Program-made: the position numbers and the translations under genes
Source: Chiloscyllium plagiosum
Taxonomy: Eukaryota
DNA length: 64,000 nt
Assembly (NCBI RefSeq): GCF_004010195.1
Contig: NC_057718.1
Span: 92,026,039 to 92,090,038 of the forward strand
Reading direction: 5' to 3'
Part shown: positions 1 through 64,000 of the stretch, in pieces
Numbering within the stretch: the stretch's first letter is position 1
How the letters are laid out: every line of letters starts with the position of its first letter
The notes under the pieces: generated by a model
Databases searched by the model: none
The model's input: the letters and a program-made list of their open reading frames with translations, nothing else
Told to the model about the DNA's origin: nothing

Positions 1-420
1 CGACTGGGCTTGTATACCCTTGAGATTCGAAGATTGAGAGGGGATCTGACTGGGACGTATAAGATTATGAAAGGATTGGACACTCTGGCAGTAGGGAACA
101 TATTTCCACTGATGGGCGAGTGCCGAACCAGAGGACACAGCTTAAAAATACGGGGTAGACCATTTAGGACAGAGCTCAGGAGAAACTTCTTCACCCAGAG
201 AGTGATGGCTGCGTGGAATGCTCTGCCCCGGAGGGCAGTGGAGGCCCACTCTCTGGATTCATTTAAGAGTTGGATAGAGCTCTCAAAGATAGTGGAATCA
301 AGGGTTATGGAGATAAGGCAGGAACAGGATACTGATTAGGAATGATCAGCCATGATTAGATTGAATGGCGGTGCAGGCTCGAAGGGTTGAATGGTCTACT
401 CCCGCACCTATTGTCTATTG
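1..420 (+). mobile_element. CR1-type LINE 3' end (ORF2 C-terminus plus 3' UTR)
   Basis: ORF 10..339 has the CR1 C-terminal motif RTRGHSLKIRGRPFRTELRRNFFTQRV, followed by a typical tail ending in tattgtctattg. Confidence 0.9.
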
Positions 421-686
421 ACTCCAAACTGCAATAAAAACTTAGTATGATGAGGCAGACTCATGAAATTATCATAAACGTTATAATTCAGTGCACAAGT
501 TTTAAAAAGATTGAACTTGTTAAACTTTTGCTAAGTAAAGAGCAACATAGGCACCATCAATATAACTTAGGCCTACGTGTTCCGTATTGCATCACAATGA
601 TTATTTCAGACCTCGCACGTAGCCAACTTTCTGAGAAAAGACCCTATTTTGAGAGAATTTCATATAATGGCAAATGGAAGTAGTAG

Positions 687-800
687 ATAAAAACAATGAC
701 TGCAGATGCTGGAAACCAGATTCTGGAGGAGAGTGGTGCTGGGAAAGCACAGCAGTTCAGGCAGCATATGAGCAGTAAAACCGACATTTCGGGCAAAAGC
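687..800 (-). mobile_element. Penelope-like element family B terminal fragment, truncated inside hammerhead stem II
   Basis: Reverse complement reads gcttttgcccgaaatgtcgg...ccagaatctggtttccagcatctgcagtcattgttttt, matching other family B termini. Flanked by direct repeat aagtagtag (678-686, 801-809). Confidence 0.8.
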
Positions 801-3800
801 AAGTAGTAGCCAACCCATATGCTTCTTTGAAGAAAAAAAGGCCAATTTTAACTCAAACTGTTGAACTCAACAGTTCAATGACACCCTGTGACTATTGGTG
901 GATCTTTAAGCACATTGCCCAAAACTGCTTAAATTCTTCTACTATTTATGCATTGTGAAGTTTTTTCAATCACTGATTTTAAAAAAAAAGCTAGAATTTT
1001 TTTTGTATCTGAACATTCTCTAACAATGTCATTCTCATACGCCTGAAATGGGGTTTTCTGTCACTGCCAGCAGAATTCAGAAATTCAATCAAGCAGCCAA
1101 ATACAATCCCTAGGGTTTACCAGCAACATTCTTTGCAAGCTTTCTCAGTTTACAATGGTCACATTTAAATTTAAGATTGCCTTCCTTCCAAAAACAGAGG
1201 CATCATATTTTGGAGCAGGAATAAAACACAAAACACCAAAGTACTGTAATAAAATCACCCATTTACAGTGCATGTCAAGTCTTGCTGCTTCTACATCCTG
1301 ACCATTTCCTCAACCAAGGAAAATTGCTCAATTGCATTTCTATCTGTGGGTGTATATAAATTACAATCATCTTGTAGAATAAAAAATAATTATGGTTATA
1401 GACTAGCTTATTTTTGAGCACTGCATACCGGCAAATGAACAAATCAATTCCATAACCATGTGCCTGTATTTGCTTTGAAAAACATCATAGGTATCATATT
1501 TTTAAAAAAGAAACATTTGCATCCAAACATATCCTTCCCAAATTTCTTTACAAATCCTCAGTGGCCATATTCAATCCTCTATCAAACCTACACCCAAGTA
1601 TTTCAAATTGCAACAGCATAACATCTGATGCAACATGAACAACGCGAGAGGATATATATCCATTTACTTTGAACTTTAATCACTGAATTACAGCTGATCA
1701 AGGGTTTATTTATAATGGTGGATAAATACCCATGACTTGAGTCAAATATTTGCAAAGCAAAAGGTTTGAGCTAACCAGAAAATAAGACCTCCCAATATAG
1801 CCCAGATACCACATTTACAAAAGTCTCTACTGGTTTCACAAGGAACTGCAAATCTAAATAAAATCAGAAGCCACTTCAGCAGAAACTAGGATTCAACATT
1901 GTTTTAGAAATAAATTGCATCTATATGACAATTTTAACAACATAAATCATATCAAATTTCCTGACAGAAACATAATGAGGAAAACAAATCAAAGTGGAAG
2001 GAGGACGCCTTAAGATCATGAATATATGCTTGTTAAATCATAAGGATGTTAAGGCTGTTCTTAAAGCAAAACAGAATAGTAATAGGACACAAGTAGATTT
2101 CTAGAATTAGGTAACAGAAAACAGAATACACAGCCACAAATGTGAAAAAGAAACAAAAACTGCACAAATTTAACAGAGTTCAAAAGTTGGAGGTCTGCAG
2201 AACACATCCAAAGTTTGTTTCTGTTTTCTTATATTTTGTCAAAGTCTTGTTCAGCATTAAACTATACCCCCATTATGGTGTCACCCACAAATTTAAATAT
2301 TGTGCTTCATTTACCCAAGTCCAAATCATTTCTATCTATGATTAATAACACTGGTACCAGCATGGATTCCTCTGGAGCACCATCTTCAACTTTCCACCAA
2401 GCCTGACCAAGTACCTTTAACACTCACTGTTGTTGGTTTCAGTTATTTTAGTCAATCTGTTGAGACATACCATGACATGCTTCTGGTGCAAGTGATACTT
2501 GAACCTGGATCATTAGCTTAGAGGTTACCACGACCCACAAGACCTCATTCTTGGTTTTACGGCTAGTTAGCTATCCAATCATTCTAATTGCCCTGACTGC
2601 ACATGTTGAGTCCAAAATACTGTAGAATGCAGAGGTCTTTTGAAAACAAGTGTAAAAATACTCCCAAGATGTTCTTTATCTACTGTTACTTCTTCAAAGG
2701 ATTGTTCAAGATTGAAAGTTGTCCAAACGTATCCTTCCCTTTTTAAATCCATGCTGTAAACCATTTTTCAGATTCTAGACATTTTTCAGTTCCACCTTTC
2801 TTCAAATATTCAATATCTTTCATGCTGCTCACATTTAGCTAATTGGTTAATAATTTTGAGGATCTGTTCCTTTGTCCTTTTGACAATAATAATTCCAGCT
2901 TAAACCTGAAGATGTGTTTGCTATCTTTCCTTCTGCTTCTTTTGTGTACACAGAGATGTAACCCACTTTGAACAGAAGATCAATGTCGCCAACAGTCTGG
3001 CTCAACCATGGACAATAGCAACGATGAAATGGTATCATTGGCATTGGGAAGATGGAAGCAGTGGCAATTACTAATGTTTAACTGGGAAAGGTTATCGCTT
3101 CTCAGGCCTGAATATCAGGCATTATTCACACAGTCTGAAAGCATAAAGAGTGTTATCATCATGTGTCATAATTTGCTGATTCTCGAAAGGAACAGAATTT
3201 GGATGAGGAAGAGAATGGGGCCAAAGGACATATTATGAAAAATTCAGGCATTTCATTTCCAAATGCAAGTTCCATTGTAAACCAGTACAATACCTCCATG
3301 GTTTCTTGTTTTGTAACAAATAAACAAAGTCACATACCATAGGTATCTAAGCTTCAAATGACTGATACACCAGCAAGCTAACTGACTTGCAAATAGTCAC
3401 AAGTTTGCAAACAAAACTACAATTAGCTCCAAAACTCCAAACACCTTTAAGTTCCACTTCGAGAATCATATCAAAAACTATTTCAGTTTTCATGCTGATG
3501 AACTATTGCCCTTAGGGTACAGATGAATGAGCATCCTTCAAACATGACGACACATTCTCATTTCAGTTAACTGTTGAAGTATGAAACCAAGTAGAAACCC
3601 TATTCTTGATAATTTATTTACAGATTGCAGCAGTATACATGTCTGATTCTTATCTAGTACCGACCCTGTTATCCAAACACATATCCATTTCACGTGTGTA
3701 CTCCAGATACTCAACATCTTAACCAATATCACCCAGCCAGTTATTCTTGAACAAACTGAAGTCTTGTGGTTCAGCATTAATGTCCCTATCTCTAGTCAGA

Positions 3801-4591
3801 GTCATTTAGCTCAGTTGACTGCTTGGCTGGTTTCTGATAAGAGTGATGATAACAGCATGGTTCAAGTCCCACGCTGGCTGAGATCAACATGAAAGTCCCA
3901 TCTCTCAACGTAAGGACACTAACACACTGTTGCAGAAAATTAAGTGTTACCTTTTCTCAGGTAGCTTACAGAAAGAAGTCCATGACACACTGCAGGTGAG
4001 AAATTGAACATATTAGAGTTTGAGGAATGCAAGGGTTACACCACATTTAAAATTACAAATCAAAGTAATCTCTCTTCAGGCCTTTTGTTCGTGTGTTTAA
4101 AACTGTAGATATTTATTAATTGCTTACTATGAAGGATCGAAGTTGACTAAATATCAAGTTCCAGCAATTTACTTTGCATTTTATACTCAATATTAAAATC
4201 CTGTTATTTCATAAGTTCATAGATTGAAAAATAACATTATTTCCATGTACACTAGTATTGCAGGTTGCCAAAAATCATACTAACATGGTACAATTTTTCA
4301 GGCACTCTAATCAAGTATGTGCTGCTGTACCACATTTTATAGTAAACACAAAGTGAAGTAGATGCTCTTTGCTGACAATTGCTTTAATCTGAAAAGTTCA
4401 CATAGCCTAGATGTGAACATATCATTCTAGGATACGTACAAGCTTAAGCAAACAGAACTAAATTCAACGAAATGCACTGAAAGAATACAAAATAACTGAC
4501 ATATCCTCTCAGTGCTGTAACTTTTCTTTTTAATCAATTTCATGCTGATTTCTGAAAGCAATTATGATTTTATTTAAAAATTGCATAACAG

Positions 4592-4710
4592 ACTTCTGTG
4601 GTGCAGTGTAGTAATTCTTCCTACCTTTGAACTAGGAGGCCTGAGTTCAAGTCCCACCTCCTCCAGAAGTGTACAATAACATAACTGAACAAGTTGATCA
4701 GAAAACATCG
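4592..4710 (+). mobile_element. Short decayed tRNA-derived SINE
   Basis: A-box-like tggtgcagtgtag and B-box-like gttcaagtccc. A related decayed copy lies on the minus strand near 2445-2550. Confidence 0.45.
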
Positions 4711-4754
4711 AAAATGGGAGACATTGTACCTTGTAAGGATAAAGCAATAAATAT

Positions 4755-6670
4755 AAAGGCATAGTAAGATATTTCACATTTTAAAAATGACTAAGTGTTG
4801 GTCCTCTAAAGAGTGAATCTAAAGAAGTAATCATGGAAAACAAAGAGATGGTACTTTAATAAATCTTCACTATAGAGGATACAAGTAACATCCCTGAAGT
4901 AAATCAGGAAACAAAAGGGAAGGAATCGGGAGAATTACAATAACCAGAGAACTGGCATTGACTAAAATACACATTTATCAGCCCACAGCCTCAAGACTTG
5001 AAGGACTTCATCAGAGGGTCCAGAAAGTGGTTACGAGATAGTTGATGCATTGGTTGTAATTTTCCAAAACTCACATGGTTCAGGGATGATCCCATTAGAA
5101 GATAAATGTTACTCCTTTATTTCAGTGCCAGGACATTTCAGCAGGAATCCCTCATGGTAGTGTTCTTGGCCCAAGCATTTTCTTCATTAGTTACATTCCC
5201 TCCATCACATTACTGCTAACTGAACAATGTAAAGAAGACAGAGATCGTTCTTAGGGTAAAAGGGATCAAAGGGTATGGAAGAAAGCAGGAACAGGAACTA
5301 AGTTGGATGATCAACTGTGATCATATCGAATGGTCGAGTAGATTCGAAGGTGTGAATACTCTATTCCTGCTCCTATTTCTAAGTTCTTTATAATTCATGA
5401 CTTCTCAGATATTGAAGCAGTCCATGTTCAAATGTAGCAAGATCTGAACAATATCCAGGGATTGGGCTGACAAATGGCGAGTAGCATTCACAGCACACCA
5501 GTGCCAGACAATGACCATCTCCAACAACAGAAAACCTAACCGCCATCATCCTGCCTCCAACACTCTTGACATTCAATTGTATCACCAGTGAATACCCTAA
5601 TGTCAATATCTTGGAGTTTACCATTGACCAGAAACAGAACTGGCTTAGATGCTGACAGATCCACAGAATATCTCCAACAATTTGTTTTTGTTTCAAATGT
5701 CTCCGGTCTTGGTTTTAGCTTAATGTTTAACATTTAACCAATTTACAAAGTTATTTTAGGAAGTAATATGTATTTTGGATAAAAGAGAACTGGTGGATGC
5801 ACTGTACTTGGATTTCGAGAAAACAACTGAGAAGGTTCTACAAGGTTTCAAAGCTTAATGTGGAAAATAAAGATTATGGTGTCAAGGGCAACGTATTGGC
5901 ATGAACAAAAGACTAGCTGGCTAACAGGAAGCAAACATCAATTGGTCTTTTCCTCTTCACAAGATTTAACGAGTGGTGTGCCACAGGGATCAATGCTGGA
6001 TCCTCAACTGTTTACAATTTATATCCATGACTTAGATGAAGAGGTGGAAGGTACAGTTGTCAAATTGGCTGACAACACAAAGACAGGTAGGAAAGTAAAT
6101 TGTAAAGAGGACAGAAAAAGGCTACAAAAATATATTGATAAATTAGTTAAGTAGCAAATTTAGGATAAATCAAGCTTGAGAAAATGTAACATTGTCCATT
6201 TTGGCAGGAAAAATAAAATAGGAACACAATAACTTAACACTGAAAGTTTATAGGGCTCCTGGTGCACATGAGGGGAACATCTGGAGTTTATGCACAGTAC
6301 TGGTCATTTAAGGAAGGATATAAATCCATTGAAGGCAATTGAGAAACTCTATCAAACCAAGACTGAACGGACTGGATTGTCTTACGAGGAAAGACTGGAC
6401 AGGTTAGGTTTGCAATTGCTGACATTTAGAAAAGTAAGTGATGACTTGATTGAAAGATCGCATCCTGACAGGGCTATACAGGGTAAGAGTGGATGCTTCC
6501 TCTAAGTGAGGATCTAGAACTAGGGATCACGGATCATGAAAATTGAGGGTCACCAAAAAAAAAGACATTCAGCGAAATATTTTCTCTCAGGATCAAGGCT
6601 CTTTGAAACCATCTTTCTGAAAAAATGGTGGAAACTAACCTTTCAAATATTTTCAGCAAGGGTAGTAGGG
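4755..6670 (+). mobile_element. Old CR1 LINE ORF2 relic, interrupted; its tail resumes at about 9637-9775
   Basis: ORF 5858..6154 has degenerate RT motifs GVPQGSMLDPQLFTIYIHDLDE and KLADNTK. ORF 6290..6505 has LSYEERLDRLGL. Confidence 0.8.
5120..5660 (+). mobile_element. L2-like (CR1/L2 group) LINE RT fragment, itself interrupted by a CR1 tail at about 5230-5390
   Basis: Plus-strand reading gives degenerate GIPHGSVLGP and later EAVHVQM..DLNNIQ..ADKW and VNILEFTIDQKQNW, which differ from the flanking CR1. Confidence 0.55.
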
Positions 6671-6679
6671 ATATTCCAG

Positions 6680-9636
6680 CTAACTACAGATAACAGATAG
6701 GGATAACATTAATAAAGGGAAGAACAGGCAGAGAGCAGGTGAGCGCAGAAGAACTGGTGGCCTGAAATGCATCTACTTTAATGCAAGGAGTATAGTGTGT
6801 AAGGCAGATGAACTTAGGGCTGGATTGCTGCGTGGGAGTATGACATTATTGCCATCACAGAGACTTGGCTGAAGGAAGGGCATGATGATTGGCAACTAAA
6901 TGTTCCAGGATATAGATGCTTCAGATAGGACTGGGAGGGAAGTAAAAGAGGGGGTGGAGTTGTGTTACTGGTCAGGGATGATATCACGGCTGTGCTAAAG
7001 GAGGACACTATGGCAGTCTTGGTTAGTGAGGCATTATGGGTGGAGCTGAGAAATAAGAAGGGTGCAGTTACATTGTTGGGGCTGTATTACAGACCTCCCA
7101 ACAGTGAGCGTGAGGTAGAAGAACAAATAGGTAAACAGATTATGAATAGGTGTAGAGGCAATAGGGCCGTGATATGGGGGAATGTTGGGAAAATTAAAAT
7201 TGACTGGGATACACTTAGCATCAGAGGTCTGGATAGAGTAGAATTTGTATTAAGTGTCCAGGAGAGTTTTCTAGAGCAGTATGCCAACAGTCCAGCGAGG
7301 GAAGGGGCCATGTTGGACCTGGTACTGGGGAACGAGCCAGGACAAGTGGTAGAAGTTGCGGTGAGGGATTTCTTTGGGAACAGTGAGTTTGTAAGTTTTA
7401 GAATACTCATTGATAATTCTATAAGTTTTAGAATACTCAGATAAAGAAGAGAGTGGTCCTCAGGGAAGAGTACTAAACTGGGCCAAAGCCAATTATATCA
7501 AAATTAGACAGGAGCTGGGAAATGTGGATTGGGCACAGCTATTTGAAGTGAAGTACACATTTGAGATGTGGGAGGCTTTCAAAGATAGGTTAATGGTAGT
7601 GAAGGATAAGCATGCCCCGTTGAAGGCAAAGGACAGGAAGGGCAAGATTGGTGAACCATGAATGACAGGAGAAATTGTACGACTAGCCAAGAGGAAAAGG
7701 GAAGCATACATAAGGTCTAGGCAGCTAAGAACAGAAAGGGCCCTGAAGGAATCTCGGAAGAGTAGGACAAGTCTTAAACAAGGAATCAAGCGGGCGAAAA
7801 GGGGTCATGAAATAACTTTAGCAAGCAGAATTAAGGAAAGTGCCAAAACATTTTATTCTTATATAAGAAGCAAGCAGGTAACTAGAGAAAGGATTGGTCC
7901 ACTGAAAGGTAATGAAAGAAAACTGTGTGCCGAACCTGAGAGAATGGGTGAGATTCTGAATGATTACTTTGCATCAGTGTTCACTGAGGAGAGGAACATG
8001 ATGAATCTTGAGATTAGGGATAAAAGTTTGATTAGTCTGGATCATGTTGGCAAACGTAGAGAAGATGTATTGGGTATGCTAGGGGTTATTAAGGTGGACA
8101 AATCCCCAGGACGGGATGGAATCTATCCCAGGTTGCTCAGGGAGGCGAGGGAGGAAATAGTTGAGGCCCTGACAGATATCTTTGTGGCATCCTTAAATAC
8201 AGGTGAGGTGCCGGAGGACTGGAGGATAGCTTATGTTGTCCCTCTGTATAAGGAAGGTAGTAGAGATATTCCAGGTAACTACAGACCAGTGAGCCTGACG
8301 TCGTTGGTGGGGAAGTTGCTGGAGAGGTTACTAAGAGATAGGATCTATTCATATTTAGAAAAGATAGTGATAGGCAACATGGTTTTGTGCGAGGGAGATC
8401 GTGCCTTACCAACTTAATAGAGTTCTTCGAGGAAGCGACCAAGTTGTTAGATGAAGGAAGGGCTGTTGATGTCATATACATGGACTTTAGTAAGGCATTT
8501 GATGAGGTTGCCCATTGTAGACTAATGGAGAAAGTGAAGTCACATGGTGTGCAGGGTATTCTAGCTAGGTGGATAAAGAACTGGTTGAGCAACAGGAGAC
8601 AGAGAGTTGAAGGGAGTTTCTCGAAATGGAGAAAGGTGAAAAGTGATGTTGCACAGGGGTCAGTATTGGGGCCACTGTTATTTGTAATATACATAAATGA
8701 TCTAGAAGAGGGCACTGTTGGTATGATCAGCAAGTTTGCAGATGACACAAAGATTGGTGGAGTAGTAGAAAGCATAAGGGACTGTCAGAGAATACAGGAG
8801 GATATAGATAGCCTGGAGAGTTGGTCGGAAAAGTGGCAGTTGGCTTTCAATCCAGACAAATGTGAGGTGATGCATTTAGGCAAGTCTAATTCTCGAGCGA
8901 ATTATGGGAAAAGTTGATGGGCAGAGAGATCTGGGAGTGCAGGCCCATTGTACCCTGAAGGTTGCTGCACAGGTGGATAGAGTGATCAAGAAGGCATATA
9001 GTATGCTTGCCTTCATTGGACGGGGTATTGAGTATAAGAGCTGGCAAGTCATGTTAAAATTGTACAAGACATTAGTTCGGCCACACTTAGAATATTGTGT
9101 ACAGTTCTGGTCGCCACATTACCAAAAGGATGTGGACACTTTGGAGAGGGTGCAGAGAAGGTTTACGAGGATGTTGCCTGGTATGGAAAGTGCTAGCTAT
9201 GAAGTTGAGGTTGAGTAGGTTAGATTTGTTTTCACTTGAAAAAAAGGAGATTATGGGAGGACCTGATTGAGGCTTACAAAATCATGACGGGGATAGACAG
9301 GGTGGATAGTGACAAGCTTTTTCCCCAGAGTGAAGGATTCAATAACCAGAGGTCATGCTTTCAAGGTGAGAGGTGGAAAGTTAAAGGGGGATACACGCAG
9401 CAAGTACTTCACACAGAGGATGGTAGGCGTTTGGAAAGCGTTGCCAGCAGAGGTGGTAGAGGCAGGCACAGTAGATTCATTTAAAATGCATCTGGACAGA
9501 TGCATGAGTAGGCGGGGAGCAGAGGGATACAAATGGTTAGGAATTGACCAACAGATTTAGACAGTACATTTAGATCGGTTCAGGCTTGAAGGGCCAAAAG
9601 GCCTGTTCCTGGGCTGTAAATTTTCTTTGTTCTTTG
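6680..9636 (+). mobile_element. CR1 LINE with near-complete but frameshifted ORF2 (APE endonuclease plus RT)
   Basis: Endonuclease motifs CIYFNARS, AITETWL and YYRPPNS. RT motifs KSPGRDGIYPRLL, NYRPVSLTS, QGSVLGP and FADD. C-terminal TRGHAFKV and a ttctttg tail. Split across several ORFs (6962-9560). Confidence 0.95.
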
Positions 9637-12600
9637 ATACATAGATTCTGGTGAAGCAAGGGGCGAAAGGTTATCAGGGGTTGACAGGAATGCAGATAAG
9701 GTTACAATTAAATCATCCATGATTTTATTACATGGGGTGTAGTCTCGAGGGTTGAATGGCCTACTCCTGCTCAGCATTCACATGTACATATGTAGTAGGC
9801 AAGTCTGATAAGTTATTTATCTGAACATTAAACATTGAAACGAGTGTTATGCAAATTAACCTTCCTTCCCAATATACATGAGTATCTGTGCTTCTACAAT
9901 ATAACTTAACAGACAATAGTAGACAATTCACCAAAAGAGCTGTTTCTTGCTGTGGAAAAGGCATTCAAATACATCTAAAATGCTATGGTCACTTCATTCA
10001 CTAAAATGTAGAATAAGACTGCTAAAAAAAAGCCTTAAAACATTCAAATGAAAATGCTGACCTTAAATCAATTTTTTTGAATTAATTCATTTCTAGTAGT
10101 TTATCAGTTAATATGCAGGTCTATAACTTCTTAACTAATATTTTTCGATTCAGATTTGTTTTCCAAACTTACACAAGAGTGAAGCTACCTCCAAACTGAA
10201 ATGTACTTATTAATACTTACCATCCCCATTGTGCAGTACCTTCATTCACTTATGCCTTTTCTTGGTCCACTCTTTTTGGAAATAATACTTATGCTACAGT
10301 GGAAAATTCTTCCCTGATTCACAAGATCATTGCTCAAACTCCACTCCAGAGACAAGCTTGTAAACTAGTCTGAAACTTCATTACAGTATGAGGGTTAACG
10401 GAATGCTTCAACTGTTGGAGGAATCTATGTGCCCTCCAATATGGTGCAAAATATTCCATTGCTTTGCCCAAGAGCACTGGGAATCTTCCATGAATCCTGT
10501 CAAAGATTTGTTCCGAGATCAACATCACAAAAAGGTAACCTGCTTATTATCTTGCTGCTTCTTGTGATCTCAATCATAGAGCATTATAGCACAGAGGACA
10601 GCCATTTAAGTCTGTGATTATGTGTGTCACCAAGAAAATGGTTAGTCAGCCGAATCCCATTTCCCATTCCTTATCTGTGACCTTGTGGATTTCAGCATTT
10701 CAAATGCATGTCAAAAAGTTACTTTTTTTTTTAAAAGTGAGATGAACACTTCTACCTTTATAAGTCTTTGAGGCAGGAAGTCCCAGACTAATGCCACTTT
10801 AGGTGAAGACAGTTCTTTCCTGTAACCTGTCTACCACTTATTTTAAATCTGTGCCCTTTAGTCAGTAATCCCTCTGCTAAGTAATGGGTTCCAGCTCAAT
10901 ACATAAAGGCATTTCAATTTCTGAAGGAGAAATTCACACAACGTTCTTGCAGCTACATCCAAGGTGTATTGTTCAGTGAGGTAGAGCTACAGTACCAACA
11001 AAAAGTATGTTCACAATATGTTTTTTAATTAAAACTTAAAAACCTTTTGCCTGAGGCAGTATCCGTTAGCTGTAATCAAATTGGCCCTGAAACCCTTCAA
11101 CCCCAGACTTTTCAGAGTCTGTGTCTTTAACACCTCTGAAAAAATGATGGAAACTTAGCTTTTGAATATATTTTCAGCAAGGATAGATAGATTCTGGTGA
11201 AGTAAGGGGTGAAAGGTTATCAGGGATAGAAAAAAAAGGACAACATAACCTTGTCAAAGGAGCAGCATCATCATAGCTTATCAAAGATTTTGTATAAATT
11301 TAAGTGCAGCTTTACCTGTATCTTGTTTGTGTCATAAACATTATATATTGTGTAAATATTTTTGCAAAAATGTTTAATTTCATTACCCATATATTTTAGG
11401 AGTATATCTTATAGTAACGTTAATGTGGTGATGTCCCTATCTTGGACATGTAGAATTTACCATTTTGACACTGGGATCTACTACATGGAGATACAGATTT
11501 GTTTTGGTTTTAATTATGCAATTTTCACAGAGGCAATTTAGTTGGTGACAGAAGTGGTTTTGAGAAGCAGAGAGAGAATTTTCCAAGAGCTTAGATCAGT
11601 AGCAGGGCTACTATCAGGAAAAAAGCGGGGGCTTTCTGGTTTGGAGTCACTTAACAAGAAAGCATTAAGTCTGTGTACAAAATCACGAGATCTTAAGAAG
11701 AGTTGGAGGACTGCCTAGCCAAATGCTATTGGAAGGACCCCAAACAATCTCATACCTTGGAGATCAGCAGGAACACCAAGTAAAATTAAAGTTATTATTG
11801 AGAACTCAGCATATCTTTGTTTAGTTTCAGAAGTGAAGAAACCCACAAGATTCTGCATAATATGGGGTAACTTGTGCAGAATTAAAAGTAGGATAAGGAA
11901 TTGTGATTTGGAGAATTTTGCATTCAAGGGTAGCATATTCTTTTTTAAAATCAATACAGGAGGGTTTTTGTCTAAAATTTTTAAATCTTGTGGTATGGTT
12001 CTTTCAGTTAATAACTGAGTTCCAGCAGCTAAATGGTCTCCATCAAAACAAATGCCTACAAAGAGTGAGCTGAAAAGCAAGAGACAGCATAAGAGAGTGA
12101 TAAAGAAAGAGAACAAAAAACAGAAAGAGGAGGTGCCGCTGCTTATCCAGCTTCCTCAGGTTTGGACAATGCACACGTTAGGTATCGTCCTTTTTCTTTT
12201 TTCAGTTTCTCAATTACTTTCCCTTTCCATTCTTACAGTGAAATCAGTATTTCCTCATCTTTGCCATCAAAACCACATAAAAGTTTTAACGCTTCTAATA
12301 AGCCTCTACTTCATGCTTTTGGCTTTAAGTAGAACAATTCTAGCTTCTCTATTTTCAACACAGAACTGAATTCCCTTATGCTAGTACTATTTTGGCAAGC
12401 CTCCATTAGATTTTCTCCTAAGCCCTTGATATCCTACACAGTAATGTTCAGAACTGGCAAAACAGTACAGCAAAACATCTAACCAGAAATTTATAAAATT
12501 TGTTACTTTCTTCATGAACCCCACCTTTCTTTGTAAAGTTAGTTACCATTGGCTTTTTAATGACAATTTCAGAAACTCTTCTGTATTACTCACAGGATAT

Positions 12601-12854
12601 CATTGGCTACATCAGCATTTATTAACCACCCCAATTGCCCTTGACAAGAAGCAAGCTTCCCCTCATGTACCAATACTGCCCATGGAATCCAGGTACACCA
12701 ACAGTTCTACTTGAGATGAAGTTGCAAGAACACGATTAAGCAACAGTAGAGACATGGTAAAGATGTCCCTTGAAGGGGAACTTGCAAGTGGTTGTGGTAT
12801 TCCTATGGGTCTGATGTCTTTTTTAAGTAATAGCAAAAATGTCAGGGGAAAAAG

Positions 12855-13200
12855 TCGGTCATTTTTGGCCTTCAAGTCTGCTCTGCCATTCAATGACATT
12901 GTGGCTAATCTGATAAACCACAACTCCCCTTTTCTGTCTTTTCCCATAATCCTACTGATGAAAAATCTATTTCAGCCTTGAATATACTTAATGATGCATC
13001 CCCAGTTCTCTATGCTAAAGAATTCCATAAATTCGCTACCCTTAGAAGAAATTTCTTCTCATGTTTAATCGGACTGACGTTATTTTCTTTGATCACAGAC
13101 ACTCCCAGACAATAACATTTCTGCATCTACCTTGGTCAAGTTTCCTAAGAATTTTGTATGTTTAAATAAGGTTGTCTCACACTCTTCTAAAACACAAGTA
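12855..13200 (-). mobile_element. Decayed CR1 3' end
   Basis: Reverse-strand CR1 tail pattern ggccttcaagtctgctctgccattcaat...ctaatctgat...ttcagccttgaatatacttaatga. Confidence 0.65.
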
Positions 13201-15571
13201 CAGATCATAGGTTTGGAAGATAAAGTGGTTTGTATGTGTCAAGTATTTTGAGTGCTGCAGCAACTGAATTCATGTGATCAAGTGAACAGTGCTCCAGCAA
13301 ACTCCGCAGAAGTGCTATGCAAATCATTGAGAAGTTATGGAGAGTTGGAGACAAATTACATGCCACAAAATTCTCAGCTGCCAACCTGTTTCTCAAAGCT
13401 ACATTATGCATTGGGTCAGCCGAGTCAAGTTGATAAACTAACCCCCTCAAACAGATCAACTCATTTGTGCGCCCTCTTTAAAATTGTATCATTTAGTATA
13501 GATTCCCTCTCCTGCTGATCACGTGTATCACTTCAGCAGTTAGTGATCCGGTTTGGAGCTTATAAAGACAAATCATATATTTTAATGAATTGTGAAACAC
13601 TGGTGAATGACAATTGGTTATCCACGTATACAAATCAGTAAAAACTAATTAACAGGCCAAAAAAGTAAGCAAACATTTATTAAACTGTTTAAGGGCAGTT
13701 ATATAAAGCCTCAGTGACATCCTATTTAGAATACTTTATAGACCAAAGGGTCTGATTCCGTGCTGTATGAGTCTATGAAGGTTTGGCACCTCATCTGAAG
13801 ACATATAACATTTGTTGAGGAGATACATGTACAGATTTGTACAAAGGTTTAAAGAGTTAAGTTACAAGAAAGACTGCATAAATTTGAATTATGTACCTTT
13901 CAGTTTGGAAAACTTACCACTTAACTGTTTGAAATATTAAAATGACTCAATGGAATGGAAAGACTGAAGCTATCATGTATATAAATTTCCTTGGACATGG
14001 TACACTCCTATTTGGGCAATATTATTGTGTCATACTCCTCAGATCAGATATTAAAACCTTCATCTGTAATGACAATAGATGGCATTACATATGACTGTCA
14101 CAGTGTACCCAGAAGACAATTAAGTTACCTAGTCATCTCCTGAAAGTGTCAATAGCCTTGAATACTTAGGTGTCTAGAAATGGATTCAAGCCCTGTGATA
14201 GAGGAAGTGCAACTTAAAATATAATGATCCAATCCCTGAATTAGCAAATGACAGTTGCAACCTGCAAGTAATAAAACAGCTGAAGTGAATAAAAGTCAAC
14301 AACTAAGCAGTCACACTTAGTCCAAACAAAATACAACCATGAAAAGTGGAAGACAGCTGATCAATTCGGATGATAACAATTTTAAAAATTAGATGGCCTC
14401 TTAATATATTCTCTATTATTACGCCCGCCATCACTCAAGCTCTTCTACTTGTCAACAAGATCTCAAAATCCAAAAGCTCCAAATTCCTAATAATACACCC
14501 ATAGAATCACTTGAACTTAAAAGTTCATTTAATTCTGATTTTCTATAGGTGATGCCATGAGTGATCCTCTTGTTATCGAAGGAGGTAGAATTCAATTGAA
14601 AAATCAAAGAACATTTTTATTTGATCTGCAAACAAATGCACTCCAAAAATCTAAAGTTAAACATGCCATTTTTCCATATCAAATCTACAAGTGTGTATAT
14701 TTCGATTGATGGAAGAGAAGAATTTAGATGAATTCCCAAGCTATGATACATGACTTTCTAGCCTAGGACATAGAGGTCATATATAATTTTAATTGATGAA
14801 CTCCTTAAGCAGCTGTACAAAACAATACAGTTGCCAATGCATTTGGCATGCAGCATAAAACTGCTCCCAATTAAGCACAAATATCAATTTCACTCAAAAG
14901 CCAAGAGATGTGCTGAAAAATAACAATGCAGAAACATGTTTGCCCTTGAATTAGAAAGAATCAAATTGTTTGGTCAGAATACAGAGAATACCAATTTGCC
15001 TCGAACCGTGGCAACTTGACCCAGACTGCTTGTTGCGAAAAAAGTAGACAAAATGGAATGTTCCATTCACCACCGCAGCATTGTTTCCTTTACTAAGCAC
15101 AAACTAAATCCCAAAGAGTTAAGTTTGGTTAATCAGTAAGTAAAGAGTTCAATAAGCCTTGTATCATACAGCATACATCAGGGTTCTCCAAGTTCCAACC
15201 TTTCTCAGCCAAATAAAGCGAATACTGTTTTTACGCTTCTTTAATTCACACTATCGATGGCTTCCGGGGACCTCTCTTGTCCTCACTGCCTGGATTCTGC
15301 AAACGACAGCACTCTCCTAACGTCCTCAGATAAACAAACTAGAGAACCCGGTGCTCCACTCATCTCCATGATAACATAGCCTGCACAATGAACTTTACCA
15401 TGACATTTAAGGCCTACTGAATGCTTTCGAGTTAATTTAGCTTCAAATCCCTCTGCAGTGCCACCATCACAAGCTGACCACAACAAGCTTTGCAGACACT
15501 GTTTCCAGCCAAGCAAACAAGCATAAAAAAAATCCTTTGCGAATTCGGAGTCTATCATTCTTCAAACAAAG

Positions 15572-15783
15572 TTAAAAATCACATGACAGCAGGTTATAAT
15601 CCAACCGGTTTATTTGGAGACATGAGGTTTCAGAGCACCATTCCTTCATCAGGTGCTCCACAACCATCTGATGAAGGAGCAGTCCTCCAAAACCTAGTGC
15701 TTCCAAATAAACCTGTTGGATTATAACCTGGTGTCGGGTAATTTTTAACTTGGTACACCCCAGTCTAACATCGGCACATCCAA
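15572..15783. mobile_element. Penelope-like family A fold-back element with two decayed hammerhead motifs
   Basis: Inverted arms ttaaaaatcac...ccttcatcagg and ctgatgaaggagc...tttttaac, with an extra tail on the right arm. Direct repeat atcattcttcaaacaaag at 15554-15571 and 15784-15801. Confidence 0.85.
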
Positions 15784-17511
15784 ATCATTCTTCAAACAAA
15801 GATGCAGAAAATTAGGATTTGACATATAGCAGAAAGCAAAGCAGTTCATACTGATTCTCAATTAATTGCAATCAGTAATTAATTTATACCTAAAAATTAA
15901 GGATGTCTATCAAGGTCACACCTAATGCAGAATCTGCTTTATTTAATATTACATAAACCTCAATTGAGATACAGGTGCAAAGAAACTCTGTAGAAGGAAC
16001 AAAAATTCCAAGTGTTCAAAGATGCTTTTTTATCCCATGAAAAAGAAAGCTATCTAAACTTATGAAAAAAGTTTCTATACTGCTTTCTGCAAAATCACAC
16101 ATACAATGCAAACATTGTTACAACAATTCAATACTTAGAAGTCCAGAAATATCCAAAGTGCCATACAAGTGCCATACAATTACAATTAAAGCATAATATA
16201 ACTGTTTACATTTTTGAGTTGTTTCTAAACTTTCTGAACAGGAGGTATACATGGATTTAGAATCTTGATTAACTAGATATTTAAAATTGAAAACTCTAAT
16301 ACCCTGTTCCAAGTTATAGTACAATACAGTGCACTGTTTCTCAATAACAATGCATAACCAATCTCAAACTGAACAATGATGTTCATTTAAATATTGCTTA
16401 AAATTCTTAACTTTACAACTGTCCAGCAAAGTTAATATCAAAAGCTATTTTATTTTGTGCCAAAATGGAAATGACTGGCTTGCAGAAAGAAGCCATGACA
16501 AAAAGCACATAGAAATGAGATTATCTTTGCCTTCTGAAAATGTGACAGCTCATGAAATCTGACTGCATATGAGTCCATGTTACCTACTCTCTGGGGGAAG
16601 CATATAAGAAAGCAGTGCACTGAGAGAAACGGAAAGGGAAAGCGACTCAGGAAGATGAGGGTCCAGTGCAGGGTAGGGAGGTTATGTGGAGCCTGGTGAG
16701 TTGGAGGGGCCAGGAAGATGGAGTTGTTTGGGGGATGGTGAGAGTGATAGAAGAGGGGAGACTGGGGGATGCAGAGTTTTGAGTGGAAATGAAACAGGAA
16801 TGGACAGAAGGGGGGACAGAGAAGCAAGATGCAGATGTGGAGAGTTTGAGAGACACAGGGGACCTGGCAGGTGGAAGGCCCAAGAGAGAGAGAGCAATGT
16901 GGCGAGGGGACGGGGTGACAAAAGACATGTGGTGTGCAGGGTTACAGGGGCAACAGATATGTGGTGCAACGGGGGGGGGGGGGGGGATGGCAGGGAGAGA
17001 CAGTACACCCCGGTCGACAGACCCACCGGGAGCACGGCGAGCCCGCTCGCCGCACGCGGTTCCACGCACACCCCCGAGGGGGGGCGGGGGGGCCGCGGGG
17101 GGGGGGGGGGGGTGTCAAGGGAAGGGTGCGTGAATCAGAGATGAGGTGCGTGTATTGTGGAGTGGGGGCAGGAGATGAGTGAACGTGAGAAGCTAACTTC
17201 ACTTTTGTGTTGGCGGGGTGGGGGAAGGTGGGGGTGTCGGTTATTATTTGTTGGGATTGCACCGACCGTCACGTTTACTGAGCCCTAATGGATTTCCTGC
17301 CGACACAACCTCGACGGCGCCTGCGCGCTTCCCGCTAGATTGGACCAGTTGTAGAGATGCCCTTCACTGGCGGAGGCGCGAGGTGAGGTGGAGCAGAGCG
17401 GAGCGGAGAGGCTGACCATACGGCCCATTCCTCACTCACCACCCCACCCCGGCAAGTTGTGTCGGCGCACGTCCCCATACCCTTCCCGCGTTTGCCCGCC
17501 TGGTCACCAAC

Positions 17512-17617
17512 CTAGCAGAGTCCTCAGGTGCTTGAGGCGGGTCAGCACATCCTTCTTTGGGTCCAGAACTTTCTGTGTAGATTTCTTGACGTCTCCATGA
17601 GCCTTTCTGGAAAACAT
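17512..17617 (-). CDS. RALGAPA2: Ral GTPase-activating protein catalytic subunit alpha-2, coding exon 1 (106 bp, phase 1)
   Basis: ATG at 17617 gives [35 protein letters not shown], then donor G|GTTGGT at 17511. From memory this matches the RALGAPA2 N-terminus ([35 protein letters not shown]) better than RALGAPA1 (..[17 protein letters not shown]). Confidence 0.93.
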
Positions 17618-17849
17618 TCCGTTCCGCGAGCGGCCCGAAACCTCCGTCTTGTTCGCACTCCAACCGCGCTCTCCCCTTTGCAACAGCCGGCCTCAAGCTC
17701 CCCGACGCATCTCCGCCGGCCTTTCAGATCCTTCTATTATTTTTGTTGCCCTTTTCTTCCTCCGGCTTTCTCGCCTCACTAACACGGCGTTCGGCTCACC
17801 TCCCGTTCTCCTGGTGTAAACACGGAACTCGCCGCCATACGCGCAACGG

Positions 17850-17931
17850 TCATTGGGTCCGCCTCGCGCGCCACCCACCCCCGTTGGGTAACGCCTCCTC
17901 TGACGTCTGACGCACTGCGTGGAGGCGGGGC
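17850..17931 (-). promoter_or_regulatory. Candidate proximal promoter motifs: CCAAT, two CRE-like sites, GC box
   Basis: attgg 17852-17856 (CCAAT on minus strand), tgacgtct 17901-17908, tgacgca 17908-17914 and gaggcggggc 17922-17931, about 230-310 bp upstream of the ATG. Motif matches only. Confidence 0.5.
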
Positions 17932-18840
17932 TTCGTGAAGTTGCCTGGCTCCGCACATCGAAGTCCTTCACAGCGCTCTGCGTGGAGTTGGGGTTTCAAG
18001 GCGTCCTCATCCACGGTTAAAAATTACATACCAGGTTTATTTAGAAGCACTAGTTTTCGAAGCGCTGCTTCTTCATCAGGTGGCTGTGGAGCAGGACCAT
18101 AAGACACAGAATTTTTGCAAACGTTTACAGTGTTATGTGGCTGAAATATATTAAACAAACTTAGATTAGGTCTTTCATCTTTTAGAATGGCTTTGTTAGT
18201 TTTGGTTTATTGATATCTATGTAAAACCCAGAACTCTTTTTAAGTTACAGTCTCAAGATAACTTTAGGTTTTCTAAAGAAATGTGTCATTTCAGCTCAGA
18301 CAATGCATTAAAGGGGTGAGGTTAAAGTCTGTCTGTGTCCCAATCTTGAGTCAGACTGGTTCTATTTCTAAAATGTGATTTACAGAATCTTACATGGATT
18401 GACTGTAGGTTATGCATTTTTTGAGTAAAGTATAATTGCAAATACAGATTAGCCCATAAATTTGTGCAGGAGAGACAGAGTGAGTGCACGTGAGAGTGTA
18501 TGTGTGAGGGAGTGTATAGTGTAGTGGGGTCATCTGTAGTGTGACATGAACCCAAGGTGCCGTTTGAGGCCTCAACTGGGACCTTGAGTTCATGTCACAC
18601 TGCAGGTGACCCCACGGCACTATATACTCCCACATATACACTAACACAGGCCCTCTCTCACAGGCACAGACATACACGCCCCACGCAGACACCCTCTCCC
18701 AGGCTGATACCCCATCACACTCACACACATACTTAACCAAGTGTATACACACTCTTAGGAGAAAGTGAGGACTGGAGATCAGAGCTGAAAATGTGTTGCT
18801 GGAAAAGCACAGCAAGTCAGGCAGCATCTAAGGAGCAGGA

Positions 18841-18880
18841 GAATCGACGTTTCGGGCATGAGCCCTTCTTCAGGAATGAG
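18841..18880 (-). ncRNA. Minimal type I hammerhead ribozyme motif, core intact
   Basis: Reverse complement: cucauuc CUGAAGA a GGGC ucau GCCC GAA ACGU C gauuc. Confidence 0.7.
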
Positions 18881-18975
18881 GCTATCAGAGCTGAAAATGT
18901 GTTGCTGGAAAAGCACAGCAGGTCAGGCAGCATCCAAGGAGCAGGAGAATCAACGTTTCGGGCATGAGCCCTTCC

Positions 18976-19014
18976 TCATTCCTGAAGAAGGGCTCATGCC
19001 CGAAACGTCGATTC
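18976..19014 (+). ncRNA. Minimal type I hammerhead ribozyme motif, core intact; predicted cleavage after C19009
   Basis: CTGAAGA 18982-18988, an extra A, stem II GGGC/GCCC, GAAA, palindromic ACGT and a GTC triplet. Confidence 0.7.
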
Positions 19015-19904
19015 TCCTGCTCCTTGGATGCTGCCTGACTTGCTGTGCTTTTCCAGCAACACATTTTCAGCTATACACACTCTCACATGTACTCACACAC
19101 ACTCATTCTGTCTCTCCATGCACATATATTATTTTATGCGGTAAACCTGTATTTGTAGAATTACATTTTATTTTGCTCAAAAAATGCATAACCTACAGTC
19201 AATCCATGTAAGATTCTGTAAATCCCACATTAGAAATAGAACCAGTCTGACTCAAGATTGGGACACAGACAGATCTTAACCTCACACCTTTAATGCCTTG
19301 TTTGAGCTGAAATGACACATTTGTAAGAAGAACTGAAGTTATCTTGAAAATGTAACTTAAAAGGAGTTCTGGGATTTACATATTAACAAACGTAAACTAG
19401 CAAAACCATTCTAATAGATGAAAGACATAATCTAAGTTTGTTTAATATATTTCAGCTATACGACACTGTAACATTTGCTATAAATTCTGTGTCTTATGTC
19501 CTGCTGTACAACCACCTGATGAAGAAGCAGTGCTTTGAAAGCTGGTGCTTCCAAATAAACCTGTTGGACTATAACCAGGGTGTCGTGTAATTTTAACTTT
19601 GTCCACCCCAGTCTAACTCCAGCTCCTCCAAATCACTCATCCAGGGTGTCCACCTCAGGGTTGTGCCTGTGCAGTGGTGAACCAAGACAGTGTGGAGGCC
19701 GGGCTTTGCGTTCCCACATCCCCATGACCCCACCCACTATCCAGCACATGGTGAGTATTTTGCAACATCTCCATACCCAACAATAATGAATGGTGTTTGG
19801 CTGTAAACATTTTCGTCCAATTACTCACACATATGGTGATACACATCCGGTTGGAAAACTTAAACTGAGCCCTACCACTGCAACACAAGAGCCCTAATTA
19901 ACCT

Positions 19905-20135
19905 GTTAGCCTGTGGAATTCTCTTCCACAGAAAACAGTTGAGACCAAAGTATTGTATGTTTTCAAAGAATTGATTATAATTCTTAGGGCTAAAGGGATC
20001 AAAGGGTATGAGGAGAAAACAGGAACTCAGGTGGATGAACAGTCATGAACATATTGGATGGTGAACAGGCTGGAAGGGCTGAGTGACCTACACCTGCTAT
20101 TATTTTCTGCGTTTCTGCTACCTATGTAATCTATT
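19905..20135 (+). mobile_element. CR1 3' end fragment
   Basis: ctgtggaattctcttccacagaaaacagttgag...aaagggatcaaagggtatgaggagaaaacagg tail pattern. Confidence 0.7.
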
Positions 20136-20599
20136 TTTCTGATGAGTGAATTTCCTGTTTCAACCCACCCACTGTTTGCAAATGTCTTGGTTCCACCCAT
20201 CACCCACATATTGCAACAGTCCATCTGTGGTTCTCCTTACCCTACTTCATTGTCTTTTTCAAGAGCCAACCTGACTATAATTCCGACCAAATTCACATTT
20301 CTTCTTCCAAAGACTGATTCAACAATGCCTCAATCCTTTTGTGTCTGCTGTTCTGCCTTGCAGCTCCTCAGTACAGCTCCCCCCACCTTCCTATTCACTC
20401 TCTGTCTTCTTCTTTCCTCCTCTACTCGCCACATCATGTTCTCTTGACTTTCTTTGTCCTTCCCATTTCCCTGGGCCCTTATGTTTGTTCAGTTATTCTC
20501 CAACCTTTGATGTGGTTTGACTGGAAAAATGTAACCTTGTCTTGACTATCCAGGTGCAATGCCATATTTATCAGAGTGTGGACACATCAGTACATGCAT

Positions 20600-21515
20600 G
20601 ATTAGAGTCATAGAGATGTACAGCATGGAAACAGACCCTTTGGTTCAAATCATCCATGCTGACCAGATATCCCAACCCAATCTAGTCCCACCTGCCAGCA
20701 CCCAGCCCATATCCCTCCAGACCCTTCCTATTCATATACCCATCCAAATGCCTCTTAAATGTTGCAATTGTACCAGCCTCCACCACTTCCTCTGGCAGTT
20801 CATTCCATACACGTACCACCCTCTGCGTGAAAAAATTACCCCGTGGGTCTCTTTTATATCTTTCCCCTCTCACCCTAAACCTATGCCCTCTCGTTCTGGA
20901 CTCCCCGATCCCAGGGAAAAGACCTTGTCGATTTATCCTATCCATGCCTCTCATAATTTTGTAAACCTCTATAAGGTCACCCTTCAGCCTCCGACGCTCC
21001 AGGGAAACAGCCCCAGGNNNNNNNNNNNNNNNNNNNNNNNNNNNNNNNNNNNNNNNNNNNNNNNNNNNNNNNNNNNNNNNNNNNNNNNNNNNNNNNNNNN
21101 NNNNNNNNNNNNNNNNNNNNNNNNNNNNNNNNNNNNNNNNNNNNNNNNNNNNNNNNNNNNNNNNNNNNNNNNNNNNNNNNNNNNNNNNNNNNNNNNNNNN
21201 NNNNNNNNNNNNNNNNNNNNNNNNNNNNNNNNNNNNNNNNNNNNNNNNNNNNCACTACACCTCCAATTTTGGTGTCATCTGCAAACTTACTAACTGTACC
21301 CCTTATGCTCGCATCCAAATCATTTATGTAAATGACAAAAGGTAGTGGACCCAGCACCAATCCTTGTGGCACTCCACTGGTCACAGACCTCCAGTCTGAA
21401 AAACAACCCTCCACCACCACCCTCTGTCTTCTACCTTTAACCCCGTTCTGTATCCAAATGAATAGTTTTCCCTGTATTTCATTGGATCTAACCTTGCTAA
21501 TCAGTCTCCCATGTT
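20600..21515 (-). mobile_element. CR1 LINE RT and 3' end, spanning the assembly gap
   Basis: ORF 20977..21525 has GVPQGLVLGP and FADDTKIGG. ORF 20682..20954 has RTRGHRFRVRG. Confidence 0.9.
21018..21252. other. Assembly gap (235 N)
   Basis: Run of n characters. Confidence 1.
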
Positions 21516-23227
21516 TATAAATCATTAATATTGTATCTTAAAGGCTTCATTCTGCTTATGTTGCCTCTGCAACTGCAGGGGTGCACTCAAAGCCTATACA
21601 GTCACAGTAGCTATGACGTCACTGCCAGCAATCCTGCAATAATATGCTTGCATCGCAGAATACAAGCAATAAAATTAGTGTTTTCAAATATTTTAAGAGA
21701 AATCAAACCTGAGGTTGTGATTTGTGCACTGCCTGACTCCCGAAATTTGACTGCCCAAGTCCTGACCCCTCACTGACATCATCAATGTGCACCTCGAATC
21801 TGCAACTGACAGACCCCTCACTTCTTTGCTCTCACTGCCTTTCTATTCATTGTCCTAGGAGTGATGAAACAAGGCGGTGAGTGAGACATCACTGTCTCAG
21901 AATGATCAGGTGTGCATGCAGTCAGGTAGGTGCCAAATGGGACTGGGTACCAAGTGAGAGTGGTGAGAGTTTCTTGGGCGCAGTGGCACAGTGCTTGTGC
22001 ATATGGGGGTCAGTCATTGACAGCTTCTGGTTCCAGGTGCACATTGATGATGTTAGTGTCATGGAACATCCGGTTTCAGTGTGGTACAAGATATTATATT
22101 TTTAAAACTTGACAAGAAAAAATAGTTCCAGATACACAAGATAGGATTGTCAGATGAAATTGTGGATTGAATTCTCTTGTCATTTGACAGTGCAAAGTTG
22201 ACTTTTGACTTGATTGTGCCACACTATGGTTTCAGACAGGGGATAATCACAATTCCTCAGTACCATCATCATAAAACTTGCAATTTTTTTGTCAAAAACA
22301 AAAGTAGGCTGCCACTTAAAATCACAGGGTTGGAGAAGATGTGGACAGCTGATTATGTTATCACAATTCTTTATTTGGACTATGACTCAACATTTGCCAC
22401 AAGGGGATGTGGGTAAGGTTTTTTTCCCCAAACTAAAACTTATAGCAGAAATTCAGACTGCTTTTGAGCAGAGCAGGGAGAATTCCATTAGATCAAGAGG
22501 AGTCTAGCACACAAGATAGCAGTCAACTCTGCAGCCAGTACATTTGAAGAGAATGAAGGACATTCTCTTTTACAATCTTGTGATGAAAACTGTGTACATA
22601 TTAATATCATTTTTTAATTGATTTTAAAATAGTGGTATATGGATTTTAATTACTGATCTGAAAGATTTGTTTTTTGTAAGCAACCAAATCCAGTATGTGC
22701 CAGAGAGCTGAGAACCCCCTGGAGTGTTAATGGAAAGTTGTATTACTGTAGGAGTTTGAGAAGTAGGCAATCTTTGAAGGCTCATTTTTGGTTCAAGAAT
22801 TAATTTTTAGTTTAGAAAAACAACAGTGATTGAAAGTTTCTAGGGCATTTTGAAGGAGACTGGGATCAGAAGCAAGTTTAGTCTCCTAGAAAGCAGCTTT
22901 CTCAGAGCAATTAAGAGAATAACAACTCGGCAGAAACATTATAGTTTATGCAATATCCAGACCAGGAGTATGTGGTTAGAAATCCAGAGGCTGTTCAAAA
23001 CTAGAAAATCTAGGTTGTCAGTCTTAAGTATCTGTGTGAGAAGAGTCCACAGGACAAACTGGAGAAAATTGATTAAAACAAATTTTAAAATTATAGTAGT
23101 GTAATTTCTCTGAATTTGAATTGCTGCAAATTGATGGTGATGGGAAAAAGGTGAAACTTTGGGTATTTTACGACTTTTTAAAACAGTGTTATACATCTAA
23201 ATAGCTTGATCGTCTTTGATTTAATCC

Positions 23228-24115
23228 AGCATGGAAACAGACCTTTCAGTCCAACTTGGCCTTGCCAACCAGATATCCTAATTTAATCTACTCCCATTTG
23301 CCAGCATTTTGCTCATATCCCTCTAAATCCTTCCTATTCATATACCCATCCAGATGCCTTTTAAATGGTGTAATTGTACCAGCCTCAACCACTCCGTCTG
23401 GCAGCTCATACGTGCACCACCCTTTGCGGGAAAACGTTGCCCCTTAGGTCCCTTTTAAATCTTTCCCCTCTCACCTTAAACCTATGCCCTTTAGTTTTGG
23501 ACTCCCCTATCCAGGGAAAAGACCTGAACTATTCACCCTATCTCTGCCCCTCCATGATTTTATAAACTTCCATAAAGTTACCCCTCAGCCTCAAATGCTC
23601 CAGAGAAAATAGCCCCAGCCTATTCAGCATCTCCCTCTTGCTCAAACTCTCCAACCCTGACAATATCCCTCACCAATAAAGGCAAGTGTACCAAGCACCT
23701 TCTTCACTATCCTGTCTACCTGCGACTCCACTTTCAAGGAACAATGAACCTATTCTCTAAAGTCTCTTTGTTCAACAACACTCTGTGGAACCTTATCATT
23801 AAATGTAAAAGTCCTACTCTGATTTGCCTTTCCAAAATGCAGCACCTCATATTTATCTAAATTAAATTCCATTTGCCATTCCTCGGCCCATCTGGTCAAG
23901 GTTCTGTTGTATTCTGAGGTAACGTACTTCGTTGTCCACGACACAACCAATTTTGGTGTCATTGCAAATTTACTAACCATACCTCTTATGTTCACATCCA
24001 AATCATTTATATAAATGACAAAAACCAGTTTACCCAGCACTGATCCTGGCAGCACACCGTTGGTCACAGGTCTCCAGGCTGGAAAGCAACCCTCCATCGC
24101 CATGCTCTGTCTTTT
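23228..24115 (-). mobile_element. CR1 LINE RT and 3' end with internal deletions
   Basis: ORF 23750..24103 has GVLPGSVLG, IYINDLD and WQMEFNLDKYEVLHFG; CR1 tail at about 23230-23350. Confidence 0.88.
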
Positions 24116-26036
24116 GTTGGCAAAAAACTCAAAATCCTCATGACCTTGTTTCAGTGGATGATTATAATGTTAACTAGATTTTTTTTAAATGACCTATCCA
24201 GCCAGATTTCATGCTGGAATCTAACTCATTCAGAAGTAACAGCTGGGATCATAATAATCTTCAAGCTAACCGAACTACAAGAACCAATGCACCTGCTTAC
24301 CTAAATTGTTTCCATTTTTTACCAAGATCATCTTTAAACCAAGTAACTACTCAACCAAAGAAATTTCAGGCCTGCATGAAAGTATTGCCTGTATTATAAT
24401 CAGTTTTTATAAGTACTGTCTTATATTGATTTGTACCTAAATGTTTGTGTGTATACTATAGGTGAGTTATATCAGTGAGACATCACGTTTTTGTTAACAC
24501 CTAGGTGAAATATGTGAAAAAACGTAATCTTCATTTTAGATACACAAAGCTTACTGCTGGGTTATTTAAAATGATGCAATTGCTCAAAGGGTAAGAAAAT
24601 ACATACATGCCCTAGAAATGTTGGTGCCCAAAGGAGAGTAAACAAAGAACACATGAACATGTCCATGACAGTTACCAATGATCAATTTCTATAAGAGTTG
24701 GAGTAAACTCTTATGTAATTTTTGTGTTTTATATGATATGTAAGATGCAAAGTAAAAATAATACAGAGCAACCAAAAGAGAAGAAAAATATCTGGAAATG
24801 ATTTTCTCTCCCCTACTATGGATGAAGCAAGGTTAGGTTATGGGTAGATGACCTTCCCCTAAAACATGACTGCTGAGCTGTTCACAGGCCTTTACTCCTT
24901 TCAGTCTATAGTACTTCCTAGTACTGCTCATGATTACCCTTTCCATTGGAAACAGCTCAGAGCTATCTTGAGTTCAGGCTTTTTGTTTTAAATATAGCCT
25001 TTAAAATATAATTGTTGTTGTTGTACAAGACATTAATTAGAATTTAGCTGGAGTATTGTTTTGTTTTGGGCCTGCTCTTTAGAAAGGATATGAACACATG
25101 GGATAAAGATTTTTAATTTCATTTGTGAGATATGGGCATCACTGGCTGGCTATTCCTAGTTACCCTTGAGAATGTGGTAGTGAGCTGCCTTCTTAAACTG
25201 CTGCATTCCACCTGCTGTGCGTTGACCCACTATGCTATTAGGGAGGGAATTCTAGGATTTTGATTCAGCATTAACAACGAAGTGGTGATCTGCTTCTAAA
25301 TCAGGTTGGTAAGCGCAGAAGATGTTTAAGAGATATTAGGTATCACAAATCTCAGTTATGAAGATAAATTGGAGAAGTCAGGGCTATTCTCCTGGGAGTG
25401 GAGAAGGTAAAGAGGAGATTTGATATAAGATTTCAAAATCCTTACGCCCAGACAATGTCGACAGAGAGAAACTGTCCTCTCACGTAAAACTGTCAAGAAT
25501 GAGAGGGCATAGATTTAAAGTGATTTACAAAACAAGTAAATGTAATGTGAGAGAAAACATTTTTGCACAGCAAATGGTTTGAGTTTTAAATGCACTGCCC
25601 GGAATAGTGGTGGACAAATTCTAATGAAAGTAATCAGGAGGGCACTAGCTGATCATTTAGATAGAAATAACCTGCAGAGTTAAGAGGAAATGGTGATGAA
25701 TGACATTAAGTCAAGTAGTTCATTAGAAAGCCCATACAGGGACAATTTCTGCACCACAGTTCAGTGATTTTATGATCCGTATTTTTTTATTCCTCTTTCT
25801 AAATATTCTGTTTCGTATAATTCAAAGTCTATCCCTAGTTTCCCTTGAAGGTGATGAGAAGCTGCCTTCTTGAACCACTGTAGTGTTTCTGAAAATAAGG
25901 GAATGAGTACAGTCAGGTAACTGGAATTAGTTTAAAACAGAGCACCAGCTTCAGGCTTCAAAATTGATTTGACTACAAGCAACAAAAGCAAAATAATATT
26001 CCTGTTCCTTCTTTCACCTGGCCTCAACTATTTGGA

Positions 26037-26264
26037 TTCTGGATTAGTGGTGCTGGAAGAGCACAGCAGTTCAGGCAGCATCTAAGGAGCTTCGAAATCG
26101 GTGTTTCGGGCAAAAGCCCTTCATCAAGAATGCTTTATTCCCGATGAAGGGCTTTTGCCCGAAACGTCGATTTCGAAGCTCCTTAGATGCTGCCTGAACT
26201 GCTGTGCTCTTCCAGCACCACTAATCCAGAATCTGGTTTCCAGCATCTGCAGTCATTGTTTTTA
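26037..26264. mobile_element. Penelope-like family B fold-back element
   Basis: About 95-bp inverted arms meeting near 26130, plus a tail tggtttccagcatctgcagtcattgttttta. Direct repeat cctcaactatttgga at 26022-26036 and 26265-26279. Confidence 0.9.
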
Positions 26265-26734
26265 CCTCAACTATTTGGAGTTCACCTAAGATGCAATTAC
26301 TAATGACCCAAACTCATTTAAATTTGCAGGTCCATGTTGTTCCCAGGAACCAGACATTCCTGCACACTGGCTCATGCATAGCAGAAGCTTATGCCTCAAA
26401 GCAACAGAGGATAATCAGCCTTTGCCACAGCAGTGACAATGACAGCTGGCACTAGGGCCTCCTGGCTGTGTTCCAAAAGTAGCAATCATCTGGCGTCAAG
26501 TGCTCGCTCTGTCCCACGTAAATAGGTTCCCTCCAATTTCATGCACTTTCTTTTTGTTTGTGATGCAAATCCCTGTCATATGCATTCACAAAGTCTATAT
26601 AAATAACTTTTACAGACATTCCCTTAGAAACCAGTTTAAGTACATTTCCAAAAATGTCAGCATGTTAATTAACTAGTTTCTGCTATCTCGCTCTCTCATC
26701 AGTCCGTATTAAACAAAGTGTTCTTGTTCCATAA

Positions 26735-28820
26735 AACCATATGATATAGGAGCAGAATTGGGTCATTCAGCCAAAGGGTCTGCATCAATCATGCTGATGT
26801 AAGACTAGAAGAAATAGGAACAAGATTAGACTGTTAGGCCCCTCTAATCTTCTCTGTCTTTCAATAGAATCGTGGCTGATCCGATGTTCTCAAATACGCT
26901 TTCCTACCCTTTCCCCATAACCATTGATTCCACTATTGAGCAAGAATATATTTATCTCAGCCTTAATTTACACTGCCGTTAAGGGTCTCTGTGACAAGGA
27001 GTTCCAAAGACTCTCAACTTGTGAGAAAAGAAATCCCTCCTCATCTCAGTCTTGAATTGACATCCCTGTATTCTAAAAAATGGCCTCTGATTTTAGACTC
27101 CCCCATGAAGAGTAGCATCCTCTCAGCACTTACCTTATCAAGCCCCTTGAGAATCCTATATGTTTCAATGAGATCACCTCTCATTCTTCTAAACTCCAGT
27201 CAACAGACTCCTAACCTGTTTAACGTTTACACATAAGGCAATCCCTCCCTACCAGAGTCATCTCAGTGAACCTTCTCAGAACTGGCTGCAGTGATATGAT
27301 ATCTTTCCTTAAACAAGGGAACCAAAACTGCTCACAGTACTCCAGATATGGCCTCACTAGCACCTTGTACAGTTGCAGTAAGACTTCCCTACTTTAACAG
27401 TCCAACCCCTTTGAAATAAGGATCAATATTCTATTAGCCTGATTATCTGCTGCACCTGTGTGCTAGCTTTCTGTGTTTCATGCACAAGTATCCCCCAAGT
27501 CCTATTGTGTTGCAGTTGCTGCAATTTCTCTCCATTTAAATAATATTATGTATCTTTGTTCTACTTTCCAAAATGAACAGCTTCGAATTTTCCCACATAG
27601 TACACCGTTTGGCAACTTTTTTCCCATTTACTTAACATATAAATATCTTTCTGTCAACTGACTATATCCCTCTCACAACCTGCCTTTCCACCTATTTTTA
27701 AGACATTTGCAAATTTGACTACAGTACCCTCATCTCCTTCCTCCAAGTCATTAATATATATTGTTAACAGTGGCAATCCTGGCTCTGATTCCTGTGGAAA
27801 CCACTGGTCGCAGGTCACCAATCTGAAAAAGAACACCTTATTCCCACTCGATGTTTCCTGTCCATGAGCCAATTCTCTGTCCATGCTAACATATTATCTC
27901 CAAAGTGACATCTTTTTATAATTTAACCTTTTGTGAGGTACTTTGTTGAATGCCTTCTGAAATTCCAAATACAACATATCTACTGGTTCCCCTCTACCCA
28001 TGCTGATTGAGACTTCCCTGAAAAATGTTAATAAATTAGTCAGACATGATTTCCCATTCAGAAAGCCATGCTGACTCTGCTTGATTAGATTTTGACTTTC
28101 CAAATGTTCTGTTGTTACTTCCTTAGTAATTGATTTGAATACTTTTCCAACAATAGATATTAGGTTAATTAGCCCATAGTTACCCACTTTTTACCTCTTT
28201 CCCATTTTGAATAGGGATGTCACAGTAACAGTTTTCCAATCCTGTGGTACCCCCACAGAATCCAATGGTTTTTGGAAAATAATAACTAATTCTTCCATTA
28301 TCTCTGTAGCTCCATCTTTTAGGATCCTAGGATGCAAGCCATCAGGGCCAGAGGACTTATCTGCCTTTAGCCCCATTAGTTTGTCAAGAATTACAGGTGG
28401 TTCTGCAGTAATGCATGTTTCTTCAATGTGAATTGGTTTTAACACAATTGAAGAATTTATACCTTTATTTGCAGAACACAAACTTTCCTTACCTGTATTG
28501 GATATAACACGATTCCAGTTCCATTAGTTTAAATGATGTGTCCATTGTGCAATTTTATTATAACGCGAGATTGCACGAGAACCAAATTATCGCATTATAT
28601 CAGAACCAACTGTACTTCTTTAGTCATGGTGATGGTACTTGATTCCTTCCCATATTCTTTAATATTAATGGAATGTTTGAGAATTTTCTACCATAAAGTC
28701 TGGTGCAAAATGTCTGCTTAACTCATCTGCTCTTTTCATGTTCCCTAAAACAGTTCCCCCTCCCCCCACCCAGGTCCATTTTCTAAGGGGCCTGTGTCCA
28801 ATTTGACTTCTCTCTCTGTG
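26735..28820 (-). mobile_element. Old CR1 LINE ORF2 and 3' end
   Basis: ORFs 28191..28481 (KSSGPDGLHPRILK), 27894..28187 (SQHGFLNGKSCLTNL) and 27654..27884 (IYINDLEEG..KFAN). Confidence 0.88.
28394..28612. mobile_element. Tc1/mariner (Tigger/pogo-like) MITE inserted in the CR1
   Basis: Termini caggtggttctgcagtaatgc and, reverse-complemented, cagttggttctgatataatgc (17/21 match); TA on both sides (28392-28393, 28613-28614). Confidence 0.7.
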
Positions 28821-29398
28821 ACTATATATTCTCCACCCTCTGGCTGAAGAAATTCCTCCTCATCTTAGTTCTGAAAAGTTGTCCATTCACTCTGAGGCTG
28901 TGCCCTTGGGTCCTAGTCTCTCCTACTAGTGGAAACATGTTTTCCAAGTCCACTCTATCCATGCCAGTCAGTTTTCTGCAAATTTCAATGAGATACCCAC
29001 TCCATTGAATTCAGACCCAGCATCTTCAACCACCCCTGATATGAGAAGCCCTTCATTCTCCTAAAGATATTAATTAATTCCCCATAGTAGACAATAAACT
29101 AAGAAATCTAAAACTTCCTGGCCTGTCTCTCATGTATTTTTAAAATAATAGTGTGACATTCACAATTCAAGGGATCAATTCCTAAATGGGAAGAGCTCAG
29201 GTGAGGTAAGTGGATTTGGGTGGAATGTAAGAGATCCATGGTCATACCATCTGAAGCTTGTAATTCGTGGCAAGTAGCAGCCTGAGAAGGAAATGAGATT
29301 TGAGAAAGTGCATAAGGAAATAACACATAATGAACCCAAATATTTATAGCAACCCCAGATGCATTAGACTTGGTCACAGTTGCCCACATAATGCAGAG

Positions 29399-29594
29399 AT
29401 GGAAATGTGTTGCTGGAAAAGCGCAGCAGGTCAGGCAGCATCTAGGAAACAGGAGAATCGACGTTTCGGGCATTAAGAAGGGCTAATGCCCGAAACGTCG
29501 GTTCTCCTGTTCCCTAGATGCTGCCTGGCCTGCTGGGCTTTTCCAGCAACACATTTCCATCTCTGATCTCCAGCATCTGCAGACCTCACTTTCT
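29399..29594. mobile_element. Penelope-like family B fold-back element
   Basis: Inverted arms meeting at about 29473 inside the hammerhead. Direct repeat ccacataatgcagag at 29384-29398 and 29595-29609. Confidence 0.9.
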
Positions 29595-29944
29595 CCACAT
29601 AATGCAGAGCACTGTCTCCCTCAGAAGGGAGGCTGCATGCATGCCCATCATCTCTGGTTTGTTCCTCCTGTTGGTGGCCATCTTGGCTTGCAAGAAAGAA
29701 GGAAGAGTTTGTGTTGCAATATGTTTGGATGATAAGTCTGCTGTGCCTAAAAATCTGGAAAAATGTAGAAGCTGCAAAAGTTGAATGTGAAGATGGCAAT
29801 TGTGTGAGTGAGACGAAGAGACTCAATGTTAGGCCAGTCTGATTTCTATCTGGTGAGTAATGAGGTTGTGATGCATTGAGCATAATGAATAAAGATTGTT
29901 GATTTCATGACTGTGGAGATGTTCTTTGAGGATGCATTCACTGA

Positions 29945-30183
29945 ACTTGTCCATCATTGTGAGGTCATTAAACTTCTTCTGACACTACCACAATATTATT
30001 GAGGCTGGTCTACAGAAATCAATCTTCATGGTCACCTGCTCATTACCTTCTCAGGTTTTGCCTTAAGAACCACCACCCCATCACAGACATTGCTTCTCCT
30101 CCTGACCATTTTCTGCAACAGTGCCTCCATCCCCATACCAGCTGAAGTTACCAAGAAGGTCTCTCCTTCTCAACATTGTCCAT
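29945..30183 (-). pseudogene. Decayed Myb/SANT-like DNA-binding domain, probably PIF/Harbinger accessory ORF
   Basis: Minus-strand reading MDNVEGE..MEALLQKMVRRR..LRR**.QV..W*CQKKFNDLT resembles the QCxKKxNDL signature of Harbinger Myb-like proteins. Confidence 0.55.
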
Positions 30184-30195
30184 CGCCCAAGACGT

Positions 30196-30452
30196 TTTTT
30201 TAGATTTTTTAGATTAGATTACATTACAGTGTGGAAACAGGCCCTTCGGCCCAACAAGTCCACACCGACCCCGCCGAAGTGCAACCCACCCATATCCTTA
30301 CATTTACCCCTTACCTAACACTACGGGCAATTTAGCATGGCCAATTCACCTGACCTGCACATCTTTGGACTGTGGGAGGAAACCGGAGTACCCAGAGGAA
30401 ACCCACGCAGACACGGGGAGAATGTGCAAACTCCACACAGTCAGTCGCCTGA
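30196..30452 (-). mobile_element. HE1-like (V-domain) SINE, 5'-truncated
   Basis: Contains the V-SINE core gagtttgcacattctccccgtgtctgcgtgggtttcc and a CR1-like tail with ctaat repeats; aagacgt on both sides. Confidence 0.88.
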
Positions 30453-31444
30453 AGACGTGGTGACTCCCAGGTTAAGCCACCACCTGTCATCTCTCGCTAA
30501 TGAGAGAGCAGACCTATGGTCCTCTGAGACTATGATGATTTTGTTTTATAAAAATGACTATAGTACTGCATCAGAAAAGGTGGGGGACCTCTTTGTTTCC
30601 TGCTAGTCCATTAGGAGGGCTTCTCCTTGTAGCCAATTCCTTCACAGGCAGTCACGAGAAGCTTCTATTTTGTGATTGTTACTTCAGTTTAAGACAGGTT
30701 TGCGGACTGGTTGGAACATGTGTGCCCTGCACAGTGCTGGGTCTCCTTTTGAGTGTGGACCCACTCAGCAGTGTGTTATGTATCGGAATGCAATTTGCAT
30801 CATTGAAATGAGCAGGCAGTGTCAAGTTTCCATGCTTCTTGCTTCACCTGAACTCAGCACACATTGTGAAAACCAGCCAAATCCAGTTTCTCACTCAAAC
30901 ATTTTCAATCTTCTACTCTGTATTATCAAATATATCTCCTATCATCACGAAGTTTGATATAGATACTAAAGCTAAAGTACATTTTTATAATGAATTGCCA
31001 ATATAGTTGAGCTGTTGGCAATGTACTTCCTGCCAATAGACCAAGGTCTGATAACATTATCACAGGTAGAATTTAAACGTGTTTCTTTCACCGGGTCATA
31101 AAACATTTGTTTCCAATGGTCATTTGTTTTCAAAATAATACCTTTGTTTTTTTTCCCTCCTCACAACAGTTCCCTACTATGGAGCATTGAATGACAGCAC
31201 TATTATTTGAACGTGTTAATATTATAGTGCTGATCCACACTAAATGTTCCTTGTCTCAGCTTCATTAACATGCTTAGTAATGACTTCTTTTGTGGCCTGT
31301 GAAGTATTCCTTGTTGATATATCACAACTCAACTGGAGTAAGTGCGCTTATAACTATTCCCAACTGTTCATAAGTTGTCACAAACTGTATGCATGTATAA
31401 AATTCAAATGAGATCTCCAAAACCTAATTTGCCTAACTGCCTTA

Positions 31445-32175
31445 CAGTCATTGAGTCATAGGGATATACAACACGGAAACAGACCTTTCGGATCCAACTC
31501 CTCCATGCCAACCAGATATTCTAAATTAATCTAGTCCCATTTGTCAGCACTTGGCCCATATCCCTCTGAACCCTTCCTATTCTTATACTCATCCAGATGC
31601 CTATTAAATGTTATAATTGTACCAGCCTCTAACATTTCCTCTGGTGGCTTATTTCATACACGCACCACCCTTTTGTGAAAAAGTTGCCCCTTAGGTCCCT
31701 TTTAAATTTTACCCCTGTCACCCTAAACCTATGCCCTCTAGTTCTGGACTCTCCCATCTAAGTAAAAAAACCTTGTCTATTTACCCTATCGATGTCTCTC
31801 ATGATTATACAAACCTCTATAAGATCACCCTTCAGCTTCTGATGCTCCAGCGAAAAAAGTCCCAGCCTATTCAACCTCTCCCTATAGATCAAACTTTCCA
31901 ACACTGGCAACATCCTTGTAAAGCTTTTCTGAACCCTTTCAACATCCTTCCTTTCAAAGGGAGACCAGACTGGCACACGGTATTGCAAAAGTGGCCTAAC
32001 CAATGTCTCATTCTTGATGAAAGGCTTATGCCCGAAATGTCGATTCTCCTGCTCCTCGGATGCTGCCTGACCTGCTGTGCTTTTCCAGCACCACATTCTT
32101 GACTCTGATCTCCAGCATCTGCAGTCCTCACTTTCTCCTAACCAATATCCTGCAGAGCTGCAACATGGCTTCTAC
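31445..32175 (-). mobile_element. CR1 3' fragment interrupted by a Penelope-like terminus
   Basis: ORF 31758..32096 includes TLVRPLLQY..WSP..RKDVERVQKSFTRMLP; CR1 tail at about 31445-31560. Confidence 0.85.
32005..32136 (+). mobile_element. Penelope-like family B terminus with mutated hammerhead
   Basis: cattcttgatgaaaggcttatgcccgaaatgtcgattctcc...catctgcagtcctcactttct. Direct repeat cctaaccaat at 31995-32004 and 32137-32146. Confidence 0.85.
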
Positions 32176-32264
32176 CAAGGACAGCAGCAATTCACACAAA
32201 GTTTCTTCAGAAACACAATAACTTTATTGCAATACACTGAACTTGAGCAAGAACTGTGAAAATT

Positions 32265-33690
32265 AAAGTTAAAAATCACACAACACCAGGTTATAGTCCA
32301 ACAGGTTGAATTGGAAGCACTAGCTGTCGGAGCACTGCTCCTTCATCAGGTGGTTGTGGAGGACACAATTGTAAGGCACAGAATTTATAGCAAAAGTTTA
32401 CAGTGTGATGTAACTGAAATTATACATTTAAAAATACTGTGATTGTCTGTTGAGTCTTTCATCTGTTCGAATACCATGATAGTTTCACTTCTTTCATGTG
32501 GAAATCACAAAACTTTTTTTTTAAATTGCATTCTCAGGTTAACTGTAACAATTGGTGTTAGCTAGGCAATATGTTGAAGGTGTTAACCCCCTGTGTTCTC
32601 TGTCTTTGCCATGATGTTTAGGTTGATTCTAATCTAAAAAGTGAGATAACAGAGTTTTACATGAATTCATGCAGTTTTTGAGCAAAGTACAATGTAACTC
32701 TACAAGTATAAATCCACCCCACAAACATATATGTATATATGTCCATGTGGATCTTTGTGTGTGTGCGTGTATGTGTGTCTGTCTGTCTGGGTTGGGGGTT
32801 GGGAGTGTGAGAGAGTGTGTATATGTGTGTGTATGTGAGTGTAGAATGTCTTAAGTCTGTGAGGGAGTGTGTGAGTGTGTGCGTGTGTGTCTGGGGTGGG
32901 GGGTTGTCAGTGTCTGTGAGAGAGAGTGTATATGTATATGTGTGTGTATGAGTGTGGAGTGGTCTAAGTCTCCGAGAGAATGCATGTGTGAGGTTGAGAG
33001 TGTATGTGTCTGTAAGGGTGTGTGTGTGTGTCTGTGTGCGGGTCTGTGTATATGGTGTGTCCGTGTGTATGTGTGTGTGTACAGGAGTGCCTGTGTGTGT
33101 GCAATGGTGGTCACCTGTAGTGTGGCATGAACCCAAGGTCCCAGTTGAGGCCCTCCCTATGGGTATGGAACAGCTATCAGCCTCTGCTCGGCCACTTTTC
33201 ACTGCTGCCTGTCCCGAAGTCCACCTTGAAGGATGGTCACCCCAAGGTCCGAGGTCGAATGTCCTGGACCGCTGAAGTATTCCACAACTGGGAGGGAACA
33301 CTCCTGTCTGTTGATTGTTGAGCAGTGCCCATTCATCTGTTGCCGTAGCCTTTGCTTGGTTTCCCCAATGTACCATGCCTCAGGGCACCCTTGTCTGCAA
33401 CGTATAAGATAGACAACATTGGCTGAGTTACATGATTACCTGCCATGTACATGGTGGGAGGTGACCCCACATGTAATGGTGATATCCATGTCCACACTCT
33501 GACATGTCTTGTAGCGCCTACCGTGACAGGGTTGTATGGAGTTGTCCTGCGAGCCGGGCAGTTTGCTACAAACAATGATCTTTTTGAGGTTTGCCGGTTG
33601 TTTAAAGGCAAACAGTGGAGGTGTGGAGAAGGTATTGGCAGGTGCTCATCCTCATTGATAATGTGTTGCAGGTCATGAACTGTATTAGAC
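32265..33690 (-). mobile_element. Penelope-like element family A, 5'-truncated: GIY-YIG endonuclease relic, CA-rich 3' UTR, hammerhead terminus
   Basis: Minus-strand frame VVYLIRCRQGCPEAWYIGETKQRLRQQMNGH...[14 protein letters not shown] (stop 33111-33113). Terminus cacCTGATGAaGGAGCagtGCTCCGAcAGCTAgtg near 32318-32355. Confidence 0.9.
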
Positions 33691-33849
33691 GGTAGCTCTT
33701 TTCTATTTCCTGAGAGCACTGCTCCTGAAATTTAGATTTTTTGCATGTGATTATTGAAGCTGTGCATCTGCAAAAGGAGTATGTCACCAGCCCACCATTT
33801 AGGAAGGTCCTCATCATGAAGGTATTGTTTCAGGGTCTGTAGGCAACAA

Positions 33850-34400
33850 ATTGTCACCTGGATATGAAGGCACATCAGCATCTGGTCACTTTTCCTAAGA
33901 GGAGAGGGCATTCTGACTTTTGGACATTGAGTTCCCTGCAGGTGCGTATTAATATAGCACCCCTTTGTCCACCGGCATCCTTGGTGAACAGAAATGGACT
34001 CTAATTCATTATTGTTCAAATTATTTGTGAGCACAACAGCCATATGTAGCATGGCTGTGGTAGATAACCAAAGAGCTGCGGTGATTCTTATATCCTGGAT
34101 CACTCCCAGGTGCCGGGATCTTTCAAAATAATTGGTCTACAATGAGTATTGCTGGAACACACGGTATCCTCCTCTATACTGGCTGATGATGTGTCAAAAA
34201 TATCCTCGACTTCCAGCAAGAACTGCCCACACTTCGGCCAGGGTCATTGTAGAACAGCCCACAGGCCTCCTGAAAATTAGGTTCAGATATCTAATTCAGG
34301 TGATCACTTGTGGTATACCCAGACATGGTATCCCAAATCTTATCAGTATGATCCACAATCTCCATCGCCAAAGGCAAAAGAGAAACCCCTCGGGAGAAAG
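33850..34400 (+). pseudogene. PIF/Harbinger DDE transposase relic (HARBI1-like)
   Basis: Degenerate LVNRNGL*FIIVQIICEHNSHM*HGCGR*PKSCGDSYIL and YPPLYWLMM..AHTSARVIVEQPTGLLKIRFRYL..MIHNL, resembling Harbinger motifs NRKG..S.NVQ, PGS.HDS.IL and R..IE..G.LK.RF.CL. Confidence 0.75.
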
Positions 34401-34424
34401 ATAAGAGTGGGAATCCTGAGGTCT

Positions 34425-34767
34425 TTTAAAAATTCATAAATAGGATGAGGGCATTGCTGGTTAGACTGATATTTAATTGCCCATCCCTAATTTTCCAGAG
34501 GGCAATTAAGAGTCAACCACATTGCTGTGGGTCTGGAGTCACACAAAGGCCTGAACAAGTAAGGATGCCAGTTTCCTTTCTGAAAAAAGCTGGGCTTTTC
34601 TAACGATCAATCATTAAGAATCATAATTACCCTCTTAATTGCAGATTTTTATTGAATTTAGAATCCACCATCTGTTGTGGTGGGATTTGAATCCAGGTCC
34701 CCAAAACATTACCTGGGTCTCTGGATTAACAGTCTAGCAATTATGCAGGTAAGCCATCACCTCCCCT
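34425..34767 (-). mobile_element. SacSINE1-like tRNA-derived SINE with L2-like tail
   Basis: Reverse complement begins gggaggtgatggc..ctagactgttaatccagagacccaggtaatg..ggattcaaatcccacc, has central gtgactccagacccacagcaatgtggttgactcttaa, and ends aattagggatgggcaat. The family name is from memory. Confidence 0.7.
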
Positions 34768-36244
34768 TTGTGGGCTTGGATAAGTGTCAAACGGATGAAA
34801 AGAGGGAATGGTCCACAGAGGTCAGAGCCAACCTTCAGTCACCTTCCAGGGTGACTGAACATATATTTGGCAACAGTATAATGCTATGCCAGGGAGGAAT
34901 AAATAGTCATTGACTTAATTCGACTGGAAGCCACCACAATGCCAAACATGTCCACTGGCTATGTAGGGGTAACATTGCTTTGATAATGAAGGAGCTGTGT
35001 AGTTGCAGCAGGAAATGGAATAAAAGATGATGTTCTAGATTCCTGCCAGAGAAGGAAGATAATCAAGACCTTCACATGCAAAGTCAGCTAGAAGGTGGCT
35101 AAGGCTGTAAATTACAGTACAATCATAAATAAGATAAGGAGATAGTGGGAAAGAAATGTAATCACCCCATCAGAAAGGGAAAATAAATGCTGATCTTTGT
35201 AAATGTAAGCTGCATTTCTAACGTCTTGTTAGTGTCTAATGTCCCCTATTCCACTTTATAAAGTTCTTTAAAGTTAAAGTAAGAATGCAGAGTCGTCTAC
35301 TCACTGAAGAACATGCACTGGTCCAATATTCCTTAATTCTACATATAAAATGAATACACATAGGCCTGTTACATACTTGAAGATAGATAATTGAGCCATT
35401 CTAAAACATAGTTTTGACCTTGTATAAAAGCCTTGTACCTCAAAATATGTTCACAGTTTATATTAGCTTGAAACATTAAAGCAATCATAAAATTCTAAAC
35501 CTATGATTTTAATTTGACCTGGCTTTCGTTTCTGGAGAAATTGCTTTACAACTGACCACAATTAAACAAAATATAAGTTAATTCCTCACTTGCTTAATCA
35601 AATCAGAATTATTAAAACATTAATACTACAAATGAGCTACAAATCATCTCACAACTTATTAATATATTAAATGTATCTTCTTTTGAAGCACAGTTATAAA
35701 AAATGTCATTTATTGAAGATCAATTAAGTTGCTCCATGACTGTAAAGAAATGTCTTCTGATAGTATGCATTATTAAGGAACAACGTATTTGCACAAGTTT
35801 GTTGAGTTCCGACAGAATGGCAAAGGCCATTCCAAAGTGGTGCAGGTTGAAGTCACGTGCCTTTAGAACAGATGCGGTGCTAATTGATTTTTAAATACTG
35901 AACGTGAATACAGGGTCCATTACTGACCAATGTTAAAGTGGGACAACTTAAAACAGGGACATACCATAAAGTTGAATGGTGTAAGTGGTTGTAATATTGG
36001 TCTGCATCAAGATTTTTTTTGTGCAGCTCTCAAAACATTCTTGTTTTTGTAACTCTCCCCTAAGTTATGTCCATGTGATCAGCAATCATTAGATAGCCTG
36101 GATTACAAATTGTTGTGACATTCTGTTATGACAAGTGCTTTAAGTTTTACAAGACTGCTTTAACATCTTCAGGAAAGGAGAGAACCAGCGAGGAAGTGTG
36201 CCAAATAAATAAAACAGGAAAACAGACTTGAGTTTTTCTTCTCG

Positions 36245-36357
36245 ACAAAAAAAACCGAAAGAATTGCAGATGCTGGAAACAAGAAGAAGGGTCACTGGAC
36301 CCAAAATGTTAACGTTGATTTCTCTCCACAGATTTTCCAGCAATTTCTGTTTTTGTT
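36245..36357. mobile_element. Decayed Penelope-like family C terminus, possible small fold-back
   Basis: gaagaaGGGTCactGGACCCaaaatgttaac resembles a degraded hammerhead; flanked by inverted tail pieces gctggaaa and tttccagc. Confidence 0.5.
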
Positions 36358-36618
36358 GGCTTTTCCTTCAACATTTATTCATGTATTTGAATTGACTAGT
36401 GGTGGCATTGACACAAACTGGAAATTTTCCTCCCTTTCCTCGTTTTGTTCTATTGATTTGCTGGTATTGTCAGATTCCTCGTGGTATATCATTCACTTGT
36501 GATTGAATCCTGATAATTTAATATGGCCAGCTCTTCCATTGTTATTGGTGAAAATGGTCCTTGAAAGGTAATCGATCAAGATAATGAGCCAGGACTTACC
36601 AATGACAATCAAACTGTC

Positions 36619-37925
36619 AATTGTAATTCCTCATGATTAATTGAACTCTGAGCAGAAGGTAGAAATAAGCAAGAGACCTTGTGGCTCAATTGGTCATACT
36701 TCTTGTGATGAAGGCCCAGCAGAACAGAATGTGATTGATCAAGTTCTAAATGATAATGTAAGGGATTACATGAAACATGGCAGAGCCAGCATCTCAAAGG
36801 CTAATTGCCCTCAGTGCTACCCACATAACAAAAATTTCAGAGGAGTCTAGGAAATGGAGAGACATGACAATTGTGGGACATAAGGGCGAAGAGCATAACA
36901 AGTTTAAATGTTGGCTGAGTGACGCAGAATGAGGTAAAAGGATTGGAAGAAATGTAGTACAAGTATTACATTACCAAGATAGTTCATGAAAGTGACATTA
37001 CAGCAATAATGTGACAAACATAAAAGTTGAAGTACAGGCTTCAGTTTAAATAGATTAAACAATGCAATATGTGCTAGTGAGCAGTTTTGAATTAAAACTA
37101 CAAATAGAAATCCTCATGTTTGGAAAGATTTAGTGACTGCTGATAAGCTTTAGGATTGAATAGGAGAAGCAAGTTGTAGACACTTGGGAAACTATTCTGA
37201 TGTACCAGATATAGTAATGGTAAACCAAGTCTATCATATAATCTAGATCTTACAAATGGGATTTAAAAAGATACAGAGAAGTTAGTTTCCAGAAGTTTTA
37301 AAGAGCATTGGACCCTCCCATAATTGGAAATGTAAAGCTGTTTTTAGTTCTCTTCACCACAGTGTGGAACAACTGATATCAAAGCCACATTTCTTCAGGG
37401 TGATAGATTTTCGTACAGATGGTTCTGATATAAGAAGAGACAGTAGATGCTGAAGGAAAGCTGCAGAAACCAAACAAATATAACAATGATGTTTCCTGAG
37501 CGTGCTAGTTTTTGGTGAGATGTGGTTTGCTAAAAATCGATTATACTTGACTAAAAACATACTCAGTAGTGACTTAGTGCTGCTATGCAATTTAATCTCT
37601 TCCAGTTCAAGGCCTGAATGAATCAAGCATTGCATTTCAAAATGACTACAACTGGAAATTGAGCAGAGGCTCACAATTCAAACTGGTCTTCTTCTTTCTT
37701 CCTCTGAAATTTTTGTTATGTGGGTAGCACTGAGGGCAATTAGCCTTTGAGATGCTGGCTCTGCCATGTTTCATGTAATCCCTTACATTATCATTTAGAA
37801 CTTGATCAATCACATTCTGTTCTGCTGGGCCTTCATCACAAGAAGTATGACCAATTGAGCCACAAGGTCTCTTGCTTATTTCTACCTACTGCTCAGAGTT
37901 CAATTAATCATGAGGAATTACAATT
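36619..37925. repeat. 226-bp inverted repeat (arms 36619-36844 and 37700-37925, 855-bp spacer)
   Basis: Arms compared base by base: one mismatch (gcagAagg vs gcagTagg). The ORF track shows near-identical peptides on opposite strands. Confidence 0.95.
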
Positions 37926-38559
37926 TTGGGTTTATATGATTACTTTGAGTAAATGTATCTGATAAGGACAAGCAATTTGATGGTTTTCTCAAAGACTGAT
38001 GCTCTTTGATACTTGGAATGGAAGAGGACTGGGAAATTTCACTTTGCAAATGCTGACTGCTTGTCATGATTAAGTCACAATGATACCTGTTTCTGCATAG
38101 TGCCTTCTGACATCTAACAACTGCCTCCTCACTGAATCACTGCTGACTACATGAATACAACAATACCGTCTCTAACCCCCAGTTTGATTGCTTGCAAGGA
38201 AATGAATTAGAAATGTAAATAGTGCCGAGGCATCTGCATCTTCAATGGATTCCAAATCTCTGACATGACACCTAGGAGGTGTCTTAATTCCCAAACCATT
38301 TACAGTATAAGGGACGTGAAGGAAAAATGGACGCACCTTAAGACATCCTAAAAGTTATTGAGTTTGCTCTTTTCGCAACAGCAAGGGAACCAACCTTACA
38401 TCTTGGTTGATAAACATTTTCTTTAAAAATTCACTTCTGATAAAACCAGTGTTTCTGAAAGAAAAATGTTCCTGAAAGAAAGCAAAATCAATTCTTCAGT
38501 GTTATATTTTATACTGACAGGTACTGAATGCCCAATTAAAACATATACTTTGTTAAATT

Positions 38560-39261
38560 GCGATATGACAGTGCCAGTGTTGGTCTGGGTTGGACAAGGT
38601 CAGAAGTTACACACCACCAAGTTATAGTCCAACAGGTTTATTTGAAATCACAAGCTTTCGGAGCACTGCTCCTCCATCAGGTAAAGTGAAGAGAAGCACA
38701 CAGACACAGAATGTATTTATTTATAAGATCAAAGATCATTTAACTGGTGTGTGTGGACTGTTGATAGGCTGATAAACAAGTCTCTGCGAGTTGTCAAAAT
38801 TGTCAGATGGTGTTTCATAGTTTATTCACACTATCTGACACTTTTGCTCACCAACAGAGACTTGTTATTCAGCCTGTCGACACTCAATGCACACCATTTA
38901 TATGACCTTTTGATCTCTCTGCCTATAAATTCTGTGAGGTAAAAACAATGACTGCAGATGCTGGAAACCAGATTCTGGATCAGTGGTGCTGGAAGAGCAC
39001 AGCAATTCAGGCAGCATCCGAGGACAGGCAAAATCGACGTTTCGGGCAAAAGCCCTTGAAGGGCTTTTGCCCGAAACGTCGATTTTGCCTGTCCTCGGAT
39101 GCTGCCTGAATTGCTGTGCTCTTCCAGCACCACTGATCCAGAATCCCTATAAATTCTGTGCCTGTTTGTTTCACTTCACCTGATAAAGGAGCAATGCTCT
39201 GAAAGCTTGTGATTTCAAATGAACCTGTTAGACTATGACCTGGTGTCAGTGACTTTTGACC
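38560..39261. mobile_element. Penelope-like family A (variant) fold-back element, inverted near 38820
   Basis: Diverged inverted arms, each with a decayed hammerhead (GAAAGCTT variant). Direct repeat ttgttaaatt at 38550-38559 and 39262-39271. Confidence 0.82.
38937..39145. mobile_element. Young Penelope-like family B insert forming a perfect 87-bp-arm palindrome
   Basis: Arms 38971-39057 and 39059-39145 with a 1-nt loop; 34-nt tail at 38937-38970; TSD cctataaattctgtg at 38922-38936 and 39146-39160. Confidence 0.93.
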
Positions 39262-39269
39262 TTGTTAAA

Positions 39270-39615
39270 TTACAGAGTGGATGTTGGGAAAATGTTCCCA
39301 TTGATAGGAGAGACTAGGACATGAGGGAATAGCCTAAAAATAAAGGGAAGATCTTTTAGAACAGAGATGGGGAGAAACTTCCTAAGCCAGAGAGTGGTGA
39401 ATCTATGGAATTCATTGTCACAGAAGGTTGTGGAGTCCAGGTCATTGAGTGTGTTTAAGACTGAGATAGAAAGGTTCTTGATTGTTAAGGGGATCAAGGA
39501 TTACCAGGGAGAAAGCAGGAGAATGAGGTTGAGAAACTTATCAGCCATGAATGAATAGTGGAGCAGACTCGATCAGTTGAATGGCCTAACTTCTACTCCT
39601 GTGTCTTATGGTCTT
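39270..39615 (+). mobile_element. CR1 3' end fragment
   Basis: ORF 39367..39558 RNFLSQRVVNLWNSLSQKVVE; tail ending tcttatggtctta. Confidence 0.85.
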
Positions 39616-42600
39616 AAATAATGCTGCTGGCCTTTTTGACAGTTTTGGGAGAAGGCGTACAAGGAATGTAATATGTTTGGTAGCTTTATTCAACAAAGGC
39701 CAGCTCCATTTCCCAAGACTCAGAAAACTTAACAGCTGAAAGGACTTGAAAATAGCTTCATTGAGAATGCAGGAGGTAAGGGTCACCACTAGTGTCCCTG
39801 CTGACTTCATCTGCACCCAACTCCAGCTCCTTGGAAACTGCGTTAAGGAACTGGAGCGGGAGCTGGATGAACTTCGGATCATTCAGGAGGCAGAGGAGGT
39901 TATTAAGAGGAGTTATAAGGAGGTAGTCACACTTCAGGTACAAGAAAAAGGAAGATTGGTTACAGTCAGGGACAGAAAGGGAACTGGCAGGCAGTGCAGG
40001 AATCCCCTGTCATCATTCTCCTCAATAACAAGTAGACCATTTTGGATACTGTTGAGGGATTGACTTACCAGGAGTAAACCATGGGATACAGGTCTCTGGC
40101 ACAGAGTCTGAACCTGTTGCTCAGAAGGGAAGTGGGGAGAAGAGCGGCGCATTAGTCATTGGGGACTCCATAGTTAGGGGGACAGATACGAGGTTCTGTG
40201 GGAATGTGAGAGACTTCGATTGGTGTGTTGCCTCCCAGGTACCAGGGCTTGTGATGTCTCGGATCGTGTTTTTGGGATCGTGGAGGGGGAGGGGGACCAG
40301 CTCCAAGTGGTGCACATAGATCCTAACAACATAAGTAGGAAAAGAGATGGGAATTTAAGGCAGAAATTCAGGGAGCTAGGGTGGAAGCTTAGCGCTAGAA
40401 CAAACAGAATTGTTATCATTGTTGCCTGTGCCACGTACTAGTGAGGTGAGGAATATGGAGAGAGAGGAGTCGAACACATGGCTACAGGGATGGTGCAGGA
40501 CAGAGGGTTTCAGATACCTGGATAATTGGGGCTCTTTTTGGGGTAGGTGGCACCTGTACAAACAGGGTGGTCTACACCTGAACCAGAGGAGTACCAATAT
40601 CCTGGGGGAGAGAGATTTGCTAATGCTATTAAGGAGGGTTGAAACTAATTCATCAGGGGAATGGGAACCTAAATTGTAGTTTCAGTGTCCAGGAGGTTGA
40701 AAGCAGTGAGGTCAAAAATGAGGTTTCAAGATTGCAAGAGTTCACCGGCAAGCAGGAAGGTGGTTTGAAATGTGTCTACTTCAATGCCAGGAGCATCCAG
40801 AATAAGGTGTAGAATTTGCAGCATGTGTTGGTATCTAGGACTTCAATGTTGTGGCCATTTTGGAGACATGGATAGAGCAGGGACAGGAATGGTTATTGCA
40901 GGTTCCAGGATTTAGATGTTTCAGTAAGAACAGGGAAAATGGTAAAAGAGGGGGAAGTGTGGCAATATTAGTCAAGGACAGTATTACAGTGGCAGAAAGG
41001 ACATTTGAGGACCCATCTACTGAGCTAGTATGGGCTGAGGTTAGAAACAGGAAAGAAGAGGTCACCCTGTTGGGAGTTTTCTATAGGTCTCCGAATAGTT
41101 TCAGGAATGTTGAGGAAAGGATAGCAATAATTCTGGATAGGTGTGGGAGTGACAGGGTAGTTGTTATGGGGAACTTTAACTTTCCAAATTTTGACTGGAA
41201 ATAGTGTAGTTTGAGTACTTTAGATGGGTCAGTTTTTGTCCAATATGTGCAGGATGGTTTCCTGACACAACATATAGACAGGCCAACAAGGGGGAGGCCA
41301 CATTGGATTTGGAACTGGGTAATGAACTTGGCCAGGTGTTATATTTGGAGGTAGGTGAGCACTTTGGTGATAGTGACCACAATTCAATTATATTTACTTT
41401 AGCGATGGAAAGGGATAGGAATATACCGCAGGGCAAGAGTTATTGCTGGGGAAAAGGCAATTATGATGCAATTAGACAAGATTTAGGATGCGTAGAATGG
41501 GGAAGGAAACTGCAGGGGATGGGCACAATTAAAATGTGGAATTTATTCAAAGAACAGCTACTGCATTTCCTTGATAAGTATGATCCTGTCAGGCAGGGAG
41601 GAAGTGGTCAAGCAAGGGAGCCGTGGTTGACAAAAAATGTTGAATCTCTTGTCAAGAGGAAGAAGACTTTTGTTAGGATGAGGTGTGAAGGCTCAGTTGG
41701 GGTGCTTGAGAGTTATAGGTTAGCCAGGAAAGACTTAAAGAGGGAGCTAATAAGAGCCAGGAGGGGACATGAGAAGTCATTAGCAGATAGGATCAAGGAA
41801 AACCCTAAAGCTTTCTATATGTGTACCAGGAATAAAAGAATGACTAGGGAAAGATTAGGGTCAATCAAGGATAGTATGGGAAGTCGTGCATGGAGTCTAA
41901 GAAGAATGAATATTTTTTGTCAGTATTCACACTGGAAAAAGATAATATTGCCAAGGAGAATACTAGACTAGATGGGATTGTGGTTCACAAGGAGGAGGTG
42001 TTAGCAATTCTGGAATGTATGAAAATAGATAGGTCCCCTGGGTCAGATGGGATTTATCCAAGGATTCTCTGGGAAGCCAGGGAGGAGATTGCAGAGCCTT
42101 GGCTTTGATCTTTATGTCATCATTATCTACGGGAATATTGGCAGAAAACTGGAGCATAGCAAATGTCCCCTTGTTCAAGAAGTGGAGGAGAAAGTAGAAA
42201 CAACCCTGGTAACTTTAGACCAGTGAGCCTTACTTCAGTTGTGGGCAAAGTGTTGAAATGATTGTAAGAGATAGCATTTATGATCATCTAGAGAGGAATA
42301 AGTTGATCAGGGGTAGTGAAAACGGTTTTGTGAAGGATAGGTCATGCCTCACAAACCTGATTGAGGTTCTTTGAAATGGTGACCAAACAGGTGGATGAGG
42401 GTAAAGTGGTTGATGTGGTGTATATGGATTTCAGTAAGGTGTTTGATAAGGTTCCCCATAGTACGCTATAGCAAAAATATGGGGACATGGGATTGAGGGT
42501 GACTTAGTGGTTTGGATCAGAAATTGGCTATCTGAAAGAAGATAGAGGGTGATGGTTGATGGGAAATATTCATCTTGGAGATCAGTTGCAAGTGGTGTAC

Positions 42601-42678
42601 TGCAAGAATCTATTTTGGGGCCACTGCTGTTTTTCATTTTTATAAATGACCTGGATGAGGGCGTAGAAAGATGGGTTG

Positions 42679-45090
42679 GAACATAGAACATAGAAAAGTA
42701 CAGCACAGAACAGGCTCTTTGGCCCTCGATATTGTGCTGAGGATTAATCCTAATGTAAAATAAAATAACTTAACGCACCCCTCAATCCACTGCTATCCAT
42801 GTGCATGTTCAGCAGTCGCTTAAATGTCCTTAATGACTCTGTTTCCACCACCACCGCTGACAACACATTCCATGCATTCACAACTCTTTGCATAAAAAGC
42901 CTTTCTCTGACATCCCCTCTATACCTTTCTCCTAGTATCTTAAAACTATGACCCCTCGTGCCAGTCAATCCTGCCCTGGGGAAACGTCTCTGGCTATTGA
43001 CTCTATCAATGCCTCTCATTACCTTGTATACCTCGATCAGGCCACCTCTCTTCCTCGTTCTCTTCAGAGAGTAACATCCAAGCTTAGTCAACTTCTCTTC
43101 ATAAGGCAAGCTCTCTAGTCCAGACAACATCCTGGTAAATCTTCTTTGCACCTTCTCCAAAGCCTCTGTATCTTTCCTATAGTAGGGCGACCAGAATTGG
43201 ACATTATATTCCAAGTGTGGTCTCACCAGGGACTTGTAGAGCTGTAGCAAAACCTCACGGCTCTTAAACTCGATCCCCCTGTTGATGAAAGCCAAAACAC
43301 CATATGCTTTCTTAACAACCCAATCCACTGAGCGGCAATTTTGAGGGATCTATGTACTTAAACACCAAGATCCCTCTGTTCCTGCACACTGCAAAGAATC
43401 CTGTCTTTAAATACTATCAACGGCACCTCCAACCTTTGTGTCATCGGCAAACTTACTAACCTTCAACCTCCTCATCCAAGTCATTTATAAAAGCTACAGA
43501 TAGCAGAGGCCCAAGAACAGAGCCCTGCGGGACACCACTCAACACTGACCTCCAGGCAGAATACTTTCCATCTACAACCACTCTCTGCCTTCTGTCAGCC
43601 AACCAATTCTGAATCCAGTAGCCAAATCTCCTGACTTTATGAATGAGCGTACCATGAAGAACCTTATTAAATGCCTTGCTGAATTCCACATACACCTATC
43701 CACTGCTCAACCTTTGTCGACCTGTCTTGTCACCTCCTCAAAGAACTCAATAAGATTTGTGAGGCATGACCTGCCCCTCACAAAACCATGCTGACTGCCT
43801 TTAATCATGATATACTTTTCCAAATAGTCATAAATCCTATCCCACAGAATTCTTTCTAAAACCTTGCTGACCACAGACGTAAGACTGACTGGTCTGTAAT
43901 TGCCAGGGATTTCCCTATTCCCTTTTTGAAACAGGAACAACATTCGCCTCCTTCCAATCCTCCAGTATGACTCCCGTGGAGAGTGAGGAAGCAAAGATCT
44001 TCACCAGCAGCATAGCAACCTCCTTTCTCACTTCCCAGAGCAGCCCAGGATATATCTGGTCCGTCTCTGGGGACTTATCAATCTTAATGTTTGCCAAAAT
44101 CTCCAGCACATCAATTTCATCAATCTTGATCTGTTCAAGCCTGTATCCCAGCTCCTCAAAGTTCTCATTCACAACAAGGTCCTTTTCCTTAATGAAAACC
44201 AAAGCAAAAAACTCATTTAGGGCTTCCCTTATCTGCCAAGACTCCATGCACAAGCTCCCTATGCTATCCTTGATAGACCCCACCTTCTCCTTGATCACTC
44301 TCTTATTCCTCACATATAAGTAAAATGGCTTTGTTTGGATACTCCCTAATCCTTCCTGCCAAGCCTTTATCCTTCCCCCTCCTGGCTCTCCTCAGTCCAT
44401 TTCTGAGCTCCTTTCTAGCAAGCCTGTAATCCTCTAAAGCTGTGCTAGATCCTTGCTTCCTTCCACCTTACGTAAGCTGCCTTCTTCCTTTTGACGAGAA
44501 GCTCTTCTGTTCTCATCATCCAAGGTTCCTTAATCTTACCCCTTCTTACCTGTCTCAGAGGAACAAATCTTTGCATCACTCGCAACAACTGGTCCTTAAA
44601 CAATCTCCACATGTCTGCTGTGCCCTTTCTGTGGAACAATTGCTCGCAGTCTGTACTTCCCAACTCCTGTCTGATAGTAAATAAATTCCATTTCTCCAGT
44701 TAAATCGCAACAACTGCTCCTTAAACAATCTCCACATGTCTGCTGTGCCCTTTCTGTGGAACAATTGCTCGCAGTCTGTACTTCCCAACTCCTGTCTGAT
44801 AGCATCATAAATTCCATTTCTCCAGTTAAATAACTTCCCTTGGTAACTGCTCCTTTCCCTCTCCAAGGCTATGGTCAATGTGAGGCAGTTGTGGTCACTG
44901 TCACCAAAGTGTTCTCCCACCGTGAGATCCGACACCTGTCCTGGCTCATTGCCGAGCATCAAATCCAAAATGGCCTCTTCCCTCATCAGCCTGTCTACAT
45001 ACTGAGTAAGGAAACCGTCCTGAACACACCTGACAAAAACAGCTTCATCCAAACCATCTACACTAAGGAGGTTCCATTCGATATTGAGGA
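42679..45090 (-). mobile_element. CR1 LINE (5'-truncated ORF2 plus tail) nested antisense in another CR1
   Basis: Minus-strand ORFs 44576..45181, 43915..44313, 43707..43994, 43456..43695 ([10 protein letters not shown]) and 42750..43328; tail repeat gaacatagaacatag at about 42679. Confidence 0.92.
44580..44830. repeat. Tandem duplication of 125/126 bp inside the nested CR1
   Basis: tcgcaacaact...tccagttaaa occurs at 44580-44704 and 44705-44830 with few differences. Confidence 0.92.
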
Positions 45091-46289
45091 GGATGAAAGG
45101 GGTTAGTAAATTTGTGGATGGCACTAAGGTCGTTAGAGTTCTGGATAATGCTGAAAGGTGCTGCAGGTTGCAGGAGGACATAGATCACGGCACAGCTGGG
45201 CGGAGAAGTGGCAAATGGAGTTTAATGCAGAAAAGTGTGAAGTGATTCACTTTGGAAGGAGCAACAGGAATAAAGAGTACTGGGCTAGTGGGAAGGTTCT
45301 TGGTAGTGTAGATGAGCATAAAGATCTCAGTGTCCATGTACATAGATTCCTGAAAGTTGCCACCCAGGTTGATAGGGTTGTTAAGAAGGCATACAGTGTG
45401 TTAGCTTTTATTCATAGAGGGATTGAGTTTCGGAGCCATGAGATCATGCTGCAGCTGTACAAAACTCTGATGAGGCCGCACTTGGATAATTGCATACAGT
45501 TCTGGTCACTGCATTACAGGAAGGATGTGCAAGCTTTGGAAAGGTTTTGGAGGAGATACACTAGGATGTTGCCTGGTATGGAGGGAAGGTCTTCTGAGGA
45601 AAGGCTGATGGACTTGAGGCCATTTTTGTTAGAGAGAAGGAGGTTGAGAAGTAACTTAATTGAGACATATAAAGTAATCAGAGGGTTGGATAGGGTGAAC
45701 AGTGAGAGCCGTTTTCCTCGGATGGTGATGTCGAGGGGACATAGCTTTAAGTTGAGAGGTGGTAGATGTAGGACAGATGTCAGAGGTATTTTCTTTACTC
45801 AGAGAGTAGTAAGAATGTGAAACGCACTGCCTGCAACAGTAGTAGACTCGTCAACTTTAAGGGCATTCAAATGGTCATTGGATAAACATACGGATGAAAA
45901 TGGGAATAGTGTAGGATAGATAGGCTTCAGATTGGATTCAACAGGTCGGTGCAATATCGAGTGTTGAAGGGCCTGTACTGCTCTGTACTGTAATGTTCTA
46001 TGTTCTAGAAGCTAATAGTCTTTACAACAAGGTGTGTGGGCCAGGTGCATCAGGAAGGTTTTGCACTGGTCCTCCGAGCTTAACGTTTTGTCTTAGGTGG
46101 GATATTCCCTTTCAAAGGCCCCATCACCCAGGATCAATGTCTGGGCCTCTATCCCCACTGGAATCAGAGATCAGATCCACCTTCCAGTCTAGCAGTTGGA
46201 CTTTGTAATCTTATCATGTTCCTAATCCAGTTGTACACTCCCTACCTGGGCATGCACACTGTTCCTGTGTGGCTCATTGGGTCTAACAG

Positions 46290-47270
46290 CTACAACGTGA
46301 CATCGTAACTCCTATACTCAATGCACTGACCAATGAAGGCAAGCGTGCCAAGCGCCTTCTTCACCAGCCTGTCTACCTGCGATTCCACTTTCCAGGAACT
46401 GTGCACTTGCACATCTAGATTCCTTTGTTTGGCAACACTCCCCGAGCCCCTACCTTTAAGTGTATAAGTCCTGCCCTGGTTTGCCCTACCAAAATGCAAC
46501 ATCTCACATTTATCAAAATTAAACTCCATCTGCTCCTCCTTGGCCCATTAACCCATCTGATCAAGTTCCCATTGTACTCTGAGAAAGCCTTCTTCACTAA
46601 CCACTACACCACCACTATTGGTGTCATTTGCAAGAATACTAACCATACATCACATCCAAATAATTTATAAAAATGACAAAATGTAGTGGACTCAGCACCA
46701 ATCCTTGCAGCACACTGCAGTCACAAACCTTCAGTCCAAAAACCAACCCTCCAGCTTCATACTCTGTCTCCTTCCTTCAAACCAACTTTGTTTCCAACTG
46801 GTAGCTCCCCCTGGATTCCATGTGTTCTCCCCTTGCTATACAGTCTAGCATGCATAAGCTTGTTGAACAACTTGCTCAAGTCTATATAGACAACATCAAC
46901 TACTCTGCCCTCATCAATCGTCTTTGCCACTTCTTCAAAAACATTTAATCAAGTTATTGAGACATGATTTCCCATCCACAAAGCCATGTTGACTATCCCT
47001 CATCAGTCCTTGTCTTTCCAAATGCATGGAAATCCTGTCCTTCAGAATCCCCTCCAACAATTTGCTCATCACGGACATAAGGCTCACCAGTCTATAGTTC
47101 CCTGGCTTTTCCCCAATACTTTTCTTAAATAATGGCACTACATTAGCCAACCTCCAGTCTTCTGGCACCTCACCTGTGGCTATTGATGATACAAATATCT
47201 CAGCAATCTCTTCCCTAACCTCCTACAAAGTTCTGGGATACACCTGATCAGGTACTGAAGATTTATCCAC
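46290..47270 (-). mobile_element. CR1 RT fragment
   Basis: ORFs 46935..47168 (PEDWRLANVVPLFKK, SQHGFVDGKSCL) and 46290..46529 (MEFNFDKCEMLHFG). Confidence 0.88.
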
Positions 47271-47534
47271 TGAAATCTTAGAGTTCTGCTCAAAATGGCC
47301 TTCATAGTCAGTCTTATCACAATGAAAACAAAATAACGGTTATGTTAGTTTGAAATGAGTTATTGCTGTCCGAAGTAAAAAAGTCAAATTGCTTGGAAGT
47401 TCCGATAGTGTCCTTCCAGTCTCCTGTTCTTTCAGAAAATTTGAACTCTCATACCTTTAAAAGGACCTAATGTGTTATTCAAAGTTTAATTGAGTTCCAT
47501 ATATCTCCTTTTGTGATAATGTTGTGTTCATGTA

Positions 47535-48125
47535 GAGTCATAGTCATAGGGATCTCCAGAGTAGAAACAGACCCTTTGGTCCAACTTGTCCAAGCTAACC
47601 AGATATTAAATTAGATTAGATTACTTACAGTGTGGAAACAGGCCCTTCGGCCCAACAAGTCCACACCGACCGGCCGAAGCACAACCCACCCATACCCCTA
47701 CAATTACCCCTTTAACCTAACACTACGGGCAATTTAGCATGGCCAATTCACCTGACCCGCATATCTTTGGACTGTGGGAGGAAACCGGAGCACCCGGAGG
47801 AAACCCACGCAGACACGGGGAGAATGTGCAAACTCCTCACAGTCAGTCGCCTGAGTCAGGAATTGAACCCGGGTCTCTGGCGCTGTGAGGCAGCAGTGCT
47901 AACCACTGTGCAACCGTGCCGCCCATATCTGAAATTAATCTAGTCCTGTTTGCCAGTATTTGCCCATTTCCCTCTAAACCCTTCCTATTCATATACCCAT
48001 CCAGATGTCTTTTAAATGCTGTAATTGTACCAGCCTCCATCACTTCCTCTGGCAGCTCATTCCATACATGTACCACCCTTTCTGTGAAAAAATTGCCCTT
48101 TAGGTCTCTTTTAAATCTTTCCCAG
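47535..48125 (-). mobile_element. CR1 3' end interrupted by a SINE
   Basis: ORF 47843..48130 FFTERVVHVWNELPEEV; tail at 47535-47605. Confidence 0.85.
47608..47924 (-). mobile_element. Full-length HE1-like SINE (tRNA head, V domain, CR1-derived tail)
   Basis: Reverse complement: gggcggcacggttgcacagtggttagcactgctgcctcacagcgccagagacccgggttcaattcc (A/B boxes), V core, gggccgaagggcctgtttccacactgta and ctaat repeats. Confidence 0.92.
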
Positions 48126-48567
48126 TTCAAAGATCTCCTCAGTCGAAATGGTGGTTGTCAGGTGTGATTTCCATCTTGGCAGGACTTTTGAAACTTAATT
48201 TAGGGAATTTTCAAGTTAAAGATTTTAAAATCGAAATATCCTTCAACATCTTTTTCTTTACAACTCTACAATATCAGAACTGCACAGTCATAAGAGTACA
48301 TAATAATCATTCCCTACAAACATCAAATACTTACACACTTGTAATAAATTAGCTGCTTTCTCACAGAGCATGAAGATCCCAGTGAACCAATTGCCATAGC
48401 CAAAGAACATCAATCATTGCCATCTCACTTCAGCAGACTCTGGCAAAAGTGTACACACTGTAGGAGAGGTTTTTTAATCTTGCTACTGAACAGACACAGA
48501 GTGTTGCCCTAAAGACTCGTGAAGAAGAGGCAGTTGATAAGCTGTTGGTGACAAAAAGCTGCTGTCA

Positions 48568-49263
48568 GGTAGAGGATCCTTTCACATCCGGCAAAGGTTT
48601 TCCTGCATATCCACCCACTTCATCTACTGTGTCCGTTGCTCTCGATGTGATCTCCTGTACATAGGGGAGACAGGACGCCAACTTGCGGAGCATTTCAGGG
48701 AACGTCTCTGGAATACATGTACCAAATAACCTGAACTTCTTGTGGCCGACCACTTCAACTGCTCCTCCCACTCCCCCGAGGACATGCAAATCCTGGGCCT
48801 CCTCCACTGCCAAATCAAACCCACCTGCCAACTGGAGGAAGAACACCTCATCTTCTGCTTTGGGACCCTTCAAACACATAGCATCAACATCAACTTCACT
48901 AGCTTCCAAATCTCCCCTCTCCCCACCTCATCCCAGGTCCAACCCTTCAATTCGGCACTGCCCTCTTGACCTGTCCTATCTGTCCATTTTCCTTCCCATC
49001 TGACTGTTCCACCCTCCCCACCGACCTATCACAATTACTTCCCATCTGCATCCACCTATCGCCTTCTCGGCTACCTTCCCCCCAGCCCTACCCCCACTCC
49101 CTGTTAATCTCTCAGCTCCCTTTCCCCTCCACATTTCTAATGAAGGGCTTATACCTGAAATGTTGACTCTCCTGCTTCTCGATGTTGCCTGACCTACTAT
49201 GATTTTCCAGCGCCCCACTTTTCGACTCTGGCACTTCAACATCTGCAGTCCTCACTTTCTCCT
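48568..49263 (+). mobile_element. Penelope-like element family B, 5'-truncated: GIY-YIG relic, pyrimidine-rich 3' UTR, decayed hammerhead
   Basis: Plus-strand frame FSCISTHFIYCVRCSRCDLLYIGETGRQLAEHFRE..*PELLVADHFN..QLEEEHLIFCFGTLQTHSINI. Terminus ctaatgaagggcttatacctgaaatgttgac..catctgcagtcctcactttctcc. Confidence 0.9.
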
Positions 49264-50309
49264 CGGTTTTGTTTCCATGTTGACACTAGTAATTCTTGCT
49301 GGATTGCTTGTCCCTATAAGACAAAGTACTTCCTCTTGCTCACTCATATGGCTATTATTCAGAGGTTTACAGGGATAATTAAGAGTAGAATTTTCACAGG
49401 TGTTTTCCAGAAGCCATCTACTTAGTGGAAGGGGGTCCTTGGGGGTCAGTTAGCTCAGATGTCTGAATAACTGATTTGCAGATGTAAAGTGACGCCGGAA
49501 GTCATCTCTCTAACAAGACAGCAGCCCTACTGTCCAGTGGGTTATAGTGACTTTACTATGAACAAGTTTGCACTCAGTGGAATATCAGCAAAAATGCTGC
49601 AGAAATGTTGCAGATTGCCATTTGCATTTTCTCTACAGAGTTTCCACCAAGTTTGGTGGGTGCTTGGGAGAAACACTGAAGGAAATTCCAGATAACAATT
49701 TTGGCAGGATATCTGTCCAAAGGAAGTATCACAACCTGCCTTAAGTCTGTTCTAGGGGATGCAAAACAGGATGTGTCAAATTTGCTGCCTGTCTTACATC
49801 CTGCCCAATGTTTTTCTATTGATTTCAGTGGAAGTTTAAAAGCTTTCAATAATGCTAAGGGCCACCAACATGAGGAGTTTCAAACATTGTTATGGTGATT
49901 GTCCTGGAAAACGTGACATTTGACATTGATGCAGTGTTACTGCCAAATTTAAATTCCAGCAGTAGCTGTAATCAGTGGAGCCGCACCAAATAGGAAGGAG
50001 ATCTGTACCAGTAAGTTAAAATGTTAGCTTTGCTTCGATTTTAAACGTCTGATTGACCAAACTCAGATTTGTGAAAATGTTGAACACATTGAAAACTTTT
50101 TTTGAACAACTACTGATAGAAACCAAAAGTAGAAGATTGAAAGGTAAAGCTTTAGAACCACAAGAACATGATAGACATGCTCAGTGTCAACAGCAACAGC
50201 TTACACTTAGATAGCATTTTTAACAGTTGTGGGTCACTCCCAAGCAGAAATAGGAAGGAAATACACAATGTTGGCTTTTAATGCTACCAAAGGGATAAGT
50301 CTTAATGAG

Positions 50310-50945
50310 CAAATACAGAGAATGCTGGAGAAACCCAGCAGGCCTGGCAGCATCTGTGGAGAGAGAAAAACAGAGTTAACATTCAAAATCAGTATGATTT
50401 TTCTTAAGAACTGAAATGTTATTTTTATACATTGGACAGCGCCGAGGAGGAGCAAGACAGCAGATGGTATAGCGGCCCCATGCAAAATACAAAGGGGCTG
50501 TTAATAGTGGAGGAAAAAAATGTATAGAGGGTGGAAATTAAAGTGTGAAAGAGGCTGTTAATAGTGTAGAAAATACAAAGGGGCTGTTAATAGTGGAGAA
50601 AAAAAATTATATAGAGGTTGGAAATTAAGGTGTGAAAGGGAGAGAATTGGTCCTACCTACCAAGTGCAAAGTAAATAAGACACAAACCCAACATGGTTGT
50701 GAGGTTGAATAGAATGTAAGAAAATGGAGGGCAGACAGAAGAAGGGCACTTTCTAAAGTTACTGAATTCAATGTTGAGACCTCAATCTCTAGCATTCCTA
50801 AACGGAAAATGAGGCATTGTTCCTGGAGATTGTACGGTGATTCATTGGAATAATGCAGCAGGCCTAAGAGGGAAATATCATCATGGGAGCAAGATGCTTT
50901 ATTGAAATAGCAAGCAACTGGGAGGTTAAGGTCATTCAGAGGCAG
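50310..50945 (-). mobile_element. Older Penelope-like element (family C) 3' part
   Basis: ORF 50625..51164 contains NLPVACYFN..SHDDISLLGLLHYSNE..LQEQCLIFRLG, homologous to the GIY-YIG C-terminus at 48742. Terminus resembles 36245-36357. Includes an 86-bp tandem duplication at 50484-50640. Confidence 0.7.
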
Positions 50946-51254
50946 CAAGATGGAAACCTTTAGAGAGGTAATTTCAGAGTACAGGGCAAGTTGGCTGAGA
51001 TTGAGCCACAAATGATTTAACAGTGAAAATGGGCCATGTAAATAGAGCAGAAGGAGCAAGCAATGGACTGAAGACATTTGCATAGGTATAGGGAGGAGAC
51101 AGGCCATGCAGACATTTGTATGTGAGGAAGGACTTGTTCTCCATAAAAATTTGATTTTTATCACCTTATTTTCCTGCGTTTTATGAAAGCTTATTCACAA
51201 GAGAGAATAAACTTTAGTAATCTACTATACAAAGTTGGGCACAAGTTGACTCAG

Positions 51255-51870
51255 CGTATAAATTGCTACAAGAGCAGGTCAGCGGTTAGGAATACTGCGG
51301 TGAGTAACTGACCTCCTGACTCCCCAGAGCCTATCCATCACCTACAAAACACAAGTCAGGAGCATGCTGGAACACTCCACAGTTGTGTGAATGGGTCAGG
51401 TCCAGCACTTCTGAAACTTGACACCATCAATGACAATGCCATCTAAATGATTGGCACCACATCCATAAGCAGCCATTCCCTCCACCACTGATGCTCAGCA
51501 GCAATGTGCACTGTTTACAAGATGCACTTTGGATATTCACCAAAGATTATTAGATATTATCTTACAAACCCACAACAACTTCTATCTAGAAGGACAAGGG
51601 CAGCAGGTATATGGAGATGCCTATCACCTGCACGTTACCATCCAAGTCACTCACCATTCTGACTTGGAAATATATTACTGTTCCTTCACTGTCACTAGGT
51701 TAAAGTCCTGGAATTCCCTCCCTCAGGGCATTGTGGGTGAACCTACAGTACATGGACTGCAACGGTTCAAGAAGGCAGCTCACCACTACCTTCTCAAGGG
51801 CATTTAGGGACAGGCAATAAATGCTGGCCCAACCAGCAATCCCCACTTCCCATGAGTGAATAAAAAAAAG
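51255..51870 (+). mobile_element. L2-like (CR1/L2 group) LINE 3' end
   Basis: AGQRLGILR*VTDLLTPQSLSITYKTQVRSMLE..KSWNSLPQGIVG..HGLQRFKKAAHHYLLKG; tail gcaataaatgctggcc..gtgaataaaaaaa. Confidence 0.75.
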
Positions 51871-52614
51871 TAATTGTCTATACCAAATAATAATGTTTAG
51901 ACCTATACTTGGGTTATAAGCTTCCAGATTGCTGCTCAAGCAGATAGTCAGGAACAAGAAGAACTGAACATTCAAGAACCCTACTGAAGAGAACCTTGTG
52001 GCAAGATTCAACAAGACAGAATATATAATTGATGGGAAAAAGCATTTCGGACCTGGCAAGAGAAAGGCGGCAGCAAGAGTAATCTAGGGACTCCATGGAG
52101 TAGAATATTCATCACACTAAGACAGTTACAGATTGCATCAGGTGCCAATAATCTGTTGGAATAGATTCTAAGCGAGGTACAGCCAGAGAGCAAACAGATA
52201 TCAGAGACTTCATGAGTAACATTCAAATCCCTGGGGGGCAAGGGGAAAATTTGTAAAAACAGCATAGTTTACAGGGTGGGAAAGCTAGAAGTAAACAAAA
52301 TACTTACAGCTCAGATTAAGTGTTGCTTCCATAGCATGTCGGCACCACAAGGCACATCTACAGTAATGAAAATCAAGGACCACAGAAACAGCTTACAAGA
52401 AGGTCACAGACTCGGGACCATTGCAATGTGAGAATTAAAACAATGGGGCATTTAGTAAACAAAATTTCATGAAAAAACAAAGTAACAAGAGTATTGAAGC
52501 TGCAGAAAAGGCAGGAAATCCACTAACATAACTGAGGTCAAGACTGCAAGTAAATTTTCAAGCCAAAGATAGTGGGAATCATTTAGGAGAAACAGGCAAA
52601 ACATCAGATTTATG

Positions 52615-52995
52615 GAGTCATAGAGCTGTACCACACAGAAACAGTCCCTTTGATCCAACTTTTCCATGCTAACCAGGTATCCTAAATTAATCTAGTCCCA
52701 TACACCAGCATTTGACCCATATCCCTCAATCCTTCCAATTCATGTACCCACCCAGAAGCCATTCAAATGTTGTAATTGTACTCGCCCCCACAACTTGCTC
52801 TGGCAGCTCATTCCATACACACACCACCCTCTCCATGAAAAAGTTGCCATTCAGGTCCTTTTTAAAACTTTCCCCTCTGACCTTTAACCTATGCCCTGTA
52901 GTTTTGGACTCCCCATCCCAGGGAACAGACCTTGTCTATTTCGCCCATCCATGCTCTTCATGATTTTGTAAACCTCTGTAAGGTCACCTCTCAGC
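52615..52995 (-). mobile_element. CR1 3' end fragment
   Basis: Same reverse-strand tail as 20600, 31445 and 61283 (gagtcatagagctgtac..aatctagtccca..). Confidence 0.8.
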
Positions 52996-53399
52996 TTGTC
53001 TGAGAAGAGTGGGAATCATTTATTGACATAATGATCAGAGAGGGAACAATACATAAACCAGCAGCAAAAGGGATTAATTGGAGAAAAGCGTTAAGGAGAT
53101 GGGAATCATTATTTAAGGCCACACAAGAAGCAGGAAAAAGTTGGAGTCCTTCATTATAATCACAGAAATGTGGGAAATCCCTCCTGTGCAGCAATACACA
53201 GAAGCAGCATTGCTATCCTGCAATATTAAAAACCTTTAAAACAAGCAAAACAAATGATCACATTCAAAGGACATGACACCAGAAACAATATTTCCAAGCA
53301 AGCTCAATTTCAGAGATGGGCCAAATAAACCAGAAAGTTTGTTATCTTCAAAAACGTAATTCTTCAGATATAGAATTGCTTCTTAACTAGTTACAGTTC

Positions 53400-54245
53400 A
53401 TTTATTGATGCTCTTACTCATCTTCATACTGATGACAGTTAAAAAGGTGATACAAAGAGACAAGATGGCATTCTGCAGGAGAAAATTGATAGAGTTTGTG
53501 TTCCTGTTAGAATTTTGGAACCATTTGTCAGACCAGTTCCACAAAAGTATCAAGGCCTGAGAGGAAGCATAGACAACCCTTAGTACATATTCAATTATTT
53601 ACATGTCTCTGTCGCTCACTTCTTAAAAGGAACCCAAGAAAGCTTTGTTGAAATTTAACAGAGCAAAAGAGAATCTGCATGATGTAGATGACAGGCATGT
53701 GAACAAGAGGAAAAGAACGCAAAAGTGTCTGTCAATAATGGTGATGCACCAAATCCTGATGAAATCTTTTTTCAAATAACAAATTTCAAGTGAAATCCTG
53801 GATGTCGTTAAAATTAATTTGAAGAGAAAGCAATCATATGCAAAAATATGTTTTGTTTTGTTTTTAGTTGATTTAGATGCCTTGGAAAAACCGTTGTGTG
53901 AAAGTGGAAAACTTCTGAATGAACATTATCCTGAAAATGATGATGTTAACCTCTTTGGTAAAATAAAGCATTTCCAAGCTTATATCAAGGCAAGTTATTC
54001 ATTTAAAGGACATTTATACCACTACACCTTGTATCAAATAATAATGCAAGATAAGATTCAGTAGGCATTCCCAATGCTAAAGCAATATTGTGACTTTTTT
54101 TGAATCTGATGGAAACTTCATGAGCAAAGTCATTTTCACAGTTGATAAACATCAAGAGTGAACTTCAGTCAACAATGCTGCAAGTAAAGCTGACTGCACT
54201 CAGCATAATGGACACTGAAAGTGTTAAACATAGCAGCTTATCATT
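53400..54245 (+). pseudogene. hAT transposase C-terminal relic (dimerisation domain)
   Basis: EFVFLLEFWNHL..LYQIIMQDKIQ*AFPN..SFSQLINIKSELQSTMLQVKLTALSIM resembles the hAT motif FPN..ERSFSKLK.IK..LRSTM.Q.RL..L. Confidence 0.8.
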
Positions 54246-54560
54246 CAGCCCCTTGAGCCTGGTCCACTGTTTGATAAGGTCAAGTTGATCTGAATGAGGC
54301 CTCTGCTTTTTCTGCCGATCCCTTATGGCCTTCAACTTCTTTGTTCGTCAAGAATCTATCTCCTTCAGCCTTAAATATATTCAATGTCCCTGCTTTCACT
54401 GCTCCCAAGGGAGGGGATTTGGACAGTTTAACAATACACTGAGAAAAAAAAATTCTTCATCTCTGTCTTAATGTGAAATCCATTATTTTTAAAGTGTGTC
54501 CCCCAGTTCTTGATTTTCCCAGCCAAGGACTCCAAACATTCTTTTAGCACTCACCTGTAT
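54240..54560 (-). mobile_element. Decayed CR1 3' end between the hAT relics
   Basis: cattcagccccttgagcctggtccactg..caagaatctatctccttcagccttaaatatattcaatg reverse tail pattern. Confidence 0.7.
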
Positions 54561-54859
54561 CAAAAAGTATATTATTCTCATAGAAAAGACATTGAAAATA
54601 TAAATATTAAAGATTTATATTTGTACATATAAATAGGCGAAGGCACAACAAAAGACGAATAATCTAAAACTTGCAATATGCCTACTTCTATTCTGAAATA
54701 CTTCCAAATGAAAATACTTCATGCTTTCTTAATTTGCATGTATGAAAACCTTTCAATTTACAGCAGCACAAGCACAAATTCCACAATTACTAAATGCAAG
54801 CGGCGAATCACCCTGTTTAAATTGTATAACTAATTTCTTTTATAATTTTATGACAGCAA

Positions 54860-55530
54860 AGACATTAATGATAATAATAAGCTACAATGTTTATCACTTT
54901 TAGTGGCCATTATGTTGAGTGCAGTCAGCTTTACTTGCAGCATTGTTGATTGAAGTTCACTCTTGATGTTTTTCAACTTTGAAAATGACCTTTCTCCTGA
55001 ACAGTTTCCATCAGATTCAAAACAAAGGTCACAATATTGCTTTTGTATTTGGGAAAAGCAGCCAAATCTAATCTTGGATTATGACTTGATACAGGTCTTA
55101 GTGGCATAAATGTCCTTTAAATGAATTAACTTTCCTTGATATAAGCCTGGAAATGCTTTATTTCTTCAAAGAGATTAATATCCTCATCATCAGGATAATA
55201 TTCCTTCAGAAACTTTCCACCCTCTCTCAACTGTTTCTCCAAGGCATCTAAATTAACTAAAAACAAAAACAAAATCCAAATTGTTCCTTTCTTCAAGTTG
55301 GTTTTTATGGCATCAATCATAGGAATAAAGGATTTCATTGAAATTTGTCTTTTGAGAAAAGAATCAGCATTGGGTATATCACCATTACTGACTGACAATT
55401 TTTCGTTCTTGTTCACATGCTTGGAGTCTAACATCGGGCAGATTCACTTTTGTTCTGAGTTAAATTTTATCAAAGCTTCACTCTTAGGAAGTGAGAGACA
55501 GAGACATGTACCTAATTGAACATGTACTAA
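54860..55530 (-). pseudogene. Second hAT transposase relic, inverted diverged copy of 53580-54245
   Basis: ORF 55126..55434 FLVNLDALEKQLREGGKFLKEYYPDDEDINLFEEIKHFQAYIK aligns with ORF 53819..54064; also GERSFSKLKNIKSELQSTMLQVKLTAL. Confidence 0.82.
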
Positions 55531-55764
55531 AAGTTACAGTTGAATGGTTCACTCTTGCTCATAATTCCTATGTTATATTTTTAGATTCTAAGCAATTCAA
55601 TTACTACTTTCTTACCAAAGTGGAATGTTGATGAAAAAAGAAACTTTCATATAGAGTGAGAATATGTATCCAGCTCTGCTTGGTGTTCTGTGTTGTTTTG
55701 TCACCAAATCTTGGGATTCTATTAGAAAATGAACTGTCATCATATTGCTCCAAAAATGTGTAAT

Positions 55765-56556
55765 ATAAATGCGAGGTGCTGCATTTTGGAAAAGCAAATC
55801 TTAGCAGGACTCATACACTTAATGGTAAGGTCCTAGGGAGTGTTGCTGAGACCTTGGGGTGCAGGCTCATAGCTCCTTGAAAGTGGAGTCGCAAGTAGAT
55901 AGGATAGTGAAGAAGGCATTTGGTATGCTTTCCCTTATTGGTCAGAGTATTGAGTACAGGAGTTGGGAGGTCATGTTGCGCTGTACAGGACATTGGTTAG
56001 GCCACTGTTGGAATATTGCGTACAATTCTGGTCTCCTTCCTATCGGAAAGATGTTGTGAAGCTTGAAAGGACTCAGAAAAGATTTACAAGGATGTTACCA
56101 GGGTTGGAGGATTTAAGGTATAGGGAGAGGCTGAACAGACTGGGGCTGTTTTCCTGGAGTGTCGGAGGCTGGGGGGTGGACGACCTTATAGAGGTTTACA
56201 AAATTATGAGGGGCTTGATAGTGTAAATAGACAAAATCTTTTCCCTAGGGTCGGGGAGTCTAGAACTAGAGGGCATAGGTTTAGGGTGAGAGGGGAAAGA
56301 TATAAAAGAGACTTACGGGCAACTTTTTCACACAGAGGGTGGTACGGGTATGGAATGAGCTGCCAGAGGAAGTGGTGGACTGGTACAATTGCAACATTTA
56401 AGAGGCATTTGGATGGGTATATGAATAGGAAGAGTTTGGAGGGATATGGGCCAGGTGCTGGCAGGTGGGACTAGATTGGGTTGGGATAGCTGGTCGGCAT
56501 GGACGGGTTGGACCGAAGGGTCTGTTTCCATGCTGTACATCTCTATTACTCTATGA
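55765..56556 (+). mobile_element. CR1 3' portion
   Basis: ORFs 55859..56474: LKVESQVDRIVKKAFGML and LYRTLVRPLLEYCVQFWSP; tail ctctattactctatgac. Confidence 0.9.
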
Positions 56557-57086
56557 CAATGGATGGAGAGGAAAATTATTTGTTGTGAAGGAATGCTCCT
56601 GAAACTTGAAACAGAAAGCACCAAATTTGATCCTTATGGTAGCCCTTAATCAAAGCAACACAGAATTAATTTGATGAACTTTGCATTAATTTGATGAACT
56701 ATTGACAAAAACAGTACATTTGGTTGTTTTAAAATATTTTGATTATGGTTAAAGATATAACTAATTCATGGAAGAAAAGGTGTTACATTGATTTAATGTG
56801 AACTAGTAAGGAAATACAAAGGACCATAGGCATCTCTTTCCATTAGACGGTGACAACTGCTTACATATAGTTTCAGGGTAACCACTCCATAAAAGTATAG
56901 TAGGGTCAGGAAGTCGACCCTCATGATCTACCAGAGCTGGCAAGGGGTTTGGAACCTCACTGTTAGCTTTAATCTGCATCATTCTCTAGCCATTTAGCCA
57001 CCTGGGCTAACAAACCTTAATGTGAATTAACAGTATTTTTACACATTTCAAAATGGCAATGGACTACATACACATTTGCGGTTCAC

Positions 57087-59005
57087 TTTTTTCTCAGATA
57101 TTTTTATTGAAAATTTTAACATGTTTTAACAAGTTTACAAAAGAAAACTAAAAAAAAGACCAGTTAAATCTTAAATAAATGATAACCAAAATCTATCAAA
57201 CAAGAAAACAGAAATACCAAGAGAACAAAAAGACAAAATTTAACTAACTACTCATCTAACTTACAACTAACCAGAGTGTATCCTTAAAATTCTTACATTA
57301 TTCAAGAGAAAAAAAAATCCAACAGATAACACATAAATTGAGCAGTGATATACATGCTTGGAATGTGTTAACATCAGATCACAACAAAACCCGTATTTAT
57401 CCAAAACATCCTGAGCATAGAGCATATAAAATTCACGAAAGTAAAAGCTCTTTAGTGCATTCAGATCAATATAATAAAAAAAACTGTTTCTAAATAGTAA
57501 AAAAAAAATGTATTTAAATGGAGATCTTCCCCCTTATTCCCAAGGGGCATCACTTCCTTTCCAAAAAACCCATCATAACCTCTCCCAACCAGTGCCCCAC
57601 CCTTGCCCCAGCCACCCCTCGATAGGATAAAGAAAATTGAAGTATACTACTGAACTAGAACTAACAGTGAGTACCCTATCCCCCACCCACACCCACACCA
57701 ACACCAACACCTGGATATATTTGGTAATGTTAATACCATATATGAACATATATGACTATAAAATTACAGTCTCAGCAAATAATAATTAAATATATTAATA
57801 CAAAATAAGAGGGGAAAACAACCCTGCTCCCAAGGACAAGGATAAAATAAGATAAAGTAGCCACCTTCCCCCCATCTACATTAACTAGACCCCCTGGCCT
57901 ATATATATATATAAAAAAAAAAGGAAAGGAAATCGCTAAGTAAAGGATGAATAAATAAACCCTTCTTCCCACCCCCCGGAGATAATATTAAACAGTAAGA
58001 TAATGAAAGGAAAAAAAAAGGGTGAGTAAACCGGGGTGGGGGTAGGGCAAAACAACATCAATTAAATCTTATAATTTGTCTAAGAGAGTCCAAAAGTTCC
58101 TTGGCCTTCTCCGGTGATCCGAAGTTATACACGGACCCTTCATGGCTAAAGCGTAGTATAGCAGGGTAGCGCAAGGAATATTGAATGTTTAAATCCCTTA
58201 AACGCTTCTTTGCTTCATCAAACGCCTTCCTCTTTCGGACCAAAGATGGAGAAAAGTCCTTATAGCTCTGCAGCCGGAACAGGACTGGGCGGGGACGCTG
58301 GTTCAAGCCGGGCCCGCGTATTGCAACCCGGTAGGCCCAGTCTACCCTTTACCTGGCCTGATCCAGCCTCCAGATTCAATAACTGCGGAAGCCACTGGTC
58401 AAGGGACCTTGTAAGCTGACCTTCTTCTTCCCGTTTGGGAAGGCCCAGCAAACGAATATTTTTTCGACAACCTCGATTCTTGATGTCGTCAATGTGATTC
58501 TCTAAGGTCCGGACTTGCTGCTCGAGAGTCCGGACCCGATCCATAGACGATTCTGCAATGGCCTCAGAGGTCGCGGCATTTAGCTCCACCCCTCCGACTC
58601 GGCATTCAATTTCTTCGATGTCTCGGCCGTACTTTTGTAGCGTGGCCGAGAGTGCATTCCATCGACTTCGGGACTCTTCTATGAAAGCATCGATCTTCGC
58701 GTTGAGTTTGGAGATTATTTCCGCGAGGCTAGCCACCGTAGGTAAGTCCCCTGGGGTGGCTGCGGACGCCTCTGCTGCAGCTGGGGAGCGTGGGGGATGG
58801 GCTCCTGCCTGCTGAGAACTGCGGGCTCCTTTCCTCCTAGTCATTTTTACAGGAGACTGAACTGTATAAATTTAGTACTAAACCACTAATTATGTTAAGT
58901 AAAAACTATTTTTAATTGATTTGGTGAGTGTGGTGGAGGAGGGTGGCCCACTTTGCCTGGGTCTTGGGAGGAGCACTATAGACTCAGACTTGCTGAGTCG
59001 CCGCC
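57087..59005 (-). mobile_element. ORF1-only L1-clade element (half-L1/HAL1-like), 1919 bp
   Basis: GC-rich 5' end ggcggcgactcagc, L1-type ORF1, no recognisable ORF2, aataaa plus short A tail at the 3' end, TSD gcggttcac at 57078-57086 and 59006-59014. Confidence 0.8.
58058..58844 (-). pseudogene. L1 ORF1p (coiled coil, RRM, CTD), frameshifted near 58345
   Basis: Heptad-like region, then DDIKNRGCRKNIRLLGLPK (compare L1 NRxRRxNIRIxGLPE), RPRPVLFRL, DFSPSLVRKRKAF and LRYPAIL; split between ORFs 58260..58844 and 58058..58306. Confidence 0.88.
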
Positions 59006-60226
59006 GCGGTTCACGTTTTATACACAGCATGTGTATCAGCTCCTGTTTACGGAAGGATTTTGTGGATTTAAAGATCAACTTATATGCTAGAAGCTACAAT
59101 ATAGCAAAAGATAAAACGATGAGTCAGTTACTTATGTAATTTATTATTAACACAATAGTTATCCTTATTCGCTGACTGGGTTTCCTGCTATTCTTTCACA
59201 CCTAAAATTTGCTACCTTTATGACATCAATATGCTATTCCCAGAGTACTATTTTAAAACAGGCTTTAACCTATTTATTTCAATTTGAAATAAATCAATTA
59301 TTGGTCACAAACTATTTCTAATTTTTCATTTCATGCTGGGACAGAGTTTGCTATCAGACTGTGGTTTAAAACAGAAAATGGATTAAGTTAGAGATCAGCA
59401 GATAGTAGAGGTAGATTAGAGGTCAGGTAAGAGGGCATGGGGAGGAAGAGAGAAAAAAAGATGCAAAGAAAGAGCTATGAGATTAAACAGGTGGAAGGAG
59501 AGGATAATTCAACTATGAAAAGGCGTGAGAGAGTACACAGACAGGAGGCCGAGAAATGGGGAGAGGTGGTGATGGGAGGAGAGCGGGGCACGAGAACTCA
59601 GAAAGTGCAGATAACTTATTATTACCTTGCATTTGTCCTTTTAAATCACTCTGCAAGCTTTTGTTTGTTAGACTGCTTTGAAACTTAACATTTATCACAT
59701 TAGAATGATTTTTGTTCAATTGTCACATTCACAATAATTCGAAGAAATGTTTTGAATGGCGCTTAAGTCAAGAAAATTCTGAGTGTGGACTTTTTATCTG
59801 AATTATTTACCCAATGCACACTGAAAACAGATGCACTTCTTAAAAATACTAAATAAATTTTCTCCACTGACTTGCCATAGGGTAAGATCTCTAACTGTCC
59901 CATGATCACAGTCAAGTTAAGCACTTTTCCTCAGTGAAACTATTCATCCAGTATGCAGGAAGGAAGATCAAAACATGTACAAGGAAGTTCAACAATTCAT
60001 ATTTGGAGCTACTTGTGCATGAATTCTACAAACCATCAAAGGTAAATCAGAAGTTTAAACTTGGACCAGATATATCTTTCTGAACTTGAAGTTTGCTCAA
60101 GAACTTCTTGGGCCAGGTGCACTAACAGACTAATAGATTCATTGTTCCCAAGTCCTAAACTGCACATCCCAACCCAGATACAACCTGTTACTCCAGTGGT
60201 GCAGAGATGATGACTAAGTCAGAAAG

Positions 60227-60436
60227 TTATGATTTGGAGATGCCGGTGTTGGACTAGGGTGTACAAAGTTAAAAATCACACAACACCAGGTTATAGTCCA
60301 ACAGGTTTAATTGAAAGTACACTAGCTTTCGGAGCGACGCTCCTTCACAATCACCTAATGAAGGAGCATCACTCCGAAAGCTAGTGTGCTTCCAATTAAA
60401 CCTGTTGGACTATAACCTGGTGTTGTGTGATTTTTA
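60227..60436. mobile_element. Penelope-like family A fold-back element
   Basis: Inverted arms meeting near 60348, with the tail atgatttggagatgccggtgttggactagggtgtac on the left. Direct repeat actaagtcagaaag at 60213-60226 and 60437-60450. Confidence 0.9.
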
Positions 60437-61282
60437 ACTAAGTCAGAAAGGGTTAACAAGAAATTCACCGAAACCCAGTGGGAAGTATAGAGATATAACA
60501 TGCAAAGCTACATAATAGAGACACATCTAAACTTCTGACTGTCTTCTGTAGTTCACATATTTGTGAAATTCATTGAACTGGTTTAAGTAAACAAATCATT
60601 TTCTTCATAATATGATAATTGGAAAGAAAAATCAATGCAAAGTGAACAGGTGATATATTATAGTAAACAGTTTGTGTATGCGTGTGTCTTAATATATAAT
60701 GGATGGATTAATATGATTTTCAAGACAATATGGATTAAATATGATTAATGAAGAGAACTTTGAGGCGTGATTTTCTCTCTACTGAATTCACCTGCAATGG
60801 GATTATCATTAACCTTCTATACTATTTGCTGCCCTTTTAAAACCTGTTTTAGGTTGTCTTTTTATATGGCGAGGCACAGGATTTATTCTGAGACCACATT
60901 TGTTTAAGTAATGTTTTGTATCATCAGCAGTTGTGAATAGAGGCAAAGAGATCACTTGGTTCACTCACAAACCCATCTTCTCTGCTCCATCAAAAGCAGT
61001 TCCCTGAAATACTAGCTGGTTTGTGGATTTCAAAGTCTGATTTCCAGCTTGATAGTTGCAGGCAATGTATTTCATCTTCAATATATAAAACCTATCATAC
61101 AGGTGTAAATCAATATATGAGATGAGAGTCCTTTCAAGCCTGATTGAATACATTAGTTTCAATGTCTTTTAATAACGTGTTAATTTAAGTTCAAATGATT
61201 TTGTTTATATCATATTGTTTTTGGAAGCTTGGCTAACCTATGTAATCAGCTGATTGCTGTGGTCATTTCAAGTCAGAGCTTT

Positions 61283-61720
61283 TAGAGTCGTAGAGTCATA
61301 GAGATGTACAGCACGGAGACAGACCCTTTGGTCCAACTCGTCCATGCCGACCAGATATCCGAACTCAATCTAGTCCCACCTGCCAGCACCCGGCTTATAT
61401 CCCTCCAAACCCTTCATATTCATATGCCCATCCAGATGCCTTTTAAATGTTGCAATTGTACTAGCCTCCAACACTTCCTCTGGCAGCTCATTCCATACAC
61501 GCACCACCCTCTGTGTGAAAAGGTTGTCCCTTTGGTCTCTTTTCTATCTTTCCCCTCTCACCCTAAACCTATGCTCTCTAGTTCTGGACTCCCCCAACCC
61601 AGGGAAGAGACTTTGTCTATTTATCCTATCCATGCCCCTCATGATTTTATAAACCTCTATAAGGTCACCCTTCAGCCTCCAATGCTCCAGGGAAAACAAC
61701 CCCAGTCTGTTCAACCTCTT
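61283..61720 (-). mobile_element. CR1 3' end fragment
   Basis: Highly similar to 20600-21017; tail repeat tagagtcgtagagtcatagag. Confidence 0.88.
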
Positions 61721-62959
61721 TTTTTAAAAAAACCATTTCAATTCATAATGGTGCCGGGCATTAAAATTAGATGAAGGAATTCAAAAACCAATAGTCCATA
61801 TTTTATCACTTAGGAAGGAAGTTGCATTCATAACATGGCTAAATAGGTTGACTTGCAACCTGTAAATCTTTTAACACATGCCAACATGTGACAATGGGTA
61901 GGAGAAATTCCTGGCTATCCATTTAATGGAAAAAATGTTGAAACTTCCAACAGCATCCTCCACAGCTCCAACTAGGACTCCTTGGAAGGGTTGGTTGACT
62001 TTGTTGGGTGGACAGACAGTATGGATCAGATTGGTGCCAACAGTACAGTGTTCAGTGCTTGTTCTAGCTGAGGTACAGTCAGACCCTGCCTCCTGCCCCA
62101 CCAACTGGTGGTTGTGGTACTGTGGGTTGGATTTGCTTTTGGGCAGAGAACTGAAAAGGAGAAAGAACCCTAAAACTATCTAGAGTATTATTGAGCCTGT
62201 ATGTGCTTTAGTCCACTGAACATGAGGAGTAGTAATGACTTTTCACAATTCCTTGTAAAATGCAGGAAGTACTGTGTTGTTAAGACTACTTTTGCAGTAC
62301 CACTGAACGCCAAGGTCTGCAATAATCCATCTGTGGACTAATGCAGTGAAAGTTCAATCTTGACAATTTTTTTTTCATTTCATTACCATTGTTGGATTTT
62401 ATTTCAGTGTAAATACTTATACTTTCTTCTGAAACACAATGATATATAGATGTGTTGTTTTTAATGGATTATCAGTAATAAAAAAAGTTTTCAAAATACA
62501 GACAGCCAGTCTGGTAATCTCTCACCTTCAGATGTTATCAATTAGCATTTTAATTACTGTGTCATTTTTCATCTGCCGTTACTGTTCTCACAGGAAGCTT
62601 AACACTGATTGTGCCTTCATATATTACTGTCCCTTCATATATTACTGTCCCTTCATTGCTGTACTTTGCTTTTTACAATTGACTTCAGTTGTCTTAGCTT
62701 TCCCAAAGCGATTCACAGTTGGATGTGGTGGTGAGTGATCACGTGCCATAGCATGTATGAATTTTATCAAGGGATCTTCACCTCATTAATTATGCAACTG
62801 AGCAGTTGGATGTGTTTCTCAGTGAATCGTGTGGTAAGTGAGAAGGAGATGTTTCTGGCTTCCATGCCTCTGGTGCCATTTTTAAACCCCATTTCAGATG
62901 CTGCAGGTGAGGAACTCTGACTCAAACTGCAGCGATCAACCCTGGAAATATTCCAGCGG

Positions 62960-63170
62960 ACAAACTAGCTCCAGGACTCAGATCTGGGGGTGCTGGTGGA
63001 CAGGGTGGTGGAGAGAAGGATGTCTCTTTTCCCTGCTGAATGCCAAAGAAGACTATGCCGACAAACCCAGCCAACCTGGACAGAAATTGCAGCGTGGGTC
63101 AGTGACGTGCCACAAGGGAAAAGAGATATCCAATAGTCCCACAAAAAAGGGCATTGATATCCCATCCTCT
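62960..63170 (+). pseudogene. Decayed Myb/SANT-like domain, probably PIF/Harbinger accessory ORF
   Basis: DSDLGVLVDRVVERRMSLFP..RQTQPTWTEIAAWVS..KRDIQ*SHKK fits the L..LV..V..R..LF...W.EIA..VS...R...Q..KK pattern. Confidence 0.6.
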
Positions 63171-64000
63171 GCAAAAGCATTTGTCACCATCTTCCCTGTG
63201 GTACCTCACACTCAAAGGGGCAGCAGTCACTCTAACTCTGCCACTACATGCACCTCTCACCAAGGCTGATGGACTACAACTCTCACTATTGCATGCATCA
63301 TGTCCACTCAAGGGCTCTTCACCACCTCATCCTCCCAAACTATTCTTTTCCTGTACTCTACACCTCCAACACTCTCACTGAGGGTACCAAAGCACCTCTC
63401 TTTTGTATGATGACTGACTGCTCTTCCATCATACCCAGTCTCTCCTATTGTCTAATTGGAGATAAAATTGGCTCACTGCCAGGGCTAATATCCCCACAGC
63501 ACCCCTGTTGACTTACCTGTAATCCCTGGGCTACATGCGGACTGCTCATGAAAAATTCCTGTCGCCTAATTAGATGAGCTCCTTGACTGATGGATAGTGC
63601 CTTCAATAGACTGTAAAGCCCTTTTATCCGACAAAAGGCTCTTCCCCTTTGTATTTCACAGATTGCTCCTGATGAAGCATTTGCAATGTGTTTGTTGTAA
63701 GGTATTGGTACATACTGCAGCTCTGACATTGATGTAGCACAGTGCCATACTGTGACGTGTCCATCCCTGTTTGACTCATGGATTGACTGTTCAATGATGC
63801 CCATTGTCACATGTAGTCTGCCTCTTCGCTAAACAGTAATGTAAATCACATGGACTGGCAGCCTATAACTCACTGCTAAAGTCAGTGTGTGCTCAGAAAG
63901 CAATGTGAAGCAGACAGAGGCTCACACTAAGAAATCAAACTAAGAGCCATAGCATGTCTATGTTCATGCCAAAGCAAAAGTATCCTGCACAGTTACCTGA

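Follow-up and report, generated by a model that had tools for sequence, protein, structure and literature searches.

Canonical EN+ Penelope-like elements (PLEs) insert as units made of an inverted pLTR, one or more direct pLTRs, a tail of 30-40 bp and a target-site duplication (TSD) (Arkhipova et al. 2013, PMC3846280; Craig et al. 2021, PMC8557442). The minimal hammerheads of metazoan PLEs were described by Cervera and De la Pena (2014, PMC4209133), who already reported the extra A and opposite-strand motif pairs, the dual motifs of Schistosoma lying 100-700 bp apart; the consulted portions of that paper make no mention of sharks. For the Poseidon element of Anolis carolinensis, studied in vitro (Frangieh et al. 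2024, PMC11167929), both strands were cut and extended, reverse transcriptase (RT) started at two sites spanning the tail, and cleavage was not needed; the later steps are left unvalidated there, and the consulted text yielded no description of head-to-head products. Non-LTR retrozymes have been surveyed with one chondrichthyan in the sample (Li, Clavereau, Pollet 2026, bioRxiv 10.64898/2026.07.22.740005). A whale shark paper merely lists Penelope as present, and we found no prior description of the two shark families treated here in the literature consulted, whose figures and supplements may list shark motifs.

We analysed fold-back insertions of these two families, A and B, in a 64-kb stretch of shark DNA (the window). 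The fold-backs are probably dead, extremely 5′-truncated insertions of two Neptune-type Penelope-like families, most plausibly twin-primed cDNAs joined head to head in one step. In each hairpin the PLE's ribozyme-bearing end is present twice, the two copies set head to head and likely assembled anew at each insertion, and a new self-copying element is an unlikely reading of the fold-backs. What they represent is the already described PLE insertion pattern in very short form, with new shark members.

Fold-back insertions in the window

Twelve A/B insertions occupy 8.6% of the window; eight are fold-backs, six of them short. The preliminary description had listed eight palindromic insertions flanked by direct repeats of 10-18 bp, some overlapping the element ends, and we recovered all eight as inverted repeats with TSDs of that length, including the overlaps. 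A TSD was also found at 32005; at the two coding relics a convincing one was sought and none was seen. The tail carried by one arm only, previously put at roughly 25-40 nt, measures 28-43 nt by coordinates in seven of eight fold-backs and reads 58 nt in the insertion named 18017 (18018..19635), because its tail-less arm bears an internal deletion. The insertions, and two hammerheads within one of them, are as follows.

687..797 (-): single tailed arm of family B1 whose start lies within hammerhead stem II; candidate TSD, imperfect, 669-686 / 792-809
15572..15783: family A short fold-back, tail-less arm (-), tailed arm (+); TSD 15554-15571 / 15784-15801, 18 bp
18018..19635: family A long fold-back, ~1.3 kb without nested 18756, tail at right; TSD 18006-18017 / 19636-19647, 12 bp, 1 mismatch
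18756..19071: family B2 three-armed insertion, nested in 18018..19635; TSD 18744-18755 / 19072-19083, 12 bp
18843..18881 (-): candidate minimal hammerhead of type I, core intact, C3 at 18873
18974..19012 (+): candidate minimal hammerhead of type I, core intact, C3 at 18982
26037..26264: family B1 short fold-back, tail at right; TSD 26022-26036 / 26265-26279, 15 bp
29399..29594: family B2 short fold-back, tail at right; TSD 29384-29398 / 29595-29609, 15 bp
32005..32136 (+): single tailed arm of family B2 whose start precedes the hammerhead core by ~8 nt; TSD 31995-32004 / 32137-32146
32265..33680 (-): family A 5′-truncated coding relic with decayed CxxC linker and GIY-YIG (33114-33680), 3′ UTR, hammerhead (C3 at 32349) and tail-less end
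38560..39261: family A medium fold-back of a divergent subfamily, ~480 bp without nested 38937, tail at left, centre ~38820; TSD 38550-38559 / 39262-39271, 10 bp exact, 13 bp with 1 mismatch
38937..39145: family B1 short fold-back with identical arms, tail at left, nested in 38560; TSD 38922-38936 / 39146-39160, 15 bp
48568..49263 (+): family B2-like 5′-truncated coding relic with GIY-YIG (48565-48918), 3′ UTR, decayed hammerhead (C3 at 49137) and tail
60227..60436: family A short fold-back, tail at left; TSD 60213-60226 / 60437-60450, 14 bp

These insertions grade from single arms into short hairpins and on to the long fold-backs 38560 (~0.5 kb) and 18017 (~1.3 kb), each of which hosts a nested B element with its own separate TSD. 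The arms of 18017 extend to the last codons of the ORF and meet at a short palindrome (~18569). The 316-bp insertion at 18756 is built from two direct arms (-), the outer one tailed, and one inverted tail-less arm (+), a miniature of the EN+ PLE unit with two direct copies and one inverted (PMC3846280; PMC8557442). The earlier suggestion that hairpins of about 200 bp are a major outcome of transposition survives in part: short hairpins are frequent (6/12, in this window), and the ~200-bp size class (196-228 bp) takes in five of the eight fold-backs rather than all.

Canonical EN+ PLE units (PMC3846280; PMC8557442) share with the shark insertions the head-to-head inverted copy, the tail at one end, the TSD, and a palindrome or overlap at the inverted junction. 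Most shark units, in contrast, lack the ORF altogether and consist of just two ends of 80-130 nt; their TSDs of 10-18 bp compare with 8-10 bp in rotifer PLE examples, and their density in the window is very high.

A reading as DNA-transposon MITEs or assembly artefacts could appeal to the MITE-like look of long inverted arms with TSDs and to the identical arms of 38937, yet the TSDs vary in length, the tail sits on one arm only, nested copies carry their own TSDs, arm divergence ranges from 0 to 20% over all fold-backs, and the same termini recur in 215,000-281,000 public contigs per run in three organisms. A fixed TSD length and symmetric termini, as in MITEs, were not observed, and the six short hairpins have six centres, a small sample. 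Because the termini are linked to PLE endonuclease relics, we regard this reading as refuted and give it almost no credence. The MITE-like look noted earlier holds for shape and fails for internal structure, since no two hairpins have the same centre.

Coding relics and the hammerhead motif

The A and B termini cap GIY-YIG relics at 33114-33680 (-) and 48565-48918 (+), bearing out the link drawn in the preliminary description from the relics at 32265 and 48568. A Heptranchias protein with an RT (PF00078, 5e-9) and a CX4CxxC linker shares 65% identity with the A relic, and RT is present in the homologs P0008 and P0013 (65% identity, PF00078, DKG motif). For the B relic, identity is 53% to P0019 (GIY-YIG, CX4CxxC) and P0020 (RT-end motif and EN). 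On the relics themselves the Pfam GIY-YIG match is weak (E 0.099 for B, none for A); the B-relic homolog P0019 passes the cut-off (7.6e-5). A CX2-5CxxC linker between RT and EN is the defining mark of Neptune/Nematis (PMC8557442). It has decayed in the A relic, where the second Cys is gone, is intact in P0003 and P0008, and for family B is visible only in P0019, because the B relic begins downstream of it. Judged by sequence, the relatives of both relics are putative RT+EN proteins with the Neptune/Nematis linker; we use the label Neptune in preference to Nematis on the basis of vertebrate distribution (bioRxiv 10.64898/2026.07.22.740005). The window holds no RT core, tblastn with P0008 matching only P0008 residues 464-642, and no complete RT+EN parent element was recovered. 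The relics had been taken to identify the parent elements; the linkage to PLEs stands and exact parentage does not, as the relics are relatives of the fold-back parents, and both B1 (26037, 38937, 687) and the 38560 subfamily are without a coding relic in the window.

Families A and B have only the hammerhead core in common: between them it is conserved and the flanks are at chance level. Within the window, then, with the termini joined to GIY-YIG relics, neither of the refuting outcomes named earlier appeared; the PLE origin and the minimal hammerhead proposed earlier are supported, and our alignments agree with the proposed consensus sequences, CAC CUGAUGA A GGAGC nnn GCUCC GAA AGCU W GUG for A and AUUC CUGAWGA A GGGC UYWU GCCC GAA ACGU C GAU for B. 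Within families, the core-versus-flank comparison gave 0.05-0.13 against 0.17-0.18 over 13 of 21 arms, those keeping the core, and does not decide the matter. The motif, extra nucleotide included, appears by sequence to be the published minimal PLE-type hammerhead (PMC4209133). The descriptor scan suggested at the outset returned 10 motifs, all in A/B arms, compared with one match in 10 Markov-shuffled windows; only two of 21 arms, both in 18756, fitted free of penalty. That insertion alone keeps perfect cores, its middle arm lacking the core start, and four of the six short hairpins have a truncated core on one arm or both. At four broken query-copy positions the majority letter in public contigs (run X2) restores the motif (92, 93, 66 and 99% of depth). 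Exact-motif scans of viral and metagenome contigs gave 0 matches, and Rfam models gave no hammerhead match, only sub-threshold miRNA-hairpin matches. Folding of five isolated motifs formed stem II in four, with z from -1.2 to +0.7, so thermodynamics alone gives the ribozyme no support.

Set against the dual motifs of Schistosoma (PMC4209133), the shark opposite-strand motifs abut or overlap, with 25-58 nt between G12 positions and a stem II of 4-5 bp. Like non-LTR retrozymes (bioRxiv 10.64898/2026.07.22.740005), the fold-backs are short, non-coding and pLTR-derived, with a type I hammerhead; retrozymes, however, are arranged in tandem, head to tail, every unit having its hammerhead, whereas the shark hairpins are dispersed head-to-head pairs whose cores are mostly broken. 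Tandem units with complete hammerheads were not found in the window, two direct arms occurring only in 18756.

Arm ends and the assembly of the hairpins

All 15 short arms begin between about -14 and +12 nt relative to C3, the start of the hammerhead core, with inner ends read by eye, automatic mapping having failed or proved unreliable on older copies. A start at the ribozyme cleavage site (~+28 from C3) was rejected (0/15). The six short hairpins have six distinct centres, with G12-to-G12 spacings of 58 and 46 (A) and 54, 30, 25 and 43 (B). The tailed arm extends further inward at 15572, 26037 and 29399; the tail-less arm does so at 60227 (~11 nt), 18756 (~13 nt past the adjacent arm) and, marginally, 38937 (1-2 nt), so that at these three neither arm plainly copies the other. 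Over the eight of eight tail-less outer ends tested, microhomology totalled 18 nt against 2.8 expected (0/100,000 simulations); at five of nine TSD-bounded tailed ends tested it was 5, 0, 5, 2 and 5 nt, scored against sister copies and possibly 1 nt too high. In the five young elements the arms diverge by 0-5.3%, compared with 6.6-14.5% to the nearest other element. Unlike centres, the longer tail-less arm in three insertions and the excess of outer microhomology therefore favour two target-primed cDNAs joined per insertion over a master hairpin.

TSDs of 10-18 bp, outer end points 28-43 nt apart, same-subfamily arms and copy-specific centres are read directly from the sequence. To produce them, the GIY-YIG endonuclease would nick both target strands with a stagger of 10-18 bp, and each target 3′-OH would pair over 0-5 nt with an element RNA uncleaved at its ribozyme, one at the tail end and one ~35 nt upstream; these two positions would equal the pair at which RT was seen to start in vitro on the anole element. 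Both cDNAs would usually end 80-130 nt on, at the 5′ edge of the hammerhead, where the RNA may start or the RT stall, and host repair would join the two cDNA ends at short chance complementarity. Once completed, the hairpin likely goes no further, its paired arms burying the ribozyme; a transcript of 26037 is predicted to fold into a single arm-arm hairpin (-184.9 kcal/mol). Anolis Poseidon (PMC11167929) offers the same two end points one tail apart, an unprocessed RNA template, and cutting and extension of both target strands. It belongs, however, to the Poseidon clade, and homology between cut DNA and RT start is unreported for it in the consulted text, compared with 0-5 nt in the shark.

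Several observations bear against twin priming. Later deletion at the hairpin tip could create asymmetric centres, and in PMC11167929 the RT initiation site is non-homologous to the cut DNA, in contrast to the microhomology of the shark copies. With only eight fold-backs, each a separate subfamily or at least 6-12% from its nearest relative, the differing centres might equally reflect a handful of small master families. Family A depth in public contigs has no clean step at the hammerhead, and no full RT+EN parent came to light. The private variants shared by arms are accounted for just as well by snap-back or gene conversion.

Such shared subfamily-private variants, with arms 0-5% apart in young copies, also suit self-priming, proposed in PMC3846280. 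Here the inverted arm would be copied from a single target-primed cDNA folded back on itself, or from an antisense RNA as suggested by Arkhipova et al. (2013), and the tail would arise when the endonuclease resolves the intermediate (PMC8557442). Centres placed at short self-complementary words (the 18569 palindrome, an imperfect 7-nt match at 60227) are likewise as it predicts. We nonetheless judge it unlikely: at 60227, 18756 and marginally 38937 the tail-less arm has parent sequence missing from the adjacent arm while the other arm has the tail, both outer junctions look target-primed, and PMC11167929 assigns the tail to two RT start sites.

It seems highly improbable that the hairpins form a non-autonomous family propagating itself, whether as an RT-driven MITE or as a retrozyme-like element, by being transcribed and re-inserted whole. 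Differing centres, a size continuum from single arms to 1.3 kb, imperfect cores in all but 18756 and a ribozyme predicted to be buried in the transcript fold all oppose it. So does the lack of a hammerhead strand-switch joint among 15 listed of 1417, though weakly, because the counting was capped and contigs break at hairpins. Its appeal lies in the six short hairpins among 12 insertions, their similar sizes (196-228 bp for five), the greater depth of termini in public contigs, the capacity of PLEs to mobilise pLTR-flanked sequence in trans (PMC3846280) and the proposed descent of retrozymes from PLEs (bioRxiv 10.64898/2026.07.22.740005).

Beyond twin priming itself, we suggest only tentatively, and think it rather doubtful, that a dedicated short-template pathway operates in shark Neptune-type elements: on an RNA beginning just upstream of the hammerhead, RT would start within the pLTR copy close to the 5′ end, giving strong-stop-like run-off cDNA from both nicks at once. 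Some 10^5 genomic hairpins would then preserve the nick stagger along with the RNA start and the two RT start sites, a minority perhaps being re-mobilised as units.

Abundance in public contigs and significance

By a rough measure, the termini are 13-25x deeper than the 3′ UTR in public contigs; their depth over unique DNA, 1.6-5e5, indicates an order of magnitude and not a copy number. The family A depth profile runs 2.1e6 -> 0.6e6 -> 1.7e6, with no clean step at the hammerhead, and the contigs break at hairpins; RNA run X22 contributed 0 reads. Joints that appeared to skip from B to A were read as chance adjacency of two abundant repeats. A pile of loose ends at 32094/5 was rejected as an exact end map; it comes from clipping where subfamilies vary, 8-15 nt before the tail-less end is reached.

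Because architecture and ribozyme were already known, the value of these insertions is that of a data set, not a new system, and their mechanistic value is modest. Counting across a large set of short TSD-bounded fold-backs could separate twin priming from snap-back. The fold-backs are likely a source of long double-stranded RNA in shark transcripts, and such repeats would be mislabelled as MITEs or, as the sub-threshold Rfam matches illustrate, as miRNA hairpins.

Fold-back insertions and their parent families

All eight palindromic insertions of the preliminary description were recovered by an inverted-repeat scan and self-BLAST of the window, and a boundary search bore out the 10-18 bp direct repeats said to flank each. 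The proposed length of about 200 bp holds for five hairpins (196-228 bp) but not for 18756, 38560 and 18017. Four further insertions are single arms, an arm being one copy of the ribozyme-bearing terminus (pLTR) of a Penelope-like element (PLE), and families A and B together comprise 12 insertions, 21 arms and 5.5 kb, or 8.6% of the window.

A and B insertions by start position (sizes between target-site duplications, TSDs)
687, single arm
15572, fold-back, 212 bp
18017, fold-back, 1618 bp, including a B element nested inside it and itself flanked by a TSD
18756, three-armed fold-back, 316 bp
26037, fold-back, 228 bp
29399, fold-back, 196 bp
32005, single arm
32265, single arm, coding relic of A
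38560, fold-back, 702 bp, including a B element nested inside it and itself flanked by a TSD
38937, fold-back, 209 bp
48568, single arm, coding relic of B
60227, fold-back, 210 bp

Each of the two nested B elements (18756-19071 and 38937-39145) lies within the 3' UTR belonging to an older A fold-back. Such landings account for two of six B insertions, with A occupying about 5% of the window, and may mean a preference for PLE sequence, the sample being too small to press the point.

The A relic translates into a decayed CxxC linker and GIY-YIG domain. Bamboo and epaulette shark proteins match it at 75-78% identity, and a 643-aa Heptranchias protein, which has an RT domain and DKG motif, at 65%. 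For the B relic, identity to two eukaryote proteins is 53%, one of them containing CX4CxxC and GIY-YIG and the other an RT end and endonuclease; the A and B endonucleases share only 28% identity. The homologs point to a shark as the likely host. Because of the linker, both families would belong to the Neptune/Nematis type, as defined in PMC8557442. A search of the window for an RT core found none. A third, decayed GIY-YIG relic (50787-50918, minus strand, about 50% identical to proteins P0019/P0020) is accompanied by a B-related terminus at 50323-50400, the whole spanning 50323-50918 (minus strand). Family A endonuclease sequence also lies inside shark gene models P0010, P0012 and P0014-P0017 (a P450, septin 5a, a PPP1R12A-like protein and a GPCR among them), probably through annotation read-through or exonisation.

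We conclude that the fold-backs are real, with an architecture known from PLEs, and that the shark families appear to be new. The insertion unit of inverted pLTR, tail and TSD already appears in PMC3846280 and PMC8557442, and 18756 reproduces a published PLE unit made up of two direct pLTRs plus an inverted one, compressed to 316 bp; the published texts searched yielded no description of the shark families. The elements fail the membership tests for MITEs and for retrozymes. DNA runs from three organisms gave 251,357, 281,337 and 214,700 contigs matching 741 bp. Terminal bins were 13-25 times as deep as the median 3' UTR bin, a ratio inflated by subfamilies with other UTRs, and about 2-5 x 10^5 times as deep as unique spacer, both figures being rough.

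The hammerhead motif

A hammerhead descriptor matched 10 motifs in the window, every one within A/B arms, against one match in total across 10 shuffled windows, and a stricter scan agreed. The descriptor fits just two arms, the outer ones of 18756, with no penalty. At four positions where the aligned window copy has a broken motif, the majority letter of public contigs repairs it. Majority letters of A and B are identical at 8/8 positions of box 1 and 5/8 of box 2, the mismatches there being an exchanged palindromic pair and the cleavage base; their flanks match at 2/8 and 8/30 positions and do not align. Judged by sequence, the predicted hammerhead is the motif already published by Cervera and De la Pena (PMC4209133), who give the same motif with an extra nucleotide after position 9, a palindrome at 15.2-16.2 and motif pairs on opposite strands. 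In a computed fold, the 26037 read-through transcript would form a single long hairpin with the motif buried.

Junctions, template and arm polarity

Relative to core position G12, outer arm ends form two clusters, one near +59 to +72 and another near +94 to +106, and this spacing defines the tail of 28-43 nt; a single deleted arm, ending at G12+40, lies outside both. Across the eight tail-less ends, microhomology, the match between TSD and template continuation, measured 3, 0, 4, 3, 2, 0, 5 and 1 nt, a total of 18 where 2.8 would be expected; by eye the second of these ends reads 2, an indel having shifted the anchor. It measured 5, 0, 5, 2 and 5 nt at five of nine tailed ends, the other four being omitted as lacking a longer sister copy or serving as references. 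Because microhomology occurs at tail-less and tailed junctions, both outer ends look target-primed; a target preference for pLTR-like sequence predicts an identical signal.

Inner starts of all 15 short arms lie about -14 to +12 of core position C3, and since none (0/15) begins at the hammerhead cleavage site, the template, it appears, was not the 3' cleavage product. This fits the element of PMC11167929, whose substrate is unprocessed RNA; there, both target strands are extended and the tail is bracketed by two RT start sites. Three arms of subfamily B2 share nearly one start point (-7 to -9), and contigs from three runs accumulate at 32015, with low agreement ahead of it; together these hint at a defined RNA end. 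Against this hint, the aligned window copy itself stops at 32015, and the A depth profile has no clean step. By analogy with D. virilis, whose PLE transcript starts within the pLTR and has an intron terminating at hammerhead helix I (PMC2377424; PMC4209133), it is plausible that the RNA starts, or is spliced, close by.

The six short hairpins have six different G12-to-G12 spacings, and the two long fold-backs turn hundreds of bases further inward. Such differing centres make an origin from master hairpins less likely, though with so few copies, drawn from different subfamilies, no more than that. The deeper-reaching arm is tailed in three short hairpins and tail-less in three. Simple fold-back copying of one arm into the other could not yield 60227, whose tail-less arm holds about 11 nt of parent sequence absent from the tailed arm, which in turn carries the tail; later deletion at the hairpin tip could nevertheless produce this asymmetry. 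In each of the five young elements, the arms resemble one another more closely than they resemble any copy elsewhere; for the three old ones the comparison is uninformative. What the fold-back population still offers is a way of testing whether priming is two-ended and where the RNA 5' end lies.

At 36250-36357 lies an old insertion from a third family, related to B, in which a tail-only arm (minus strand, about 35 nt) abuts a tail-less arm (plus strand) that begins inside a decayed hammerhead core. The two arms hardly overlap, and the TSD candidate is weak (9 bp, 1 mismatch). Two separate priming events could have produced this layout, as could a later deletion.

Other features of the window

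21018-21252, assembly gap
21771-21811 / 22018-22058, inverted repeat with 41-bp arms that are 83% complementary and separated by 206 bp, no relation to A/B
36619-36844 / 37700-37925, 226-bp inverted repeat, 99.6% identical
6929-9218, 40839-45820 and 58260-58871, frames resembling decayed CR1-type LINE endonuclease/RT and an L1-like ORF1

The sequence enclosed by the 226-bp repeat, about 855 bp, is decayed and lacks a long ORF; the repeat is possibly an inverted duplication via repair rather than a transposon.
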